A stretch of DNA of 52,385 nucleotides from assembly GCA_903934015.1 (NCBI GenBank), contig CAIZMI010000041.1:1-52385 (forward strand), written 5' to 3'. The notes beneath the pieces are model-generated. The model made no database searches and was not told where the DNA came from. It was given only the letters and a program-made list of their open reading frames with translations. Source of the DNA: an uncultured bacterium. Its GTDB lineage: Bacteria > Patescibacteriota > Andersenbacteria > UBA10190 > CAIZMI01. This document shows, piece by piece, positions 1-52,385 of this stretch (positions are counted from its first letter, which is position 1; the number at the start of each line of letters is the position of its first letter). The position numbers were made by a program, and so were the translations under genes.

Positions 1-48
1 CATCTGGATGGAAATAGACGTTATGGTATAAGAAGTCTCTGAGTTTCA

Positions 49-471
49 GTGTCATCTTTTCAAAAATTGGCTCGAATGAGACTACTTTGTCAGCGTGCTT
101 TTGTGCATGGGGATTTTACTAAAGCCAATGTGTTGAAGGGGAATGATAGCAAAATCTATATTTTGGATTTTTCCGTTTCAAATTGGTACCCAAGAATGCA
201 GGAACTTGCCGTGATTGCGGCCAATCTTTTACATGACGAAAAACATACTTCGTCCTTGCGTGAAAGATGTGATTTGGTTTATACGAATTATAACTTGTTG
301 AACCCACTCACAAAATTAGAGCATGACAATTTGTTTACTTACTCTGTTGCGGGATTAGCAATGGAACTTCTAGGTTCATACCAGGAGCGATTTATTAATG
401 GCAATGATAATGAAGAAACACGCTTTTGGTATAATCTTGGTCGTGAAGGCTTGCGAGAGGCACTTAATTAA
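49..471 (+). pseudogene. Phosphotransferase-family (APH/CotS-like kinase) C-terminal fragment. Only the catalytic-loop half is present.
   Basis: GTG-initiated 140-aa ORF carrying the Brenner catalytic motif HGDFTKANVL and the ILDF (DFG-like) motif but no N-terminal nucleotide-binding lobe. An in-frame TGA at 40-42 and stops in the other frames rule out an upstream extension. It is followed by the conserved 29-bp boundary motif. Confidence 0.4.
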
Positions 472-477
472 GTTCAA

Positions 478-710
478 AACAATAGTGTAGTCAGGGGTGG
501 GTAACCAAACATTCTTCTTCATGAGCATTATTCTGGTTCGGTCCTTCGACACGGCAGGATGAGTACTTCGACTGCGCTCAGCACAAGTAGTCCACCGACC
601 CTCGCTACGCCCCGAAGCGAACTTTGTTCTGCTTCGGGGGAGCTAACAAAAAATACCGCTAATCATGGAGATATTTTTGTGGAGGAGAGTTGGATTCCGA
701 ACTGAGGCCA
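478..710 (+). repeat. Long (~230 bp) copy A of the repeat element: 29-bp boundary motif plus a structured tail with hairpins
   Basis: Aligns over ~200 bp at high identity with 4852-5094. Contains the hairpin CCCCGAAGCG..CGCTTCGGGG and a degenerate AAAAATACCGC-loop-GCGGTATTTTT terminator-like hairpin. Confidence 0.7.
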
Positions 711-777
711 TTTTTCGCTGTTCGTACTTCAGTGAGTCGGAATGAGGGAAAACTAGTGATAGGTGTACAATTTGACT

Positions 778-1296
778 ATGCCAAAAGTATTAATTGTTAC
801 TGGTCCGGGCGGTGCTGGCAAAACAACAATCGCTCAGATGGTCGCGGAGAGATGTGGTTCTATTTATCTGGATGCCGATAGTGAAGATACAGAGTTTTTT
901 CCTGATGGTGGCCAGTGGTTGCCAGAGAATTCAGAAAAACTAAAAAAAGCGCATGAAAAAATTCTCAATAAGACGAGCGAACTGATTGAAAAAGGACACA
1001 GTGTTGTTGTTGACTATATTATTTTTGGTCGGTACGCCGAGTTTTTTGATATGTTTCGTAGTCGATTTGGAAGTGGCCTGCTAATTAAGGTTCTTTTTCC
1101 AACAGAAGCGGTTACCGTTAAGCGGGATAAGGAACGAGATTGTTGGACAACCGGGGAGGAGAGAATAAAAGCTGTTTCTGGAGAACTTTGGGATGTAAAA
1201 GAAATTGTAGGTAAAGAAAATTTCATAGATACTTCAAATCAGTCCTCTGAGGAAACGTTTAACAAATATTTCTCTAATTGTTTCAAAGCACCCTGA
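778..1296 (+). CDS. P-loop NTPase, small-molecule / nucleotide kinase-like (AAA_33 / CPT-like)
   Basis: Walker A GPGGAGKTT near the N-terminus; size ~173 aa. ATG at 778 is preferred over the GTG at 763. Confidence 0.55.
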   Translation: MPKVLIVTGPGGAGKTTIAQMVAERCGSIYLDADSEDTEFFPDGGQWLPENSEKLKKAHEKILNKTSELIEKGHSVVVDYIIFGRYAEFFDMFRSRFGSGLLIKVLFPTEAVTVKRDKERDCWTTGEERIKAVSGELWDVKEIVGKENFIDTSNQSSEETFNKYFSNCFKAP

Positions 1297-1298
1297 TT

Positions 1299-2225
1299 AT
1301 GTCTAAAAAAGGCAATGCCATCATCGAGTTAGCAGAAAAAAAGATACATGGTTCGATTAAAGACATTACTCAGGTTATTAATAAAGGCCATATGAATGAA
1401 GTTTATCTAGTTAAAACAGATAGACAAAATGTCATATTAAGGGTTAACGAACCATCAAGTTTTGAAAGGTTTAAAAAAGAATGTTGGTGTGCTGAGGAGG
1501 CAGCATTAATGGGTGTTCATACTCCAAAAGCGTTGGAAGTGGGTATTGGTGGTGAACATTCTTTTATTCTATTTGACTACATTGAAGGAAAGAATGGTGC
1601 TGAAATAGTTCAATCTCAAGACTTGTGGTACCAACTGGGTATACAGTTGAAAAAAATACACAATATCAGTGTCAATGGTTTTGGAGAAGAACTAAGCGAT
1701 ATTAGAAGTGGAAATTTTGATGAATGGAAAAAATATATCGACTACAATATTAATTCGTTAAACAAAGGCGATCAACTTCGTAAAAGAGGGGTTCTGAATG
1801 ATGAAAATTCTGCGAAGATACAAAGTTTGCTTAGTTCGTTGCTTGATAAAAAATTCAATTTTGGGTTGTCGCATGGAGATTATTCATTGGCAAACGTAAT
1901 TGTTGATAATCGTTCAGTACCAAATATTATTGATTGGGGATGCGCGCAAGCCCACGTAGTACCAGATTACGACTTCGGAATAATTATCGATGAAAGTGTT
2001 GGAGAAAATACCGAATATTTTAAAGCGTTGTTGAACGGATATGGTATGACAGAATCTGATTATTTAGATATCAAGAATGAAATTATGGTTTTGCAGTTGT
2101 TGGTTGCATTAGATAAGCTTCGGTGGGCGATGGACAAGAATACCAAACGCATTGAATTTTACGTGGCGCAGGTAACCAAGTTTGTTAAAAAAAACAACAG
2201 TGTAGTCAGAGGCGGGGTAAACTGA
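1299..2225 (+). CDS. Aminoglycoside/antibiotic phosphotransferase (APH) family kinase
   Basis: HGDYSLANVIVDN catalytic loop and IIDWG (DFG-equivalent); ~309 aa. The stop is embedded in the 29-bp boundary motif (...NNSVVRGGVN*). Confidence 0.7.
   Translation: MSKKGNAIIELAEKKIHGSIKDITQVINKGHMNEVYLVKTDRQNVILRVNEPSSFERFKKECWCAEEAALMGVHTPKALEVGIGGEHSFILFDYIEGKNGAEIVQSQDLWYQLGIQLKKIHNISVNGFGEELSDIRSGNFDEWKKYIDYNINSLNKGDQLRKRGVLNDENSAKIQSLLSSLLDKKFNFGLSHGDYSLANVIVDNRSVPNIIDWGCAQAHVVPDYDFGIIIDESVGENTEYFKALLNGYGMTESDYLDIKNEIMVLQLLVALDKLRWAMDKNTKRIEFYVAQVTKFVKKNNSVVRGGVN
2193..2222 (+). repeat. 29-bp boundary motif copy 2 (AACAACAGTGTAGTCAGAGGCGGGGTAAA)
   Basis: Direct sequence match to the copies at 478, 4252, 4852 and 5510. 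It overlaps the 3' end of the APH gene. Confidence 0.75.
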
Positions 2226-2306
2226 TTTTCATTTTAATTAGTGCAATTTCATATGCATACACGCGGGGCGTAGACGTCAGAACGTTTCGTTGTTAAAATC
2301 CGCTTA

Positions 2307-3401
2307 ATGGCCACCGAATTTATAAAAGGAATTGAGTTAAGCAGACGGTTTTGTCAAGAAATAGTTAAACCAATCCTTGATTCTGAGTTTCTGGGATTAA
2401 AATATTCTTCGGCCCTTATTGGTTGGGGGTCAGAAGTGTTGGGTTATGATACTGAAATTTCCAGAGATCACCACTGGGGTCCTCGGTTATTGATTTTATT
2501 GAATGAAGAAGATTTTGTGGAATTAAAGGAAAAAATATCTCAAAAGTTATCTGAAAAACTTCCATATGAATTCATGGGCTATTCCACCAACTTTTCAAAT
2601 GCAAAAGAACACGGTGTAAGAAGTGCAGAAAAAATAATCAGTGGCCCAGTAAATCACATGATTGAATTTTTTACTATCAAATCCCTTTGGTTAATGCGTT
2701 TGGGTTTTGACCCATATCAAGAGATTTTAAACCATGATTGGTTATCATTTCCTCAACAGAGATTGCTTGCTTTAACAAGTGGCGAAGTATATTTCGATGG
2801 ATTAGGTGAATTGGAAGAAGTAAGAAATAAATTTCACTATTATCCCAATGAAGTTTGGCTCTATCTTTTGGCATCGCAGTGGACAAAAATCGCACAAGAG
2901 CAAGCATTTGTCGGGCGTACAGGTGATGTTGGGGACGAATTGGGATCCCGCGTAGGGGCTTCTCGGCTGGTGCGAGAAATAATGAAATTGTGTTTCTTGA
3001 TGGAGAAGAAATATTATCCTTATACCAAGTGGTTCGGCACCGCTTTTGAAAATTTGAATATTGCACCAGTTTTGTCACCAATATTATCTCGCGTGTTTTT
3101 AGCGACTTCGTGGAAGGAAAGAGAAAAGTATCTTTCTGAAGCATATAAAGTGATTGCGATAGCACATAACTTATTAAAAATAACTAAGCCATTATCTACG
3201 GAAGTTTCTCTCTATCACGAAAGACCATATTTGGTCATAAGTGCCGATGAATTTGTGAAAGCCATAATTACTGAAATCAAGGAAGAATCACTAAAAAAAC
3301 TTCCCGTGATTGGTTCCATTGATCAATTTGTTGATAGCACTGATGTTTTAGATGAACCATTGTTGTGCAGGAAATTGAAGACAGTGTACGAGAATCCATA
3401 G
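2307..3401 (+). CDS. DUF4037 / nucleotidyltransferase-like domain protein
   Basis: N-terminal GWGSEVLGYDTEISRDHHWGPRL resembles the NTase-fold G[SG]..D.D signature region of DUF4037 proteins. Called from memory. Confidence 0.4.
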   Translation: MATEFIKGIELSRRFCQEIVKPILDSEFLGLKYSSALIGWGSEVLGYDTEISRDHHWGPRLLILLNEEDFVELKEKISQKLSEKLPYEFMGYSTNFSNAKEHGVRSAEKIISGPVNHMIEFFTIKSLWLMRLGFDPYQEILNHDWLSFPQQRLLALTSGEVYFDGLGELEEVRNKFHYYPNEVWLYLLASQWTKIAQEQAFVGRTGDVGDELGSRVGASRLVREIMKLCFLMEKKYYPYTKWFGTAFENLNIAPVLSPILSRVFLATSWKEREKYLSEAYKVIAIAHNLLKITKPLSTEVSLYHERPYLVISADEFVKAIITEIKEESLKKLPVIGSIDQFVDSTDVLDEPLLCRKLKTVYENP

Positions 3402-3413
3402 TATTCAAATTTT

Positions 3414-3818
3414 ATGAACGAAACAACACCATACTCACAACTAATAAAACCATCATGGGCTCCGCCGGGCTGGGTTATTGGGCCGGCATGGACGGTGCTC
3501 TATGCAATTATTGTCGTTTCTTTCGGTACTATTTTTTATAAAGCATTCACCAAGCAAATTCCGTGGGTGGTGGCTCTCCCTTTTGCACTCAATCTTGTTT
3601 TTAACTTTGTCTTTGCGCCAATACAATTCCGCTTGGTAAATAATTTTCTCGCATCGATCGACATCTTGCTCGTCGTCGGCACGCTCATCTGGGCGCTCTG
3701 TGCTGTCTGGCACGCTTCACCTGAGCTCCGCTGGGTGGTCTACGCCAACATTCCATATCTTCTGTGGGGAACATTTGCAACTTGTGTGCAATTAACAATA
3801 ACTTATTTAAATAGGTGA
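3414..3818 (+). CDS. tspO: TspO/MBR (tryptophan-rich sensory protein) family membrane protein, short form
   Basis: PSWAPPGWVIGPAWTVLY matches the TspO N-terminal signature. The protein has multiple TM helices and is 134 aa, shorter than typical TspO. Confidence 0.55.
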   Translation: MNETTPYSQLIKPSWAPPGWVIGPAWTVLYAIIVVSFGTIFYKAFTKQIPWVVALPFALNLVFNFVFAPIQFRLVNNFLASIDILLVVGTLIWALCAVWHASPELRWVVYANIPYLLWGTFATCVQLTITYLNR

Positions 3819-3935
3819 TGATTAATTTTAGATTTTGTTGGTTTATTTGTCATCATTTACGGATTTGGCCGATGAGTACATTGGTGGATGGCTAAAATGG
3901 CCGGAGAGTGAAAATATCGATGCTATCATTCTGAC

Positions 3936-4259
3936 ATGGGCATTGTTGTTTTTTTGAGACAATTCAAAATTGGACCGTTTGCTGTTTTCGATTTTGTATT
4001 AGCATATATTGGAGTATTTTTTATTGCTCTACTTTTAACAAAGTTGTTTTTAAGACTTAATCTTAAAATTTCACGAGAATCGTGGCTCTGGTTGACCTTG
4101 CCAATATCGGTGTTGTTTCATGCAGTTTTTCAGCAAAACACGCCTTTAATGAAGATTCTATTGAACCCAAATGGTTTTTATGTGGAAAAGGCGGTATTAA
4201 TATTTATGCTTTTTATGGGATTGAGAAAGATTCGCTTAGTTAAGGTCGCGAAACAATAG
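3936..4259 (+). CDS. Small integral membrane protein, unknown function
   Basis: 107-aa hydrophobic ORF with an ATG start. Its stop TAG lies inside boundary motif copy 3. Confidence 0.45.
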   Translation: MGIVVFLRQFKIGPFAVFDFVLAYIGVFFIALLLTKLFLRLNLKISRESWLWLTLPISVLFHAVFQQNTPLMKILLNPNGFYVEKAVLIFMLFMGLRKIRLVKVAKQ

Positions 4260-4280
4260 TATCGTCAGGGGTGGGGTAAA
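4252..4280 (+). repeat. 29-bp boundary motif copy 3 (AACAATAGTATCGTCAGGGGTGGGGTAAA)
   Basis: Direct sequence match to the other copies. Confidence 0.75.
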
Positions 4281-4307
4281 GTGATTATTTCTGTATAATG
4301 TGAACAT

Positions 4308-4859
4308 ATGGCAGATGAATTAATCGATATTGTTGATGAGAACAATAACCTCATTGGTGTCCAGAAGATGAAAAGTGAGGCGCATCGGGATGGTTTGTGG
4401 CATAGAACGGCGCATCTTTGGTTATATAACTCAAAAGGTGAAATTCTGCTTCAGTTGCGAGCGAAGAATAAAAAGTTGTATCCAGCATTATGGGATGTTT
4501 CCGCGGCTGGTCATATTGGTGCTGGTGAAGAGCCTATTGTCTCCGCGCTAAGAGAAGCGGATGAAGAAATTGGTATTCAACTCAGAAAGGATCAACTAGA
4601 TTTCTTTAAAACAAGAAAGGTCATGGCAGTTTATCGAGAAATAAAAAACAATGAATTTTGCTATGTATATTTGGCAAAATATGATGGCGGCGCTAAGAAT
4701 CTAAGGTTGCAGAAGGAAGAAGTGGAAGAAATTAAATTTGTTTCACTTGTTGAATTGGAAGCTAATTTGCGCGAAAAATCGGAACATTATGTTCGACATG
4801 GGAAATATTGGGATGATGTTATTGCGGAAATCAAAAGAAGGGTATTGATTAAACAATAG
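4308..4859 (+). CDS. NUDIX hydrolase
   Basis: NUDIX box GHIGAGEEPIVSALREADEEIGI (GX5EX7REUXEEXGU). Confidence 0.8.
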   Translation: MADELIDIVDENNNLIGVQKMKSEAHRDGLWHRTAHLWLYNSKGEILLQLRAKNKKLYPALWDVSAAGHIGAGEEPIVSALREADEEIGIQLRKDQLDFFKTRKVMAVYREIKNNEFCYVYLAKYDGGAKNLRLQKEEVEEIKFVSLVELEANLREKSEHYVRHGKYWDDVIAEIKRRVLIKQ

Positions 4860-5094
4860 TGTAGTCAGGGGTGGGGTAAACATACATGCTTCTTCATAAG
4901 CACAATTCTGGTTCGGTCCTTCGACACAGCTCAGGATAAATACTTCGACGCGGCTCAACATAAATAGTCCACCGACCCTCGCTACGTCCCGAAGCGAGCT
5001 TTGTTCTGCTTCGGGGGGGGGGGGGGGCTAACAAAAAATACCGCTAATCATGGCGGTATTTTTGTGGAGGGGAGTCGGATGCCAAATTGGTAGA
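4852..5094 (+). repeat. Long copy B of the repeat element. Carries a G15 homopolymer (5013-5027) and a clean terminator-like hairpin (5034-5063).
   Basis: Starts with the 29-bp motif, then ~200 bp collinear with 478-710. Hairpin AAAAATACCGC-TAATCATG-GCGGTATTTTT. Confidence 0.7.
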
Positions 5095-5125
5095 CTAGTT
5101 TCCGTTGAGAGCATATTATAAAAAA

Positions 5126-5521
5126 ATGATTACAAAAGAAAAAGTAAAGGAAATAATAGAAATATATAGTGAAGCATGGAAAAACCAGGGTGTCGAACAG
5201 ATATTGACGATCTTTACAAAGGACGCAAAATATCAAGAAGGTTTTTTATCTGAACCAATGGTTGGACACGAGGAGATTAGAAAATATTGGAACAAAAAGG
5301 TTGTCCTTGAGCAGAAAAGTATTCAATTCAAACTAGTTAGAATAATGATTGATGGTAATGATTGTTTGGTGGAATGGCACGCTGAGTTTGATGATCTAGT
5401 TTCGGGAGAGCATGTAAAAATGGTTGAAGTCGCATTTCTTGAATTTTTGGGCGATATGGTTTCATCTTTGCGAGAAAATTGGGATACGATCAGAATACCA
5501 ATCGCTCAAAAAATAGTGTAA
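5126..5521 (+). CDS. NTF2-like / SnoaL-like (ketosteroid-isomerase fold) small protein
   Basis: ~130 aa of typical SnoaL-like size and composition (the ORF-track TTG start is at 5105). The stop TAA lies inside boundary motif copy 5. Confidence 0.4.
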   Translation: MITKEKVKEIIEIYSEAWKNQGVEQILTIFTKDAKYQEGFLSEPMVGHEEIRKYWNKKVVLEQKSIQFKLVRIMIDGNDCLVEWHAEFDDLVSGEHVKMVEVAFLEFLGDMVSSLRENWDTIRIPIAQKIV

Positions 5522-5538
5522 TCAGGGGTGGGGTAAAA
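5510..5538 (+). repeat. 29-bp boundary motif copy 5 (AAAATAGTGTAATCAGGGGTGGGGTAAAA)
   Basis: Direct sequence match to the other copies. Confidence 0.7.
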
Positions 5539-5600
5539 CAGGCACCAATAAACGTAAAATAATTGGTTGCGTAGATATTGAAAGTTGATATAGTAAACTA

Positions 5601-6128
5601 ATGAAAATTTATGTTATTCGTCATGGAGAAACAACCGGAGATGTGGAAGATCGCTTCGGTGGTAGTTATGACGATCATTTAACCGAAAAGGGAAAAAGCC
5701 AATTGCAACAGACAGCCACGAGTTTGATTGGTAAAAATATTGAAATTATTTTATCGAGCCCATTGATTCGCGCACGGGAGTCTGTGGAAATTATCAATGG
5801 ACAAATAGCTGTTCCAGTTGAAATTATCGATGGGTTGCGCGAAAGACATTATGGTGTACTGACCGGATTGACGAAGGTCGTGGCGAAAGAAAGATTTCCG
5901 GAGGTTGTCGAGAGCCACAAAGATCCGTTGTACACGGATCCGGAAGGTGAAAGTTATGAAGATTTCAATGCAAGGGTGATAAGTACTTTTAAGGATATTT
6001 CAGCACGAAAATATAAAACAGTCGCTATTGTTTCACATGGTGGACCGATAAAAACGATTTACCGTTTTATTGGTAAGGAACTAAATCGACAATTGGGAGA
6101 TGGAGAAATTTTAGAATTGGAAATTTGA
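5601..6128 (+). CDS. Histidine phosphatase superfamily (phosphoglycerate-mutase-like) protein
   Basis: N-terminal IRHGET (RHG catalytic motif) and a C-terminal SHGG motif. Confidence 0.7.
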   Translation: MKIYVIRHGETTGDVEDRFGGSYDDHLTEKGKSQLQQTATSLIGKNIEIILSSPLIRARESVEIINGQIAVPVEIIDGLRERHYGVLTGLTKVVAKERFPEVVESHKDPLYTDPEGESYEDFNARVISTFKDISARKYKTVAIVSHGGPIKTIYRFIGKELNRQLGDGEILELEI

Positions 6129-6131
6129 ATA

Positions 6132-6722
6132 ATGATTACTAATTGTATAATTATCCACGGTTGTCCGTCGGATGCAGAGAAAGCAATGGATCCTGAAACC
6201 AGAACTTATGATAAACATTGGATTCCTTGGACGGCGAAACAGTTAACAGAAAGTGGAATCGATGTTGCAACTCCGCTAATGCCAGATCCGTGGAACCCAG
6301 TTTATGAAAAATTCAAAGAAGCATTTGAGAAGTGTGAAATTAACGAAAATACGGTTTTAATCGGTCATAGTTGCGGTTGTGCTTTTTTGGTGCGTTGGTT
6401 GGGAGACAGTAAAAGAAAAGTCGCAAGGCTTATTCTTGTTGCTCCATGGAAAGTGACGGATAAGGATGATGGGTATCGCAAGGAATTTTATGAATATCCA
6501 ATTGATGAAACGATCAAGAATAGAGTTGGCAGAGTTGTGATGTTTACCTCCAACACCGAAGAAGAAGATGGTAAGAAAAGCCTTAAGTTGTTTAACGATG
6601 TTTTAGGCGGAAAAATCGTCGGCTTAGATAATCACGGTCACTACACAATGAATGATATAGGCACAGATGAGTTTCCTGAACTTGTAAAAGAAGTTTTGGA
6701 AGCTGATAGCAAAAATAATTAG
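6132..6722 (+). CDS. Alpha/beta-hydrolase, YdeN/RBBP9-like serine hydrolase
   Basis: ~196 aa with IIHG...GHSCGC (nucleophile-elbow-like) and a late HYTM histidine. Confidence 0.5.
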   Translation: MITNCIIIHGCPSDAEKAMDPETRTYDKHWIPWTAKQLTESGIDVATPLMPDPWNPVYEKFKEAFEKCEINENTVLIGHSCGCAFLVRWLGDSKRKVARLILVAPWKVTDKDDGYRKEFYEYPIDETIKNRVGRVVMFTSNTEEEDGKKSLKLFNDVLGGKIVGLDNHGHYTMNDIGTDEFPELVKEVLEADSKNN

Positions 6723-6732
6723 GAAAAATAAT

Positions 6733-7410
6733 GTGGGTATAGACGACACAAAAGCGGAGATTATTGCTAAACGCGGATACAGAAAAAGTATCAAGGGTGA
6801 TCAGTATTCTCTTTATCTTTCTAATTATCCGGTTGCGGCGGATTATTTGTCTGAGAGGTTAGAAAACAAGGGTAAAATATTGGTGGAATTGTGTTGTGGT
6901 GTGGGTGTCACCATGCGGGCCGTGGCTAGCAAATTTGAAAAGCTTATCGGAATAGAAATAGACTCAGAAGTACTAGATTTTTGCCGCCAAAATCTCAAGG
7001 CTGCTGGTATAGCGAGTAAGATTGATTTTATTCAAGGGGATATTTCAGATCAAAACATTTTGAAAAAGATCAAGGCAGATGTAGCCATTTATGATATTCC
7101 TTATTGGGTGTCAAAAGAGTTGCCAGATGGAACGAATGTTTTAGACAGGAATCCGGAATTAGGGGTAATGATTGAAAAAATAAGAAAAAATATTACTCCC
7201 AATATTGTAATCTTTGCTCCTCCTTACCTTAAATACAATCTTGTGAGAGAGCAATTTGGAAAGTGTGAATTTCAAAAGATTTTCATCAATGGACGATACG
7301 ACAGGAATTACATATTTCTTGGGAACCTGGTTGAACACAAAGGTGTTACAGAAAAAAGATTGAAATATAGTATAGTTGGTGGTGGAATAACCAAAAATTC
7401 TCCTAATTAG
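6733..7410 (+). CDS. Class I SAM-dependent methyltransferase (TGS/RNA-cap-guanine-N2-like)
   Basis: VELCCGVGVTM glycine-rich SAM motif and an IFAPPY motif near the C-terminus; GTG start. Confidence 0.5.
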   Translation: MGIDDTKAEIIAKRGYRKSIKGDQYSLYLSNYPVAADYLSERLENKGKILVELCCGVGVTMRAVASKFEKLIGIEIDSEVLDFCRQNLKAAGIASKIDFIQGDISDQNILKKIKADVAIYDIPYWVSKELPDGTNVLDRNPELGVMIEKIRKNITPNIVIFAPPYLKYNLVREQFGKCEFQKIFINGRYDRNYIFLGNLVEHKGVTEKRLKYSIVGGGITKNSPN

Positions 7411-7489
7411 GGCGGTTATTTTTGTAAAATTTAAGTTAGGGTAAATATGAAAAAGTGGTTAGGTCCTAATTTTTATTCTTTGTTGTATA

Positions 7490-10252
7490 ATGAAGTGGAA
7501 TAAAATGAGCTTGTTTAAAATCAAAATTAAAATATTCTTTGTTCTCGTTATCTTGGGGCTTCTTTGTTTTCGATTTATACCAAGCGTTCATGCTGATGGC
7601 GAAAACTGGCTTACCGGTTATGGTTATCGAAAAGCCATTACAATAACAGGATCATCGAGTGGAGCCTTAACTAATTATCAACTTAAGTTTTTATTGAACA
7701 AAGGCGCCGGTAGCGATAGCGGTAATACGATTTATCTGGGAACAAATGTCCTTGATAGTTTCAATGACATCCGTTTTGCTACTAGCGACGGCAACACGGC
7801 GCTTGATTATTGGGTACAGTCTGTTTCCGGAATCGTTGCGACAGTGTGGGTGGAAGTGGATAGTGTTCCAGCCAATCCCAGCACAAAAACGATATATCTT
7901 TATTACGGAAAGGCTGGTGCTTCAAGCGCGAGCAATGGCGATAATACTTTCGCGTTTTATGATGATTTCAATGATGACAGTATTGATACAAACAAGTGGA
8001 CTGTTTCCACGGATAATGCCGTACTTGCCTCTTATTCCGAATCTGGCGGTTACGCCCGTTTAACTGGTACAGCATCCGGGTCGTGGCACTCGGCTTCTTG
8101 GGAAGCCAAAAACACATTTGGTCCGGGATACGCGCTTACAGCTTCTCAATATTATTCAGATTTCGTTTTTCCTTCAAACATTACTGCTCAAATGGGGTTT
8201 ACCAGCGCCGACTGGAATGATCGTTTGGCGATGAATATTCAGTCTCTTAATTGGGCTTCACCGTCTAATTCATATAAAATTGAATCCGCTAAGAGTGGTA
8301 CCGCAAGTTACTCAAACATCAGCAGTCCACACAATGCTTGGCGCACTTACGATTTTATTTGGACTCCAACTGTAAATAAAATCATAATAAATGGAGTAAC
8401 CGAGGCTACCATAAGTGATACAAGCTATATCTCCACCGATACGGCACTTAATCCAAAAATAATTCTTCAACCAGGAGCGGGAAACGGATATGTTTATACG
8501 GATTGGTTTATGGTGCGAAAGTATGTGAACAATGAACCCACTGTATCTGCGGGTGCGGAAGCAACGCCTGACTCAACACCTCCCACTATCCAAACATATT
8601 CTCCCGCCAATAATGCGACCAGTGTTTCATCTACGGCGAATTTGGTATTGGCATTCAATGAAAATATTACGGCGGTAACCGGAAAAAATATCACCATTAA
8701 AAAAGTATCAGACAACTCCGAGATCGAGACAGTTGCCGCTGATGACACCGGAAAAGTGACGATTGTAAACAATACGGCAAGCATTAATCCGGCTACCGTT
8801 TTGGATGATGTCACGCAGTATTATGTTTCAGTGGAAGCCGGCGCTTTTAAGGATTTATTCAATAATTCGTTTGCCGGTATCACCGACAGTACAACCTGGA
8901 GATTTACCACAAGCGATTCTGCTGCCCCGACCGTAGTTGCTCTCAGTCCGGTCAGTGGGTCTTTCGGGGTGCAGTTAAGTGGAAATTTGGCCATTGAATT
9001 CAACGAGAATGTGAATGTCGGCAGTGGCAGTGTGAGTATCTTTAATAAGTTCACAGACGTATTGGTGGAAGCGGTAGACGTGACGAGTGGGCAAGTGACA
9101 GGCGGTGGAACTTCGATAATTTCAATAAACCCGACTACAAATTTGGTGTATGCAACGGATTATTATATAAAAATTGATCCTACTGCTTTTACCGATTCTT
9201 CGAGTAACTCCTATTCGGGTATTTCCGATAAAACTTCGTGGGTATTGCAAACAGTGTTAGCTCCTGCATCATCAGTTGAATCAAGTGTCTCATCGGGTTC
9301 ACAAAAAAAACTACCGGATCCGGTGCACACGATAGATGTAAATGAGAAGGAGGTAAAAAGTGTAGACAGGAAAATTTTATCAAAGATTGAAGTTGAGCAA
9401 GATGCGCCGTTTGTGTTGCATGTCAAAGCGCCCGATCCAGATCAGGTAAAAAACGTTGTTGTAACAATAAATAAAAAAACGTACAAACTTGCCTTGGCAA
9501 AGGACAAAAAAGGTAACCCGGAATTTTTCATCAAATTGGCATTGTCAAAACCCGGAAATTATCCATATTCCATTATTTCTGATTATGGTTCAACGGTTCG
9601 TCGTGCAAAAGGTGAGGTTATTATTAAAAAGAAAGCAGTAGCTGTAATATTGCCTTCCCCAAAACCAATTTATTCAAAGCAAAATATTGTGAAAGAAAAG
9701 CCTTTTCTCATAAAGCAAAAACCAACTGCTAATAATGTTGTTGAGAAAAGCAAGATTGAGAAAAAGACGGAAGTTGCGCCAACTGTTCCGACGATGATAA
9801 CCACTGTACCCGAATCTTCGCTTGAGATACCAACTGAAAAGATACCCAATGAAACATGGATCGATCTCACCTTCAATCTGTTTAAAACAACCGGGTCAAA
9901 AACAAGTTCGATGATTTCCAATACGTCTCGCTCGTTTGTTGGATTATTTGTAGGGACGGGAGAAAAAATAGCGAAATTATTTGAAAAAAATCCCGCGCAT
10001 GTTTATCGAAAAGTGACTGTGAAGTTGACTTCGGAGGAGGGGACGCCTCTTATTGGTGCGACGGTTACTATTTCGTCGGAACCGCAGACGGCTGTTAGTG
10101 ATAGTGACGGAAAGGTTCAGTTTGAAAACATTGAAGCGGGAAAACATCAATTGAAAGTTGATTATCAGGGATATTCAACCAAACAAGCATTATCAATAAC
10201 CGAACCTGTTACAGAAGTAACAATTAATATCACGGCGGTTTTTAAAAAATAA
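7490..10252 (+). CDS. Giant secreted surface protein (920 aa). Signal peptide, DUF2341/LamG-like N-domain, three tandem Ig-like (SbsA/Big-type) domains, and a conserved C-terminal region with a carboxypeptidase-regulatory-like beta domain.
   Basis: Signal peptide; GYGYRKAITITG...NYQLKF...FNDIRFATSDGNTALDYWVQ matches the DUF2341 signature. ~100-aa repeats span nt ~8578-9245. The C-terminal ~330 aa is ~70% identical to the paralog at 19946-22408. Confidence 0.7.
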   Translation: MKWNKMSLFKIKIKIFFVLVILGLLCFRFIPSVHADGENWLTGYGYRKAITITGSSSGALTNYQLKFLLNKGAGSDSGNTIYLGTNVLDSFNDIRFATSDGNTALDYWVQSVSGIVATVWVEVDSVPANPSTKTIYLYYGKAGASSASNGDNTFAFYDDFNDDSIDTNKWTVSTDNAVLASYSESGGYARLTGTASGSWHSASWEAKNTFGPGYALTASQYYSDFVFPSNITAQMGFTSADWNDRLAMNIQSLNWASPSNSYKIESAKSGTASYSNISSPHNAWRTYDFIWTPTVNKIIINGVTEATISDTSYISTDTALNPKIILQPGAGNGYVYTDWFMVRKYVNNEPTVSAGAEATPDSTPPTIQTYSPANNATSVSSTANLVLAFNENITAVTGKNITIKKVSDNSEIETVAADDTGKVTIVNNTASINPATVLDDVTQYYVSVEAGAFKDLFNNSFAGITDSTTWRFTTSDSAAPTVVALSPVSGSFGVQLSGNLAIEFNENVNVGSGSVSIFNKFTDVLVEAVDVTSGQVTGGGTSIISINPTTNLVYATDYYIKIDPTAFTDSSSNSYSGISDKTSWVLQTVLAPASSVESSVSSGSQKKLPDPVHTIDVNEKEVKSVDRKILSKIEVEQDAPFVLHVKAPDPDQVKNVVVTINKKTYKLALAKDKKGNPEFFIKLALSKPGNYPYSIISDYGSTVRRAKGEVIIKKKAVAVILPSPKPIYSKQNIVKEKPFLIKQKPTANNVVEKSKIEKKTEVAPTVPTMITTVPESSLEIPTEKIPNETWIDLTFNLFKTTGSKTSSMISNTSRSFVGLFVGTGEKIAKLFEKNPAHVYRKVTVKLTSEEGTPLIGATVTISSEPQTAVSDSDGKVQFENIEAGKHQLKVDYQGYSTKQALSITEPVTEVTINITAVFKK

Positions 10253-10325
10253 ACGTTGTGGATATTGTTAATTAAACAATGGTGTAGGCAAAAGTTTGGT
10301 AATATAATTTTCTAAAATTATTTCA

Positions 10326-11729
10326 TTAGCGCATTGAGCGGCCTTGGGTGTCCTTCAGCCACTGAATGGTGCCGCCTAGTTTCTCAGGGGTATTCTTATC
10401 CGTGTTGATGCGATTGAACCAATAATCTTTTTCATCCTCGTTCGCATCGCGTTGGTGGGTAAAATAGAAAAAATAAGGAAACCATTTATTTTCCAGGACG
10501 GAGCTGTCGAGTTCCGCGTTTAATGGTGTGCGGGCCGGATTGTTTCCCGACTTTTTCGCGCCCTTCATTGCATTCAGCAGTTCAGCTTTGTTTTTTACTT
10601 CGCCGTTGTATGCATAATCCACCCAAAACTGATTGTCATTCACCGACGGGTCACGATCGAAAACGCTCATAAAAATATTATTCATATCGGCAATGAGTGC
10701 GCGGATTTCCGGTCGCACGCGGGTTAGGTTATGTGCCGTATTAGGGGCAGATTTTGCGCCACTTGTTGTACTGCTGTTTGTGTTTGGGGCAATTGTATTT
10801 TTGAATGCTCGCACGTCTTCTCCGGTTGCGTATTTGGTGAAAATTTCGGGGTACTCTTTTCTCGCCTGATTTGCCCCACTCATCGCATTTAAAATTTCAG
10901 GACTGGCAATTTTTCTTCTTTTTCCTCCTTGCATCAAGTAAACATCTTTTCCAATTCCAATAAACCAGCCATCCGGATATTTGTCGATGTTTACACCACG
11001 ACGTAGTGTCGCCAGTTGCGCTGACGACAAAGCAACGCGCTGGCTCTCATCCGGATTTCCGTCGGCTTCATAGAAGCGGTCTTTGAGGTATAAATGTTTT
11101 TCAATTTTTCCATCACCGGCTTCCGTTGTCTTCCACATTCGTCCACCGTGATAATGTCCGTCGTAAAATACAAATCCGCCAGGGATTGATTTTCCATCCA
11201 AGGGTTTGCCGGTAGAGAATTGGGTCAGGTGCGCATCAGTGGTGGCGTATAGATTATTTGCGGGGAATTTTAATGTGGCGCGAGCCGTGGTCGACAATTC
11301 TCGTTTTCTCATTTTGTCATCAATGAAATACTGTTTCCCCGAAGATCCTTTTAAAACCTTCCCGACGTAAATTTTATTGACAGCATTACCTTGCGGGTAG
11401 CGGGCAAAATCCTCCGTTGAAATAGTGCGGATAATGTCGCGTTTGAAAAAATGATTTTCGCCAAGCCAGCGGTCCAAAATACTGTTCAAAATTAAAGTCG
11501 TTTTACCGTCGCGAATTTGGTAAACATTATTGTTTGTGGCTTTTTTTACTAATGTGCCGTTTGGCAGGAAATTGGGATTATGGTTTGAAGGGTAGAATTT
11601 TTTATCAACCCTGAAACCGCTTGGGGTCTTCGTCGTCGCGACACCTTGTACTGTTCCACCGGCAAAAGAATCGGAGGCGGAGATAATCGTACCAACCAGC
11701 AATGCGCCTAAAAATAATTTGTTCCTCAT
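10326..11729 (-). CDS. Secreted protein with two C-terminal DUF4214-like repeats
   Basis: Start at the internal ATG (MRNKLFLGALLVG signal peptide) rather than the ORF-track start. Repeats IFMSVFDRDPSVNDNQFWV and the DEKDYWFNRI repeat fit DUF4214. Confidence 0.55.
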   Translation of the reverse strand: MRNKLFLGALLVGTIISASDSFAGGTVQGVATTKTPSGFRVDKKFYPSNHNPNFLPNGTLVKKATNNNVYQIRDGKTTLILNSILDRWLGENHFFKRDIIRTISTEDFARYPQGNAVNKIYVGKVLKGSSGKQYFIDDKMRKRELSTTARATLKFPANNLYATTDAHLTQFSTGKPLDGKSIPGGFVFYDGHYHGGRMWKTTEAGDGKIEKHLYLKDRFYEADGNPDESQRVALSSAQLATLRRGVNIDKYPDGWFIGIGKDVYLMQGGKRRKIASPEILNAMSGANQARKEYPEIFTKYATGEDVRAFKNTIAPNTNSSTTSGAKSAPNTAHNLTRVRPEIRALIADMNNIFMSVFDRDPSVNDNQFWVDYAYNGEVKNKAELLNAMKGAKKSGNNPARTPLNAELDSSVLENKWFPYFFYFTHQRDANEDEKDYWFNRINTDKNTPEKLGGTIQWLKDTQGRSMR

Positions 11730-11802
11730 ATTTTGAATTATCGCATATAGCAAAGTCAACGGCAAAAGCCTCTTGATTTTATTCGAAGTGTATAATGTGG
11801 TT

Positions 11803-12150
11803 ATGGCCACATCTCAATCAACTGTCGATTTCATTTTGGACCAATTAGTGAGAGAGGGACGGGCGAGAGCGAAAAAAATGTTTGGTGAATATGCTTTGTA
11901 TTTTGACGACAAGGTTGTCGGTCTCGTGTGCAACGATACTTTGTATATTAAAATTACCGAACAGGGAAAGGAATTTGTCGGAAAATATTATAAAGAAGGA
12001 TATGCTTATCCTGGCGCGAAAGTTTCAATGGAGATTGATGGTGGACAAATGGAGGATCGCGAGTGGCTCTGTAATTTGGTCCGTATTACATCAGAAAATG
12101 TGCCTTTTCCTAAACCAAAGAAATCCAGGAAAAGAAAGAGTCCCAAGTAA
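11803..12150 (+). CDS. TfoX/Sxy N-terminal-domain protein
   Basis: MFGEYALYFDDKVVGLVCNDTLYIK matches TfoX_N; basic lysine-rich tail. The ATG at 11803 is preferred. Confidence 0.55.
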   Translation: MATSQSTVDFILDQLVREGRARAKKMFGEYALYFDDKVVGLVCNDTLYIKITEQGKEFVGKYYKEGYAYPGAKVSMEIDGGQMEDREWLCNLVRITSENVPFPKPKKSRKRKSPK

Positions 12151-12260
12151 TAATTAAATAGAGTTTTGTAGTTAAAAACGCGAGAGCGGGAATAAATAAA
12201 CCTGGGTCTCAAGTGGAATAGTTCTGTTGCATTGGGTTATTTCTGAGCTATTATTGTCAA

Positions 12261-13361
12261 ATGATTACGGCTACTGGAAAACTTGAAGTTTTTGGGTATG
12301 ATGCATTTTTCGAGTCAGGTAGAGTTGAATTGGGGTTGCTTGATTGTGAGGTGGCGCGGGTTACCGTGATGAGTCGTGGGCAATACAAAGTTATTGGTAA
12401 GAATGGCGAGTTTTTGGCAAAAATTACTGGTAAGATGATGTTTACCGCTAACGCCACGGAGGATTATCCGGCAGTTGGAGATTGGGTGGCGATTAAAGAA
12501 CTGGAAAACAAACAAGCAGTAATAAAAGCAGTGCTCCCACGTAAGACTATAATAAAAAGAAAGTACGGAGATAAGAACCAGGCCGGCGACAAAAATGAAA
12601 CGCAAATTATCGGAGCTAACATTGATGAAGCATTTGTTGTTGAATCGACCGATCGCGATTTTAATCTTAATCGTTTTGAAAGATATTTTGTCATTTTGAG
12701 TGAAGCGGGCGTTAAGCCGGTGATCGTGTTAAACAAGATTGATTTAATTTCGAAAGAAGAGCTTGAGATAAAATTGGTTGAACTTAAAGAAAGATTTAAA
12801 AACGTTATGGTTATTGCCACTAGCACTATTGATGATAGCGGGCTTGATACCTTGATGACGTATTTATTGCCTGGCAAGACTTATTGTTTTCTGGGCTCTT
12901 CCGGTGTTGGAAAATCCACTTTGATAAATAAACTGATTGGGAAATATGTTGCTTCGACGGCAGAAATTAGTGAACAATCCAAAAGGGGGAAGCACATAAC
13001 GACAATGCGCAATATGTATTTTTTAAAAAACGGCGCAATAGTGATCGATAATCCCGGCATGAGAGAGATTGGAATCATTGCCGGTGACGCTGATAGCGTA
13101 TTTGGAGAAATTGCGGTTTTGGCCGGGCAATGCAAGTTTAAAGATTGTACTCATACTCAGGAACCGGGATGCAGAGTTCTTGAGGAGTTAAGTGATGGAA
13201 AATTAAATGAAGAAAAATATTCAAATTACCTGAACCTAAAAAAAGAAACTGATAATTCGCAGATGTCGAATTGGGAAAAAAGAAAAGCGGACCGTGACTT
13301 TGGAAAGTTCATCAATAAAGCCAAGAAAGATTTGAAGAAATTTAAGGGTGGCGGAGTGTAG
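12261..13361 (+). CDS. rsgA: Ribosome small-subunit-dependent GTPase A
   Basis: Circularly permuted GTPase motifs: LNKIDL (G4), GSSGVGKSTLINKL (G1), and the C-terminal zinc knuckle CKFKDCTHTQEPGC. Confidence 0.85.
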   Translation: MITATGKLEVFGYDAFFESGRVELGLLDCEVARVTVMSRGQYKVIGKNGEFLAKITGKMMFTANATEDYPAVGDWVAIKELENKQAVIKAVLPRKTIIKRKYGDKNQAGDKNETQIIGANIDEAFVVESTDRDFNLNRFERYFVILSEAGVKPVIVLNKIDLISKEELEIKLVELKERFKNVMVIATSTIDDSGLDTLMTYLLPGKTYCFLGSSGVGKSTLINKLIGKYVASTAEISEQSKRGKHITTMRNMYFLKNGAIVIDNPGMREIGIIAGDADSVFGEIAVLAGQCKFKDCTHTQEPGCRVLEELSDGKLNEEKYSNYLNLKKETDNSQMSNWEKRKADRDFGKFINKAKKDLKKFKGGGV

Positions 13362-13467
13362 TTGTGGTATTAAAAGTGTGCTAAGTTTGTAACCAAGAAG
13401 GGGTAAATCGTTCGACAATTAACTAATATAAAAATAAATAATGAATAAATAAACATCGTTACTAGTT

Positions 13468-14049
13468 TTGGCCTTAATAGTCATTTTGGCTGGAGGTTAT
13501 ATATATTACCAGTTTGCCTTTTCTGGCTCACAAAATTCAAAAAGGATGAATGGTGGTAATAATCAAAATGGGGTAGGCAACATTAACAAGGGAAATTGTT
13601 CATCTGACGAGTGTTTGGCGGTAAGCAATTTTGACTATCCGGTCGCCGGCTTGTCTGAAGAAGCGAAGGTTGCTCTTGGCAAAGCAATTGATGATGAATT
13701 TAAGGCGCATGCCGTTTATCAAAACGTCATAAATAAATTCGGAATGGTTAGGCCGTTCTCGATGATTATTCGGGCGGAGGAACAACACATATCTTCGCTC
13801 AAATCATTGTTTGATAAGTATGGTTTGCAAATTCCAGAAGATGTGTGGATTAGTGGCAAGATTTTAATTCCAACTACTCTTCAGCAAGCTTGCCAAACAG
13901 GAGTTGACGCGGAAATTGCAAACGCCAAACTGTATAAAGACGAGCTACTTCCAAGCGTTACCGATTACGTAGATATTACCGGTGTCTTTACGAGTTTAAT
14001 GAACGCATCTGAACAAAAGCATTTGGTGGCGTTTGAAAAGTGTAATTAA
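13468..14049 (+). CDS. DUF2202 (ferritin-like domain) protein with an N-terminal membrane anchor
   Basis: LSEEAKVALGKAIDDEFKAHAVY...RAEEQHISSL fits the DUF2202 ferritin-like motifs; TTG start. Confidence 0.5.
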   Translation: MALIVILAGGYIYYQFAFSGSQNSKRMNGGNNQNGVGNINKGNCSSDECLAVSNFDYPVAGLSEEAKVALGKAIDDEFKAHAVYQNVINKFGMVRPFSMIIRAEEQHISSLKSLFDKYGLQIPEDVWISGKILIPTTLQQACQTGVDAEIANAKLYKDELLPSVTDYVDITGVFTSLMNASEQKHLVAFEKCN

Positions 14050-14061
14050 AGAACGAGGAAT

Positions 14062-14093
14062 AAAAAAATACCGCTCAAGGCGGTATTTTTTTT
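14062..14093. terminator. Bidirectional rho-independent terminator between convergent genes
   Basis: AAAAAATACCGC-TCAAG-GCGGTATTTTTTT; 7-bp GC-containing stem flanked by A and T runs. Confidence 0.7.
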
Positions 14094-14127
14094 ATTCGGG
14101 ATTGGTGTTATTTAGACCTTTTTATCG

Positions 14128-14319
14128 TTACATTGCGTCCGTATTTATTCCGAGAAGTTTGTAGAGCAGGCAAAAACCGGTGATGGCTGTGAATAACATA
14201 ATTGCGGCCAGGACATAAAGAACGATTTGGATAATCCCTGTAGTGAACAAGGCGATGATAAATATAACAACCGCAGCGATTACGCGAATTATTCGATCTG
14301 TTGAGCTTTCGTTTTTCAT
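14128..14319 (-). CDS. DUF2892 (YgaP-like) small membrane protein
   Basis: Internal ATG start (MKNESSTDRIIRV...); two TM helices and a C-terminal cysteine. Last gene of the arsR-grx operon. Confidence 0.5.
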   Translation of the reverse strand: MKNESSTDRIIRVIAAVVIFIIALFTTGIIQIVLYVLAAIMLFTAITGFCLLYKLLGINTDAM

Positions 14320-14350
14320 TTTAGGTATTCTTATGGTTAATAGATTCAGT

Positions 14351-14611
14351 CTACGCTTTTTGTAGCAATAGTTCTGTAAGCTGGGTTCGGTCGAATCCGA
14401 CCACATAAACCGGCTCGCCTTCAGCGTATGTAAGTTCAGTGACTGGCACACCCATTTGTTGTGTTTTGCTTACCATTTCTCGGGCAGCATCTTCGTTGGT
14501 GTCTACGTAAACAATCTCGTGTTTAATGTTATTTTCGTCTAGCCACGATTTTTCCATTTTGCAATATGGACAGGAAAGAGTGGAGTAAATTTTTACGTTT
14601 GTTGGTTGCAT
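14351..14611 (-). CDS. Glutaredoxin / NrdH-like redoxin
   Basis: CPYC active site near the N-terminus (STLSCPYCKMEK); 86 aa. Confidence 0.75.
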   Translation of the reverse strand: MQPTNVKIYSTLSCPYCKMEKSWLDENNIKHEIVYVDTNEDAAREMVSKTQQMGVPVTELTYAEGEPVYVVGFDRTQLTELLLQKA

Positions 14612-14615
14612 ATAA

Positions 14616-14882
14616 TTATTTATTATTGATAAAAGTTAAGATTGAATGAGCAATTTTTGCTGTCTTCGCACTGGCGAGGGAATAGTGGATTTCTGCGCCA
14701 TTGCGCTTAGTTTTCACTAATCCAGATTTTCTTAGTTTCGCAAGATGCTGCGAGACTGCAGACTGCGAAAGAGTGCAGGTGTTAATTAGTTCCTGTACGT
14801 TCTTTCCTTTTTTGCTTAAGCAACTGATTAGTCGCAAACGAACGGGGTTTGCAATAGTTGCGAGCAGCTGTTTGTCATCCAT
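14616..14882 (-). CDS. ArsR/SmtB-family metalloregulator (HTH)
   Basis: 88-aa wHTH protein; LRLRLISCL and TLSQSAVSQHLAKLRKSGLV are typical ArsR helices. Confidence 0.75.
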   Translation of the reverse strand: MDDKQLLATIANPVRLRLISCLSKKGKNVQELINTCTLSQSAVSQHLAKLRKSGLVKTKRNGAEIHYSLASAKTAKIAHSILTFINNK

Positions 14883-14888
14883 AAATAC

Positions 14889-14908
14889 ATATTAGCAGGT
14901 GCTAATAT
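14889..14908. promoter_or_regulatory. Inverted repeat ATATTAGCA-GG-TGCTAATAT immediately upstream of arsR. Candidate autoregulatory operator.
   Basis: 9/10-matching palindromic arms centred 7-26 bp upstream of the ArsR start, in the divergent intergenic region. Confidence 0.35.
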
Positions 14909-14989
14909 ATTGTCAAGTGAAAGTAAAAACGAGGGTTGGTTGTATTAGGGGCGCAATGAAGAAAAACATTATGAAGGGAGGTGAAATAG

Positions 14990-15364
14990 ATGAATAAAAC
15001 ATTATTGGGGCTAGGAGCTTTGGCTCTATTGGCTGGTGGAGTGGCAATGACGCTTCCGAGCGTGGCAAGCGCGTATCGTGGCGACCCAAATATTAAGGGT
15101 CCAAATTATACGGCTGAGCGCCATACGGCGATGGAAGCCGCCTTTGAGAAAGGAGACTACAATGCCTGGAAAAATTTAATGCAGGGTCGTGGTCGCGTTA
15201 CACAAGTTGTAACTAAGGATAATTTTTCAAAGTTTGCTCAAATTCACCAATTGACCGAAGAAGGCAAGACAGCTGAGGCACAGAAAATTCGTCAAGAACT
15301 TGGCTTGGGATTGCAAAACGGAACGGGAAAAGGAATGGGAATGGGACAGAATAGAAACCGTTAA
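14990..15364 (+). CDS. Small secreted protein, unknown function
   Basis: Strong SD (AAGGGAGGTG) upstream, signal peptide, and a Gly/Met-rich tail. Confidence 0.5.
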   Translation: MNKTLLGLGALALLAGGVAMTLPSVASAYRGDPNIKGPNYTAERHTAMEAAFEKGDYNAWKNLMQGRGRVTQVVTKDNFSKFAQIHQLTEEGKTAEAQKIRQELGLGLQNGTGKGMGMGQNRNR

Positions 15365-15435
15365 TCTGTAAGAAAATTGGGGTTGTGCCTTGGTGTTAAA
15401 CCGAGGCACAATACCCAAATGGCGACTATGAGTCT

Positions 15436-15981
15436 ATGATTGAGTACGAAGAAAAAACCGATGAAGAATTAGTGGAAATTATTCGGTCGGTAGATCGAGA
15501 ATTATTTTCAGTGATTATTGATCGGTATGAAAAAAAATTATTTAGATATGCGTTTAACCTGATTAAGAATGAGTTAAAAGCATCTGACATCGTACAAGAG
15601 GCATTCATCAAGTCTTTTATAAACCTCAAGGGCTTTGATACAAAAAAGAAGTTCTCGAGCTGGATCTATCGCATTGTTCATAACGAAGCAATGAATAGTG
15701 TAAAAAAATATCGCAAGGAGGTACCAATTCTGGATGATATGGATTTTCAGAGTAATGAAAACATTGAAAAAGATTTTGAAAAGAAAGAAATTAGTGAAGA
15801 AGTAGTGCAGTGTATGGATCAGTTGCCGTTAATGTATGCGGAACCGCTCGCGTTATATTATTTTGAAGATAAAACATATGATGAAATTAGTGATATTTTG
15901 CACATCCCGCCCGGGACTGTTGCGATTCGCATTAAGAGATCGAAGATTATTATGAAAAAAATATGTCAAACGAAGAGATAA
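15436..15981 (+). CDS. ECF-type sigma-70 family RNA polymerase sigma factor
   Basis: Region 2 (FSSWIYRIVHNEAMN) and region 4 HTH (YDEISDILHIPPGTVAIRIKR). Confidence 0.75.
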   Translation: MIEYEEKTDEELVEIIRSVDRELFSVIIDRYEKKLFRYAFNLIKNELKASDIVQEAFIKSFINLKGFDTKKKFSSWIYRIVHNEAMNSVKKYRKEVPILDDMDFQSNENIEKDFEKKEISEEVVQCMDQLPLMYAEPLALYYFEDKTYDEISDILHIPPGTVAIRIKRSKIIMKKICQTKR

Positions 15982-16439
15982 AAATTAAAGACGCGGTGAT
16001 GGAAAAAATTCGTCACGATGAAATAAAAATGCGCCCAACTATTTACTATATCGGCGGGTCGATTTTAATGCTTGTTGGGCTGGTTGCGTCGGTTGTGCTA
16101 TCTGTTTTCCTGGTGAGCTTGGTCCAATTTTCTTTACGTTCTCATGGACCAATGGGTCAGTATCGCTTAGATCAGTTATTGGGAAGCTTTCCTTGGTGGA
16201 CGATTCCGGTTGCAGTGGTGGGATTAGTTGCCGGAGTTATCATCTTACGTCGTTACGAGGTTGTCTATAAGCACAATGCGTGGTTGGTAGTTTCCGGATT
16301 CATTTTGTCTGTGTTGTTGGCTGGGATATTAATCAACTTAACCGGTTTGGATAATATTTGGTTAAAACGCGGTCCGATGCGGGGAATGCTGAGAAACAAT
16401 AGTCAAACACAGACTTTTGAGGATTTTAGAAGAAGATAG
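15963..16439 (+). CDS. Membrane protein co-transcribed with the ECF sigma; putative anti-sigma factor
   Basis: Overlaps the sigma gene 3' end by 19 nt; N-terminal cytoplasmic segment followed by TM helices. Confidence 0.4.
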   Translation: MSNEEIKIKDAVMEKIRHDEIKMRPTIYYIGGSILMLVGLVASVVLSVFLVSLVQFSLRSHGPMGQYRLDQLLGSFPWWTIPVAVVGLVAGVIILRRYEVVYKHNAWLVVSGFILSVLLAGILINLTGLDNIWLKRGPMRGMLRNNSQTQTFEDFRRR

Positions 16440-16490
16440 TAGTATGATGGCGAACTCACGGGATAAGCATTAATTTTTTTCGTTAATTAG

Positions 16491-16760
16491 ATGAAAATAA
16501 AAGTGTACGGATCAGGTTGTTCTACATGTAAAAGTCTTTTCGAACGCGTAAAGAAGGTAATCATTGAAAACGAAATAACTGCTGAGGTGGAACATATTAC
16601 CGATGTTCAAGCAATGATCGATATGGGTTTTATTCAAAGCCCGGCGCTTGTGATTGATGGGGTACCGGTTTTGGCCGGCCATATTCCCAGTGAGGAACAA
16701 ATATTAGAAATAATTAAACTGAATAAGGAGACTGACATCAATCGGGAGGAAAAACAGTAA
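16491..16760 (+). CDS. Thioredoxin-fold small redox-active disulfide protein (TM0983 / thioredoxin_3-like)
   Basis: MKIKVYGSGCSTCKSL; CxxC near the N-terminus; 89 aa. Confidence 0.6.
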   Translation: MKIKVYGSGCSTCKSLFERVKKVIIENEITAEVEHITDVQAMIDMGFIQSPALVIDGVPVLAGHIPSEEQILEIIKLNKETDINREEKQ

Positions 16761-17731
16761 TGCGCATGAATATTTTTTATCCTGTTCAGTTTTTTGCGGA
16801 TTTTCTTGTTTACCGTTTGATTAATCTTGATCCGGCTTCTCGTTTGGGTGAAGTGGTAAACTATTTTGTTTTTGACTCGGTAAAAATATTGTTGATGCTA
16901 TTGGTAATTATTTTTATTGTTTCTCTGCTTCGTACTTTTATTCCACCCGAACGAACCAGGCAGATATTGTCTGGAAAGAATACTCTGTTGGGCAATCTAA
17001 CAGCTGCGCTCTTTGGCATTATTACTCCTTTTTGTACCTGTAGTGCGATCCCGCTCTTTTTGGGTTTTATACAGGCGGGCGTCCCGCTTGGTGTGACATT
17101 TTCTTTTCTGGTTTCATCGCCAATGATTAACGAGGTTGCGCTCGTTCTGTTGCTTGGTTCATTTGGACCCAAGGTGGCGTTGATTTATGTCACAAGTGGC
17201 TTGATAATCGCGACATTATCAGGATATATAATTGGTAAAATGAAGTTGGATGGTTTGGTGGATGATTCTGTTCTCAGTCAGACAAGGCCAGCGCAGTTTT
17301 ATGGTTTCAAACAAAGTTGGAAACAAAGAGTAGTATATTCGTGGGCATATTCTCTCGGGATTCTAAAAAAGGTTTTGCCATATGTTTTGGTCGGTATTGC
17401 GCTTGGCGCATGGATTCATGGATACGTGCCCGCAGAGTTTTTGGCGCGTTGGGTGGGTGGTAACAATTGGTATGCCGTGCCACTGGCAACATTAATTGGT
17501 GTTCCGCTTTACTCAAATGCCGCCGGGGTTATACCGCTCGTTAGTGTGCTTACAGAGAAGGGAGTCGCGATGGGCACGACACTCGCATTCATGATGGCCG
17601 TGACAGGGCTTTCGCTTCCCGAGTTTATGATTTTAAAGAAAGTAATGAAAACCAAACTCCTTGTAATTTTTGCTACCATAGTGGCGATAGGGATTATTTT
17701 TACGGGTTATCTTTTTAACGCAATTCTTTAG
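16760..17731 (+). CDS. COG0701-family permease (ArsP-like) with a conserved CTC motif
   Basis: Polytopic membrane protein with PFCTCSAIPLF. Genes of this family are typically adjacent to the thioredoxin_3 gene. Confidence 0.55.
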   Translation: MRMNIFYPVQFFADFLVYRLINLDPASRLGEVVNYFVFDSVKILLMLLVIIFIVSLLRTFIPPERTRQILSGKNTLLGNLTAALFGIITPFCTCSAIPLFLGFIQAGVPLGVTFSFLVSSPMINEVALVLLLGSFGPKVALIYVTSGLIIATLSGYIIGKMKLDGLVDDSVLSQTRPAQFYGFKQSWKQRVVYSWAYSLGILKKVLPYVLVGIALGAWIHGYVPAEFLARWVGGNNWYAVPLATLIGVPLYSNAAGVIPLVSVLTEKGVAMGTTLAFMMAVTGLSLPEFMILKKVMKTKLLVIFATIVAIGIIFTGYLFNAIL

Positions 17732-17799
17732 TTGGTAAGTGATTTGGTTTGATGATTAACTGAGGATGTAATTTATAACTAATCCAGTATAATCACCGT

Positions 17800-19269
17800 A
17801 TGGCTAAGACAATAAAGGATTTAGTTCTCCGTTTGCGTGGACATCAAGGTAATTTGATTGCCGGAGTCTTGTTGTTAATAATGTTGTTGATACTACTTTC
17901 GCCGACGTTCAAGAGCAGACGGTCGGTTGAAGTGCTTTCAAAAAGCGAACCTTTTGTTTTGGTGCCAAAAGTGCCTGTTGCGAATAAAGTGCTGGTTCCG
18001 GTTGGGAAGATTGATTATTTTTTCGTTTGGGTTGACGAGGGGGTGGCGGAAAATAAATTAAAGCCGGTCGATTTTGAATCAGTGGAGCTGGCCGTGATTG
18101 CACCTGATGGACGCAATTTACTTAAGGTGACAAAACCAAAACTAATTAAGCGGGAGGATAATGCGGCGTTGCAGTTTTCTTTTCCCACGATTAGCGTTGA
18201 CGACGCCGAAATATACTCACTTGTTTTGGAGCAGACCGGAAATGGAAAAATAAAAGTGCGAATACCAAATAATGACCAAATCAAAAGCGGTGAAACAATA
18301 GCCATCGCACTGCAATTAGCCGAAAGAAAAAATTGGTTAACTTCGATGCTTGATAAAATTTACTCCGAAAATATCGCGAAGGATGATATTTCAATGTATT
18401 TACATCGCGGGTTGCAGATTGTGCAAGGGAAAAATCCATATTCGTGCGCGATTGAGACGACGGAAGCGTGTATGGGGTATCCGGCGCATTTACCAGGGAT
18501 GTATCTGGTGGCGGCCGGTTTCGCAAAATTCGGGGTTGATGATTTAGTGAGGTGGGCACAAGTGTGGCGGCCGATTATGATTCTAACCTGGCTCAGTATT
18601 GGGGCCATACTGGCAATTTATTCTTATCGAAAAGGACGACCAATTTTGGCCGTAGCCATTTTAGGTTTTTGGTTGTTTAATCGGTGGTCGGTGAATGTGG
18701 CCCAAATTGCTCATACGGATTTTCTTGGTGTTTTGTTTTTGCTATTAGCAATTATCTTGGTGAATCGAATGCCGGCCTTGGCAGCCTTGTTCCTTGGAAT
18801 TTCTATTTCTGTAAAACAGCTTGCTATTTTGATTGTTCCTATTTTCATTGTCTATTTGTGGCGCCATAAAAAAGTGAAATTCTCCAAATTATTTTTACAT
18901 CTTGTTCTCGTATTTATTGTTCCTGCCCTGATTACGTTACCGTTTTTTATTAATGATCCAAGTGCTGTTACGAAGGCGCTTCTAAATGTTACTGAACGCT
19001 CGGCGCAATCAGTGCATGGCTTCGCGCCATCAATGGATCAGTTGCTGGATGTGACAAATAATAGCAAATCGTTTCTGATGCTGTTTATCGTTGGTGCTGT
19101 TTATGTTGCGGGCTGGCGGAAAGAAGTTAATTTAGTTGCGGGAACATTACTAATTATGGCGATTGTTATGGGCTTCACATCCGTATTGTACAACCAGTAT
19201 TTTGTCTGGCTACTTCCGTTTATCGCTTTAGTCGTGGTCGATTTTAGTGTGCGAGATAAGTTTGATTGA
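17800..19269 (+). CDS. Polytopic membrane protein, possibly a GT-C-fold glycosyltransferase (DUF2029/GT87-like)
   Basis: 489 aa with >10 TM helices and an extracytoplasmic loop. The family call is tentative. Confidence 0.35.
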   Translation: MAKTIKDLVLRLRGHQGNLIAGVLLLIMLLILLSPTFKSRRSVEVLSKSEPFVLVPKVPVANKVLVPVGKIDYFFVWVDEGVAENKLKPVDFESVELAVIAPDGRNLLKVTKPKLIKREDNAALQFSFPTISVDDAEIYSLVLEQTGNGKIKVRIPNNDQIKSGETIAIALQLAERKNWLTSMLDKIYSENIAKDDISMYLHRGLQIVQGKNPYSCAIETTEACMGYPAHLPGMYLVAAGFAKFGVDDLVRWAQVWRPIMILTWLSIGAILAIYSYRKGRPILAVAILGFWLFNRWSVNVAQIAHTDFLGVLFLLLAIILVNRMPALAALFLGISISVKQLAILIVPIFIVYLWRHKKVKFSKLFLHLVLVFIVPALITLPFFINDPSAVTKALLNVTERSAQSVHGFAPSMDQLLDVTNNSKSFLMLFIVGAVYVAGWRKEVNLVAGTLLIMAIVMGFTSVLYNQYFVWLLPFIALVVVDFSVRDKFD

Positions 19270-19341
19270 TTTTTTCAGTCGTTGATTTATGGGAAAAATT
19301 AAAGTTTGTATTCTCAAAAAAATAGGTGTTAAAATAAAGAG

Positions 19342-19896
19342 ATGAGGAAAGTGGTATTGGCGAGCATGAATATTGTCTTGATGGTAGCTTTTATAATTGT
19401 TGCTAAACCGGTTTTTGCGCACCGTTCCGGATGCCACAATTTGCACACATGTCCTTCGGATAACAAAACATATGTTTGTGGCGATTTGGGGTATCCGTGT
19501 GATGGATCTACGAGCGCGGAGAAAATTTCAATTAAACAAATTAGTGTTCCCCTGGTTATTGAAAAAGCATTTCTTGATACTTTTGGCCGTAAACCAACTG
19601 ACTTCGAAAGTGCTTATTGGAAAAATCGTTTTCGCAACGATAAAGATGGTTTGTATAAAATACGGAGAACCATGAAGTGGTATGAATCGGTTGGCTCTTT
19701 TGGACCGAAAGTTTCTGTGAGTGTTGCGAAGGCAAGACTTGTAAAAAACATGAATTCTATTTTTGCCAGTGTCTATGGTCGACAGCCTTCTGAATCTGAG
19801 AATAAGTATTGGTTAACGAGGTTAATCGACAAAACAACGGAGGAGACTTTAGTAAACACGATGCAGTATCATCGCGTAAACAATTTGGTTCACTAA
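19342..19896 (+). CDS. Secreted Cys-rich protein with two DUF4214 repeats
   Basis: Signal peptide, CxxxxxC cluster, and repeats FLDTFGRKPTDFESAYW and IFASVYGRQPSESENKYW. Confidence 0.55.
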   Translation: MRKVVLASMNIVLMVAFIIVAKPVFAHRSGCHNLHTCPSDNKTYVCGDLGYPCDGSTSAEKISIKQISVPLVIEKAFLDTFGRKPTDFESAYWKNRFRNDKDGLYKIRRTMKWYESVGSFGPKVSVSVAKARLVKNMNSIFASVYGRQPSESENKYWLTRLIDKTTEETLVNTMQYHRVNNLVH

Positions 19897-19945
19897 TGTG
19901 TTTGCAAAAATTTTAAAAACAAATAATTTTGCTATACTGTAAAAG

Positions 19946-22408
19946 ATGTGTTTGCGAGATAAAAAGGTCTTAGTGATAAGGGAATTATTTACCCTATTTT
20001 TTGTCGTGAGTGTGTTTTTGGGATTGTCTGCAAAACAGGTATCAGCCGCGGACTGGACCGGAGAGTATTGGAATCTGTCCGCGTTTTCCGGTGCATCTCC
20101 CGCATTTCCAAGTGGGGTGCCAACATTAACCCGCACCGATTCAACGATAAATTTTGATTGGGGGATGGGGTCGCCTGATTCGTCTATTAATGTTGATGAT
20201 TTTGCGACACGTTGGACAAAGACATTGGATATGGCGGGTGGTTCATATACATTTACAACCAATTCTGATGATGGAGTACGCTTTTATATGGATGGTAATT
20301 TATTACTTTCGTCTTGGATCGATCAGGCGCCGGCCGTAAATAGTGTAACGACTACTGTTACGGCGGGCAGTCACACATTAAAAGTTGAATATTATGAAAA
20401 CGGCGGTGGGGCCGTTATACAATTTTCCTATGATTCTCCGCCGGGAGTTTCTTCTTTTTCGCCGGCCACCGGGGCAACCGGTGTAGTCCCAACTTCCAAC
20501 TTGGTTGTAACATTTAGTGAAAATATTACGGCGGTATCGGGAAAGAATATTGCAATTAAGAAAACCGAAGACGATACGACAGTGGAAACAATTTCTGCCA
20601 ACGATACCGGGAAAGTGTCAGTGAGTGGCGCTATTGCAACAATTAATCCGGCCACCGTATTATCTGATTTGACGGGGTATTATGTACTGATTGACAGCGG
20701 AGCATTCAAAGACAGTGCCAATAAAATTTTTGCCGGAATTTCCGCAAAAACAGATTGGGCTTTTACGACGGCCGATACATCCGCTCCGCTTGTTTCCATC
20801 CTTACTCCTGCCAATTCCGCAACTTCGGTAGCTCCATCGGCAAATTTGGTTTTGGCATTTAATGAAAATATTACAGCGGTTGCCGGTAAAAACATTACGA
20901 TCAAAAAGAAGTCCGATGTGTCGGATGTGGAAGTAATTTCCGCCAATGACACCGGAAAAGTGACGGTAAGCGGAAATACGGCAAGTATCAATCCCGCAAC
21001 AGTCTTGGATGATCTGACACAATATTATGTCTTGACGGACAGCGGTGCTTTTAAAGACACGGCAAACAATTCCTTTGCCGGTATAGCTGATTCAACTGTT
21101 TGGGGGTTTACCACGGCAGATTCTACCGCGCCGACTGCGGTGGCGTTGGTGCCGGTTAGTGGGAGTTTAGGTGTGACCCTTGGCGCGAATCTTTCGATTG
21201 AGTTTAATGAGCCGATAGTTGTCGGTGCAGGCAATGTGCGGATATTTGCGAAAAATTCTGACGTTGAAATTGCAACAATTGATGTTACCGGTGCCGGAGT
21301 GACAAATAATGGTTCGGGAATAATCGCTATCAATCCGTCTGCTGATTTGCAGTATCAAACAGATTATTACGTAAAAATTGATGGAACAGCTTTTGTTGAT
21401 ACTGCGAGTAATGCTTACGCAGGAATTTCCGATAAAACAACTTGGGTGTTTACAACCGTTGTGGCGCCGGCTGTGGTATTGGATGGCAACAACGGGTCTG
21501 GTGATAAACAAGAAAACGAACGACCTGATCCGGTACAATCTCTAGCTTCTTTTGAAAATAAAGCAGTTAGTTCAACGGGGGAGGTGCCAAAAATCGAAGT
21601 TGTTACCGGCGAGAAATTTGTATTAAAAATCAAAGCCCCGGATTCTGATCAAGTAAAATCTGTTGTGGTAAAAATTGACAATAAAGCATATCGTCTTGTT
21701 CTTGATAAGAACGATCCTAAAAATCCTTTTTTTGCAATTAAATTACTGCTTGATAAACCTGGAAAATATTCGTATAGCGCAGTGACGGATTATGGTTCAA
21801 CGGTGCGCAGGAGTAAGGGCGTGGTTTTGGTGGGAGAAAAAAAGAAAGAAATTGTTGCAACTCCAAAACCGCGGGTGGTGGTAAAAAAAGAAAAAACTAA
21901 AATTGCTGTTGATAAGCCAACGGCTGTTTCGCTAAATAAAACCGAATCAGTTACGGGCAAAAATTTAGTTGCCATCCCACAATCGGCACCCAAGACGGTT
22001 AAAGAAGTCGTGTCAAAAATTTCTTGGTTTAATCGCACGGTATCTAAAATTTCTTCTGCCTCGCGAGTAGTAACTGGTTTTGTTAGTGGTAGTGGAAATA
22101 AAATAGTCAGTCTTTTCGAGAAGAAGCCGGCTCACATTTATCGAACAGTCACTGTAAAGCTGGCGACGGCTGAAGGTGTCCCGCTGGTGGGCGCAACGGT
22201 CACGTTGTTTTCTGATCCAAAAACATCAGTTTCTAATCAGGATGGAAAAGCAGAGTTTCATGATATAGAAGCGGGGAAACATAAATTGCAGATCGATTAT
22301 CAGGGTTACAAGAGCAAACAATCACTTGAGATCACGGAACCCGTTACGGAGGTAACGATTAATGTAACTGCAAACTTAAATAAGGGTTGGCGTTTTCTAG
22401 GATTTTAG
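19946..22408 (+). CDS. Giant secreted surface protein (820 aa). PA14 N-domain, four tandem Ig-like domains, and the same conserved C-terminal module as 7490-10252.
   Basis: PA14-like region (GEYW...SDDGVRFYMDGNLL...LKVEYYENGGGAVIQFSY). Repeats span nt ~20435-21470. The C-terminal regions (KAPDSDQVK...; FEKKPAHIYRTVTVKL...EITEPVTEVTIN) are ~70-75% identical to the first giant gene. Confidence 0.7.
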   Translation: MCLRDKKVLVIRELFTLFFVVSVFLGLSAKQVSAADWTGEYWNLSAFSGASPAFPSGVPTLTRTDSTINFDWGMGSPDSSINVDDFATRWTKTLDMAGGSYTFTTNSDDGVRFYMDGNLLLSSWIDQAPAVNSVTTTVTAGSHTLKVEYYENGGGAVIQFSYDSPPGVSSFSPATGATGVVPTSNLVVTFSENITAVSGKNIAIKKTEDDTTVETISANDTGKVSVSGAIATINPATVLSDLTGYYVLIDSGAFKDSANKIFAGISAKTDWAFTTADTSAPLVSILTPANSATSVAPSANLVLAFNENITAVAGKNITIKKKSDVSDVEVISANDTGKVTVSGNTASINPATVLDDLTQYYVLTDSGAFKDTANNSFAGIADSTVWGFTTADSTAPTAVALVPVSGSLGVTLGANLSIEFNEPIVVGAGNVRIFAKNSDVEIATIDVTGAGVTNNGSGIIAINPSADLQYQTDYYVKIDGTAFVDTASNAYAGISDKTTWVFTTVVAPAVVLDGNNGSGDKQENERPDPVQSLASFENKAVSSTGEVPKIEVVTGEKFVLKIKAPDSDQVKSVVVKIDNKAYRLVLDKNDPKNPFFAIKLLLDKPGKYSYSAVTDYGSTVRRSKGVVLVGEKKKEIVATPKPRVVVKKEKTKIAVDKPTAVSLNKTESVTGKNLVAIPQSAPKTVKEVVSKISWFNRTVSKISSASRVVTGFVSGSGNKIVSLFEKKPAHIYRTVTVKLATAEGVPLVGATVTLFSDPKTSVSNQDGKAEFHDIEAGKHKLQIDYQGYKSKQSLEITEPVTEVTINVTANLNKGWRFLGF

Positions 22409-22428
22409 ACGATCAGGTATTTTTTAAC

Positions 22429-22995
22429 ATGACGTCAGTTACTCATCAACTTGTTGCGCTTACTGCGGGGTCGCTTGTGTTGGTTACTCACCCGCAAACA
22501 AGTGGGCCCGCTTTGGCCACAATTGTTGTTATTGCTGTTATGGTCGGAGCGCTAACGCCGGACCTAGATCAGCCGGCTGCTAATTTAGGAAATCGGTTGT
22601 TGGGTGCGCGTGTGGTGGGGAAAATTGCCAATCAATTTTCCGGAGGACATCGGCATTTTACCCATTCAATTTTGGGGCTTTTGGCCATCGGTTATGGTTT
22701 GCATTGGATAATCAATCATTGGCTGGCACCCGGCATGGCAAATAGTGCGCAATTTGTGTGGTGGGCGTTTATGATTGGTTATGTCAGTCACATCGTCGCG
22801 GATACTTTTACTGATCGCGGGGTACCGTGGTTGTGGCCATTGCCGTGGCATTTTCAAATTCCGCCCGGTCCAGCCGTTTTTCGTGTGACAACGGGGAGTT
22901 TTGTAGAGGTGTTGATTTTGCGCGGTGGGTTGATTATTTTTCTGGCGATTTTATTAAGATCTAACATGGCTATCTTTCTGAATTTTTGGAAATAA
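22429..22995 (+). CDS. Membrane-bound metal-dependent hydrolase (YdjM/DUF457 family)
   Basis: Starts MTSVTHQLVALTAG, as YdjM proteins do; conserved His and Asp residues in TM segments. Confidence 0.5.
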   Translation: MTSVTHQLVALTAGSLVLVTHPQTSGPALATIVVIAVMVGALTPDLDQPAANLGNRLLGARVVGKIANQFSGGHRHFTHSILGLLAIGYGLHWIINHWLAPGMANSAQFVWWAFMIGYVSHIVADTFTDRGVPWLWPLPWHFQIPPGPAVFRVTTGSFVEVLILRGGLIIFLAILLRSNMAIFLNFWK

Positions 22996-23510
22996 AACTG
23001 GATTACGATATACTTAAATCAAACAAATATATGAAAAGACCAATTACCCTGGAACAACATAAGAAAACTAAAAAAGAGATTGAAAACATGAGCGTAAGGG
23101 TTTTGAGTGTTAATGAGCGCGCGTTGAATCGATTAAGTGATATCTTAGGATCGTCTTGGACGGTGTATTTATTCACGCTTATTGCTATTGTGGCGCTTAC
23201 ACAGGTTAGAACGTTAATGGAGTTGATTCAGTGGTTTAGTCAAACTTTAGTACAGTTTGTTGCATTAGCGATTATTCAGGGACATTCCAATTTACAAAGC
23301 AAAAAAGATGAAAGACGAACAAAAATGATGGTTAAGATCTTTGCTGAAAATGAACGTGATATTCATCATTTATTGCGTCATCAAGATTATCAGAATCAGC
23401 AAATCGATAGGCTTCTGAAAGAAATTAAGTCTATCAAAGTCGTTGCGAAATCGAAACCGTCAGATAAAATTGAATCGAAAGAAGAGCCAAAAGAATCTTC
23501 TGAAAATTAA
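22986..23510 (+). CDS. DUF1003 membrane protein
   Basis: LGSSWTVYLFTLIAIVAL...QFVALAIIQGHSNLQSKKDERR fits DUF1003. The true start may be an internal Met (23031 or 23088). Confidence 0.45.
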   Translation: MEIKLDYDILKSNKYMKRPITLEQHKKTKKEIENMSVRVLSVNERALNRLSDILGSSWTVYLFTLIAIVALTQVRTLMELIQWFSQTLVQFVALAIIQGHSNLQSKKDERRTKMMVKIFAENERDIHHLLRHQDYQNQQIDRLLKEIKSIKVVAKSKPSDKIESKEEPKESSEN

Positions 23511-23548
23511 AAAACCGCCAAGTGATACTTGGCGGGGTTCCGGTGTTG

Positions 23549-24709
23549 TTATCGGGGGAGGTTTGCAAGGAGATCGACTTTTTGAGGCTCTTCTCCCTGT
23601 TTAATGACGGAGTAGAAGCGACCATCGTGCAGATCACTGAGGATGTTGAGGAAAACATGAATGGCGTAACGGATCACCATTATGTAATCTTGCGCATCGC
23701 ATTCGCGAACCATAGTTTCAAGAGTCTCTTGTTGATGTTTTGACCATGTGACCTGAATCGGCCGATCTCCCGGTGGTGTGCCTGGTTGTTGATGTGATAG
23801 GCCTCCAAGGTATATACCTCCCATCGAGTAGTCTCCCGCACTGCAGACGATGCGGTATCCTTGTTTGTGCCAAGACATTAATTCCGCAAAAACATTCACT
23901 GTTGCGTGGACGATCGTTTCGAGTGTTGGCAATGTCGGTGCTAGTGATGCCCCTTCTGCGTACATGGCAATTTGTTCCAGAATAATTCGATCGCGTCGAT
24001 AGAGTGGCAACATTTCCGTTTTGTAGTCGGCGTCGACCGCACTGATTCGGAATTGGCAGGTGGGTGTGCCCCACCAGATTTTTTCACGACATCGACGAGG
24101 GTGGCGTGGTACTTGTTCAAGTGTATGACTCAGTGAAAGACCGTAATCAAACTCGCCTTCATACAAAGTAATGTACGCTACTTCGTTCTTGTAATTCCGA
24201 TCATTGAATCGGGAACTCCCCAAAAGGATGGCACGACCGAACGAAACCAGAGCTGGTTTTTGAGCGAGCAGTGCTACACCCTCATCGATTGTCAATTGGG
24301 AACGGTGTGGTGTTTTTACTGAAAGCCCACCGCTGTCAGGAAATTGGATTTTTGTGTTTTCTCCGTCCTCGACATCAATCAGCAGATACCAGTTTGTTGG
24401 TGGTAATTTGACTACAGTGTTTAGATCTTTTGGGTCAAAGCTCCTAATACTCTCTTCCCAATTTCGCTGGTTGATGACTTGTAATTGATCAGGCAAAGGC
24501 ATTTTTTCGTCAGTGATCACCAGTAAGATAGGTAAATTCTTTTCCGGGATTTCGATGTCGACAATTCGTGAAAGTTGGTTGCGCAACGGTTGGAGCGCAT
24601 CCTTAAACTCATCGGTTGTCATGCCGAGTGCTTGCGGATAACCGAGTACGATCAATTGGTTCATCTGGTTTGTGAATTTGGCGTTAAGAGAAGTGAGTAG
24701 CCATTTCAT
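23549..24709 (-). CDS. Hypothetical protein (~387 aa) with elevated GC relative to its neighbours
   Basis: Long ORF. Start placed at the internal Met (MKWLLTSL...), which gives a ~150-bp divergent spacer to the TrmB gene. No recognised motifs. Confidence 0.45.
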   Translation of the reverse strand: MKWLLTSLNAKFTNQMNQLIVLGYPQALGMTTDEFKDALQPLRNQLSRIVDIEIPEKNLPILLVITDEKMPLPDQLQVINQRNWEESIRSFDPKDLNTVVKLPPTNWYLLIDVEDGENTKIQFPDSGGLSVKTPHRSQLTIDEGVALLAQKPALVSFGRAILLGSSRFNDRNYKNEVAYITLYEGEFDYGLSLSHTLEQVPRHPRRCREKIWWGTPTCQFRISAVDADYKTEMLPLYRRDRIILEQIAMYAEGASLAPTLPTLETIVHATVNVFAELMSWHKQGYRIVCSAGDYSMGGIYLGGLSHQQPGTPPGDRPIQVTWSKHQQETLETMVRECDAQDYIMVIRYAIHVFLNILSDLHDGRFYSVIKQGEEPQKVDLLANLPR

Positions 24710-24861
24710 AACTATTCTCCTTGCAGATTGTGAAAGAACAAACAGAAACAATCGGTACGCTACAAGGATTGCTTTTTCGTGCAATAAGGTCTATAAATAA
24801 AGACAAGCTGGAAGCAATAATACTAATAATCAGCCAATATAAGCCAATTAATACTATTAAA

Positions 24862-25626
24862 ATGTTGTCGAAAAATATGTACGAAAAGGATTTGATTGCC
24901 GTAGGTCTCGATGAAAAACAAGCCAAAGTATATTTGGCATCTTTGGAATTGGGTCCGGCCTCAGTTCCTGTGATTGCTCGTTAGGCCGGTATTAAGCGTA
25001 CAACTGCCTATGGCATCCTTGATGAGTTGGTCACGCAAGGTTTGGTAAATACCGGTTTTAAGAAGAAAACTAAATTATTTATTGCGCAGGATCCAACGCA
25101 ATTGGTTTCCATTCTCAAGGAACGACAACGAAAGATTGAGAGTATTTTGCCAGAGCTTTCTGATTTGTATTCTACAAACAACGTGCGTCCCAAAATTACT
25201 TATTTTGAAGGGCGCGATGGCGTGCGGAAAATTTATGACGATATTCTGGATTGTCGCGAGAAACAAGTTAAGCAGATCGTCAAAGCACGCGATCACGCAA
25301 TTGCGGTCGGTGAGGATTTTATTAATGAGTATGTAAGGAAGCGCGTATTACGCGGCATTACGGCATATGATTTACATCCCAAATCTGGAGATATTTATAC
25401 CGCTGAACGGGGCATGGAAAATTCCAAACTAAAACGTTTTGTCCGTTATTTACCCCCGTCGGTTTTCTATGCGTCGATGATTATGATTTATGACAATAAA
25501 GTGGCGATGGTTTCCACCAAGAAAGAAAACTTCGGTTTTATTATGGAGAGCAGGGAGTTTGCAAGTACTTTGGGTGCGTACTTTGACCTAATGTGGAAAC
25601 TTGGGTCGACTATGCCGGAAGCGTAG
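24862..25626 (+). pseudogene. TrmB-family transcriptional regulator interrupted by a single in-frame TAG (24985-24987)
   Basis: LDEKQAKVYLASLELGPASVPVIAR*AGIKRTTAYGILDELVTQGLV reads through as a canonical TrmB HTH. The upstream and downstream ORFs are in the same frame, and the C-terminal domain continues to 25626. Confidence 0.55.
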
Positions 25627-25692
25627 GCTGTGGTTTGACTTTATTGGGAGCAATGAACAGAATGAGTTATAACCTTAAATAAATCTACATAT

Positions 25693-26262
25693 ATGGAAAA
25701 CACTAATCAACCAACGTCTCCAGCAACCGCGCCTAAAAGCAATAAAACAGCAATTATTGTTGTTATTGCGGTTGTAGTTTTGCTAATTGTCGGCGGCAAC
25801 ATGGTTAAAGGATATTTCGGCCGTAAAATGAGCGAAAAAATCGGTGAGCGTCTTGGTGAGAAAATTTTGGAAAAAGGAACGGGAGGAAAAGTGGATATTG
25901 ATAACGGTTCCGTCACATTCACTGGCAAAGAAGGAAAGATGGAAGTTGGAACATCCGCAAAATGGCCGGAAGATATGCCAACAGATGTGCCAAACTTTTC
26001 GGCTGGTGAAATTACTGCCGCGGTGAGAATTAATAATCCCAGCACAAACGGTTGGTCTGTGATAATTAAAGACGTGGAAGCCGGAAGCGTTGGCGACTAT
26101 ACGAAGCAACTTGAAACGGCTGGTTGGAAAACAGTTAGTCAGGTGAATTTTGGCGCCGCGATGTATCAGCTTGAGAAGGGCGATTACAAACTGAATATCG
26201 CCTACGACGAGACTTCAAAAGGAATAAACTTGATGGTAGAAAATACGAAAAAGACAAATTAG
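25693..26262 (+). CDS. Membrane-anchored hypothetical protein
   Basis: N-terminal TM anchor followed by a soluble domain; no recognised motifs. Confidence 0.45.
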   Translation: MENTNQPTSPATAPKSNKTAIIVVIAVVVLLIVGGNMVKGYFGRKMSEKIGERLGEKILEKGTGGKVDIDNGSVTFTGKEGKMEVGTSAKWPEDMPTDVPNFSAGEITAAVRINNPSTNGWSVIIKDVEAGSVGDYTKQLETAGWKTVSQVNFGAAMYQLEKGDYKLNIAYDETSKGINLMVENTKKTN

Positions 26263-26411
26263 ATCAGTAATATAAAAAGTGAGGTGAAATACAGCTCACT
26301 TTTTTATTTGAGTTCGTAATAATCATGTGAGTATTGGTGTGATTAGAAAGAAGGTAGCTACTGACCCGTATGAAAGAATGTAGTTTTTATTAAGTACTTG
26401 AAAAACCATAA

Positions 26412-26490
26412 CCCTCGAGGCATCGGGGGTCCAAAACGTGGATTCCCGTTGTCACTATTCGACCCCGAGCTCATGGTCGAGGGGCGGGAA
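26412..26490 (+). repeat. GC-rich nested inverted repeat / candidate structured RNA
   Basis: CCCTCGA..CGGGGGTC...GACCCCG..TCGAGGG, plus ATTCCCG...CGGGAAT arms of the same kind as the hairpin-repeat family. Confidence 0.35.
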
Positions 26491-26593
26491 TGGGTGATTT
26501 GGATAAAGTTTGATTGTAGTTAAGAATATTTTTCATTGGAGTGAGTAGATACGAAGTAAAGACAGGTGTTGGGTGGTGTGATAGTTTGTAGAT

Positions 26594-27241
26594 ATGCAAA
26601 AAAACGACGATCAGGCACCCAAGCCACCGTTAATTCCGGATGTGTTAAGCAAGGAAGTGCCACCAGGTTTTTTGAGTGATGAACAGGTTTATGATGCATT
26701 GGATTTAGGAAAAACGGGTCTCTCAAATATAAGGGTGCGGCAAGCAAAAATAAAAGACTCGAAATTCACTGGAATTGATCTTAGTTTGGCCGAGTTGAAA
26801 AAAATAGAGATCAGTCATACAAGATTTACAAACTGTAACTTTGCTAATACAAAAATGCGCGAGAGTAATACCGAAAGAGTGGAATTTATTTCTTGTCAGA
26901 TGATGGGCGTGGATTTTTCGGAGGGAATTTTGGCCCATATTCGTTTTGTTGATTGTCGGATTAATTTATCAAATTTAAGATTCGCAGCTTTAAAAAATAT
27001 CACGTTTGAAAATTGTGACCTACGTGAGGCGGATTTCTTGAATGCAAAACTAAGAAACATTAATTTCGAGGGGTGCGATCTAAGTAGTGCGCAGTTTGCT
27101 AACGCAAATTGTAACGAGGTTGATTTTCGCACCTCACGAATAAGTGGAATAAAAGTGCAAGCCGAAAATCTAACTGGCATGATAATCGGAACGGATCAAA
27201 TAATGGATATCGCGCGGTTGTTTGGGGTGGAGATCCGATGA
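26594..27241 (+). CDS. Pentapeptide-repeat protein
   Basis: Tandem A(D/N)LxxxxF-type pentapeptide repeats, e.g. CNFANTKMRESN, CDLREADFLNAKLRNINFEGCDLSSAQFANANC. Confidence 0.8.
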   Translation: MQKNDDQAPKPPLIPDVLSKEVPPGFLSDEQVYDALDLGKTGLSNIRVRQAKIKDSKFTGIDLSLAELKKIEISHTRFTNCNFANTKMRESNTERVEFISCQMMGVDFSEGILAHIRFVDCRINLSNLRFAALKNITFENCDLREADFLNAKLRNINFEGCDLSSAQFANANCNEVDFRTSRISGIKVQAENLTGMIIGTDQIMDIARLFGVEIR

Positions 27242-27368
27242 ATTTATTCAAAACCGTGGAAATGGTAACTGGAATGAAAATACGGATTATATAATTTGTC
27301 GGGTACGCTGTAGGGGCAATTCATGAATTGCCCCTACGTGGCGACGGATAATACTATTAAATTTAATT

Positions 27369-27761
27369 ATGATCTATCAGGGAACAATAATTGAAGAAAG
27401 TTTGGAAGATAAAAGCGTTTTGAAAAACGTGACGGTTTTGAAAACCAAAATCGAGCCGGTTGTCGAAAAACACCAAACGCCCTGGCTGAAACAGTGGGCG
27501 TTGCATGCGGTCGAAATCAAGGACGTGGAAGCTGAGGCGGTCGCGAACGATTTGGCGAAAGCGCTTGAAATCGAACATCCTTGGTATGCCGATTATAAAA
27601 ACGAAACGACGCACTATATAATTTTCCGCGATAAGGTTTTTAAGATCGACCGGACAAGTAAGGAACAATATGATGAGGCTAAAGAATATGGAATTTCATT
27701 GGGGATTCCAACGTATCAAGTGGATTTTTCACCTCGGTTTTGGCATGGAAAAGGCATATAA
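27369..27761 (+). CDS. Hypothetical protein
   Basis: 130-aa ORF; no recognised motifs. Confidence 0.4.
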   Translation: MIYQGTIIEESLEDKSVLKNVTVLKTKIEPVVEKHQTPWLKQWALHAVEIKDVEAEAVANDLAKALEIEHPWYADYKNETTHYIIFRDKVFKIDRTSKEQYDEAKEYGISLGIPTYQVDFSPRFWHGKGI

Positions 27762-27856
27762 TTTAAATCTATTACTGCTTGACAAATTTGTCGCAAGAGA
27801 CGAAATTGATGGTGTTTTGTACATTACTTCTTGTTGTTGTTTTGAAAGGGGCAGTT

Positions 27857-28276
27857 ATGACTCTTTTTTGCGAAGTACTGAAACAGGCGATTTTATTACT
27901 CAATGATCGAGCAAAGTTGGCCGCTGGAGAAGGTGAACAGCTGGAAAGTTCCCCCTGGGTCCGTTTTGATCCCGGGTCGGAAGTCATTTTCGGTTCGTTT
28001 GCCGAGTGTGATGCTGAAAATCTTGTTCTGAATACCTACGAACAAGAGGTGTGCGCAACCAAGCACATCTATTCACTGGGGGAATTTTTTGAGCGGGGTG
28101 GCACAGTGGAAATGGTTAAGCTTTGGGTGAATGGGTGGCGATCCCGCGGAGGCTACTTTGGTGAGACGAAAGAAGAATATGGTGGCGACAGTGATCCTGG
28201 GATCGGGCGAACCGTGGCGGAGGTGGAATTGCGACGAACGCCTGGTGATGGTTGGACGATTGTCGATCAGAAATAA
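27857..28276 (+). CDS. Hypothetical protein, GC-elevated
   Basis: Start moved to the ATG with an AAAGGGG SD upstream; 139 aa. Confidence 0.4.
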   Translation: MTLFCEVLKQAILLLNDRAKLAAGEGEQLESSPWVRFDPGSEVIFGSFAECDAENLVLNTYEQEVCATKHIYSLGEFFERGGTVEMVKLWVNGWRSRGGYFGETKEEYGGDSDPGIGRTVAEVELRRTPGDGWTIVDQK

Positions 28277-28315
28277 TTGGAGTTAAACCGGAACGATGTG
28301 TCGCTCCGATTTTTA

Positions 28316-28347
28316 TTTGACATAAAATATATGATAGTATACTATCA
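28316..28347 (+). promoter_or_regulatory. Sigma-70-like promoter (TTGACA -35, 17 bp, TACTAT -10) overlapped by a perfect 16-bp palindrome TGATAGTATACTATCA. Candidate repressor operator.
   Basis: TTGACA at 28316-28321 and a -10 at 28339-28344. The palindrome at 28332-28347 covers the -10. Confidence 0.4.
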
Positions 28348-28475
28348 GCGCTTATGAAACAACTGCATTGCCAAATGAATCAACGCATTTTCACCCCGTA
28401 TTTGACGGGTGTTGCCTCTATTTTGGCCAAGGCGGTTTTATTGTGAAGCTAATAGTGTAATTTATCTTCTCCTAA

Positions 28476-28517
28476 GAACGCCTCGGCTAGATAGTCGAGG
28501 CGTTCTCTTTATCTAGC
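28476..28517 (+). promoter_or_regulatory. Candidate transcription attenuator: two mutually exclusive hairpins downstream of a 30-aa leader ORF and upstream of the MFS transporter gene
   Basis: GAACGCCTCG/CGAGGCGTTC is a perfect 10-bp stem followed by TCTTT. It overlaps the alternative GCTAGATA/TATCTAGC pairing. The leader ORF at 28354-28446 is MKQLHCQMNQRIFTPYLTGVASILAKAVLL. Confidence 0.35.
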
Positions 28518-28552
28518 GTTATGTTCATTTACAACTGAATGAGGTTATATCA

Positions 28553-29740
28553 ATGGTTAGGAAAACGATCCAAAGTTATGTTGGAATTCGCGCGTGTTTT
28601 CAGTTTGCCATCTTCTTTCACGCGGCAACTTACGTTACCTATCTGATGGAACGCGGTGGGCTGAATTTGCTGGAAGTGAATATGGTGAATCTCGGATTCT
28701 TTCTCACGCTGATGTTGTTTGAAATTCCCACTGGCGCTGTTGCCGATTTGTTTGGTCGCCGTCTCACATTTGCGTCCGCTTGTTGTCTCTTCGCGTTGAG
28801 TTCTTTAATTTACGCCAAGAGTCAAACGTTCTGGTGTTTTGTGTTGGGTGAAGTGGTTGGAGCAATCGGGAGTACGCTTGCGAACGGTGCAATTCAGGCC
28901 TGGATGGTCGATCGCATCAAGTTTTTTGGCAGTGAAGGTTCTCCAAGCCGGGTCTTTGCTGTAGAACAGTATTGCTGCGGCGTAACGCAAATTATTGGTG
29001 GGGTATTGGGTGCTTACTGCTACGCCTTCGACCCGCCTCTTACTTGGCTCCTTGGCGGCTTGATTATGGGGGTTATTGCATTGGTGGCGCTGTTTGTGAT
29101 GAAGGAAGAATACAGTCACGGAGTAAGACGAACACGCGGTGATGTATTGCAGTTATTTGGGAAGTCAGTATCCGCCATCAAAGATCACGCACTGAACAAC
29201 AAGGTGGTGAGGTTCTTGCTGGTGATTAGCTTTGTGAACATGTTAGCGGTTATGGCACCAAACATGCAGTGGCAACCGTTTTTCTTGTCGCTAAATTCAA
29301 GTAAGGTTTTTCTTGGGTATATTGTGGCAATGAGTTTCATCGCGATGATGTTTGGGACGCTAGTTTCTACGAAGTTTATGATGCCTTTTTTCGGAAACAA
29401 GCGGGCGATCTTGGTCGGACAATTGCTGGTGGGGGTCGGCATTTGCGCAACGACGTTCTTTTGTTTGCCGGTGGCGCTGACGATCTTTGTTGTGCATGAA
29501 ATCGGTCGTGGTGCTTGGTATCCATTACGCGATACCTATTTACACGACAATATCCCGTCGGATCATCGGGCAACTCTAGCTTCGTTAACTTCAACAGCTA
29601 ATCATGTTGGAGGAATAGTGGGGTTGATCTTTTGCGGTTTTCTCGCGCAGTATCTTTCCATTACGGTCTCTTGGGTGCTTTCCGGAGGAATCATGATTAG
29701 TACTGTTCTGTTGCTTTGGAAAGAGAAAAAAGAACATTGA
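28553..29740 (+). CDS. MFS transporter
   Basis: 12-TM architecture; LFEIPTGAVADLFGRR is the MFS loop 2-3 motif. Confidence 0.8.
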   Translation: MVRKTIQSYVGIRACFQFAIFFHAATYVTYLMERGGLNLLEVNMVNLGFFLTLMLFEIPTGAVADLFGRRLTFASACCLFALSSLIYAKSQTFWCFVLGEVVGAIGSTLANGAIQAWMVDRIKFFGSEGSPSRVFAVEQYCCGVTQIIGGVLGAYCYAFDPPLTWLLGGLIMGVIALVALFVMKEEYSHGVRRTRGDVLQLFGKSVSAIKDHALNNKVVRFLLVISFVNMLAVMAPNMQWQPFFLSLNSSKVFLGYIVAMSFIAMMFGTLVSTKFMMPFFGNKRAILVGQLLVGVGICATTFFCLPVALTIFVVHEIGRGAWYPLRDTYLHDNIPSDHRATLASLTSTANHVGGIVGLIFCGFLAQYLSITVSWVLSGGIMISTVLLLWKEKKEH

Positions 29741-29767
29741 CGGCTTGAATTTCAAGCCGTTTTTTTA
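29740..29767 (+). terminator. Rho-independent terminator after the MFS gene
   Basis: ACGGCTTGAA-TT-TCAAGCCGT followed by TTTTTTT. Confidence 0.75.
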
Positions 29768-29782
29768 ATTGGCTTGGAATTT

Positions 29783-30016
29783 TCAGTGTTTAAAGATTTT
29801 TCGGTATATGACTGTAGTGACGGTGGCGATTAGGTATATTATTACAAAAAATAATAAGATATTTAAAACATAATTGAAGAAGATGCGTTCGGTGCTTCTT
29901 GTGTTTAATATTGCAATGTTGCGAGCGTCAAAATTGAATGAGATAAAAACGAAGAAAGTGGAAACGGCCAGGGAAATTGCTAACCGTGTTTTTGAAAGAT
30001 AGTTTGTTAGTTGCAT
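29783..30016 (-). CDS. Small hydrophobic protein (77 aa), uncertain
   Basis: Two predicted TM helices. AT-rich sequence, so this may be spurious. Confidence 0.25.
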   Translation of the reverse strand: MQLTNYLSKTRLAISLAVSTFFVFISFNFDARNIAILNTRSTERIFFNYVLNILLFFVIIYLIATVTTVIYRKIFKH

Positions 30017-30036
30017 AATTATTAGTCTGTTAAAAA

Positions 30037-31572
30037 TTATTTATTCTTTCTGTTGAAAGGCGATTTAAAAATTACCAAAATTGCAATGGCAACGGCCAGT
30101 AAACTGGCAATTCCAATAACAAGTGTCGGAGTCTTTTGGTTGGGAGCGGATTGATTTTTTATTGTTCCACTGTTGATTACCGTGTCCGATTGTCGGCCGG
30201 CCTCCACGACATATTTTGCCGGAATTGTCATTGCAAACATTCTGGCAAACGGACCTTTTGTAACTTCTTGTTTGTAACTAAGAAAATCCAACGTGACAGT
30301 TCTTGTTGCGGTGGGCACGATCATTGTGAAAACGCCCTTTTCTTTTGAAGAAAAGTCCAAATCACTCCTTAGAAGCGCAACGTATTTGCTCGGTAATGGT
30401 TTACCTGTTTCATCAATCAAAACACCGGATAAAATACTATCTTGCGGGGGCGCGTCAAAATAGAACATATTCGCGGTTAATGGCTTATTGTCGACAGTTG
30501 TTGTTGCGTTGACGGTCATAATTGTGGCGTCACCGTTTTTTGGCAGAGGAATCCGCGCATTTCCCTCCATGTCCGTCTGAACAGTTTTTTCAGTCAGTAT
30601 TTTATTGTCATAGTTTATCGCCTTGATAGTTACTTTAATGCCTGAAAGCGCTTTTTCTTGGATATCTCGACCATCAGAAACGCGGTTAAAAGCGTACGCG
30701 ATTATTTCTCCCGGTTCGGTTGCAATGCCAAGATGGTTACCCAGAATGCCTTTTGTGAGTGTGTTTGGATTATTAAAATACCAATCATAAGCGGATATGC
30801 CGTCGATTTTTTTGTTTATTAGTAAGGGGCGCAAAATATCTTGATAGTGCGTCAAAGTAAGGTTGGTTTGACCAGTATTTTTTACCGTGTCGTAGATTCG
30901 ATTATTTAAGGTTTTTAAGAAATCAAGATTATCGTTTGAACTGGAGGCCGCGGAAAGTAGGGTTAAATGGACGACACTGGTGACATCATATACAAGGCCG
31001 TGATTCATTGTTTGTTTCGAAGAGCCCCAATTAGTTGTTCCGGCAATGGTGTCGCGGTCAAGATAGTAGTTGAAAAATGGGCGAGTGCCGAAGTTGTATT
31101 TACCCAGCGCTTTTGCCATTAAAATTTCTTGTACTTTTGCCCAGCCTTCGTTGATCCATTGTGGATTGAAAGTAACGCGCTTGTTGCCGTTGTAGTACAT
31201 TCCGTGTGCAAGTTCGTGTATCATGTTGCTATAAAGTTGATCGATGGCCCGCACGGGGTCACTTACTTTGTATTCTTGGTATCTTTTGGCTTGTCCGGCC
31301 AAAACCAGCGTTTGTTCATTGTCCGTGTAGCCGGTATCGTGATCGGTGCCGTTTGTGTTCGCTTCTATTTTTAAATTAATGTTTGACAGAGGTGGTCCAA
31401 AAATCTTTCGCATTATTGGTTCTATTTGGGTGAAAAATATTCGCATTTCCTGTGCCGGCAAAGCATCCGATATTTCGCCGAGTTGCATTCGGTTGGTTTC
31501 TGGGATTGCTGCAATAGCTACGTTAAAGGTGAGGAATATCCCCAAAAACGATACGAACAATATTTTTTTCAT
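30037..31572 (-). CDS. Secreted HExxH zinc-metallopeptidase-like protein with a C-terminal membrane anchor
   Basis: Signal peptide MKKILFVSFLGIFLTFNVAIAA; MIHELAHGM (HExxH); C-terminal TM plus basic tail. Confidence 0.55.
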   Translation of the reverse strand: MKKILFVSFLGIFLTFNVAIAAIPETNRMQLGEISDALPAQEMRIFFTQIEPIMRKIFGPPLSNINLKIEANTNGTDHDTGYTDNEQTLVLAGQAKRYQEYKVSDPVRAIDQLYSNMIHELAHGMYYNGNKRVTFNPQWINEGWAKVQEILMAKALGKYNFGTRPFFNYYLDRDTIAGTTNWGSSKQTMNHGLVYDVTSVVHLTLLSAASSSNDNLDFLKTLNNRIYDTVKNTGQTNLTLTHYQDILRPLLINKKIDGISAYDWYFNNPNTLTKGILGNHLGIATEPGEIIAYAFNRVSDGRDIQEKALSGIKVTIKAINYDNKILTEKTVQTDMEGNARIPLPKNGDATIMTVNATTTVDNKPLTANMFYFDAPPQDSILSGVLIDETGKPLPSKYVALLRSDLDFSSKEKGVFTMIVPTATRTVTLDFLSYKQEVTKGPFARMFAMTIPAKYVVEAGRQSDTVINSGTIKNQSAPNQKTPTLVIGIASLLAVAIAILVIFKSPFNRKNK

Positions 31573-31740
31573 TTTTGTTGGTTATTATTGGTGTAATGGT
31601 TTAATTATAGCACATAGTTGACAAAATATAGGATTCGTTATATCATTAAGGCCTTAATCAAAAACCGCGATTTCGCGGTTAATAGACTCTGCCTTGTGGA
31701 CATATGACCCAAAAGGAATTGGGTCACCATTAAATATTTT

Positions 31741-33012
31741 ATGTTACAAGACAGTCCAGAAGAAAAGAAATTAGATTTTAGTAATCTTGGTTTATCACCA
31801 AGGCTATTAGCCGTATTGGCACAACTTAAATTTGTCACCCCAACACGCATTCAGGCAGAAGCAATTCCTGTGGCTGTTTTGGGTAAAGACGTAGTTGGTA
31901 TTGCCGAAACAGGTACAGGTAAAACGCTCGCGTTTGTGTTGCCACTTTTGCAACAAATTTCTGCCAGTAAGAAACAAGCTTTAATTATCTTGCCAACGCG
32001 TGAGTTGGCTATGCAGGTAGAAGAAACACTCGACGCGGTTGGTCGTGGTTTTGGTTTACGCAAGGCGTTGCTTATCGGTGGCGCATCGATGGGTAAGCAG
32101 ATAGGAGATATTCGTCGTAACCCGCATGTAATTGTGGGTACGCCGGGACGCATTATTGATCATCTTGATCAACGTATTCTTAATCTTAATAACGTTGGTG
32201 TGTTGGTTTTGGATGAAGCCGATCACATGTTTGATATGGGTTTTGCGCCACAAATTAAGCGTATTCTTTCGAGTGTTCCCAATAATCGTCAGACGATGCT
32301 TTTTTCGGCCACGATGCCACCGGAAATTGAAAAGATTACAATGGGACACATGCGAAGTCCTGTTCGGATTGAAATTTCCAAGCAGGGAACTGTGGGCGCG
32401 CACATTGATCATCATTTGTTTGTTATTGGTAAAGAACAGAAAAATCGTTTGTTGGATAAAATTTTGGCCGATCATGCCGGAACTGTTTTGGTTTTTTCCC
32501 GCACAAAACATGGTGCCAAAAGGATCGCGCGCGCGGTGCGCGAAATGGGTCACGGCGCGGCCGAGATTCATTCCAATTTAACATTGGCAAGACGTAAATC
32601 TGCCTTGGAAGGATTCAAGAAAGGTCAACATCGTGTTTTGGTGGCGACAGATATTGCCGCTCGCGGTATTGATGTTGAGGATATTCAATTGGTGGTAAAT
32701 TATGATTTGCCTGATGATCCGGGAAATTATGTCCATCGCATTGGTCGTACCGGTAGAGCCGGGCGTGAAGGAAAAGCTATTACCTTTATCACTTCAGATC
32801 AGCGAGGTAAAGTGCGTCACATTGAACGTTTGATTCGTCTGCCTTTGGTTGTGAAACCATTGCCGGTTTTGCCTGTCGCGCGTCCTGTTAGTCACCCCGT
32901 TGAACAGCGTGGTTTTCCGCAACAGCGCCGGTTTACGCCACGCAATAATGGTCAAACAAATCGTCAGGGCGGTTTTCAACCAAGAAATAATACCCACTAC
33001 CGCGGTCGATAA
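31741..33012 (+). CDS. DEAD-box ATP-dependent RNA helicase
   Basis: Motifs: Q motif, AETGTGKT (I), PTRELA (Ia), DEAD (II), SAT (III), HRIGRTGR (VI). Arg/Gly/Gln-rich C-terminal tail. Confidence 0.9.
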   Translation: MLQDSPEEKKLDFSNLGLSPRLLAVLAQLKFVTPTRIQAEAIPVAVLGKDVVGIAETGTGKTLAFVLPLLQQISASKKQALIILPTRELAMQVEETLDAVGRGFGLRKALLIGGASMGKQIGDIRRNPHVIVGTPGRIIDHLDQRILNLNNVGVLVLDEADHMFDMGFAPQIKRILSSVPNNRQTMLFSATMPPEIEKITMGHMRSPVRIEISKQGTVGAHIDHHLFVIGKEQKNRLLDKILADHAGTVLVFSRTKHGAKRIARAVREMGHGAAEIHSNLTLARRKSALEGFKKGQHRVLVATDIAARGIDVEDIQLVVNYDLPDDPGNYVHRIGRTGRAGREGKAITFITSDQRGKVRHIERLIRLPLVVKPLPVLPVARPVSHPVEQRGFPQQRRFTPRNNGQTNRQGGFQPRNNTHYRGR

Positions 33013-33021
33013 CAGATGAGA

Positions 33022-33060
33022 TTTTTGGGAGTATCCTTTCGCAGGATACTCCCAAAAAAA
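33022..33060. terminator. Bidirectional terminator after the helicase gene
   Basis: TTTTT-GGGAGTATCC-TTTCGCA-GGATACTCCC-AAAAAAA; 10-bp stem. Confidence 0.7.
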
Positions 33061-33102
33061 TCAGATGCTGTGAAAATATTTTGAAAGTGATATATTTAAA
33101 TC

Positions 33103-33279
33103 ATGAGCAACAACAATAACAACGTCGCAGGGGGAATATTTGGGTTAGCTTTTATTGGCGCCCTTATTTATTTTCTTAAGGGAGCGGGAAGTTTTAGTGC
33201 TGTAATTTGGGGAATTTTGAAGGCGATGGTTTGGCCGGCAATTTTGATTTACAAATTATTCGAGTTTCTGAAAATATAA
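33103..33279 (+). CDS. 58-aa small membrane protein. Below the ORF-track size cutoff.
   Basis: MSNNNNNVAGGIFGLAFIGALIYFLKGAGSFSAVIWGILKAMVWPAILIYKLFEFLKI; two hydrophobic helices. Sits between two strong terminators and the hairpin repeats. Confidence 0.3.
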   Translation: MSNNNNNVAGGIFGLAFIGALIYFLKGAGSFSAVIWGILKAMVWPAILIYKLFEFLKI

Positions 33280-33312
33280 GACGAACACATTTTTCATTCA
33301 TTAAATTATGTC

Positions 33313-33389
33313 ATCCCTGCCACAAGCAGGGATCGGTCGTAATAATGGCCTGGGTTCATTTATTATGATTCCTGCTCGAGGGCAGGAAT
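33313..33389. repeat. Two GC-rich hairpins of the intergenic repeat family (ATCCCTGC-CACAA-GCAGGGAT and ATTCCTGC-TCGAGG-GCAGGAAT)
   Basis: Same stem consensus as 43515-43535 (ATTCCCGC-AACAA-GCGGGAAT), with compensatory changes. Confidence 0.5.
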
Positions 33390-33416
33390 GACAAAAAAAT
33401 AGATGCCCTTTTTTGC

Positions 33417-33445
33417 TTGACAAAAAATTGTTATAGAAATACATT
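33417..33445 (+). promoter_or_regulatory. Candidate sigma-70 promoter (TTGACA, 17-bp spacer, TACATT) ahead of the riboswitch-like element
   Basis: Perfect -35 hexamer at 33417-33422; the -10 matches 4/6. The predicted TSS is ~20 nt upstream of the aptamer P1. Confidence 0.3.
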
Positions 33446-33466
33446 ATCAATGTACAACTAAATATT

Positions 33467-33575
33467 GCGTATCCAGAGAACGGAGATGCTAAGGGAAATG
33501 GCCCAAAGCTCCGTCCGCAACCAAGGGAAAAGCCCTCCGGTGCGAAATCCATCCCTCACAGGGAAAGATACTAGG
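33467..33575 (+). ncRNA. SAM-I (S-box)-like riboswitch aptamer candidate
   Basis: Recognised from memory of the T. tengcongensis / B. subtilis SAM-I aptamers, not from a covariance-model search. P1 is GUAUC/GAUAC. The segments AGAGAACGGAG..AGGGA, AAUGGCCC, GCAACC, GGUGCGAAAUCC and AAAGAUAC occur in the same order and with similar spacing as the SAM-I consensus GGAGGGA-CUGGCCC-GCAACC-GGUGCCAAUUCC-AAAGAUGAG. Two extra hairpins are inserted relative to the consensus. Confidence 0.4.
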
Positions 33576-33586
33576 AACAACTGGAT

Positions 33587-33613
33587 GCGTCGCCCCTGTA
33601 TGGCGATGTTTTT
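33587..33613 (+). terminator. Candidate riboswitch expression-platform terminator
   Basis: GCGTCGCC-CCTGTAT-GGCGATGT followed by TTTTT, directly 3' of the P1 3' strand. The CTGGATGCG segment could form an antiterminator with P1. Confidence 0.35.
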
Positions 33614-33781
33614 AATAATCGCGCTACAGGCACAAGGGTGACGCATCTAAAAGCTTGTCTCTCGTGTCTTTGTCTGGACGCGAGATTTTGCTGTGAACTT
33701 TCACAATTACATAAGGAGAAATAACGCAGAAAAAATGGACGTGTGTTTGGGTGTTTCTTGTTTCAAAAGAAGGAATGGAAA

Positions 33782-43469: not shown

Positions 43470-43585
43470 TTTAAAAGTTGATCAGATTACACACAGAATT
43501 CAACATGAGCCTCCATTCCCGCAACAAGCGGGAATCCACGTTTTATATTGTATGGGCCCCCGATGTCTCGGGGGTGGTGGTTTTT
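43470..43585 (+). repeat. Intergenic repeat element, copy 2. Contains ATTCCCGC-AACAA-GCGGGAAT and CCCCCGA-TGTC-TCGGGGG hairpins followed by TTTTT.
   Basis: Aligned with 38405-38540. The second hairpin plus T-run is terminator-like. Confidence 0.6.
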
Positions 43586-43687
43586 AAAGTACTTAATAAA
43601 AACTGCAAACTATCATATCGGTGAGCAGTTACATTTGTCTTGTTTGTTAGAAATTGATTTATTTGTTAAAATATAATAAATCAAAAC

Positions 43688-44356
43688 ATGAAGTTAAAAG
43701 ATCTTCCAAAACACGAACAGCCACGGGAAAAATTAATTGAAAAAGGGGTGGAAAATTTGCGTAATCAAGAACTGCTTGCCATTATTTTACGTACCGGAAT
43801 TAAGGGGAAAGATGTGCTAAAGGTGGCAGGCGAAATTCTGGCAAAATATCCGATGCAAAAATTATTGTCGCTCGATTTTAAAACATTAGCCGAAATAAAA
43901 GGGATCGGTCAGGGAAAGGCGAGTTTGCTTTTGGCCGGTTTCGAATTAACAAAAAGGGGCTTAGAGGTTGAAGATAACAACTTGCCGACAATCAATTCGG
44001 TAAAAGAAGTGATTGCGCAGTTGCAGGAAATGCGTACGGCGAAGAAAGAGCACTTTGTGGCTCTTTATCTCAATTCCCGAAATCAGTTAGTAAATAAAGA
44101 AATAATCTCTATCGGAACGTTAAATAGCGGGATCGTTCACCCACGTGAAGTTTTTAAGCCAGCCATCGATTGTTTGGTGAGCAGTATTATTGTGGCGCAC
44201 AATCATCCGTCCGGATCACCTATTCCGTCTGAGAAAGATATTGAACTCACAAAAAGATTAGTTGAAGCCGGTAAAATATTGGGAATAGAAATATTGGATC
44301 ATGTAATAATCACTAATAAAGACTCATTCAGTTTCAAAGAAAAATTTTTGATTTAA
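43688..44356 (+). CDS. radC: RadC-like JAB/MPN domain protein
   Basis: HhH region LLAIILRTG; JAMM motif HNHPSGSPIPSEKD. Confidence 0.8.
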   Translation: MKLKDLPKHEQPREKLIEKGVENLRNQELLAIILRTGIKGKDVLKVAGEILAKYPMQKLLSLDFKTLAEIKGIGQGKASLLLAGFELTKRGLEVEDNNLPTINSVKEVIAQLQEMRTAKKEHFVALYLNSRNQLVNKEIISIGTLNSGIVHPREVFKPAIDCLVSSIIVAHNHPSGSPIPSEKDIELTKRLVEAGKILGIEILDHVIITNKDSFSFKEKFLI

Positions 44357-44543
44357 AAAAGGAGTGGTAATTTTTTGCCAATCAGAGGTTTGTTGGATCA
44401 CACGCAATTAGTGAGATACCACAGGAAATATGGTGGTATCAGTGTGTTATGTCTATACAATTTACCCTACGTAATAACGTCGTGTCATTTTTGACTGTGA
44501 CCAGGAATCAGTAACTGTTATTTGTGCTTTGAGTGGTTGTGTT

Positions 44544-44954
44544 TCATTGTGGTCTTTGTTGGCCTTGGCCGAAATTGGCCGGGGCGGTTTGGACGGACGT
44601 TGCTGTGACACTACCATCGGGGTTGGATTTGCCGTTTATTACAACCGATGTTCCTGATTGGAAATCACTTTGCGTGGCGGTTGTCGTTTTTTCGTAGGTT
44701 GTATCTGTTGTTAGTAAAACGATTTGCGAAGAGCCATCACGTGCTTTTAAGGTTAATTTATCAGTGCTGATATCTTGGATTTGACCAAATGTATTTCTTT
44801 GACCAGACGCCGTTTGGCGAAATTGGCCGTTTACTCCCGTGCCTCGTGTGCCGGTTGTCGAACGTTTTGGTGTGAAGGCTTGGTTACCGAAATATCCTCC
44901 GGCAAGACCGATGATTAAAGCGACTGCCCCTACGACGATGATATTTTTTTGCAT
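44544..44954 (-). CDS. Small secreted/anchored protein, Thr/Gln-rich
   Basis: N-terminal TM/signal; same architecture as the C-terminal domain of 48391-48957. Confidence 0.45.
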   Translation of the reverse strand: MQKNIIVVGAVALIIGLAGGYFGNQAFTPKRSTTGTRGTGVNGQFRQTASGQRNTFGQIQDISTDKLTLKARDGSSQIVLLTTDTTYEKTTTATQSDFQSGTSVVINGKSNPDGSVTATSVQTAPANFGQGQQRPQ

Positions 44955-45016
44955 GTGATTAAGTTAAAAGTTAATTATGAATCATAAACCATCTGAACCC
45001 ACCCCTGCCCTCCTTT

Positions 45017-45060
45017 TTAAGGGTTACTCCTAAAGTTGTAACTTTAGGAGTAACCCTTAA
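45017..45060. terminator. Perfect 20-bp inverted repeat (TTAAGGGTTACTCCTAAAGT-tgta-ACTTTAGGAGTAACCCTTAA). Terminator of the minus-strand macAB operon.
   Basis: Begins 6 nt after the permease stop (45066 on the minus strand). Confidence 0.7.
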
Positions 45061-45065
45061 AGTAA

Positions 45066-46286
45066 CTACTCGTAACGCAGGGCCACAATTGGTTGCATGA
45101 GTGCGGCACGACGGGCCGGATAATAGCCAAAGATGAGACCAATGGCAGAGGAAACACTAAATGCCAGTAATGGGGCAAAGTAAGAAATGCTAATCGAAAT
45201 GCCGATAAAACGGCCGGCAAAATAAGAAAGCGCAAAACCTAAGATGATGCCAATGATTCCTCCTGACGCAGTGAGAACGATCGCTTCAATTAAAAATTGC
45301 GTTAAAATATCTTTACGTTTTGCGCCGATGGCTTTGCGGATGCCGATTTCGCGCGTGCGTTCGGTAATAGTGACCAGCATTACGTTCATAATTCCTATTC
45401 CGCCGACCAATAACGAAATGGCGGCGATGCCGGAAAGTAAACCCGTAAGCGTACTGGTGGCCGTTGTGGCGGCGCCCAATATATCGGCTTGGGAACGAAT
45501 AGAAAAATCCGCTTTGGCGGGGTCGGACAAGTGGTGACGCGCTAGTAAAACAAAACCTACTTGGTTGGTGGCGGTCACCATTTCATCCGCGCTTTTGGCT
45601 TCGATGGAAATTGATTGAACGGATTTTGTGCCCAGTAGAATTTTTTGCGCCGTTGTGATTGGTACATAAACAACTTCGTCTTCGCTAAAGAAACCGTTTC
45701 CGCCCTTGGAGTTTGTTACACCAACAACACGGAAATCAACTTGTTTAATAGAGATTACTTGGCCGATTGGGTCGGCGCCCTTAAAAAGTTCTGTTGCAAC
45801 GGACGGACCAATCACTGCCACTTTTGCCATGCTGTTTACTTGGTCTTGCGTGATGAACGATCCCTGAGCTACGGTATTATTACGAATTTGCGCGTAAGCG
45901 GGAAGAACGCCGATTGTGCGATAGTTTCCATTGTTGCGACCGATTGTTACCTGGAAATTACGCGACACTTCCGCACTGACCGCTCCCACTGCGGTGATGG
46001 CGGGATTATTTGATAATGCCTTGGCGTCATCCAGGGTGAGAGTTGCCGATGATCCACCCGCGCCTTGAATACCGCGGTCGTTAGTCGAGCCAGGTTGCAC
46101 AGTTAACATGTTTGATCCAAGCGAGGAGATACTTTTGGTTACCGAGTCTTGAGCGCCTTTTCCCAATGTAATAAGTGCCACGACGGCGCCGATACCGATG
46201 ACAATGCCCAAGATTGCCAAACCGGTGCGAAGTTTGTTGCTAACAAGCGCTTCAAAAGAAGTTGCGGTGGTTTCTTTAAGATCCAT
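45066..46286 (-). CDS. MacB-type ABC permease (FtsX family, 4 TM plus periplasmic domain)
   Basis: N-terminal TM, ~220-aa periplasmic domain, and a C-terminal FtsX bundle (RTREIGIRKAIGA...). Confidence 0.75.
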   Translation of the reverse strand: MDLKETTATSFEALVSNKLRTGLAILGIVIGIGAVVALITLGKGAQDSVTKSISSLGSNMLTVQPGSTNDRGIQGAGGSSATLTLDDAKALSNNPAITAVGAVSAEVSRNFQVTIGRNNGNYRTIGVLPAYAQIRNNTVAQGSFITQDQVNSMAKVAVIGPSVATELFKGADPIGQVISIKQVDFRVVGVTNSKGGNGFFSEDEVVYVPITTAQKILLGTKSVQSISIEAKSADEMVTATNQVGFVLLARHHLSDPAKADFSIRSQADILGAATTATSTLTGLLSGIAAISLLVGGIGIMNVMLVTITERTREIGIRKAIGAKRKDILTQFLIEAIVLTASGGIIGIILGFALSYFAGRFIGISISISYFAPLLAFSVSSAIGLIFGYYPARRAALMQPIVALRYE

Positions 46287-46983
46287 ATTGTTTTACTTGA
46301 TGGTGACGAAGAGGTATTTGCTTGATATCTTCACTGATTAGGCCGTCGCGCAGAGTGACAACACGGCTTGCGTGCGCGGCGATATCGTGTTCGTGTGTGA
46401 CCATCACAATCGTATTTCCTTCGCCGTGTATTTTTCCAAAGAGGTGCATTATTTCGTCGCTCGTGACTGTATCCAAATTGCCGGTTGGCTCATCGGCTAA
46501 AATTAAACGCGGTTTGGTAATGAGTGCACGGGCAATGGCAACGCGTTGCATTTGTCCGCCGGAAATTTCATTGGAGCGACTTTCGGCTTTATCTTTTAAT
46601 CCTACTAACTCTAGTACTTTGCGTGCCTTTTCTATTCGGTTTGGGTCGTTAATATAGGCCAGTGGTAACGCTACGTTTTTAAGGATGCTCATTCTGGGTA
46701 ATAAATTAAACGCTTGAAAAACGAAACCGATTTTTTCATTGCGAATTTCGGAGAGCTGATCATCGTCAAGATTTTGTACCTGTTGACCATCTAAAATATA
46801 TTCGCCGGAGGTGGGAATATCCAATGCGCCGATGATATGCATCATTGTGGATTTGCCGGAACCGGACGGGCCCATTATTGCCACAAACTCGCCTTCAGAA
46901 ATATGCAAATTGACGCCACGCAATGCTTGCGAAATTGTTTCGCCTTGCGAATAGTTTTTTTTAATGTTCGTGAGAGTAATCAT
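46276..46983 (-). CDS. ABC transporter ATP-binding protein (MacB/LolD-type)
   Basis: [24 protein letters not shown] and [11 protein letters not shown]. Overlaps both neighbouring genes. Confidence 0.85.
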
Positions 46984-48386
46984 CTTCCTCCGAAACCGCC
47001 CATGCCTCCACCACGATTTGATCCTCCAAATAGGGAAGTTGCGCTACCTGTTCCGGTTGTGCCTGTGCTTGTAGTTGTACCTGTAGTGATGACGTCTCCT
47101 TCCGAGAGTCCGCTGACAATTTCCGTTTCCAAGTCGTTGCTTAAGCCAATGGTGACATTTGTCGGGGTGGTGACACCGTTTTTCATTACACTGACAGTTG
47201 CTTGCGTTCCTTGAGTTTTCACGGCGCCGTTTGGTGCCAACAAAACACGATCCTTACGATTGGTGATAATAGACGCGCTTGCTGACATTCCGGGGCGCAT
47301 GGCAGGATCGATATTTTCCAAAACAACTTCTACATTGTAGTTGGTAACACCGGAACTGGTGGTGCCGATTGTATCCATATTGATAACATGGCCGGCAAAA
47401 GTTTTATTTGGTAGGGAATCAAAAGTTAATGTCGCTGGTGCATCGACTTTAATATTTGGTATATCAACTTCGCTGATTGCAACCGTCACGCTAAGATTTG
47501 TCGGATTGAAAATTGATAAAATAGTGGAGCCTGAACTGGTGGAGGAACCGGAACTTGAAGAATTACTGGATTGTGTTCCAATAATTGACCCAACTTCCAG
47601 TGCCATATTTACTATTTGTCCGGCGATAGGAGCCGTGACTGTTTGGTTTGATAATTCTTGGAAAGAAAGAGCGGAAGAAGTTAAGTTGGCTTGCGCGGCC
47701 GAAAGTGACAGTTGCGCGCTTTTGGTTTTAAGTGATGCGGAAGTGGCGTCGCGTTGGGATGAAGATAAACTACTTTGCGCGGTGATGACACTTTGTCGCG
47801 CCTTCAGTTGGGCGGATGAAAGACCAAGCTTGGCAATTGCTTCACCGGTTTGGGCGGATAAAATATCTAAATTATTATTTACCGTTGCGTCCATCGCATC
47901 AACAATTGTTTTCTGAGCGTCTTTGACGCTTTTTTTGGCGTCGATTTGCGCGGCTTTAAGACTAAGTTGACTTGCGTTTAAATTGTTTTTCAAAATTTGT
48001 TCGTTGGCGAGTGCGTCTTGTGCTTGCTGTTGGGCACTGATAAGACTGGCCTGCGAAGAGAGGTAACTGGCACGCGCCTTGGCGATATCCGAAGCCGAAG
48101 CAAGCGACTTAAAATGAAAAAGTGCTTGGCCAACCGTTACCGTATCGCCACTTTTTACAAACAATTGATCAATGATTCCGTAGCTTGGCGCAGTAACACC
48201 GGCGAGTGTTTGCGGGGCGAGTGAACCGCTACCACTTACCGAGGTAACAAGTGTACCGATGGCGACGGTGGTAGTTTGTGGCGCCACAGTTGTTTTAGAG
48301 GTGCTGTTTTTGTACCAAAAATAACCGCCTATTAAAATTACAATGACGATGCCGATGATCCAATACTGTTTTTTATGGATTTTCAT
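46980..48386 (-). CDS. Periplasmic adaptor (HlyD/MacA-type membrane fusion protein) with a Gly-rich C-terminal tail
   Basis: N-terminal TM; biotinyl/lipoyl-like hairpin (VTSGDTVTVGQALF); long Ala/Gln/Ser coiled-coil; beta-barrel; tail [15 protein letters not shown]. Confidence 0.7.
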   Translation of the reverse strand: MKIHKKQYWIIGIVIVILIGGYFWYKNSTSKTTVAPQTTTVAIGTLVTSVSGSGSLAPQTLAGVTAPSYGIIDQLFVKSGDTVTVGQALFHFKSLASASDIAKARASYLSSQASLISAQQQAQDALANEQILKNNLNASQLSLKAAQIDAKKSVKDAQKTIVDAMDATVNNNLDILSAQTGEAIAKLGLSSAQLKARQSVITAQSSLSSSQRDATSASLKTKSAQLSLSAAQANLTSSALSFQELSNQTVTAPIAGQIVNMALEVGSIIGTQSSNSSSSGSSTSSGSTILSIFNPTNLSVTVAISEVDIPNIKVDAPATLTFDSLPNKTFAGHVINMDTIGTTSSGVTNYNVEVVLENIDPAMRPGMSASASIITNRKDRVLLAPNGAVKTQGTQATVSVMKNGVTTPTNVTIGLSNDLETEIVSGLSEGDVITTGTTTSTGTTGTGSATSLFGGSNRGGGMGGFGGR

Positions 48387-48390
48387 TAAA

Positions 48391-48957
48391 TTAATTCTTG
48401 AGTGGAATAGCTGGACTGGTGCTCGCGCTTGGCGTTGGTGGGGTATTATTCAGTATCCTGATCAATGAAGCATCAATTTGACCGTTGCCGGCGGGTCTGC
48501 CAAAAATTGCGATTTTTTGACCTTGTTGTAAATCGGAAGCTGAACCTTTACCGTTATTGTTTTGAATTACAGTTGAATTTGAAATGCTAATCACTTGCTC
48601 AACATTGCCATCATTATCTTGGATAGAAACGGAATTGCCGTTGATTGATAAAATAGTTCCCAAAATCGCGTGTGAACGAATTGGCCCGGGCTTATCTTGT
48701 CGCATCATTCCGCGTGGTTCGCGTCCTTGATCGCCAAAAAAGTTCTGTTGATAATTGTTTTGCCAGCGGGTTGAGTGACGAATGCGCGCGCGCTCAAAAG
48801 CTTGTCCACTGATAAAACCCAAAAGCAATAGCGCAATAACACCGCAGACAAAAATAGTCCGGTGCGAGATTTGTTTGTGAAGGTGTTTGATTGGTGGTAG
48901 TGCCGGTTGTGATTGTTCCGGTTTAACTTCGCTGGTTGTTTGGATAGTTTCGGTCAT
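48391..48957 (-). CDS. Membrane-anchored hypothetical protein inside the sigma-macAB operon
   Basis: One TM helix, then a beta-rich domain. Confidence 0.45.
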   Translation of the reverse strand: MTETIQTTSEVKPEQSQPALPPIKHLHKQISHRTIFVCGVIALLLLGFISGQAFERARIRHSTRWQNNYQQNFFGDQGREPRGMMRQDKPGPIRSHAILGTILSINGNSVSIQDNDGNVEQVISISNSTVIQNNNGKGSASDLQQGQKIAIFGRPAGNGQIDASLIRILNNTPPTPSASTSPAIPLKN

Positions 48958-48963
48958 GATATT

Positions 48964-49368
48964 TTAAATAAATTTAAGATGTAAAATATGTTGGCGTTCT
49001 TGTTTTTTCAGTGATGCCAGCCAGCCAAGCGCCGTGGTCGCGCCAAAAATTAGCGCTAAACTGCCAAACGGTAGGTTTTCCATTAGTCCCCACAGCATGT
49101 CTGTTGGTCGAATGGCATTAAAGTTGGCAACGGCTGTTTGCACAATTTCAAAAATACCGCTGGTGCTAATGGCTTGCCAGCCGGTAGCTAGTCCCACTGT
49201 TACCGCCAAAGTGGAGACGGTTAGGCCGATTGCCCAAAAACGACGTGAAAGTATTTCCTCTTGGTGCTGTGCGGATTTAACGGCGAAAAGCACCCGTTGT
49301 TCCAGCCCGGCCGGAACCGAGGTTTCTTTGAAAATTACCGCCAGTTTTTCGCGTTCAGATTTAGTCAT
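48964..49368 (-). CDS. Putative anti-sigma factor (membrane protein)
   Basis: Immediately downstream of the ECF sigma gene with an 8-nt overlap; cytoplasmic N-terminus and two TM helices. Confidence 0.4.
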   Translation of the reverse strand: MTKSEREKLAVIFKETSVPAGLEQRVLFAVKSAQHQEEILSRRFWAIGLTVSTLAVTVGLATGWQAISTSGIFEIVQTAVANFNAIRPTDMLWGLMENLPFGSLALIFGATTALGWLASLKKQERQHILHLKFI

Positions 49369-50029
49369 TACTCTTTAATACGATATTGGGTGCATTGGAG
49401 GGTTCATTTTTTGTTTCTCTTTTTAATCCCTCCCAACCTCCCTTTGAATAAAGGGAGGAGACGTCTTTTGATTTGTCATTTTTGGTTTTTGCTTCTCGAA
49501 ACGCCTCGCGGGCGCGTCGCAAACGTGTGCGAATCGTCTCCTCCGGTTTTTTGAGAATTACGGCAATTTCCGGCACGGTCAGTTCATCTAAATAATGAAG
49601 TGTGAGTACCTCTTTTTCACTGTCGGATAACAAGGAAAGAAGTGTGCTCACCAATACCGCGTTCTCATTTTTTTCTGCCAGTTCTTTTGGTGAAGCATTT
49701 TTAGTGGGAGTATTTTCCAACTGAAATTGTTCTGTTTCCGAGAGAGATGAAAAGGGTAAAGTTTTTTTCTTTCGAAAATAATCAAAAGCGCAGTTACGTG
49801 CAATCCGTAACAGCCACGGTTTAAACGTTTTTTGTACATCAAAAAGATGGATGTTTTTCCACGCTCTTATAAAAGATTCCTGGGATAATTCTTCGGCATT
49901 CTCCTTATTACCCACAAGTCGATGGAGATAACGGTAAACTAAAGGCAAATATTTTACTACCATAATATCGAAGGCTGCTTTTTCGCCTTTCTGGATTTTC
50001 ATCAATAAAATAGTGTCTTCTTGGTCCAT
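49361..50029 (-). CDS. ECF-type sigma-70 family sigma factor
   Basis: Start at the internal ATG (MDQEDTILLMKIQKGEKAAFD). Region 2 (FKPWLLRIARNCAFDYFR); region 4 (LDELTVPEIAVILKKPEETIRTRL). Confidence 0.7.
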   Translation of the reverse strand: MDQEDTILLMKIQKGEKAAFDIMVVKYLPLVYRYLHRLVGNKENAEELSQESFIRAWKNIHLFDVQKTFKPWLLRIARNCAFDYFRKKKTLPFSSLSETEQFQLENTPTKNASPKELAEKNENAVLVSTLLSLLSDSEKEVLTLHYLDELTVPEIAVILKKPEETIRTRLRRAREAFREAKTKNDKSKDVSSLYSKGGWEGLKRETKNEPSNAPNIVLKSND

Positions 50030-50192
50030 ACGGTTGCCAGTATGAGGCGATTCGCGACTGCAGACAAGACAATTATGATTCAAACATATATGGCCTATTG
50101 GCAGTTTTATTTATGATTGGTCGAAATATTAATATTATTTATGGTTTATGGAATAATATTTAAACAGTAAAACAAGGTGCTATAATTGTGGA

Positions 50193-52109
50193 ATGAATAG
50201 ATTACTCAAGTTTGCGGGCGTGTTAGCGGCCTTTCTGAGCCTGTTTTCTTGCAGTGTGGCACGAGCGCAGATTGAAAATTCGGAAAAGATTTTGAATTTT
50301 AAAAGCGATATTGTAGTTAATAAAGACGCTTCGTTGGAAGTTAAAGAGACGATAACCGTCAATGCTAATGGTGATCGGATTATTCACGGCATTTATCGCG
50401 ATTTTCCGACAAGATATAAGACTTTGGCCGGTAAAAGCATAAAAGTTGATTTTAAAGTCATTAGTGTGCAAAGAGACGGTAATGATGAAGATTTTCATAC
50501 AGAAAAAATATCCAACGGAGTAAGGGTATATTTCGGGAATGCAGATGTGAATGTGGATCAAGGGGAACACACATATGTTTTCTTGTATAAAACCAACCGG
50601 CAAATAGGTTTTTTTGAAGATCATGATGAACTTTACTGGAACGTCACGGGAAATGGTTGGGTTTTTCCAATTGAAAAAGTAACAGCAAATGTTTTTTTAC
50701 CGGACGGTATTGATTCAAAAAATATTAAATTAGCGGGTTATACCGGGGAGCAAGGCGCAACTAATTCCGACTTTAATAGTTCGCTTGAGCGAGGCGGGGC
50801 CACATTCGTCTCCACCATTCCTTTAAAAAAAGAAGAAGGTCTCACTGTTGTCGTCGTTTGGCCAAAAGGGTTTGTTGCTCCGCCGAGTAGTGAGCAAAAA
50901 ATGCTGGAAATGTTGCAGGAAAACATGGGAGCAATTGTCGGTATTGCGGGAATTATTATTATTCTTTTTTATTATGTTCGTGTTTGGCAAAGGATCGGGC
51001 GTGATCCCAAAAAGGGCGCGATTATTGCTCAATATGATCCTCCGCGTAATCTTTCTCCTTCCGCTCTGTCATACGTTTCGAAAAGGGGTTATTCAAACGA
51101 AACTTTTGTTTCGGCAATATTATCCTTAGCCGTAAAAGGTAACCTTGTAATAAAGGAAAACGAAAATAAATATGAACTGCAAAAAATTGATACCGCACGG
51201 AAAATTTTTGCAAATGATGAAGAAGTGGTGTTTGAAAAACTATTTAACAACAGGGTTTCTCTGGAATTAGAGCAGGCAAATCATAGTATTTTAAGTAGTG
51301 CGATAACAGCTTTAAAAAACGAGCTGAAAAATAATTTGGGAAATTATTTTAAATGGAATTTAGGATACATATCTTTTGGAATATTTCTTTCCCTCTTGTT
51401 TTTTATTCCAACGGCCGCTTTTTTTGCGTCTTTATCCGACCGGCTCGGGTTTTTCTCGATGTGGCTGTCTATTTGGACGATCGGAGTTATTGCAATTTCC
51501 GCGGGAGTATTTTCCGCTTGGAAAAAGACTAATGCGGGAATTATGGCAAAATTTGTGGCAAGCGCGATTACTTTATTTGCGGTGCCTTTTTGGTTTGCGC
51601 AAATTTTCGTATTAGCTCTTGTCTATAAAGAATCGCCGATTTTCCTTTTTATCTTTCTGCTGTTCTGGGTGATTAATATTGTATTTGTGCTATTGCTTCC
51701 GTCTAGAACGTCGGATGGACGCATGTTGATGGATGAAATCGAAGGTTTTAGATTGTTTCTCTCCGTTACGGAAAAAGATCGGTTGAATTTCCATAATCCC
51801 CCCGGCAAGACGCCGGAGCTTTTTGAAAAGTTTCTGCCTTATGCGCTTGCCTTGGGCGTGGAACATAAATGGGCGGCGCAATTTGCGGAAATGTTTGCAG
51901 GATTGAGTGCACGGGGAACAGGATATTCTCCCACATGGTATGCAGGAAACAACTTTAACGCCCTGAACATGTCCAGTACGATTGCTTCTTTTAGTAATTC
52001 ATTTTCCGGCGCAATATCGTCATCGTCGATGGCGCCAGGTTCGAGTTCCGGTTTAAGTGGCGGTTCTTCCGGTGGAGGAGGAGGGGGCGGTGGCGGCGGT
52101 GGCTGGTAG
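50193..52109 (+). CDS. DUF2207-family membrane protein with a poly-Gly C-terminus
   Basis: Signal peptide, ~230-aa extracytoplasmic N-domain, multiple TM helices, and a C-terminal [21 protein letters not shown] tail characteristic of DUF2207. Confidence 0.6.
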
Positions 52110-52385
52110 AACAAATGCACCATTAGTATGATAAATGTCCTTAAGGCCTCGTTCACAAATAAATTCCCCATCTTACGCTCACTGCATCTTTGACCATAGT
52201 TGCGCATTCTGGATGAACTCCAGGCTCTTTCTTGATTAATTGCTTGGGGACTGTCAACTTAATTGTGTCTGCTTCTCCGTTTCGTTTAAATATTTAAAAT
52301 TTGGAATCGGATATTTCATAAAGTTTTTTTCTTCAAATTCTTTAATAATCATAAATACATAATCAAGTAAATATTCAGGGCTCTC

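What the first reader, a model, noticed from the sequence alone, without database searches (positions are those of the whole stretch)
1..5540. Co-oriented accessory-gene run punctuated by a conserved ~29-bp motif at gene 3' ends: possible integron-like cassette array
Five copies of AACAATAGTGTAGTCAGGGGTGGGGTAAA (84-100% identical) sit at 478, 2193, 4252, 4852 and 5510. Each is exactly at, and overlapping, the stop codon of the last gene of a co-oriented unit. The units are unrelated small genes typical of cassette cargo:
- an APH-type kinase fragment;
- a P-loop kinase plus an APH kinase;
- a DUF4037 / nucleotidyltransferase-like gene, TspO and a small membrane protein;
- NUDIX;
- an NTF2-like gene.
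Unit lengths are 0.6-2 kb and all are on the + strand, which resembles a chromosomal integron array with homogeneous attC-like sites (VCR-type). Three points argue against a classical integron:
- Three copies are bare 29-mers with no obvious attC palindrome.
- Two carry a ~230-bp structured tail.
- No integrase lies in the window; the array is cut by the window start, and the first gene is a truncated APH fragment.
Alternatives are a site-specific recombination target serially occupied by small islands, or a conserved 3'-end RNA processing or recoding signal. The motif provides stops in two frames and a G-rich tract. I do not recognise any of these arrangements as a described system.
Basis: partly seen in the sequence, partly recalled or inferred. 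Interest (0 to 1): 0.8.

Follow-up and report, generated by a model that had tools for sequence, protein, structure and literature searches.

The report
tRNA-anchored array of small gene islands
The repeated 29-base motif is real, but it is not an integron site: it is the left arm of a ~155-base junction element containing a degenerate copy of the 3' end of a nearby tRNA-Asn gene, and it separates about a dozen tiny accessory gene units stacked next to that tRNA gene in an uncultured Patescibacteria (CPR) bacterium.

Summary
The 29-mer sits on the + strand at window 477, 2192, 4251, 4851 and 5508, with decayed copies at 7362 and 10274; chance expects none. The window cuts the array. On the full contig it starts about 9.9 kb upstream, beside a tRNA-Asn(GUU) gene that is split by a group I intron.

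An exact 18-bp copy of the tRNA 3' end lies 198 bp after the gene. It is followed by the same "tail" module that follows the 29-mer elsewhere. A full junction is about 155 nt: the 29-mer and a variable hairpin, then a tRNA-Asn-3'-like segment, then a terminator-like hairpin module. Long forms (~230 nt) carry insertions, and "bare" copies are 5' halves.

Each unit has its own promoter-like site and 1-3 unrelated accessory genes. A relative has different genes in the same slot.

Canonical attC features are absent, and no integrase lies within about 20 kb upstream or 42 kb downstream of the array. I could not test mobility, because only one strain-level population is available.

My best reading is serial accretion of integrase-less mini-islands at tRNA-Asn. 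They are integron-like in scale and tRNA-island-like in site type. The main rival is a tRNA-derived mosaic intergenic repeat.

The parts
477..702 (+). Junction element E7, long form. Head 477-506 (the 29-mer with a 1-nt deletion); variable hairpin to ~534; tRNA-Asn-3'-like segment split by insertions (GGTTCGGT 535-542, AGTCCACCGACCCTCG 588-604, GAGC 640-643); hairpin plus T-run 646-680; end module to 702.
   Evidence: homology of the 3' part to the tRNA flank
763..2225 (+). Unit u7: P-loop kinase (AAA_33/zeta-like, 778-1296) plus an APH-family kinase (1299-2225). The APH ORF reads through the next head.
2192..2236 (+). Junction element E8, 5'-half-only ('mini') form: head 2192-2221 plus ~15 nt of the variable module.
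   Evidence: nhmmer model 2-45, E 5.7e-07
2307..4259 (+). Unit u8: DUF4037 protein, TspO and a 107-aa membrane protein. The stop TAG lies inside the next head.
4251..4289 (+). Junction element E9, mini form (head 4251-4280).
4308..4859 (+). Unit u9: NUDIX hydrolase (183 aa). The stop TAG lies inside the next head.
4851..5087 (+). Junction element E10, long form: consensus head 4851-4880, then the same modules as E7. It contains a poly-G tract (~5007-5021) whose length differs between assemblies.
   Evidence: gap length 266-268 nt
5126..5521 (+). Unit u10: SnoaL/NTF2-like protein. The stop TAA lies inside the next head.
5508..5537 (+). Junction element E11, mini form (head only).
5601..7410 (+). 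Unit u11: histidine phosphatase, serine hydrolase and a methyltransferase. The last ORF reads through a decayed head.
7362..7391 (+). Junction element E12: decayed head (10/30 mismatches), translated as …YSIVGGGI….
7490..10252 (+). Unit u12: 920-aa surface protein (DUF2341, Big_5, CarboxypepD_reg).
10274..10303 (+). Junction element E13: decayed head (8/30 mismatches), the last copy. The array ends here, against a convergent conserved 494-aa gene (10326-11810, minus strand) and rsgA (12261-13361).
1..471 (+). 3' part of unit u6 (DUF4202/HD protein plus a 317-aa APH-family kinase), cut by the window start. The rest of the array lies upstream on the same contig: tRNA-Asn, the 18-bp tRNA repeat, fur-znuABC, units u1-u5 and junctions E1-E6. 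These span L108 7699-18301, which is window -10602 to 0.

Best explanation
The run is the distal half of a ~20-kb accretion array anchored at a tRNA-Asn(GUU) gene. It consists of about 13 miniature islands with no integrase. Each island is one promoter-bearing transcription unit of 1-3 accessory genes, and they are stacked head to tail.

The repeat between units is a composite attachment-site junction with three parts:
- a left arm (the 29-mer 'head' plus a variable hairpin), which is the right end of one unit;
- a core, which is a degenerate copy of the tRNA-Asn T-arm and acceptor 3' end;
- a right arm (an AT-rich hairpin with a T-run, then …GTCGGnnnTCGAAC), which is the left end of the next unit.

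A full junction is ~155 nt, the size of a tyrosine-integrase attP.

Shown:
- the anatomy;
- the tRNA gene and its exact 18-bp repeat;
- homology of the junction's 3' part to the tRNA 3' end plus flank;
- co-orientation of all copies;
- different gene content in this slot in a relative.

Inferred:
- that units entered one at a time at the tRNA-proximal end by site-specific recombination, catalysed by an integrase encoded elsewhere or since lost;
- that the 29-mer is conserved because it is an arm-type protein-binding site;
- that head-only and core-plus-tail-only junctions are half sites left by recombination or deletion.
For: (1) Anchor. L108 carries rpoD followed by a tRNA-Asn gene. Its exons become a canonical tRNA-Asn(GTT) once a group I intron is removed (Rfam RF00028, 44 bits, E 1e-9, below the family's gathering score of 50). 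The exons are identical to the intron-less gene of relative L098.

(2) The 18-mer GAGTCCGACCCCGGGAGC, the tRNA 3' end, recurs exactly 198 bp downstream. It is followed at once by the family's tail module (nhmmer E 8.6e-13).

(3) Every full junction carries GGTTCGGTAGTCCACCGACCCTCGGAGC directly before that tail.
- It aligns to the tRNA 3' end GGTTCGAGTCCGACCCCGGGAGC (p ~0.001 against shuffles).
- The L100 variant AGTTCGAGTCCGATTGCGGGAGC matches 19/22 aligned positions (none of 5000 shuffles reached its score).

(4) All 14 junctions of the array have the orientation of the tRNA gene.

(5) Full forms lie nearest the tRNA, and the two farthest copies are the most decayed.

(6) Units look autonomous and unrelated.
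- Consensus promoters sit just after junctions; the best is TTGACA-17-TATAAT.
- Some units have their own terminator before the junction.
- GC per gene ranges from 0.33 to 0.53.
- Paralogous APH and NUDIX pairs are only 23-24% identical, while heads are 84-100% identical.

(7) Slot variability.
- Relative L098 has rpoD, tRNA-Asn, then seven small co-oriented genes. None of the array proteins finds a close match among them (one weak partial hit only).
- Relative L094 has znuB about 0.9 kb from rsgA, against ~19 kb here.

(8) ZnuB is 79-88% identical across many CPR lineages, while RsgA's best relative is 73%. This suggests that fur-znuABC, the first unit, is itself transferred cargo.

(9) Precedent. 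Islands next to tRNA genes with serial integrations, and partial tRNAs scattered through them, are described for tycheposons (bioRxiv 10.1101/2020.12.28.424599).
Against: - No integrase, excisionase or integrase pseudogene lies from L108 1 to window 52385 (~70.7 kb), or in 21 kb of a second contig, which has only an IS-type rve transposase.
- The core differs from the real tRNA end by two indels in every head-bearing copy. These copies descend from one diverged ancestor and do not come from recent exchange with this tRNA gene.
- Seven copies are head-only with no tRNA-like core, yet their heads are well conserved.
- The second locus, between pepA and asnS in L100, has four junctions but no tRNA gene found within 10 kb on either side.
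- Rfam's tRNA model does not hit the elements even at E = 10, so the 'pseudo-tRNA' reading of the 5' half is weak.
- The order of units is identical in the 20 or so contigs fetched from different assemblies. The one exception looks like a chimeric join across a 38-nt identical stretch.
- No excision or insertion polymorphism was seen.
Confidence: 0.5

Rival explanations
1. This is a lineage-specific mosaic extragenic repeat that originally derived from the tRNA-Asn 3' end and its terminator. It would resemble BOX, BIME, NIME or MITE elements. It spread into intergenic spacers of dispensable regions and now serves as a terminator or insulator between units. The genes did not arrive with it.
For: - Modules recombine freely: the head, a 'B' head, or a 'C' hairpin can be joined to short or long tail modules. 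Long forms are short forms plus hairpin insertions.
- The tail holds an 11-bp hairpin with a T-run in all short forms and hairpins with paired insertions.
- Copies occur at a second locus without a tRNA gene.
- No recombinase is nearby.
- The order of units is fixed in all assemblies.
- A 74%-identical homologue of the L008 cargo gene has no head next to it.
Against: - No terminal inverted repeats or target duplications were seen.
- All 20 copies have one orientation, and none lies in about 78 kb of core-like sequence sampled.
- Every spacer of more than ~150 nt inside the array has a copy, while comparable spacers in the core have none.
- The exact 18-bp tRNA repeat next to the tRNA gene is an integration signature, not a transposition one.
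- 5'-half-only copies keep 90% head identity while their flanks have decayed.
Confidence: 0.25
2. The junctions act as portable homology. Units are exchanged between cells by natural transformation and homologous recombination between repeats, with no dedicated recombinase.
For: - Heads share 84-100% identity and tails 60-88%.
- The modules are mosaic.
- No recombinase was found.
- From general knowledge, CPR bacteria commonly carry competence-type uptake genes; I did not test this here.
Against: - The stretches of perfect identity are short (30-40 nt), which is poor substrate for RecA.
- No duplicated or reshuffled units were seen.
- It does not explain the tRNA-derived core or the anchoring at the tRNA.
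Confidence: 0.1
3. The element works as RNA: a 3'-UTR stabiliser, a processing site or a multicopy small RNA, with the 29-mer pairing to the downstream CCACCGACCC segment.
For: - The alignment fold pairs TCAGGGG·TGGGG with CCACC·GACCCTCGG, with one double change (E2) and one G·U-compatible change (E15).
- The long form folds better than shuffles on the + strand (z = -3.6).
- Orientation always follows the upstream gene.
Against: - Several units end in their own strong terminator before the element, so it would often not be transcribed with the gene.
- Head-only copies lack the pairing partner.
- Three or four copies break pairs.
- A rival local hairpin, GGTTCGG/CCGACC, explains the same changes.
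- There is no Rfam match.
Confidence: 0.1
4. This is a chromosomal integron array, or a CALIN (a cluster of attC sites lacking an integron integrase), with homogeneous attC sites.
For: The units are small, unrelated and co-oriented. Stop codons run into the repeat. The cargo is typical of cassettes.
Against: - No RYYYAAC…GTTRRRY pair lies at any junction in the scanned composite; the one pair found is inside znu coding sequence, and shuffles give about 5.
- There is no inverted partner of the 29-mer.
- Several units carry consensus promoter-like sites.
- No intI was found.
- The junction core is tRNA-derived.
Confidence: 0.03

Closest known systems
tRNA-anchored genomic islands built by serial integration (tycheposon islands of Prochlorococcus; tandem ssrA or tRNA islands; accretion of cis-mobilizable elements, CIMEs)
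   Same: - The island sits directly 3' of a tRNA gene.
- Direct, co-oriented partial copies of the tRNA 3' end separate blocks of accessory genes.
- Gene content differs between relatives at the same slot.
- Older junctions are more decayed.
- Units without their own integrase are known (CIMEs and remnants).
   Different: - The units here are tiny (0.6-3 kb, 1-3 genes), and none of about 13 keeps any integrase trace.
- The junction is a uniform ~155-nt composite with a strongly conserved 29-nt arm.
- The tRNA-like core has diverged from the resident tRNA.
- Head-only junctions exist.
- A second array has no tRNA gene found nearby.
Integron cassette arrays and CALINs
   Same: - The scale and logic are the same: many small, unrelated, co-oriented cargo units, each closed by a conserved site that often overlaps the stop codon.
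- The recombinase is not inside the units.
   Different: - There are no attC sequence or palindrome features and no intI or attI.
- Several units carry their own promoter-like sites, and some their own terminators.
- The site is tRNA-derived.
Mosaic extragenic repeats (pneumococcal BOX, E. coli BIME/REP, Neisseria NIME/Correia elements)
   Same: They are also modular, built of hairpin modules in variable combinations, extragenic, oriented with transcription and terminator-like.
   Different: - Those families are dispersed genome-wide.
- Here all copies seen lie in two accessory blocks, in one orientation and one per unit boundary.
- The 3' part is homologous to a tRNA end.

Membership tests
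Integron / CALIN | attC site with an R'' (RYYYAAC) and an R' (GTTRRRY) box 50-160 nt apart, forming an imperfect palindrome | tested here: not met
   The regex scan of the 21.6-kb composite (both strands) finds one pair, inside znu coding sequence and at no junction. Shuffles give 5.2 ± 4.1. There is no reverse-complement copy of the 29-mer. The IntegronFinder covariance model was not available.
Integron / CALIN | An integron integrase (intI) with attI and Pc next to the array (not required for a CALIN) | tested here: not met
   Pfam scans or precomputed Pfam for all genes from L108 1 to window 52385 show no tyrosine or serine recombinase. The rest of the genome was not seen.
Integron / CALIN | Mostly promoter-less cassettes expressed from a common promoter | tested here: not met
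   Promoter-like sites scoring 10-12 of 12 lie directly after junctions E2, E3, E4 and E5. Extended -10 boxes precede other units. These are consensus matches only.
tRNA-anchored island / tandem accretion | A tRNA (or tmRNA) gene at one end, in the same orientation as the repeats | tested here: met
   tRNA-Asn(GTT) lies at L108 7699-8203, interrupted by a group I intron, on the + strand directly upstream of the first junction.
tRNA-anchored island / tandem accretion | Direct repeats of the tRNA 3' part bounding the inserted units | tested here: met
   An exact 18-bp repeat lies at L108 8185-8202 and 8383-8400. Degenerate copies occur in all full junctions (p ~0.001 each), each followed by the same tail module. 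Seven head-only junctions lack it.
tRNA-anchored island / tandem accretion | An integrase gene in, or acting on, the units | tested here: not met
   None lies in the ~92 kb of this genome that was gene-annotated. A trans-acting enzyme elsewhere in the genome cannot be excluded.
tRNA-anchored island / tandem accretion | Variable content at the same slot in related genomes | tested here: met
   L098 has rpoD and tRNA-Asn followed by seven small genes. None of the array proteins finds a close match among them; the only hit is one weak partial match of u1. L094 has znuB ~0.9 kb from rsgA. The nearest relatives are distant (RsgA 68-73%).
tRNA-anchored island / tandem accretion | Excision, circular forms or presence/absence polymorphism of units | not testable with these tools
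   Only one strain-level population exists in the collections: the RsgA 90% cluster has one member. All contigs share one order.
MITE | Terminal inverted repeats and target-site duplications | tested here: not met
   The 5' end AAACAATAGTG… and the 3' end …GTCGGGGTTTCGAAC are not complementary. By eye, the flanks of E1-E4 show no duplication.
REP/BIME/BOX-type extragenic repeats | Modular hairpin elements dispersed through the extragenic space of the whole genome | tested here: inconclusive
   Modularity and hairpins are met. Dispersal is not: there are 0 copies in ~78 kb of core-like sequence against 18 in ~25 kb of accessory blocks. Only about 10% of a genome was sampled.
Any curated RNA family (Rfam 15) | A match at the gathering score | tested here: not met
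   No family reaches its gathering score in the window. At E up to 10 there is nothing on the elements in the window or L001. A sub-threshold tmRNA hit (21 bits against 47) falls on the minus strand of one L100 copy only.

The most novel reading that the evidence does not exclude
CPR bacteria of this lineage may run a cassette-capture system that works like an integron but is built from tRNA-island parts. A pool of 1-3-gene cassettes would each carry its own promoter and a ~155-nt attP (29-nt arm, pseudo-tRNA-Asn core, terminator arm). A single integrase encoded elsewhere would insert and stack them at tRNA-Asn and at secondary sites.
Probability: 0.25. Interest if true: 0.8.

Novelty: new variant of a known kind. 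Interest (0 to 1): 0.55.

Why it matters
CPR/Patescibacteria have tiny genomes and few recognised mobile elements, and how they gain accessory genes is poorly understood.

Here 20 kb of cargo sits as promoter-bearing mini-units between uniform tRNA-derived junctions. The cargo includes small-molecule kinases, NUDIX enzymes, a candidate defence ATPase and a zinc uptake operon.

If the units are mobile, this is a compact gene-capture platform convergent with integrons but derived from tRNA-site integration. The 155-nt junction would then be a searchable marker for such cargo in metagenomes.

If they are not mobile, it is still a clean example of a tRNA-end-derived repeat family that marks unit boundaries in a streamlined genome.

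Tried and rejected
- **Searches for the motif elsewhere.**
  - The exact 20-mer gave 0 hits in 185,579 species-representative genomes.
  - It gave one 2.1-kb contig (L008) in JGI metagenomes.
  - The motif and the tail gave 0 hits in viral contigs.
  - blastn of the long and short elements against plasmids and phages found nothing.
  - The family appears confined to one species-level lineage plus L008.
- **80 ZnuB loci of other genomes and the loci of RsgA relatives.** None has the motif or an analogous array.
- **tmRNA idea.** The Rfam tmRNA hit is sub-threshold and aligns well only over an A-rich 28-mer. ARAGORN finds nothing at normal settings and only noise at relaxed ones. I dropped it.
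- **Pseudo-tRNA reading of the whole head-to-core stretch.** The stretch is tRNA-sized (72 nt) and collinear alignments exist. However, the score is only about 2.4 sd above shuffles and Rfam's tRNA model is silent. I kept it only as a lead.
- **Other site types considered from the sequence and rejected.** Recoding or readthrough at the motif's TAG fails, because three frames are used and the downstream ORFs are not conserved. Xer/dif-like sites, CRISPR repeats, uptake sequences and Ter sites fail on missing symmetry, spacing or distribution.
- **Recent duplication of units by unequal crossing-over.** The APH and NUDIX pairs are only 23-24% identical.
- **L092 (NUDIX joined to asnS).** This looks like an assembly chimera across a 38-nt identical stretch, not a variant.
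- **Homologues of the L008 cargo gene.** Those at 74% and 51% identity have no head next to them.

Full report
**1. The observation**

The 29-mer AACAATAGTGTAGTCAGGGGTGGGGTAAA occurs on the + strand at window 2193, 4252, 4852 and 5509 with 0-3 mismatches. No shuffle of the window gave a single match. The copy at 478 has a one-base deletion and appears in the repeat and Hamming scans. So do two decayed copies at 7362-7391 and 10274-10303. There is none in the other 42 kb of the window.

Four ORFs end in, or read through, the motif, using three different frames. The copy at 478 starts 6 nt after its stop codon. The two long tails (477-702 and 4851-5087) are 84-88% identical.

**2. The window cuts the array**

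An exact-protein look-up recovered the same contig from several assemblies. The window is the last 52.4 kb of an ~82-kb contig.

Upstream lie four more head-bearing junctions. Each is ~155 nt, at L001 2539, 3503, 4165 and 4848. Two further junctions have a diverged head (L001 6600 and 7949). More small accessory units sit between them.

Coordinates convert as follows: window = L001 − 9223 = L108 − 18301.

**3. Anatomy of the junction**

A full 'short' junction has these parts, in order:
- the 29-mer head;
- a variable ~25-nt hairpin region;
- ATTCTGGTTCGGTAGTCCACCGACCCTCGGAGC;
- an 11-bp AT-rich hairpin followed by a T-run;
- GTATACnnAAGTCGGGGTTTCGAAC.

The 'long' form is the short form with two hairpin insertions and a variant of the last two modules. 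The 'bare' copies keep the head plus 10-15 nt, so they are 5' halves.

Strong promoter-like sites follow several junctions directly; the best is TTGACA-17-TATAAT. Some units have their own G+C-rich terminator before the head. The repeat therefore lies between transcription units and is not necessarily inside the upstream mRNA.

**4. The key result: a tRNA anchor**

A further look-up reached 10 kb upstream of znuC (L108). After dnaG and rpoD comes a tRNA-Asn(GUU) gene interrupted in the anticodon loop by a group I intron.
- Rfam RF00028 gives 44 bits and E 1e-9 over the full model, just under the family's gathering score of 50.
- The joined exons give a canonical tRNA-Asn in ARAGORN.
- They are identical to the intron-less gene of a relative.

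The last 18 nt of the tRNA recur exactly 198 bp downstream. This repeat is followed immediately by the tail module of the family (nhmmer E 8.6e-13).

The conserved segment before the tail in every full junction aligns to the tRNA T-arm and acceptor 3' end: GGTTCG-GT-AGTCC-ACC-GACCC-TC-GGAGC against GGTTCG-AGTCC-GACCC-CG-GGAGC. The p-value is about 0.001 against composition-matched shuffles. Variants at a second locus are closer still.

So the 3' two-thirds of the element is a paralogue of 'tRNA-Asn 3' end plus downstream flank'. The 29-mer is the arm on the other side of that core.

The order on the contig is:
- rpoD
- tRNA-Asn
- [18-bp repeat + tail]
- fur-znuABC
- junction, then u1, and so on through u12
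- last decayed head
- a convergent conserved gene
- rsgA.

That makes 14 junctions in ~20 kb, all in the orientation of the tRNA gene.

**5. Context and relatives**

The organism is a Patescibacteria (CPR) bacterium. Its nearest relatives in the protein collection are distant, at 73, 69 and 68% RsgA identity.

- Genes to the right of the array (the 494-aa gene, rsgA, a sigma factor, ArsP) are conserved in those relatives.
- The array genes find no close match in them.
- In L098, rpoD and tRNA-Asn are followed by seven small genes that the array proteins do not match closely, before the conserved block.
- In L094, znuB lies ~0.9 kb from rsgA, against ~19 kb here.
- ZnuB is 79-88% identical across many CPR lineages, so the znu operon may itself be cargo.
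- GC per gene ranges from 0.33 to 0.53.
- One unit encodes a close match to the candidate defence protein PDC-S01.

**6. Second locus and a second contig set**

Another contig of the same assemblies (L100) has four junctions in a 4.5-kb accessory block between pepA and asnS. Two have the head. Two have a tRNA-Asn 3' fragment plus another hairpin instead. An IS-type transposase sits beside them. No tRNA gene was found within 10 kb.

A 2.1-kb metagenome contig (L008) has two head-only copies after small unrelated ORFs. Nothing similar exists in the other collections searched.

**7. What it is not**

Canonical attC features are absent. No recombinase gene lies from L108 1 to window 52385, or in L100. 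No Rfam family matches the elements.

A sub-threshold tmRNA hit on one copy rests on an A-rich stretch, and I set it aside.

Evidence for a long-range stem between the head and the core is thin: one double change against three or four broken pairs.

**8. Interpretation**

The best-supported reading is serial accretion of small, non-autonomous integrative units at tRNA-Asn, with a ~155-nt junction of attP size (arm, tRNA-like core, arm). This is the known logic of tRNA-anchored islands, described for tycheposons: integrated elements flanked by partial tRNAs, later arrivals pushing earlier ones inward, and partial tRNAs scattered through the islands.

What is unusual:
- the cassette-like scale;
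- the uniformity of the junction;
- the total absence of integrase traces.

Weak points:
- the core has diverged from the resident tRNA;
- head-only junctions exist;
- the second locus has no tRNA gene;
- no polymorphism is visible, because only one population is available.

A tRNA-derived mosaic repeat with no role in gene movement remains a serious rival.

Noticed in passing
L108 7699-8203 (window -10602 to -10098): The tRNA-Asn(GUU) gene is interrupted in the anticodon loop by a ~430-nt group I intron (Rfam RF00028, 44 bits against a gathering score of 50, E 1e-9). ARAGORN misses the gene until the intron is removed. Relative L098 has the identical gene without the intron.
   Followed up: yes
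L098 1006-1045 and 1305-1344: In the relative, a 74-aa GIY-YIG gene is flanked by two copies of the tRNA-Asn 5' part, each with a G+C-rich hairpin inserted in the D-loop, just upstream of the intact tRNA-Asn. A second kind of mobile element appears to target the same tRNA gene.
   Followed up: no
window 38470-38545 (+), 43500-43635 (+), 26351-26500 (-): An unrelated intergenic repeat family lies in the core part of the window. It has a CCGC…GCGGGAAT hairpin, then TATTGTATGGgCCCCCGATnTCTCGGGGGTGGTG. A similar CATTCCCGC…GCGGGAATC hairpin follows rpoD in L108 and L098. There is no Rfam match.
   Followed up: partly
L108 ~7560-7610 and ~8080-8130; L100 ~5840-5910; L098 ~745-800: A small palindromic element, GTCTTTGCGAGCCATC…GGCGAAGCAATCT, recurs in intergenic DNA and inside the group I intron. 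It occurs both in this genome and in a relative.
   Followed up: no
window ~5007-5021 (inside junction E10): A poly-G tract of about 13-15 G differs in length between assemblies: the NUDIX-to-SnoaL gap is 266, 267 or 268 nt. This could be assembly error or a slippage-prone tract.
   Followed up: no
L100 9701-9845: A head-bearing junction with the tRNA-Asn-like core lies 155 nt upstream of asnS (asparaginyl-tRNA synthetase). This may be coincidence, or a tRNA-mimic leader; I did not test it.
   Followed up: no
L100 6384-6974: The 159-aa ORF has an in-frame TAG at 6861-6863. It then continues for 34 codons to the TAG inside the head (…FQAKQ*). It is probably a recent nonsense mutation in an ORF that originally ended in the motif.
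   Followed up: partly
L092 3443-3480: This Logan contig joins the NUDIX unit of the array to asnS of the other contig, across a 38-nt stretch identical in two junctions. It is most likely an assembly chimera. Contig L101 starts exactly at the head.
   Followed up: yes
L001 6791-7927 (window -2432 to -1296): The AAA_14/DUF4143 ATPase of unit u5 matches the PADLOC candidate defence family PDC-S01 at 495 bits over its full length.
   Followed up: partly
L001 1675-2490 (znuB) against window 12261-13361 (rsgA): ZnuB is 79-88% identical to proteins in MAGs labelled as many different CPR lineages, and 70-73% to non-CPR phyla. RsgA's best relative is 73%. The zinc uptake operon looks widely transferred.
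   Followed up: partly
L100 7989-8249 (minus strand): Rfam's tmRNA model gives a sub-threshold hit (21 bits against a gathering score of 47; E 1e-5 to 8e-5). It is driven by CAAAAAUAACUGCUAACUAUAGCGAUUA in the tail hairpin. It remains unexplained and is probably spurious.
   Followed up: partly

What the first reader, a model, noticed from the sequence alone, without database searches (positions are those of the whole stretch)
478..5094. Pair of ~230-bp structured repeat elements with a terminator-like hairpin and a G15 homopolymer in one copy
Elements 478-710 and 4852-5094 share ~200 bp at high identity beyond the 29-mer. Two hairpins are present: CCCCGAAGCG-loop-CGCTTCGGGG, and AAAAATACCGC-TAATCATG-GCGGTATTTTT. 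The stem ATACCGC/GCGGTAT of the second is also the stem of the independent terminator at 14062-14093. Copy B contains 15 consecutive G (5013-5027) where copy A has 5. Such a tract is slippage-prone and may be a phase-variable or contingency locus, or an assembly artefact. The element could be a MITE-like mobile repeat, a small RNA gene, or the full form of the boundary site whose 29-mer copies are remnants.
Basis: seen in the sequence. Interest (0 to 1): 0.5.

Follow-up and report, generated by a model that had tools for sequence, protein, structure and literature searches.

The report
Terminator-bearing repeats bounding gene cassettes
The two ~240-bp repeats are real: they are the long versions of a non-coding, hairpin- and terminator-carrying repeat that follows every transcription unit in a 20-kb block of accessory genes in an uncultured Patescibacteria (CPR) genome. 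Their 15-G tract is genuine and varies in length, but nothing shows that it acts as a switch.

Summary
Observation confirmed. Copy A (478-~728) and copy B (4852-~5110) are 84-88% identical, non-coding, and match no Rfam family, tRNA or tmRNA. The G-run is 14, 14, 15, 15 and 16 in five independent assemblies, and it is the only indel across 12-15 kb.

A and B are not an isolated pair. They are long variants of a modular family with at least 13 co-oriented copies. All 14 consecutive transcription units of an accessory-gene array end in a member. The array lies between znuABC and tfoX-rsgA, genes that are near-adjacent in a relative. The other 42 kb of the window holds none.

A full member has five parts:
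- a 29-mer 0-70 nt after, or overlapping, the stop codon
- a pyrimidine-rich spacer
- bulged hairpin H1
- an A-tract/hairpin/T-tract terminator
- small hairpin H2, followed by the next gene's promoter

A and B add an insert in the H1 loop and a GC hairpin. H1 survives in a diverged copy behind rsgA of a relative, through two compensatory and three G·U changes.

Best reading: a 3'UTR/terminator boundary module, with the 29-mer as the conserved cassette junction. How it spreads is unknown, and no recombinase or transposase was found in 62 kb. It is not an attC site and not a demonstrated MITE. The G-tract lies outside any ORF or promoter spacer.

The parts
478..506 (+). Copy A: 5' 29-mer (one G shorter than the consensus). 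It starts 6 nt after the stop codon of the truncated APH gene.
507..534 (+). Copy A: pyrimidine-rich spacer ending in CATTATTCT
535..600 (+). Copy A: hairpin H1. Arms are GGTTCGGT (535-542) and ACCGACC (594-600), with a bulged T. A ~50-nt insert occupies the loop (543-593); short forms have a 5-nt loop here.
610..640 (+). Copy A: GC-rich hairpin CCCCGAAGCGAAC-TTT-GTTCTGCTTCGGGG, ending in G5 (636-640). Short forms lack this module.
648..679 (+). Copy A: terminator-like module (A-tract, ATACCGC, loop TAATCATG). The 3' arm is mutated to GAGATAT, so the stem is broken in this copy.
688..728 (+). Copy A: small hairpin H2 (AGTTG-GATTC-CGAACT, 688-703) and the weakly conserved tail. The next gene follows: extended -10 TGTACAAT, then ATG at 778.
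4852..4880 (+). Copy B: 5' 29-mer AACAATAGTGTAGTCAGGGGTGGGGTAAA. Its TAG is the stop codon of the Nudix gene (4308-4859).
4910..4977 (+). Copy B: hairpin H1. Arms are at 4910-4917 and 4971-4977, with a ~53-nt loop insert.
4988..5015 (+). Copy B: GC-rich hairpin CCCGAAGCGAGC-TTTG-TTCTGCTTCGGG
5013..5027 (+). Copy B: G15 homopolymer, extending the 3' arm of the GC hairpin. It is 14-16 G in other assemblies.
5033..5063 (+). Copy B: intact A-tract/hairpin/T-tract, an intrinsic-terminator-like module that is symmetric and so potentially bidirectional.
5073..5110 (+). Copy B: H2 (AGTCG-GATGC-CAAATT, degenerate) and the tail. It overlaps the promoter-like site TAGACT-17-TATTAT (5091-5119) of the SnoaL gene (ATG at 5126).
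2193..2239 (+). 5' remnant of the family: the 29-mer plus 18 nt. It is read through by the APH ORF, whose C-terminus is ...NNSVVRGGVN.
4252..4280 (+). 29-mer-only site. Its TAG is the stop codon of the 107-aa ORF. It is followed directly by the extended -10 TGTATAAT of the Nudix gene.
5509..5537 (+). 29-mer-only site overlapping the 3' end of the SnoaL gene
7363..7426 (+). Degenerate, internally deleted copy: a diverged 29-mer, the pyrimidine-rich spacer and the 3' half of the terminator (GGGCGGTTATTTTTGT)
10275..10303 (+). Most degenerate 29-mer (8 mismatches), at the right edge of the array
14062..14093 (+). Solo terminator with the same A-tract/ATACCGC stem/T-tract as copy B but a different loop. 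Possibly a 3'-only relative of the family.

Best explanation
Copies A and B are the two long variants of a lineage-specific, modular, non-coding repeat family. The family forms the 3' boundary of every transcription unit in a ~20-kb array of co-oriented accessory genes in a Patescibacteria genome.

A full member has five parts:
- a 29-mer 0-70 nt after, or overlapping, the stop codon
- a pyrimidine-rich spacer
- a conserved bulged hairpin (H1)
- an A-tract/GC-stem/T-tract intrinsic terminator
- a small hairpin (H2)

The next unit's promoter and a leaderless-looking start codon follow.

Proposed working (inferred): the element is transcribed as the 3'UTR of the upstream gene, and H1 plus the terminator end and protect that transcript, which insulates neighbouring cassettes. 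The conserved 29-mer is the repeated junction at which units were added, lost or exchanged by recombination between copies. That would explain why truncated copies always keep the 29-mer beside the stop codon.

A and B differ from the ~155-nt short forms by a ~50-nt insert in the H1 loop, which looks like a nested partial copy, and by an extra GC hairpin.

The G15 tract is a slippage expansion of the G5 at the foot of that hairpin. It is real and hypervariable, and probably neutral.

Shown: anatomy, copy number, position rules, conservation of H1, and G-run variability between assemblies.
Inferred: transcription, termination, and the recombination role.
For: Family and modules:
- nhmmer and covariance-model searches find the same set of copies. 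Four short forms lie in L008, one in L004, A and B are in the window, and there are five partial or degenerate copies.
- The 3' module of copy f is 91% identical to that of B. The 5' module of g is 85% identical to that of f. The family is therefore a mosaic.

Position rule:
- All 14 consecutive units end in a family member, which starts from 48 nt before to 83 nt after the stop codon.
- No copy occurs in window 10.4-52 kb.

Array as a variable region:
- In relative L015, znuABC lies next to a 130-aa gene and rsgA. Here about 20 kb of unrelated small genes sit between them.
- G+C is 0.375-0.388 over most of the array (0.417 across the 8-10 kb bin), against 0.39-0.49 elsewhere in the window.

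Structure:
- H1 is paired in 100% of cells across 8 distinct sequences.
- The diverged L015 copy (42 bits, E~1e-8) keeps H1 through 2 double changes and 3 G·U changes, and the bulged U is retained.
- Every non-Watson-Crick H1 pair is G·U on the gene strand. That favours folding of the + strand, as RNA or as top-strand DNA.
- The terminator hairpin is the dominant feature of every predicted fold.

Non-coding:
- Stop codons occur in all six frames. The antisense ORFs read the 29-mer in different frames in A and B. Substitutions between A and B show no 3-nt periodicity.

Conservation elsewhere:
- The 29-mer recurs at stop codons of unrelated ORFs in another organism (L014, two sites).
- A diverged version follows a DUF4037 homologue in L024.

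G-run.
Against: - There are no expression data, so transcription and termination are inferred from sequence alone.
- Whole-element folds are only modestly better than shuffles (z from -1 to -3.3).
- Covariation in H1 rests on a single diverged sequence, in an alignment that was fitted to the model.
- A plain 3'UTR or terminator role does not explain two things: why the other ~25 transcription units in the window lack the element, and why three sites keep only the 29-mer with no hairpin.
- Copy A's terminator stem is broken.
- The spreading mechanism is unknown. Homologous recombination between 29-nt repeats would be inefficient, which leaves room for dedicated machinery encoded elsewhere in the genome.
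- The only variant junction seen (L004) could be an assembly chimera, because 36 nt are shared exactly at the join.
Confidence: 0.45

Rival explanations
1. Integron-like gene capture. The 29-mer, with H1 and H2 as folded accessory structure, is the recombination site of mobile cassettes. A site-specific recombinase encoded elsewhere in the genome inserts and excises them, and the array is its cassette store.
For: - The array is co-oriented and made of unrelated small accessory genes (APH, Nudix, SnoaL, kinase, hydrolases). Every unit is followed by the site.
- The array is inserted between core genes that are near-adjacent in a relative.
- Truncated copies always keep the 29-mer at the upstream gene's stop codon: five 5'-only remnants against one doubtful 3'-only remnant.
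- Near-identical 29-mers follow unrelated ORFs in another organism, and a diverged one follows a cassette-gene homologue in L024.
- H1 is conserved in structure with an extrahelical base and tolerates a loop insert, as attC sites do.
Against: - No integrase, resolvase or transposase was found in the 52-kb window or the 9 kb upstream of it.
- The element fails the attC sequence rules: there are no RYYYAAC...GTTRRRY ends, and the 29-mer lies outside the inverted repeat.
- Cassettes carry their own promoters.
- All independent assemblies of this population have the same cassette order, so no gain or loss was observed.
- A diverged copy follows a core gene (rsgA) in a relative, outside any array.
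Confidence: 0.2
2. MITE-, REPIN- or Correia-like miniature mobile DNA. The ~100-nt segment bounded by ATTCTGGTTCG...CGAACCAGGAAT, with the terminator at its tip, is a non-autonomous element moved by a transposase acting in trans. It prefers a target next to the 29-mer.
For: - The H1 region and the H2 region are imperfect inverted copies of each other. The element matches its own reverse strand at E=6.6e-5, and the bottom-strand fold shows the long-range stem.
- GTAG occurs beside both hairpin feet.
- A and B look like a nested insertion into the H1 loop.
- The flanking genes of A and B are unrelated, and similarity starts and stops at discrete ends.
- Short-read contigs break at the repeat, and one further copy lies next to aspS (L004).
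Against: - No target-site duplication was found.
- No empty-site versus filled-site pair was found.
- All copies are co-oriented and confined to one array within the 62 kb examined.
- No transposase or RAYT gene is present in those 62 kb.
- The most conserved part, the 29-mer, lies outside the inverted repeat.
- No copies were found in the phage, plasmid, viral or GTDB-representative collections.
Confidence: 0.15
3. A stand-alone small-RNA gene, or a 3'UTR-derived regulatory sRNA of about 200 nt. Its function would lie in the RNA itself, with the 29-mer as a seed or a protein-binding site.
For: - H1 is conserved, with G·U pairs only on the + strand.
- A terminator sits at the 3' end.
- The 29-mer is conserved across organisms.
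- Copy B's fold has z = -3.3.
Against: - No Rfam match.
- No promoter-like site precedes the 29-mer, which abuts or overlaps the upstream stop codon.
- Copies differ by large insertions and deletions, and several are truncated.
- Pairing of the 29-mer with downstream segments is no better than in shuffles.
Confidence: 0.07
4. The G-tract is a contingency (phase-variation) switch that controls the neighbouring SnoaL or Nudix gene.
For: - The tract is 14-16 G across five assemblies, and it is the only indel over 12-15 kb.
- It is the only long homopolymer in the 52-kb window.
Against: - It lies 154 nt after the Nudix stop codon, upstream of the terminator hairpin, and about 65 nt upstream of the -35-like hexamer of the SnoaL promoter-like site. 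It is therefore in neither an ORF nor a -35/-10 spacer.
- Length differences between short-read assemblies may partly reflect homopolymer sequencing or assembly error. One contig simply ends in the tract (L006).
Confidence: 0.05

Closest known systems
Mosaic intergenic repeats of proteobacteria (BIMEs/REP, ERIC; Neisseria Correia elements and NIME/dRS3 arrays; pneumococcal BOX elements). Comparison from general knowledge.
   Same: - Non-coding elements of 100-250 nt, built from shuffled modules, in intergenic positions close to gene 3' ends.
- Imperfect palindromes that can act as terminators or as processing and stabilising hairpins in mRNA.
- Size variants arise by gain or loss of modules, as in A and B versus the short forms and the mosaic copies f and g.
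   Different: - These copies are strictly co-oriented.
- They start within about 80 nt of the stop codon and often overlap it.
- They are confined to one cassette array rather than dispersed.
- They show no sequence similarity to any of those families.
- The host is a small-genome CPR bacterium.
Integron attC sites and Vibrio cholerae repeats (VCRs) in chromosomal cassette arrays. Comparison from general knowledge.
   Same: - One conserved repeat follows each unit of a co-oriented array of unrelated accessory genes.
- The repeat starts at or near the stop codon.
- It has a partly palindromic structure with a bulged base and a variable central part.
   Different: - There are no RYYYAAC/GTTRRRY boxes.
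- The conserved 29-mer is not part of the palindrome.
- No intI, attI or Pc was found.
- Cassettes have their own promoters and terminators.
- At 155-250 nt the element is longer than attC sites.
REPINs mobilised by RAYT transposases, and MITEs. Comparison from general knowledge.
   Same: - Two inverted hairpin-forming units flank a spacer.
- GTAG lies next to the hairpins.
- A and B look like a nested copy.
   Different: - No RAYT or transposase gene was found.
- No target-site duplication was found.
- Copy number is low.
- All copies share one orientation and one locus.
Repeated att-site remnants in tandem genomic-island arrays, for example partial tRNA copies bounding islands or tycheposon cargo. 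Comparison from general knowledge.
   Same: - Short direct repeats bound successive blocks of cargo genes.
- Full and partial copies of one site alternate.
- A diverged full copy overlaps the 3' end of a core gene (rsgA) in a relative.
   Different: - No tRNA or tmRNA is involved.
- There are several full copies rather than one.
- No integrase was found.
- Units are only 0.5-3 kb long.

Membership tests
Integron attC site | Imperfect palindrome whose ends are R'' (RYYYAAC) and R' (GTTRRRY) | tested here: not met
   The outer inverted repeat reads 5'-CTGGTTCG...CGAACCAG-3', so the GTT box comes first. The 5' end of the element is the non-palindromic 29-mer.
Integron attC site | Adjacent intI integrase, attI and Pc promoter; if absent, the array would be a CALIN | tested here: not met
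   No recombinase domain was found in any ORF of the window or in the 9 kb upstream of it. The array is flanked by znuABC and by a secreted-protein gene plus tfoX.
Integron attC site | One site after each cassette in a co-oriented array | tested here: met
   All 14 units end in a family member, and all are on the + strand.
MITE | Terminal inverted repeats at the two ends of the element | tested here: inconclusive
   The H1 and H2 regions form an imperfect inverted repeat (nhmmer reverse-strand self-hit, E=6.6e-5). However, the 29-mer and the pyrimidine-rich spacer (~55 nt) lie outside it.
MITE | Target-site duplication flanking the element | tested here: not met
   No shared direct repeat is present at the flanks of copies a-e, A or B.
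MITE / REPIN | Many dispersed copies in both orientations, plus a cognate transposase or RAYT gene in the genome | not testable with these tools
   Only about 62 kb of this genome could be read. Within it all copies share one orientation and one array, and there is no transposase. One extra copy lies next to aspS in L004.
Rho-independent (intrinsic) terminator | G+C-containing stem-loop directly followed by a T-tract, at the 3' end of a transcription unit | tested here: met
   Copy B has the stem-loop at 5033-5063. Short forms have ATAATCGC..GCGGTTATTTTT. Copy A's 3' arm is mutated. Termination activity itself could not be tested.
Any described RNA family (Rfam 15), tRNA or tmRNA | Covariance-model score at or above the gathering threshold, or an ARAGORN call | tested here: not met
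   There were no gathering-level hits in the window. The only hits near the elements were RNAI at E=4-8, on the terminator hairpin. The short forms gave nothing, and ARAGORN found no genes.
Phase-variable contingency locus (simple-sequence repeat) | Long homopolymer whose length varies within or between populations | tested here: inconclusive
   The tract is 14-16 G in five assemblies and is the only indel in 12-15 kb. These are assembly consensus sequences, not reads.
Phase-variable contingency locus (simple-sequence repeat) | Tract lies inside an ORF, or between or next to promoter elements, so that its length changes expression | tested here: not met
   The tract is intergenic. It lies 154 nt after the Nudix stop codon, 5' of the terminator hairpin, and about 65 nt upstream of the -35-like hexamer at 5091.

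The most novel reading that the evidence does not exclude
The 29-mer-bounded units are mobile gene cassettes of a previously undescribed, integrase-distant capture system in Patescibacteria. The full element (29-mer, bulged hairpin H1 and H2) would be its folded recombination site, recognised on the gene strand. The array would then be an integron analogue built with different site rules and a recombinase encoded elsewhere in the genome.
Probability: 0.18. Interest if true: 0.8.

Novelty: new variant of a known kind. Interest (0 to 1): 0.45.

Why it matters
CPR/Patescibacteria genomes are small and streamlined, and little is known about how they gain accessory genes or organise transcription. 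This locus shows a ~20-kb block of unrelated, apparently leaderless, individually promoted genes. Every unit ends in the same structured repeat.

That gives three testable handles:
- how cassettes are insulated from each other (the terminator modules)
- where the array recombines (the 29-mer, which is conserved in at least one other organism)
- one hypermutable G-tract that can serve as a population marker

If a dedicated recombinase exists, this would be a new gene-capture system. If not, it is a clean example of an intergenic repeat family spreading in a minimal genome.

Tried and rejected
- **Known RNA families, tRNA, tmRNA.** Rfam gathering and E-value scans of the window and of the short forms, plus ARAGORN, found nothing.
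- **Protein coding.** Stop codons occur in all frames. The antisense ORFs differ in frame between A and B. Substitutions show no codon periodicity.
- **attC site, Xer/dif site, CRISPR repeat, DNA-uptake sequence, DGR template/variable repeat.**
  - The 29-mer has no dyad symmetry.
  - Spacing is 0.6-3 kb of genes.
  - Copies occur in one orientation and in one locus only.
  - A/B differences are not adenine-specific.
  - These four points come from direct reading.
- **Base-pairing of the 29-mer with a downstream segment.** RNAalifold proposed it, and L024 seemed to show compensatory changes. RNAduplex energies are no better than shuffles, so the idea was dropped.
- **Wider distribution.**
  - The GTDB-representative scan with the H1 pattern gave one chance hit, inside an actinobacterial coding sequence.
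  - The metagenome scan with the 29-mer gave only L014.
  - Three viral scans gave either nothing or chance coding matches.
  - Phage and plasmid BLAST gave nothing.
- **Relatives.**
  - The relatives at 68-69% RsgA identity (L015-L019) have no 29-mer array.
  - Only L015 has a diverged single copy behind rsgA.
  - Six DUF4037 homologues were looked up. Only L024 has a diverged element.
  - Two homologues of an L014 cassette protein gave no clear copies.
- **Recombinase or transposase.** None was found in the window.
- **L004 junction (Nudix - element - aspS) as evidence of cassette exchange.** It cannot be separated from a de Bruijn-graph chimera, because 36 nt are shared exactly at the join.

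Full report
**1.

Copy A (478 to ~728) and copy B (4852 to ~5110) align over their whole length. Mean column identity is 84%, and ungapped blocks are 85-88% identical. The shared 29-mer is far beyond chance: 4 matches with up to 3 mismatches, against 0.00 in shuffles.

- The GC hairpin is CCCCGAAGC/GCTTCGGGG plus GAAC/GTTC in A. It is one pair shorter in B.
- The AAAAATACCGC/GCGGTATTTTT hairpin is perfect only in B (5034-5063). A has two substitutions in its 3' arm.

The G-run:
- G15 lies at 5013-5027, against G5 at 636-640 in copy A.
- It is the only long homopolymer in 52 kb. The next G-run is 7, there is no C-run of 7 or more, and A and T runs reach only 8.

The terminator at 14062-14093 shares 12 + 11 nt with B's hairpin but has a different loop. 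A profile of the A/B/f 3' module hits it at E=0.003.

**2. The G-run is real and variable**

The same population was assembled independently many times, and the assemblies are 99.6-100% identical to the window. Five assemblies that cross or reach the tract carry 14, 14, 15, 15 and 16 G between identical flanks. Over 12-15 kb of aligned sequence, the tract is the only indel, and there are only 1-2 substitutions elsewhere. One contig ends inside the tract, and others break at the 29-mer. That is what repeats and homopolymers do to short-read assemblies. Read-level heterogeneity could not be checked.

**3. Not a pair but a family**

Looking up window proteins in other assemblies gave 9 kb upstream of the window (L008, where window 778 corresponds to L008 10001). 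That stretch holds:
- four ~155-nt short forms (a-d, at L008 2540, 3504, 4166 and 4849)
- two mosaic relatives (g and f)

A seventh full copy (e) precedes aspS in a Logan contig (L004).

A profile HMM and a covariance model built from the short forms recover all of these, plus A, B and five partial copies in the window: 2193, 4252, 5509, 7363 and 10275. They find nothing in window 10.4-52 kb.

Anatomy of a short form:
- the 29-mer
- ~25-30 nt of pyrimidine-rich spacer ending in CATnATTCT
- hairpin H1: GGT(T)CGGT - AGTCC - ACCGACC, with a bulged T
- CTCGGAGCATC
- the terminator: AAATAATCGCT - loop - AGCGGTTATTTTT
- GTATA..
- hairpin H2: AGTCG - 5-6 nt - CGA(A)CT

A and B are this plan with two additions. 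One is a ~50-nt insert in the H1 loop, which itself begins with an H2-like hairpin followed by CAGGAT and so looks like a nested partial copy. The other is an extra GC hairpin, the one that carries the G-run.

Copy f has a different 5' module, shared with g at 85% identity. Its 3' module is of the A/B type, 91% identical to B. The family is therefore a mosaic.

The H1 and H2 regions are imperfect inverted copies of each other (reverse-strand self-hit at E=6.6e-5; bottom-strand fold).

**4. Context**

Best hits to RsgA place the organism in Patescibacteria, in the Parcubacteria or Paceibacteria group.

Window 1-10.3 kb and the 7 kb upstream form an array of about 22 small, co-oriented, functionally unrelated genes. 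They include APH, AAA_33 kinase, DUF4037, TspO, two Nudix genes, SnoaL, a histidine phosphatase, a hydrolase and a methyltransferase. G+C is 0.375-0.388 over most of the array and 0.417 in its 8-10 kb bin. It is 0.39-0.49 in the rest of the window.

The array lies between znuABC and tfoX-rsgA. In a relative with 69% RsgA identity, znuABC is separated from rsgA by a single 130-aa gene (L015).

Grouping the genes into transcription units gives 14 consecutive units. Every one ends in a family member, which starts between 48 nt before and 83 nt after the last stop codon. In several cases the TAG of the 29-mer is the stop codon itself.

Most genes that follow an element have a -10-like hexamer, often TGn-extended, 6-9 nt upstream of the ATG and no Shine-Dalgarno sequence. 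They are therefore probably leaderless (sequence reading only).

No recombinase, transposase or HUH protein is encoded in the window or in L008.

**5. Evidence on structure and strand**

Whole-element folds are only modestly better than shuffles. Copy B has z = -3.3 and the others range from +0.5 to -2.7. The terminator hairpin is the one stable feature.

The covariance model found a diverged full-length copy in relative L015 (11069-11186; 42 bits; E~1e-8). It lies directly at the 3' end of rsgA.
- In this copy H1 is kept through two double changes (U-A to C-G, and G-C to A-U) and three G·U changes. The bulged U is retained.
- Across 8 distinct sequences, 100% of H1 cells pair, and no shuffle reaches the observed covariation.
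- Caveats: the alignment is model-fitted. The helix-2 counts are inflated because the model aligned A's and B's GC hairpin to the terminator.
- All non-Watson-Crick pairs are G·U on the gene strand, which favours + strand RNA or top-strand DNA.

The proposed pairing between the 29-mer and CCGACCCTCGG is not better than chance.

The elements are non-coding.

**6. Distribution**

The family is rare.
- The metagenome scan for the 29-mer found one other organism (L014). It has two sites at stop codons of unrelated ORFs and a weak third.
- A DUF4037 homologue in L024 is followed by AATAGTG-N12-GGGTAAAC at its stop codon. An H2-like AGTCG-GGAGTA-CGACT lies 165 nt further on. This is probable, but the model does not detect it.
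- The GTDB-representative, viral, phage and plasmid collections gave nothing real.

**7. Interpretation**

The data best fit a cassette-boundary module. It would be transcribed as the 3'UTR of the upstream unit, ending and protecting that transcript with H1 and the terminator. Its 5' 29-mer would be the conserved junction along which the array was assembled or reshuffled.

The strongest unexplained regularities are:
- All 14 array units carry the element, and none of the units outside the array does.
- Truncated copies always keep the 29-mer: five 5'-only remnants against one doubtful 3'-only remnant.

Both keep an integron-like, recombinase-dependent mechanism alive (about 0.2). The inverted H1/H2 organisation and the nested look of A and B keep a MITE or REPIN origin alive (about 0.15).

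Membership in attC is rejected on the sequence rules and the absence of intI. MITE membership fails on target-site duplication and dispersal within the sequence available.

The G15 tract is best seen as a slippage expansion at the foot of a GC hairpin. Its position lies after the Nudix stop codon, 5' of the terminator, and about 65 nt upstream of the -35-like hexamer of the next promoter-like site. That argues against a classical phase-variation switch.

**8. An odd lead**

In L015 the part of the copy that corresponds to the 29-mer is the last ten codons of rsgA (KKFKGKEN*). In this genome rsgA ends in AAGGGTGGCGGAGTGTAG. That sequence contains both halves of the 29-mer (GGGTGGCGG and AGTGTAG) in swapped order. 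Whether the family derives from the rsgA 3' end is open.

**9. Verdict**

This is a real, lineage-specific, modular intergenic repeat family in a CPR genome. It is a new variant of the known kind, terminator-bearing mosaic intergenic repeats, with an unusual strict association with cassette boundaries. Interest is moderate (0.45). It would be high only if a dedicated capture mechanism is shown.

Noticed in passing
window 33743-35467 (+): A 574-aa ORF matches the eukaryotic major vault protein domains: MVP_shoulder at 1.9e-19, Vault_3 at 3.8e-14, and the Vault repeat at 3.4e-5. This is unusual for a Patescibacteria genome.
   Followed up: no
window 26351-26433 (-), 38504-38537 (+), 43546-43635 (+): A second intergenic repeat family: GGGAATCCACGTTTT...GGnCCCCCGAnnnCTCGGGGGTGGTGGTTTTT.AAGTACTTAATAAAAACT. 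It is a GC hairpin plus a T-tract, present in both orientations. Terminator-bearing repeats are therefore not unique to the array.
   Followed up: partly
window 1-98: The first 98 nt of the window do not match the other assemblies of the same locus, which align only from position 99 onward (L001, L005, L008, L009). This is probably a chimeric or variant contig end inside the APH gene.
   Followed up: partly
window 13335-13361 and L015 11069-11101: The 3' coding end of rsgA (KKFKGGGV* here, KKFKGKEN* in L015) resembles the 29-mer. In L015 it is the 5' part of a full diverged element copy. Here both halves of the 29-mer occur in swapped order.
   Followed up: partly
window 730-778, 2271-2307, 4281-4308, 5091-5126, 5560-5601: Genes that follow an element have a -10-like hexamer, several of them TGn-extended, ending 6-9 nt before the ATG. 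They have no Shine-Dalgarno sequence, which suggests leaderless mRNAs.
   Followed up: partly
window 7490-10252 and 19946-22408: Two large paralogous surface-type proteins (Big_5, CarboxypepD_reg, PA14/DUF2341) share 150-160-nt DNA repeats at 65-71% identity: 8601-8761 with 20460-20620 and 20805-20965, and 9116-9267 with 21320-21471.
   Followed up: no
L017 1006-1045, 1305-1344 (also 1298-1317 and 1382-1401): In a related genome, a 74-aa GIY-YIG ORF is flanked by 40-nt direct repeats at 95% identity, TCCCGGGTAGCTCCCCGCCAGCTGGCGGGGGCAGAGCAAC. This may be a small mobile endonuclease cassette.
   Followed up: no
L030 100-180 and 4850-4935: Inverted repeats of about 80 bp, rich in G and C runs, flank a 4.7-kb block of eight small ORFs in another Patescibacteria contig. 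The block could be a composite mobile or invertible segment.
   Followed up: no
L020 8365-9970: In a Parcubacteria MAG, a reverse transcriptase (RVT_1) and a trypsin-like protease lie directly upstream of the closest DUF4037 homologue. A serine recombinase lies nearby in sister contig L021.
   Followed up: no

What the first reader, a model, noticed from the sequence alone, without database searches (positions are those of the whole stretch)
7490..22408. Two paralogous giant Ig-repeat surface proteins with different N-terminal sensor or adhesion domains and a shared C-terminal module
Genes 7490-10252 and 19946-22408 share three or four ~100-aa Ig-like (SbsA/Big-type) repeats and a ~330-aa C-terminal region that is 70-75% identical (KAPDSDQVK...; carboxypeptidase-regulatory-like beta-sandwich). 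They differ at the N-terminus: DUF2341/LamG-like in the first, PA14 in the second. The internal repeats are diverged at the DNA level (~65% identity), so they are old. Two secreted DUF4214-repeat proteins (10326-11729, 19342-19896) and a polytopic GT-C-like membrane protein (17800-19269) lie between them. This looks like an S-layer or adhesin locus with domain-swapped paralogs and a possible glycosylation or anchoring partner.
Basis: partly seen in the sequence, partly recalled or inferred. Interest (0 to 1): 0.5.

Follow-up and report, generated by a model that had tools for sequence, protein, structure and literature searches.

The report
Two head-swapped lectin-like surface proteins
Two related secreted proteins of an uncultured ultra-small (Patescibacteria/CPR) bacterium carry different sugar-binding-type heads on the same Ig-like stalk and the same rare C-terminal base; they are probably ordinary modular adhesins, and the genes between them are not shown to work with them.

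Summary
The core observation holds, but several details are wrong. Genes 7490-10252 (A, 920 aa) and 19946-22408 (B, 820 aa) are true paralogs (BLASTP 53% over 564 aa).

- **Architecture.** A is signal peptide, DUF2341 plus a probable ConA-like domain, 2 Big_5, then a C-module. B is signal peptide, PA14, 3 Big_5, then the same C-module.
- **C-module.** It is about 300 aa: an Ig-like sandwich, a disordered linker of about 90 aa, a CarboxypepD_reg sandwich and a short basic/aromatic tail. It is 51% identical between A and B, not 70-75%.
- **Size and repeats.** The proteins are not giant, and they have 2 and 3 repeats, not 3-4.
- **Distribution.** The full module occurs in about 9 clusters among 1.84 billion representatives. 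It is always C-terminal and sits behind at least five different heads (PA14, DUF2341, FBA, propeller-like, unknown). Head swapping is therefore real.
- **Anchor.** No transmembrane helix, LPXTG, SLH or T9SS signal is present, so how the proteins are held on the cell is unknown.
- **Neighbours.** It forms its own conserved trio with the two weakly DUF4214-like proteins, in a genome stretch with no A/B-like gene. The other intervening genes are housekeeping.

Best reading: Sec-secreted lectin-headed adhesins of a CPR bacterium. This is a new member of a known kind, of low to moderate interest.

The parts
7490..10252 (+). Gene A, 920 aa: secreted modular protein with a DUF2341-type head
   Evidence: ORF. 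Pfam. An identical protein, P0001/P0117, is present in public metagenomes.
7490..7594 (+). A: N-terminal Sec-type signal peptide (aa 1-35, ...IPSVHA|DGENW)
   Evidence: It is the only hydrophobic segment in A (aa 5-36). Basic n-region and AXA-like site read from the sequence. No predictor was run.
7760..8005 (+). A: DUF2341 domain (aa 91-172)
   Evidence: PF10102, E 1.9e-25, 89.5 bits against a cut-off of 23.4.
8006..8563 (+). A: second half of the head (aa 173-358), probably a ConA/LamG-like jelly roll
   Evidence: Aa 37-360 recur as one unit of about 320 aa in many DUF2341 proteins. 3keto-disac_hyd (ConA-like clan) scores E 0.042 in A and E 2e-5 at the same position in P0044. In P0060, Laminin_G_3 lies at aa 173-355, after that protein's first DUF2341-like stretch at aa 3-123. 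Weak support; no structure was predicted.
8564..9265 (+). A: two Big_5 Ig-like stalk domains (aa 359-474 and 475-592)
   Evidence: PF13205, E 6.2e-24, 2 stretches. Identities to the B repeats are 69% and 61%.
9311..10249 (+). A: C-module (aa 608-920). Ig-like domain 627-715 with the KAPDxDQVK motif, K/T/P-rich linker 716-835, CarboxypepD_reg 836-915, end ...TAVFKK
   Evidence: CarboxypepD_reg E 9.9e-11. Aligned with B and 8 other proteins. Linker composition.
19946..22408 (+). Gene B, 820 aa: secreted modular protein with a PA14 head
   Evidence: ORF. Pfam. An identical protein, P0002, lies on 13 contigs.
19946..20047 (+). B: N-terminal Sec-type signal peptide (aa 1-34, ...AKQVSA|ADW)
   Evidence: Hydrophobic segment at aa 6-35. 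Sequence. No predictor was run.
20108..20440 (+). B: PA14 domain (aa 55-165)
   Evidence: PF07691, E 1.1e-16. The closest solved relative is the PA14 dyad of the C. thermocellum anti-sigma factor RsgI3, 6qe7, E 1.6e-31.
20432..21460 (+). B: three Big_5 Ig-like stalk domains (aa 163-275, 276-390, 391-505)
   Evidence: PF13205, E 5.6e-43, 3 stretches. B1 and B2 are 66% identical, which indicates an internal duplication.
21521..22405 (+). B: C-module (aa 526-820). Ig-like domain about 545-632, disordered K-rich linker 633-728, CarboxypepD_reg 729-808, tail NLNKGWRFLGF
   Evidence: AlphaFold2 model: two beta-sandwiches with block pLDDT 76-90 and 72-90, and a linker with pLDDT below 50. Foldseek gives only generic Ig and transthyretin-like matches. 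The profile search places the module at the C-terminus in every full match.
17800..19269 (+). Neighbour, not shown to be linked to A/B: GT-C-fold membrane protein (489 aa) with an extracytoplasmic beta-sandwich after TM1
   Evidence: 17 of 20 family members hit ALG3 (best E 3.7e-9), 11 hit PIG-M, 4 hit ALG6/8 and 4 hit GT87. AF2 pLDDT 86.8. Best Foldseek matches are GPI mannosyltransferase I, ALG3, PIG-U and PimE.
19342..19896 (+). Neighbour: 184-aa secreted protein with a Cys-rich N-terminus and a DUF4214-like C-terminus. It travels with the GT-C gene.
   Evidence: DUF4214 E 0.0089, below the cut-off. A 54% homolog lies next to the GT-C homolog in L014.
10326..11729 (-). Neighbour: 467-aa secreted protein with a DUF4214-like C-terminal repeat, third member of the GT-C trio
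   Evidence: DUF4214 E 0.018, below the cut-off. Shares a repeat with the 184-aa protein, E 7e-6. A 49% homolog lies 3.3 kb from the GT-C homolog in L014.

Best explanation
A and B are paralogous, Sec-secreted, non-enzymatic modular surface proteins (lectin-headed adhesins) of an uncultured Patescibacteria (CPR) bacterium. Each has three parts.

1. A distal head of a carbohydrate-binding type: DUF2341 plus a probable ConA-like domain in A, and PA14 in B.
2. A spacer stalk of 2 or 3 Big_5 Ig-like domains.
3. A family-specific constant base of about 300 aa: an Ig-like sandwich, a flexible linker of about 90 aa, a terminal CarboxypepD_reg (transthyretin-like) sandwich and a short basic/aromatic tail.

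Proposed mechanism: the base keeps the protein at the producer's envelope, the stalk projects the head, and the two heads bind different glycans. The targets would be on host cells or on environmental polymers.

- **Shown:** paralogy, domain content, predicted folds, the constant base with swapped heads, and the absence of known anchors.
- **Inferred:** export, glycan binding, retention through the base, and a role in attachment.
For: **Paralogy and domains.**

**Head of B.** The PA14 domain is related to the PA14 dyad of RsgI3 and to the PA14 domains of RTX/Lap adhesins.

**Head of A.** It recurs as a unit of about 320 aa in many surface proteins of CPR bacteria and archaea. Some of these carry an explicit wall anchor, for example P0009, which has the same head at 54% identity plus PG_binding_1.

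**The base is constant.**
- A profile search of 1.84 billion representatives finds the full module in only 9 proteins (the two window proteins among them). It is always at the extreme C-terminus, behind different heads. P0007 is a tenth, partial member that lacks the Ig-like domain.
- A second genome (L020) has two adjacent paralogs with different heads, one of them FBA at E 1.2e-20.
- The predicted structure is two sandwiches joined by a disordered linker.

**The base is probably the cell-proximal end.** In 38 of 40 next-best matches, the equivalent terminal sandwich is followed directly by a C-terminal transmembrane helix and a basic tail. That domain type is therefore normally membrane-proximal.

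**Composition.** The mature proteins have no cysteine and a pI of 5.4.

**Organism.**
- Family member P0133 lies in a Candidatus Andersenbacteria MAG.
- RsgA (57%) and DUF2202 (59%) have homologs in the locus L013, whose contig is labelled Saccharibacteria.

**Literature.**
- Protein adhesins are required for epibiotic growth of cultivated Saccharibacteria (PMC10633639).
- DUF2341-containing large proteins of Patescibacteria were proposed to act in adhesion (PMC11809585).
Against: - No ligand, localisation or expression data exist.
- No recognisable anchor is present: no transmembrane helix, and no SLH, PG_binding, Por_Secre_tail or RTX family among the Pfam hits. The sequences do not end in an LPXTG-type sorting signal or begin with a lipobox. 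The proteins could simply be released.
- The C-module model rests on only 10 sequences. Its linker and the conserved G/S/A-rich segment before the last domain are unmodelled.
- The fold matches are generic.
- The taxonomy of the window itself is indirect.
- Conservation of PA14 sugar- and calcium-binding residues was not tested.
Confidence: 0.62

Rival explanations
1. A and B are S-layer (lattice-forming) proteins. The Ig-like domains tile the cell surface and the C-module attaches the lattice to the envelope.
For: - The mature proteins are acidic (pI 5.4), Cys-free and Ser/Thr-rich, as many S-layer proteins are.
- Foldseek lists S-layer chains (D. radiodurans HPI 8cka, B. anthracis Sap 8s80) among many other Ig-fold matches.
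- No membrane anchor is present.
Against: - No SLH, CWB2 or other S-layer anchoring domain was found.
- The structural matches are generic Ig folds, ranked alongside titin and pilins.
- Lectin-type heads that are swapped between paralogs and between genomes fit ligand binding better than lattice packing.
- The family is very rare, with about 10 clusters. An essential S-layer protein would be expected across the lineage.
Confidence: 0.1
2. A and B are released, soluble glycan-binding proteins that are not retained on the cell. They might scavenge or bind polysaccharide, or bridge cells. The family would have lost the ancestral C-terminal membrane anchor.
For: - The closest relatives of the terminal domain carry a transmembrane helix that this family lacks.
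- The distant member P0148 still has that helix.
- A even lacks the aromatic tail. Its stop codon falls exactly where the tail begins, and the in-frame continuation reads TLWILLIKQW.
- PA14 also occurs in glycosidases and polysaccharide sensors.
Against: - The terminal sandwich is among the best-conserved parts of the proteins (66% between A and B; 35-49% across the module in the nine clearer members). This argues for a retained interaction function.
- Related heads and stalks in other CPR proteins end in PG_binding_1 or transmembrane anchors (precomputed Pfam columns).
- No catalytic partner is encoded nearby.
Confidence: 0.2
3. The whole span 7490-22408 is one surface-glycoprotein locus. The GT-C enzyme would glycosylate the Ser/Thr/Pro-rich linkers of A and B, the DUF4214-like proteins would be accessory factors, and the ECF sigma/anti-sigma pair would regulate the set.
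For: - The GT-C fold is real, with an invariant Asp (D196) among the 20 aligned homologs.
- The GT-C, 184-aa and B genes follow one another on the same strand with gaps of 50-73 bp.
- In L009-L011 the B-like gene P0132 is followed directly by homologs of the 124-aa protein, the sigma factor and the anti-sigma factor (83%, 70% and 63% identity).
Against: - In L014 the GT-C trio occurs with no A/B-like gene within 6 kb either side of the GT-C gene, and in L015 and L017 the GT-C gene occurs alone.
- No GT-C trio gene lies next to the family members in L001, L008, L009, L018 or L020, and no sigma factor lies next to those in L001, L008, L018 or L020.
- The sigma cluster adjacency is seen only in a close relative (RsgA 69%), so it may be plain synteny.
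- The other intervening genes are unrelated housekeeping.
Confidence: 0.08

Closest known systems
PA14-headed fibrillar adhesins: bacterial RTX adhesins such as Marinomonas MpIBP and Lap-type proteins, and yeast Flo/Epa adhesins
   Same: Same logic of a distal PA14 lectin-type head on a repetitive Ig-like or low-complexity stalk, with the cell-attachment element at the other end. The PA14 of B matches Lap and RTX adhesin PA14 chains (6m8m at E 2.4e-5, 36gk at E 9e-4).
   Different: No RTX repeats or T1SS signal, and no GPI signal. The proteins are far smaller (820-920 aa). They use a Sec signal peptide in a Patescibacteria (CPR) bacterium, a group generally regarded as lacking an outer membrane (from my own knowledge; not tested here). 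The base is a CarboxypepD_reg-ended module.
PA14 sensor dyad of Clostridium thermocellum anti-sigma factor RsgI3 (PDB 6qe7)
   Same: It is the closest solved relative of B's head (E 1.6e-31). It is known as a polysaccharide-binding domain (from my own knowledge of the RsgI literature).
   Different: RsgI3 is a membrane-spanning anti-sigma factor with a PA14 dyad. B has one PA14 domain, no transmembrane helix and no anti-sigma domain, so it is not a sensor of that kind.
DUF2341 / ConA-like surface proteins of CPR bacteria and archaea
   Same: A's head (aa 37-360) is 42-54% identical to the heads of P0009, P0015 and P0016. The last two come from Candidatus Beckwithbacteria. Large DUF2341 proteins of Patescibacteria have been proposed as adhesion factors (PMC11809585).
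   Different: Those proteins use other stalks and ends, such as Flg_new repeats with PG_binding_1, dockerin/cohesin or T9SS tails. Only P0133 combines this head with the same C-module.
C-terminally transmembrane-anchored surface proteins with a membrane-proximal CarboxypepD_reg domain
   Same: They have the same terminal beta-sandwich at the same position. 38 of 40 next-best profile matches are of this type. The window's own gene 30037-31572(-) has this layout.
   Different: A, B and their family end 5-12 residues after the domain with ...FKK plus an F/W-rich tail, and have no helix.
Sortase-anchored Gram-positive adhesins and pilins (MSCRAMM-like)
   Same: Signal peptide, tandem Ig-like domains and prealbumin-like (SpaA-type) sandwiches. 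There are weak SpaA Pfam hits and pilin Foldseek matches.
   Different: No LPXTG motif, hydrophobic helix or basic tail at the C-terminus.

Membership tests
PA14 domain proteins (PF07691) | Sequence match to the PA14 model above the curated cut-off | tested here: met
   B aa 55-165, 61.4 bits against a cut-off of 24. PDB relatives 6qe7 and 6qdi at E 1e-29 to 1e-31.
PA14 domain proteins (PF07691) | Functional calcium/sugar-binding site (the DcisD-type loop of lectin PA14 domains) | not tested
   B has ...TNSDDGVRFYMDG... at the position of the conserved DDG. Site geometry and loop residues were not analysed. Binding cannot be tested with these tools.
DUF2341 (PF10102) | Sequence match above the curated cut-off | tested here: met
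   A aa 91-172, 89.5 bits against a cut-off of 23.4.
LamG / ConA-like lectin fold (Laminin_G_3 and related) | Match to a ConA-like clan model, or a predicted jelly-roll fold, for A aa 173-358 | tested here: inconclusive
   Only 3keto-disac_hyd at E 0.042 in A. The homolog P0044 scores E 2e-5 at the same position. In P0060, Laminin_G_3 lies after the first DUF2341-like stretch.
Big_5 bacterial Ig-like domain (PF13205) | Repeated matches above the curated cut-off | tested here: met
   A has 2 stretches (85.2 bits) and B has 3 stretches (146.4 bits), against a cut-off of 23.6.
CarboxypepD_reg (PF13620) transthyretin-like sandwich | Sequence match above the cut-off and a beta-sandwich fold | tested here: met
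   A scores 40.1-42.3 bits and B scores 33.5 bits (marginal), against a cut-off of 32.3. The AF2 sandwich has pLDDT 72-90 and matches carboxypeptidase D domain II (1qmu) and the SusC NTE (9hfj).
S-layer proteins | Known S-layer anchoring domain (SLH, CWB2 and similar) | tested here: not met
   No such Pfam hit in A or B.
S-layer proteins | Self-assembly into a 2-D lattice and very high abundance | not testable with these tools
   Needs cryo-ET, proteomics or in vitro assembly.
Sortase substrates (LPXTG proteins) | C-terminal LPXTG motif, hydrophobic helix and basic tail | tested here: not met
   A ends ...INITAVFKK and B ends ...NLNKGWRFLGF. There is no C-terminal hydrophobic segment.
T9SS cargo (Por_Secre_tail C-terminal domain, PF18962) | C-terminal domain matching PF18962 | tested here: not met
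   There is no PF18962 hit in A or B, although many Big_5 homologs carry that precomputed annotation, one of them named as from Bacteroidetes. The nearest named relatives of the window are CPR MAGs.
DUF4214 (PF13946), for 10326-11729(-) and 19342-19896 | Sequence match above the curated cut-off | tested here: not met
   15.5 and 16.5 bits against a cut-off of 23.2, at E 0.018 and 0.0089. The two proteins do share a repeat with each other.
GT-C fold glycosyltransferases, for 17800-19269 | GT-C membrane fold related to polyprenyl-phosphate-sugar-dependent transferases | tested here: met
   The family hits ALG3 (17 of 20 members, best E 3.7e-9), PIG-M (11 of 20), ALG6/8 (4) and GT87 (4). The AF2 model (pLDDT 86.8) matches GPI mannosyltransferase I 9wno (E 2.9e-4, TM-score 0.56 on the target), ALG3 9s6r, PimE 9dm7 and ArnT. 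The window protein alone stays below every Pfam cut-off.
GT-C fold glycosyltransferases, for 17800-19269 | Conserved acidic residue in the first extracytoplasmic loop, and transferase activity | tested here: inconclusive
   D196 is invariant in 20 homologs, within D-I-x-x-Y-x-x-R-G-x-Q-I-x-x-G-x-N-P-Y. From memory this resembles the EL1 motif of PIG-M and PimE. No structural superposition of the site was done, and activity cannot be tested here.
CopC copper-binding protein (the name JGI gives to A and P0007) | Match to PF04234 above the cut-off | tested here: not met
   A has no CopC hit. In B the hit scores 18.6 bits against a cut-off of 23.3, E 0.0039, with no stretch passing on its own. It is a cross-hit between Ig-like folds.

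The most novel reading that the evidence does not exclude
The ~300-aa C-module would be a so far undescribed, lineage-restricted cell-surface retention or sorting module of Patescibacteria. The module consists of an Ig-like domain with the KAPDxDQVK motif, a flexible linker with a conserved G/S/A-rich segment, a terminal CarboxypepD_reg sandwich and a ...FKK-x2-4-F/W tail. It would have replaced an ancestral C-terminal transmembrane anchor, and it would serve as a universal socket onto which different lectin heads are shuffled, giving a small repertoire of host-recognition adhesins.
Probability: 0.25. Interest if true: 0.5.

Novelty: new member of a known kind. Interest (0 to 1): 0.27.

Why it matters
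Patescibacteria mostly live attached to other microbes, and few of their attachment proteins are known. A small family that keeps one base and swaps sugar-binding heads gives concrete candidates for host-recognition adhesins. It also poses a simple question: how is a protein held on the cell without any known anchor?

The finding corrects public annotations too. A and P0007 are named 'CopC copper-binding protein', which is not supported.

Beyond that, every domain except one Ig-like sandwich belongs to a well-known family, and modular lectin-headed adhesins are common. The result is useful for annotation rather than surprising.

Tried and rejected
1. The search for homologous proteins with the two-sequence C-module alignment returned no hit at all, not even the query proteins. 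I treated this as a limit of the word index. The exhaustive representative search replaced it.
2. The first genome-contig scan used patterns too specific to A and B and found nothing. The second, with a 10-sequence alignment, found only the Andersenbacteria contig and a relic.
3. The metagenome-contig scan returned only two loci, both on contigs already seen (the P0132 and P0007 genomes). The family is rare and no new contexts were gained.
4. The afdb50 fold library was not available.
5. NCBIfam gave nothing meaningful for any of the six proteins.
6. Promoter and terminator scans found no more sites than shuffled sequence, so transcription units could not be defined.
7. No tRNA and no Rfam family occur in the window, so there is no RNA marker for taxonomy.
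8. The 463-aa (-) and 184-aa (+) gene pair next to the sigma cluster in L009 and next to the GT-C gene in L017 looked like the window's 467-aa and 184-aa genes by size. They are unrelated polytopic membrane and other proteins.
9. Gene 30037-31572(-) was considered as a third paralog because of a faint CarboxypepD_reg hit. It has a different layout (HELAH motif, C-terminal transmembrane helix) and is not a family member.
10. A type IV pilus-like reading, after the COG-style description of DUF2341 quoted in PMC11809585, was rejected. A has an ordinary Sec-type signal peptide and no pilin-like N-terminus.


Full report
**1. What is in the sequence**

The span holds two long + strand ORFs: A (7490-10252, 920 aa) and B (19946-22408, 820 aa). 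They are clearly paralogs. BLASTP aligns 564 residues at 53% identity with E = 0.0.

Pfam gives the following, all above curated cut-offs:
- A: DUF2341 (aa 91-172), two Big_5 Ig-like domains and a C-terminal CarboxypepD_reg domain.
- B: PA14 (aa 55-165), three Big_5 domains and the same C-terminal domain.

Each protein starts with a basic stretch, a hydrophobic core and an AXA-type site (VHA|D in A, VSA|A in B). Neither has any other helix-length hydrophobic segment. Family members from other genomes have the same kind of N-terminus directly before their first domain. No formal signal-peptide predictor was available.

**2.

- The proteins are under 1,000 aa, so they are not giant.
- Big_5 repeats number 2 in A and 3 in B. 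A1 pairs with B2 (69%) and A2 with B3 (61%). B1 is an internal duplicate of B2 (66%).
- The shared C-terminal region is 313/295 aa and 51% identical overall: 66% in the last domain, 51% in the Ig-like domain and 38% in the linker. The stated 70-75% is not met.
- Gene 10326-11729 is on the minus strand.
- The DUF4214 matches in that gene and in 19342-19896 are below Pfam's cut-off. The two proteins do share a repeat with each other.

**3. Anatomy of the shared C-module**

The AlphaFold2 model of B aa 526-820 used a 10-sequence alignment. It shows two beta-sandwiches at block pLDDT 76-90 and 72-90, joined by about 90 residues with pLDDT below 50.

Foldseek against the PDB returns only generic Ig and transthyretin-like matches: carboxypeptidase D domain II, the SusC N-terminal extension, titin, pilins and S-layer domains.

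The first sandwich has no Pfam family of its own and carries a conserved KAPDxDQVK motif. Weak DUF4625 and Big_7 hits appear in relatives. The linker is K-rich and basic in A and B (pI 9.6 and 10.5), but this is not so in all relatives. After the last domain most members end with ...EFKK followed by 2-7 residues rich in F and W (GWRFLGF, SWSLF, DRGWW, SSFRWF). A and P0137 stop at the KK/KE position. After A's stop codon the in-frame continuation reads TLWILLIKQW, which may be a lost tail.

**4. Distribution and head swapping**

A profile of the module was searched against 1.84 billion representative proteins. It gives full-length matches in only nine proteins: A, B, P0132-P0137 and the distant P0148. 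P0007 lacks the Ig-like domain. The module sits at the extreme C-terminus in every clear member (P0148 carries a transmembrane extension after it).

Their N-terminal parts differ:

| Protein | N-terminal part |
|---|---|
| P0132 | PA14 + 4 Big_5 |
| P0007 | PA14 + 3 Big_5 |
| P0133 | DUF2341, no Big_5 |
| P0135 | unknown domain + 1 Big_5 |
| P0137 | propeller-like repeat (weak SGL hit) |
| P0134 | 2 Big_5 |

In locus L020 the gene for P0134 is preceded by an ORF in another frame that carries a signal peptide and an FBA domain (E 1.2e-20). The FBA domain continues into P0134, so the two ORFs look like one frameshifted gene. That gene lies directly after the P0135 gene. A second genome therefore also has two adjacent paralogs with different heads on the same base.

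The scans of GTDB genomes and JGI metagenomes found very few further copies, so the family is rare.

**5. Which end faces the cell**

In 38 of 40 next-best matches to the terminal sandwich, the domain is followed directly by a hydrophobic helix and a basic tail. The distant member P0148 and the window's own gene 30037-31572(-) have the same layout. This domain type is therefore normally membrane-proximal.

The Big_5 and DUF2341 relatives found with A often carry a recognised anchoring or sorting domain: PG_binding_1, SLH or a T9SS tail. I infer that the C-module is the cell-proximal base and the head is distal.

A and B themselves show no transmembrane helix, and none of the Pfam families that hit them is an SLH, PG_binding, T9SS-tail or RTX family. 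Their sequences do not end in an LPXTG-type signal or begin with a lipobox. How they are retained, or whether they are retained at all, remains open.

**6. Heads**

The closest solved relatives of B's PA14 are the PA14 dyad of C. thermocellum RsgI3 (6qe7, E 1.6e-31) and a related PA14 protein (6qdi). Lap and RTX adhesin PA14 domains follow. B has no transmembrane or signalling part, so it is not a sensor.

A's head (aa 37-360) recurs as one unit of about 320 aa in many DUF2341 proteins, sometimes in tandem. Its second half is probably ConA-like. This rests on weak evidence only: 3keto-disac_hyd at E 0.042 in A and E 2e-5 at the same place in P0044, and Laminin_G_3 after the first DUF2341-like stretch in P0060.

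**7. Organism**

There are no rRNA, tRNA or Rfam markers in the window. The evidence for the lineage is indirect:
- Family member P0133 lies on a Candidatus Andersenbacteria MAG contig.
- The locus L013, on a contig labelled Saccharibacteria, holds RsgA (57%) and DUF2202 (59%) homologs.
- The nearest named homologs of A's head are from Candidatus Beckwithbacteria.

The window is most likely from a Patescibacteria (CPR) genome. Its exact class is not settled.

**8. The genes in between**

Between A and B lie:
- the 467-aa secreted protein (minus strand), TfoX_N, RsgA, DUF2202 and glutaredoxin;
- a 124-aa secreted protein and an ECF sigma/anti-sigma pair;
- thioredoxin and an ArsP permease;
- the 489-aa membrane protein and the 184-aa secreted protein.

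The 489-aa protein is GT-C-like:
- 17 of 20 homologs hit ALG3, 11 hit PIG-M, 4 hit ALG6/8 and 4 hit GT87.
- Its AF2 model has pLDDT 86.8.
- The model's best matches are GPI mannosyltransferase I, ALG3, PIG-U, PimE, EmbB and ArnT.
- It has an extra extracytoplasmic beta-sandwich after TM1 and an invariant Asp196 in a D..Y..RG.QI..G.NPY stretch.

Its homolog in L014 is flanked by homologs of the 184-aa (54%) and 467-aa (49%) proteins within 7.6 kb. No A/B-like gene lies within 6 kb either side of that GT-C gene. In L015 and L017 the GT-C gene has neither neighbour.

Conversely, the GT-C trio is absent from the contexts of family members in L001, L008, L009, L018 and L020.

The only recurrent neighbour of a family member is the 124-aa / sigma / anti-sigma cluster directly after P0132 in L009-L011. 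That genome is a close relative (RsgA 69%), so plain synteny explains it as well as function does.

The span is therefore best seen as two independent adhesin genes plus a separate GT-C trio plus housekeeping genes.

**9. Mechanism and rivals**

Best-supported reading (confidence about 0.6): A and B are Sec-exported, non-enzymatic adhesins with lectin-type heads. Each has a glycan-binding head, an Ig-like spacer and a constant base. The two paralogs offer different binding specificities.

Literature context:
- Protein adhesins are essential for epibiotic growth in cultivated Saccharibacteria (PMC10633639).
- DUF2341-bearing large proteins were proposed as adhesion factors in Patescibacteria (PMC11809585).

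Rivals:
- Released soluble lectins that lost the ancestral anchor (0.2).
- S-layer proteins (0.1).
- A single glycoprotein locus including the GT-C enzyme (under 0.1).

The JGI name 'CopC' for A and P0007 is not supported.

**10. Verdict**

It is partly unsupported: there is no evidence for one functional locus, an S-layer or a sensor.

This is a new member of a well-known kind of protein. Its one modestly interesting feature is a rare, anchor-less C-terminal base shared behind several different heads.

Noticed in passing
window 33743-35467 (+): A 574-aa protein matches the Major Vault Protein shoulder domain (E 1.9e-19) and the Vault_3 repeat (E 3.8e-14). It is a bacterial MVP-like protein in a probable CPR genome.
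   Followed up: no
window 30037-31572 (-): A 511-aa protein has a signal peptide, a HELAH (HExxH-like) motif, two CarboxypepD_reg-like stretches and a C-terminal transmembrane helix plus basic tail. It is another surface protein. It shows the anchored layout that A and B lack.
   Followed up: partly
window 10326-11729 (-), 17800-19269 (+), 19342-19896 (+); L014 4727-12353: The GT-C-like membrane protein and the two secreted proteins that share a DUF4214-like repeat recur together in another genome at 48-54% identity. They may form a unit of their own with unknown substrate. The 184-aa protein has a conserved Cys-rich N-terminus (HRSGCH..HTC.SDN..Y.CGDLGYPC).
   Followed up: partly
L020 4900-7192: An FBA (F-box-associated, sugar-binding type) domain with a signal peptide continues in another frame into P0134 (2 Big_5 plus C-module). 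This is an apparent frameshift or sequencing error that splits one gene. It lies directly after the paralog P0135.
   Followed up: partly
L013 about 9990-10160 (contig labelled Candidatus Saccharibacteria): The last ~55 residues of the family's terminal domain and tail (...HKLVIDYQDYVSKQTVTLDQEVEEVTIQITAEFKQKNFLGF*) are present but preceded by stop codons and lie outside any ORF. This looks like a pseudogene relic, lying between RsgA and DUF2202 homologs that are adjacent in the window.
   Followed up: partly
window 10250-10285: A's stop codon falls exactly where relatives begin their aromatic tail, and the in-frame continuation reads TLWILLIKQW. The tail may have been cut off by a nonsense change.
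   Followed up: no
window 14990-16439; L009 13161-14594: A 124-aa secreted protein, an ECF sigma factor and a membrane anti-sigma-like protein form a conserved cluster (83%, 70% and 63% identity). In L009-L011 the cluster directly follows the PA14-type family member P0132.
   Followed up: partly
window 16491-17731 (+): A small Thioredoxin_3 protein sits immediately upstream of, and abuts, an ArsP_1-type permease (E 7.4e-71). The pair is unrelated to the finding.
   Followed up: no

What the first reader, a model, noticed from the sequence alone, without database searches (positions are those of the whole stretch)
28316..28552. Leader-peptide attenuator and palindromic operator upstream of the MFS transporter
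In 240 bp upstream of the MFS gene, in order:
- a TTGACA-17-TACTAT promoter, whose -10 is covered by a perfect 16-bp palindrome TGATAGTATACTATCA;
- a 30-codon ORF (MKQLHCQMNQRIFTPYLTGVASILAKAVLL, 28354-28446);
- two mutually exclusive hairpins: GAACGCCTCG/CGAGGCGTTC followed by a T-run, versus GCTAGATA/TATCTAGC.
This is the classic arrangement of translation-coupled attenuation, as in drug-inducible efflux or resistance leaders, combined with repressor control. It suggests an inducible efflux pump whose inducer stalls ribosomes on the leader.
Basis: seen in the sequence. Interest (0 to 1): 0.6.

Follow-up and report, generated by a model that had tools for sequence, protein, structure and literature searches.

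The report
Ribosome-sensing attenuator upstream of MFS pump
The 240 bases before this transporter gene are a conserved on/off switch, found across many candidate-phyla-radiation (Patescibacteria) bacteria, in which translation of a tiny upstream reading frame most likely decides whether transcription stops at a terminator or runs on into an efflux-type pump gene.

Summary

Comparison with about 80 orthologous loci, nearly all from Patescibacteria, shows a family-wide leader:
- a sigma-70-type promoter;
- an ATG 6-9 nt after the -10, with no Shine-Dalgarno sequence, so probably leaderless;
- a 26-55-codon ORF;
- an intrinsic terminator;
- the MFS gene.

Four RNA segments form alternative pairings, and each pairing covaries:
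- 1:2, between ORF codons 3-8 and the ORF's 3' end;
- 2:3, the antiterminator;
- 3:4, the terminator.

The ORF is open in all 73 loci. Its conserved 3' nucleotides are read in two different frames, never in the frame that carries a stop. It always ends 17-38 nt past the core of segment 2. Selection therefore acts on ribosome transit, not on the peptide. This is classic trp-type, ribosome-mediated transcription attenuation.

Its role is unresolved.

The 16-bp palindrome is absent from the closest relatives and is about as common as chance predicts, so repressor control is unsupported.

The inducer is unknown. General translation slow-down and Asn/Gln-tRNA shortage are the leading candidates. 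No Rfam family matches, and three full-text searches found no paper on it.

The parts
28289..28316 (+). Weak terminator of the upstream gene (CGGAACGA / TCGCTCCG followed by a T-run), just before the leader promoter
   Evidence: Read from the sequence. The upstream ORF ends at 28276.
28317..28345 (+). Sigma-70-type promoter: TTGACA (28317-28322), 17-nt spacer, TACTAT (28340-28345)
   Evidence: A comparable promoter with a TTGACA-like -35 is found in most orthologous loci.
28332..28347 (.). Perfect 16-bp palindrome TGATAGTATACTATCA over the -10. It is specific to this species and probably fortuitous.
   Evidence: 2 such palindromes observed, 1.3 expected per window; no other copy in the window; absent from L007, L009 and L100.
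28354..28446 (+). Leader ORF of 30 codons. It has no Shine-Dalgarno sequence and its ATG lies 8 nt after the -10, so it is probably leaderless.
28361..28375 (+). Segment 1 (anti-antiterminator strand): AACTGC at 28361-28366 and GCCAAA at 28370-28375, inside codons 3-8
   Evidence: the 1:2 duplex is -15.0 kcal/mol; the helix covaries in relatives.
28372..28380 (+). Conserved codons 7-9, CAA-ATG-AAT (Gln, Met/Leu, Asn). This is the candidate sensing site.
   Evidence: codon 9 is Asn in 40 of 68 loci; the terminator is least probable when the ribosomal A site is at codons 7-8.
28381..28414 (+). Internal hairpin inside the ORF (CAACG..CCCGT-ATTTG-ACGGG-TGTTG). Its sequence varies in relatives, which keep a C-run/G-run stem.
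   Evidence: Seen by inspection only; no formal covariation count was made.
28422..28440 (+). Segment 2: TTTGGCCAAGGCGGTTTTA, covering the last 8 codons of the ORF. It pairs with either segment 1 or segment 3.
28473..28491 (+). Segment 3: TAAGAACGCCTCGGCTAGA, the terminator's 5' arm plus loop. It is the partner of segment 2 in the antiterminator.
   Evidence: -21.1 kcal/mol; 24 aligned pairs, 83% of cells paired, 21 pairs with compensatory changes.
28475..28515 (+). Intrinsic terminator: stem 28475-28488 with 28493-28506, loop AGAT, T-rich tail 28507-28515
   Evidence: -25.3 kcal/mol; 90% of cells paired, 13 of 15 pairs with compensatory changes.
28510..28517 (+). Segment 5, TATCTAGC. It is complementary to the loop and top of the terminator (28486-28493).
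   Evidence: 82% of cells paired, 7 of 9 pairs with compensatory changes. It shares alignment columns with the terminator stem. Its function is unresolved.
28523..28535 (+). Conserved box GTTCATTTACAAC (family consensus GTTCTTTAACAAC). Possibly an anti-Shine-Dalgarno element.
   Evidence: The sequence is conserved but there is no covariation.
28541..28555 (+). Shine-Dalgarno GAGG (28541-28544) and the MFS start codon (28553-28555)
28553..29740 (+). MFS transporter gene, 395 aa, 12-TM DHA1-like type
29739..29761 (.). Bidirectional terminator directly after the MFS stop codon, so the regulated unit is this single gene

Best explanation
The region is a ribosome-mediated (leader-ORF) transcription attenuator of the trp-leader type. 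It controls a single MFS efflux-type transporter gene and belongs to a family conserved across Patescibacteria (CPR).

Inferred sequence of events:
1. Transcription starts about 1-2 nt before the leader ATG, so the leader ORF is translated as a leaderless message.
2. With no ribosome on the RNA, segment 1 (codons 3-8) pairs with segment 2 (the last 8 codons). The terminator (segments 3:4) then forms and transcription stops at 28507-28515.
3. If a ribosome translates the ORF at normal speed, it reaches the stop codon and covers segment 2. The terminator again forms.
4. If a ribosome is slowed in the first third of the ORF, around the conserved Gln-Met/Leu-Asn codons 7-9, it masks segment 1. Segment 2 is left free.
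5. Free segment 2 pairs with segment 3 as soon as segment 3 is made. The terminator cannot form, and RNA polymerase reads into the MFS gene.

Shown here:
- the conserved architecture;
- covariation of all three helices;
- selection for an open reading frame that runs across segment 2;
- the thermodynamic plausibility of the switch.

Inferred, not shown:
- the transcription start;
- translation of the ORF;
- termination at the T-run;
- the identity of the signal.

My ranking of the signal is: any slowing of elongation, for example by ribosome-targeting antibiotics (about 45%); shortage of Asn- and/or Gln-tRNA (about 25%); other (about 30%).
For: Distribution
- The MFS family search gave 79 loci, nearly all Patescibacteria metagenome-assembled genomes.
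- 73 loci, including the window, carry the same layout.
- A DNA-pattern scan of metagenomes for the leader gave 11 loci. Nine of them precede MFS orthologues.

Promoter and start
- The distance from the -10 to the ATG peaks at 6-9 nt, in 42 of 67 loci.
- No Shine-Dalgarno sequence precedes the ATG in the loci inspected.

The ORF
- It is 26-55 codons long (median 40) in 73 of 73 loci.
- About 10% of composition-matched shuffles stay open.
- Its stop lies 8-35 nt before the terminator arm.
- The conserved 3' nucleotides are read in frame 1 in 45 loci, frame 0 in 11 loci, and the stop-containing frame in none.
- The stop codon is always 17-38 nt past the GCC core of segment 2.
- L009 has an in-frame 3-nt insertion and synonymous changes.
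- The peptide evolves fast: L037 versus L038 shows 4 non-synonymous changes to 1 synonymous.

The helices
- Terminator: 89.8% of cells paired, 13 of 15 pairs with compensatory changes, 0 of 500 shuffles as good.
- Antiterminator 2:3: 83.3% paired, 21 of 24 pairs with compensatory changes, slid controls at most 51%.
- Pairing 1:2: 75.8% paired against 30-54% when slid. RNAalifold predicts this helix on its own, with CG/UA/UG variation.
- Cognate duplexes beat non-cognate duplexes for 1:2, 2:3 and 3:4.

Folding with a ribosome mask
- Median probability of the terminator pairs is 0.91 for the free RNA.
- It is 0.23 with nt 1-40 masked.
- It is 0.95 with a ribosome at the stop codon.
- In the window the minimum, 0.37-0.39, falls with the A site at codons 7-8.

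Other
- No Rfam family matches.
Against: - There is no experimental evidence for the start site, for translation of the ORF, or for termination.
- Leaderless translation has not been shown in these bacteria, as far as I know.
- At equilibrium the window's own switch is only partial: the terminator probability goes from 0.98 to 0.37-0.51. In about 30 of 70 loci the terminator is still favoured when segment 1 is masked. The model therefore needs a kinetic, co-transcriptional advantage for the antiterminator.
- There is no run of identical regulatory codons as in amino-acid attenuators.
- No conserved arrest peptide is evident, so the signal cannot be named.
- Two conserved downstream elements, segment 5 and the GTTCTTTAACAAC box, are not explained by the simple model.
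- The 1:2 helix is weaker in the second sequence group on the automatic alignment, at 61.6% paired.
Confidence: 0.75

Rival explanations
1. It is a metabolite- or ion-binding riboswitch. The aptamer would be the 1:2 helix, the internal hairpin and the conserved junction nucleotides. Ligand binding would stabilise 1:2 and favour the terminator. The open reading frame would be incidental.
For: - The layout (a closing helix whose 3' strand is also the antiterminator strand, followed by a terminator) is that of an OFF riboswitch.
- The junction nucleotides CAA(A/T)TGAAT are conserved and have no identified pairing partner.
Against: - All 73 loci keep an ATG-initiated open frame through segment 2, against about 10% expected per locus.
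- That frame is never the one that carries a stop, and the stop always falls just after segment 2.
- The ATG sits at the predicted transcript start.
- Codon 8 keeps a hydrophobic residue through many different codons (ATG, TTG, CTA, CTT, ATC).
- The interior hairpin varies greatly in length and sequence.
- No Rfam match.
Confidence: 0.08
2. The alternative structures are real, but a trans-acting protein or RNA sets them (as with TRAP, PyrR or LicT-like antitermination). The ribosome would play no part.
For: - Some stem and junction sequences are unusually conserved at the sequence level. The terminator core GCCTCGG is almost invariant even where the MFS proteins are only 40-47% identical.
- The GTTCTTTAACAAC box is conserved without covariation.
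Against: - This reading does not explain the conserved open frame, the frame usage or the stop position.
- Much of the sequence conservation is explained by each strand having two or three alternative partners.
- No regulator gene is consistently linked. Neighbouring genes differ between loci.
Confidence: 0.05
3. In this species, a repressor binding the 16-bp palindrome over the -10 is the main regulator, or an additional one.
For: - A perfect 16-bp palindrome lies exactly over the -10.
- BmrCD offers a precedent for combining repressor control with attenuation (AbrB plus the BmrB leader; PMC4191407).
Against: - The palindrome is absent from the closest relatives L007, L009, L100 and L008, which keep everything else.
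- 1.3 such palindromes are expected per window by chance, and 2 are seen.
- No second copy exists in the window.
- No TetR, MarR or other repressor-type gene appears among about 30 ORFs scanned. The only regulator found is an ECF-type sigma factor at 15436-15981.
Confidence: 0.1
4. The small ORF encodes a functional small protein that is co-expressed with the pump, and the hairpin is only a leaky insulator.
For: The ORF is conserved as an open frame, and its C-terminal half is hydrophobic in the window.
Against: - The conserved 3' nucleotides are translated in two different frames in different lineages.
- Close pairs differ mostly by non-synonymous changes.
- ORF length varies from 26 to 55 codons.
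- Conservation follows the RNA pairings.
Confidence: 0.03

Closest known systems
Classical leader-peptide transcription attenuators of amino-acid operons (E. coli trpL, hisL, pheL; modelled in PMC1183508; the trp details are from my own knowledge)
   Same: - Four segments with 1:2, 2:3 and 3:4 alternative pairings.
- Segment 1 lies inside a short ORF.
- The ORF's stop is placed so that a terminating ribosome covers segment 2.
- An intrinsic terminator sits before the structural gene.
- A stall on segment 1 gives read-through.
   Different: - No run of one regulatory codon. There is only Asn enrichment (20% of codons 2-12) and a conserved Gln-x-Asn at codons 7-9.
- No Shine-Dalgarno sequence, so the ORF is probably leaderless.
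- The regulated gene is a transporter, not a biosynthetic operon.
- Extra conserved elements lie after the terminator.
bmrB-bmrCD of Bacillus subtilis: ribosome-mediated attenuation of a multidrug ABC exporter (PMC4191407)
   Same: - A short ORF carrying alternative stem-loops and an intrinsic terminator controls an efflux transporter.
[quoted passage not shown]
- No specific arrest peptide is required there.
   Different: - bmrB has its own ribosome-binding site, and its terminator lies inside the ORF. Here the terminator lies 8-35 nt after the stop codon.
- The transporter is ABC type there and MFS type here.
- Inducibility is untested here.
- No sequence similarity.
mef(E)/mel leader attenuation in Streptococcus pneumoniae (PMC4335068)
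   Same: Transcription attenuation of an MFS-type efflux gene through a leader.
   Different: - That system is macrolide-specific and sits on mobile elements.
- Here the element is chromosomal and ancient within a superphylum, and the peptide is not conserved.
Leaderless polycysteine short ORFs of mycobacteria (bioRxiv 10.1101/834739)
   Same: A leaderless short ORF at the 5' end of the transcript acts as a ribosome-pausing sensor for the downstream genes.
   Different: - The mycobacterial ORFs act on translation, by unmasking a ribosome-binding site, and carry an obvious Cys run.
- Here the target is an intrinsic terminator, and there is no codon run.
Transcriptional OFF riboswitches
   Same: A closing helix, an antiterminator and a terminator that share strands.
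   Different: Here the agent that opens the closing helix is most likely a ribosome, not the absence of a ligand. No Rfam family matches.

Membership tests
Ribosome-mediated (leader-ORF) transcription attenuator | A short ORF lies between the promoter and the structural gene and is conserved as an open frame | tested here: met
   73 of 73 leader-bearing loci have an ORF of 26-55 codons, against about 10% of shuffles staying open.
Ribosome-mediated (leader-ORF) transcription attenuator | An intrinsic terminator lies between the ORF and the gene | tested here: met
   A G+C-rich stem followed by a T-run. 13 of 15 pairs show compensatory changes.
Ribosome-mediated (leader-ORF) transcription attenuator | An antiterminator uses the terminator's 5' arm and a strand that a translating ribosome can cover | tested here: met
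   The 2:3 helix has 24 aligned pairs, 83% of cells paired and 21 pairs with compensatory changes. Segment 2 lies within the last codons of the ORF, and the stop is 17-38 nt past its core.
Ribosome-mediated (leader-ORF) transcription attenuator | An anti-antiterminator (1:2) has its 5' strand inside the ORF | tested here: met
   RNAalifold predicts it. It is 75.8% paired against 30-54% when slid in group A. Cognate duplexes average -13.6 and non-cognate -9.3 kcal/mol. It is weaker in group B on the automatic alignment.
Ribosome-mediated (leader-ORF) transcription attenuator | The ORF is translated, and its translation sets the level of read-through | not testable with these tools
   Only indirect support is available: frame usage of 45/11/0, the stop position, and the ATG at the predicted transcript start.
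Amino-acid-sensing attenuator (trp/his type) | A cluster of codons for the sensed amino acid sits where a stalled ribosome masks segment 1 | tested here: inconclusive
   Asn makes up 20% of codons 2-12, against 3% in the MFS proteins. Codon 9 is Asn in 40 of 68 loci. There is no tandem run, and A-richness of the 5' end is a confounder. The window itself has a single Asn there.
Drug-specific arrest-peptide leader (erm, cat, mef type) | A conserved nascent-peptide arrest motif | tested here: not met
   Peptides diverge quickly, and the C-terminal part is read in two frames. Only (R/C)-Q-(L/M/I)-N at codons 6-9 recurs, and it overlaps nucleotides constrained by RNA pairing.
Known riboswitch or leader RNA family (Rfam 15) | A match to a curated covariance model | tested here: not met
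   No hit in the window at gathering score. Only chance-level hits appear at E up to 10 in 28200-28650. Only tRNAs are found in 20 related loci.
Repressor-operator control (TetR/MarR type) | The operator palindrome is conserved in orthologous promoters, and a cognate regulator gene is linked | tested here: not met
   The palindrome is absent from L007, L009, L008 and L100. Its frequency matches chance. No such regulator appears among about 30 scanned ORFs. The rest of the genome was not available.
Drug/H+ antiporter (DHA1) MFS efflux pumps | A score above the family cut-off for a named efflux family | tested here: not met
   The best matches are TetA(P) at 47 bits (cut-off 750), Tet(40), HP1165 and the Tet(A/B/C) family. 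NorA and EfpA are the nearest solved structures, at E = 2e-6. This is resemblance in type only; the substrate is unknown.

The most novel reading that the evidence does not exclude
The leader may be a superphylum-wide 'ribulon' sensor that reads the supply of amidated aminoacyl-tRNAs. These are Gln-tRNA at codon 7 and Asn-tRNA at codons 9-10, both of which many reduced-genome bacteria make on the tRNA through GatCAB. Alternatively, it reads inhibitors of that supply.

Its conserved post-terminator module (segment 5, which pairs with the terminator loop, plus the GTTCTTTAACAAC box) would be a previously undescribed second stage. That stage would lock the read-through fold and gate the Shine-Dalgarno sequence, so that transcription and translation of the pump are both licensed by one stalled ribosome.
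Probability: 0.12. Interest if true: 0.75.

Novelty: new member of a known kind. Interest (0 to 1): 0.5.

Why it matters
- Almost nothing is known about gene regulation in candidate-phyla-radiation bacteria, because most cannot be grown alone. This element is conserved from Paceibacteria-type lineages to Gracilibacteria, Berkelbacteria and Magasanikbacteria-type lineages.
- It predicts three testable things about these organisms: leaderless translation, coupled transcription and translation, and intrinsic termination.
- It marks one MFS family (and in one case an acetyltransferase/glycosyltransferase pair) as responding to the state of the ribosome. That suggests a defence or stress role for a pump that small-genome symbionts retain.
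- Practically, it defines an unannotated 26-55-codon ORF and an RNA family that could be added to annotation pipelines and to Rfam.
- The mechanism itself is textbook, so the surprise for a specialist is moderate.

Tried and rejected
- **Rfam.** I scanned the window, the region at a permissive threshold, and 20 related loci. Nothing matched except tRNAs.
- **Palindrome as operator.** Rejected for lack of conservation, chance-level frequency and absence of a second copy.
- **GCTAGATA/TATCTAGC as the antiterminator.** Rejected because it lies after the T-run. It was kept as a real but unexplained pairing.
- **The box as a general 5'-UTR element.** It is not enriched in the window: 33 matches against 28 expected.
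- **The box pairing with the Shine-Dalgarno region.** Its best partner overlaps the SD in 38 of 49 loci. The pairing is weak and cognate pairs are no better than non-cognate, so this is inconclusive.
- **The box pairing with the base of the terminator's 5' arm, or with codons 7-9.** By inspection the complementarity is perfect in some loci (window, L049) and absent in others, so both ideas were dropped.
- **More copies of the leader.** The covariance model of the 3' domain (R1) found the known sites plus ordinary terminators at 14046-14103 and 32410-32463. There is no second leader in the window.
- **Is the acetyltransferase association general?** Relatives of that gene elsewhere have no leader, so it is a single case.
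- **Literature.** Three full-text searches found no description of this element.
Full report
**1. What is in the sequence**

Every item in the finding is present.
- The promoter TTGACA (28317-28322), 17-nt spacer, TACTAT (28340-28345) is the best sigma-70-like site in the surrounding 2.7 kb, at 10 of 12 matches.
- The perfect palindrome TGATAGTATACTATCA occupies 28332-28347.
- A 30-codon ORF runs from ATG 28354 to TGA 28446.
- A 14-pair hairpin with a T-rich tail occupies 28475-28506.
- GCTAGATA (28486-28493) is complementary to TATCTAGC (28510-28517).
- The next gene, 28553-29740, is an MFS transporter. A bidirectional terminator follows it directly, so the regulated unit is one gene.
- A weak terminator of the upstream gene ends just before the -35.
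- The leader ATG lies 8 nt after the -10 and no Shine-Dalgarno sequence precedes it.

**2. Where it comes from and how widespread it is**

- The named homologues of the MFS protein are from Paceibacterota, Falkowbacteria and Saccharimonadales.
- A scan of one genome per species gave 79 loci, nearly all from Patescibacteria (CPR) metagenome-assembled genomes of many lineages.
- I printed the upstream regions of those loci and of seven closer metagenomic orthologues. Most have the same order of elements: promoter, ATG-initiated short ORF, G+C-rich hairpin with T-run, a segment complementary to the hairpin loop, a conserved box (consensus GTTCTTTAACAAC), a Shine-Dalgarno sequence, and the MFS start.
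- 73 loci, including the window, carry it.
- The two archaeal homologues and a few bacterial ones lack it.
- No Rfam family matches the window or 20 related loci.
- Three full-text literature searches found no description of it.

**3. The small ORF is under selection to be translated, not to encode a particular peptide**

- In 73 of 73 loci the ORF is open for 26-55 codons (median 40). About 10% of composition-matched shuffles stay open per locus.
- The ATG is followed after exactly 15 nt by CGCCAA-type sequence in the main group.
- The distance from the -10 to the ATG peaks at 6-9 nt, in 42 of 67 loci. This puts the ATG at or within about 3 nt of the expected transcript start, which implies a leaderless message.
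- The conserved nucleotides at the 3' end of the ORF (TTTGTTTA[G/A]CC[A/G]AGGCGGTTTT, or TTTAGCCGAGAT... in a second group) are read in one frame in 45 loci and in another frame in 11 loci. The window clade is among the 11.
- They are never read in the third frame, which would hit TAG or TAA.
- The stop codon always lies 17-38 nt beyond the GCC core, and 8-35 nt before the terminator arm.
- Close pairs differ mainly by amino-acid changes: L037 versus L038 shows 4 non-synonymous to 1 synonymous.
- L009 carries an in-frame 3-nt insertion.
- This is the signature of a regulatory ORF, where ribosome passage over a defined stretch is what matters.

**4. Alternative RNA pairings**

I call the strands 1 to 5:
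- Segment 1: 28361-28375, in codons 3-8.
- Segment 2: 28422-28440, the last 8 codons.
- Segment 3: 28473-28491, the terminator's 5' arm and loop.
- Segment 4: 28493-28506, the terminator's 3' arm.
- Segment 5: 28510-28517.

Duplex energies in the window:

| Pairing | Energy (kcal/mol) |
|---|---|
| 1:2 | -15.0 |
| 2:3 | -21.1 |
| 3:4 | -25.3 |
| loop:5 | -7.1 |

Across loci, cognate partners beat non-cognate partners for every pairing.

Counts on alignments made by MAFFT without reference to structure:

| Helix | Cells paired | Pairs with compensatory changes | Control |
|---|---|---|---|
| Terminator (3:4) | 89.8% | 13 of 15 | 0 of 500 shuffles as good |
| Antiterminator (2:3) | 83.3% | 21 of 24 (187 cells) | slid registers at most 51% |
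| Loop:5 | 81.8% | 7 of 9 | slid registers at most 42% |
| 1:2, main group | 75.8% | CG/UA/UG variation | 30-54% slid |
| 1:2, second group (poorly aligned) | 61.6% | not assessed | 43-50% slid |

- The antiterminator has two recurrent mismatch positions.
- RNAalifold predicts the 1:2 helix on its own.
- The near-invariance of some stems, such as GCCTCGG, makes sense because each strand must fit two or three partners.

**5. Does the switch behave as attenuation predicts?**

I folded each leader from the ATG to the end of the terminator under three conditions.

| Condition | Median P(terminator pairs) | Window |
|---|---|---|
| Free RNA | 0.91 | 0.98 |
| nt 1-40 masked (ribosome held early) | 0.23 | 0.51 |
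| Ribosome placed on the stop codon | 0.95 | 0.98 |

- I then moved a 30-nt footprint along the ORF. In the window, the terminator is least likely (0.37-0.39) with the A site at codons 7-8, and at least 0.97 from codon 13 onward.
- Averaged over loci, the probability is lowest in the first three tenths of the ORF (0.43-0.53) and about 0.9 in the last three.
- These are equilibrium numbers. In about 30 loci the terminator still wins when segment 1 is masked. The model therefore relies on the antiterminator forming first during transcription, as in known attenuators.

**6. Mechanism**

This is trp-type, ribosome-mediated attenuation.
- No ribosome: 1:2 forms, then 3:4 forms, and transcription stops.
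- A ribosome that runs to the stop codon covers segment 2, so 3:4 forms and transcription stops.
- A ribosome delayed in the first third of the ORF masks segment 1. Then 2:3 forms and transcription reads through into the pump gene.

The 1:2 helix is followed by a U-run, so it could also serve as a pause site that synchronises ribosome and polymerase. That last point is inference only.

**7. What is sensed**

This cannot be settled from sequence.
- The peptide has no conserved arrest motif apart from (R/C)-Q-(L/M/I)-N at codons 6-9, which overlaps nucleotides constrained by RNA pairing.
- Codon 8 keeps a hydrophobic residue through many different codons, which hints at some constraint on the peptide or the codon.
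- Asn is strikingly enriched at the start: 20% of codons 2-12 against 3% in the MFS proteins. Codon 9 is Asn in 40 of 68 loci. A-richness of a leaderless 5' end is a confounder, and the window itself has only one Asn there.
- The pump's nearest named families are drug/H+ antiporters: TetA(P), Tet(40), HP1165 and the Tet(A/B/C) family by sequence profile, and NorA and EfpA among solved structures. All are far below family cut-offs.
- I therefore rank general slowing of elongation first, as in bmrB-bmrCD (PMC4191407). Shortage of Asn- or Gln-tRNA comes second.

**8. The palindrome**

- It is absent from the nearest relatives, which keep everything else. L007 has TATACTATGGTTTACTATCT, L009 has TTAACATAGTTTAGTATTAT, and L100 has TAAGATAGTATAGTATTTGT.
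- 1.3 perfect palindromes of this size are expected per window, and 2 are seen.
- There is no near-copy elsewhere in the window.
- No TetR- or MarR-type gene appears among about 30 ORFs scanned within about 15 kb on either side.
- A species-specific operator cannot be excluded, but nothing supports one.

**9. What remains unexplained**

- Segment 5 pairs with the terminator loop and with the top 2-3 nt of its 5' arm.
- Segment 5 is made after the T-run, so it cannot decide termination.
- Segment 5 mimics the 5' half of segment 2, which pairs with the same loop in the antiterminator.
- It may hold the 3' arm in a hairpin loop after read-through, or it may form a pseudoknot. I could not discriminate between these.
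- The box GTTCTTTAACAAC is conserved in both sequence groups. In the window it folds onto TGAATGAG, which covers the Shine-Dalgarno sequence. Its best partner overlaps the Shine-Dalgarno in 38 of 49 loci, but the pairing is weak and shows no covariation.

**10. Natural variants**

- In L005 and L006, where the MFS protein is 88% identical, an insertion sequence occupies the place of the promoter, ORF and terminator. The junction lies exactly at segment 5.
- In L098/L104 a complete leader drives a GNAT acetyltransferase and an ArnT-like glycosyltransferase instead of the pump. Relatives of that acetyltransferase elsewhere have no leader.

**11. Verdict**

- The attenuator interpretation is supported in substance and corrected in detail.
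- The operator interpretation is not supported.
- This is a previously undescribed family of a well-known kind of regulator. Its interest lies mainly in what it reveals about CPR bacteria.

Noticed in passing
window 27310-27337: A 28-bp perfect palindrome, GTAGGGGCAATTCATGAATTGCCCCTAC, lies in the gap between a pentapeptide-repeat gene (26594-27241) and the next ORF. No T-run follows it. It is the only other long palindrome in the window.
   Followed up: partly
L005 233-1740; L006 1-180: In the orthologue with an 88%-identical MFS protein, an insertion sequence replaces the promoter, leader ORF and terminator. It has a DUF772 + DDE_Tnp_1 transposase and inverted repeats GTTCCTGTTGAAAAAGTC. The junction is exactly at TATCTAGC, so the pump there has escaped the attenuator.
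   Followed up: partly
L098 1168-1900 (minus strand); L104 3700-6311: A complete copy of the leader precedes a GNAT acetyltransferase (Acetyltransf_3, PseH/SpeG-like) followed by a PMT_2 (ArnT-like) glycosyltransferase, instead of the MFS gene. Homologous acetyltransferases elsewhere have no leader.
   Followed up: yes
window 33743-35467: A 574-aa ORF has major-vault-protein repeat and shoulder domains (Vault, Vault_2, Vault_3, MVP_shoulder). This is unusual in a bacterium.
   Followed up: no
window 26594-27241: A 215-aa pentapeptide-repeat protein lies two genes upstream of the pump. It has the length of Qnr or MfpA but scores far below those family cut-offs (58 bits against 240).
   Followed up: partly
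L016 1168-1238; L017; L032 1147-1217: A tRNA gene lies directly upstream of the leader promoter in several lineages.
   Followed up: no
window 14046-14103 (minus strand): An ordinary terminator (AAAAAATACCGC..GCGGTATTTTTTT) is followed by GTTCTTTAATTAC, which resembles the conserved box. It is a weak hit of the leader's covariance model (24 bits). No leader ORF is present.
   Followed up: partly
window 15436-15981: An ECF-type sigma factor gene (Sigma70_r2 + r4_2). It is the only transcription regulator found among the ORFs scanned.
   Followed up: no
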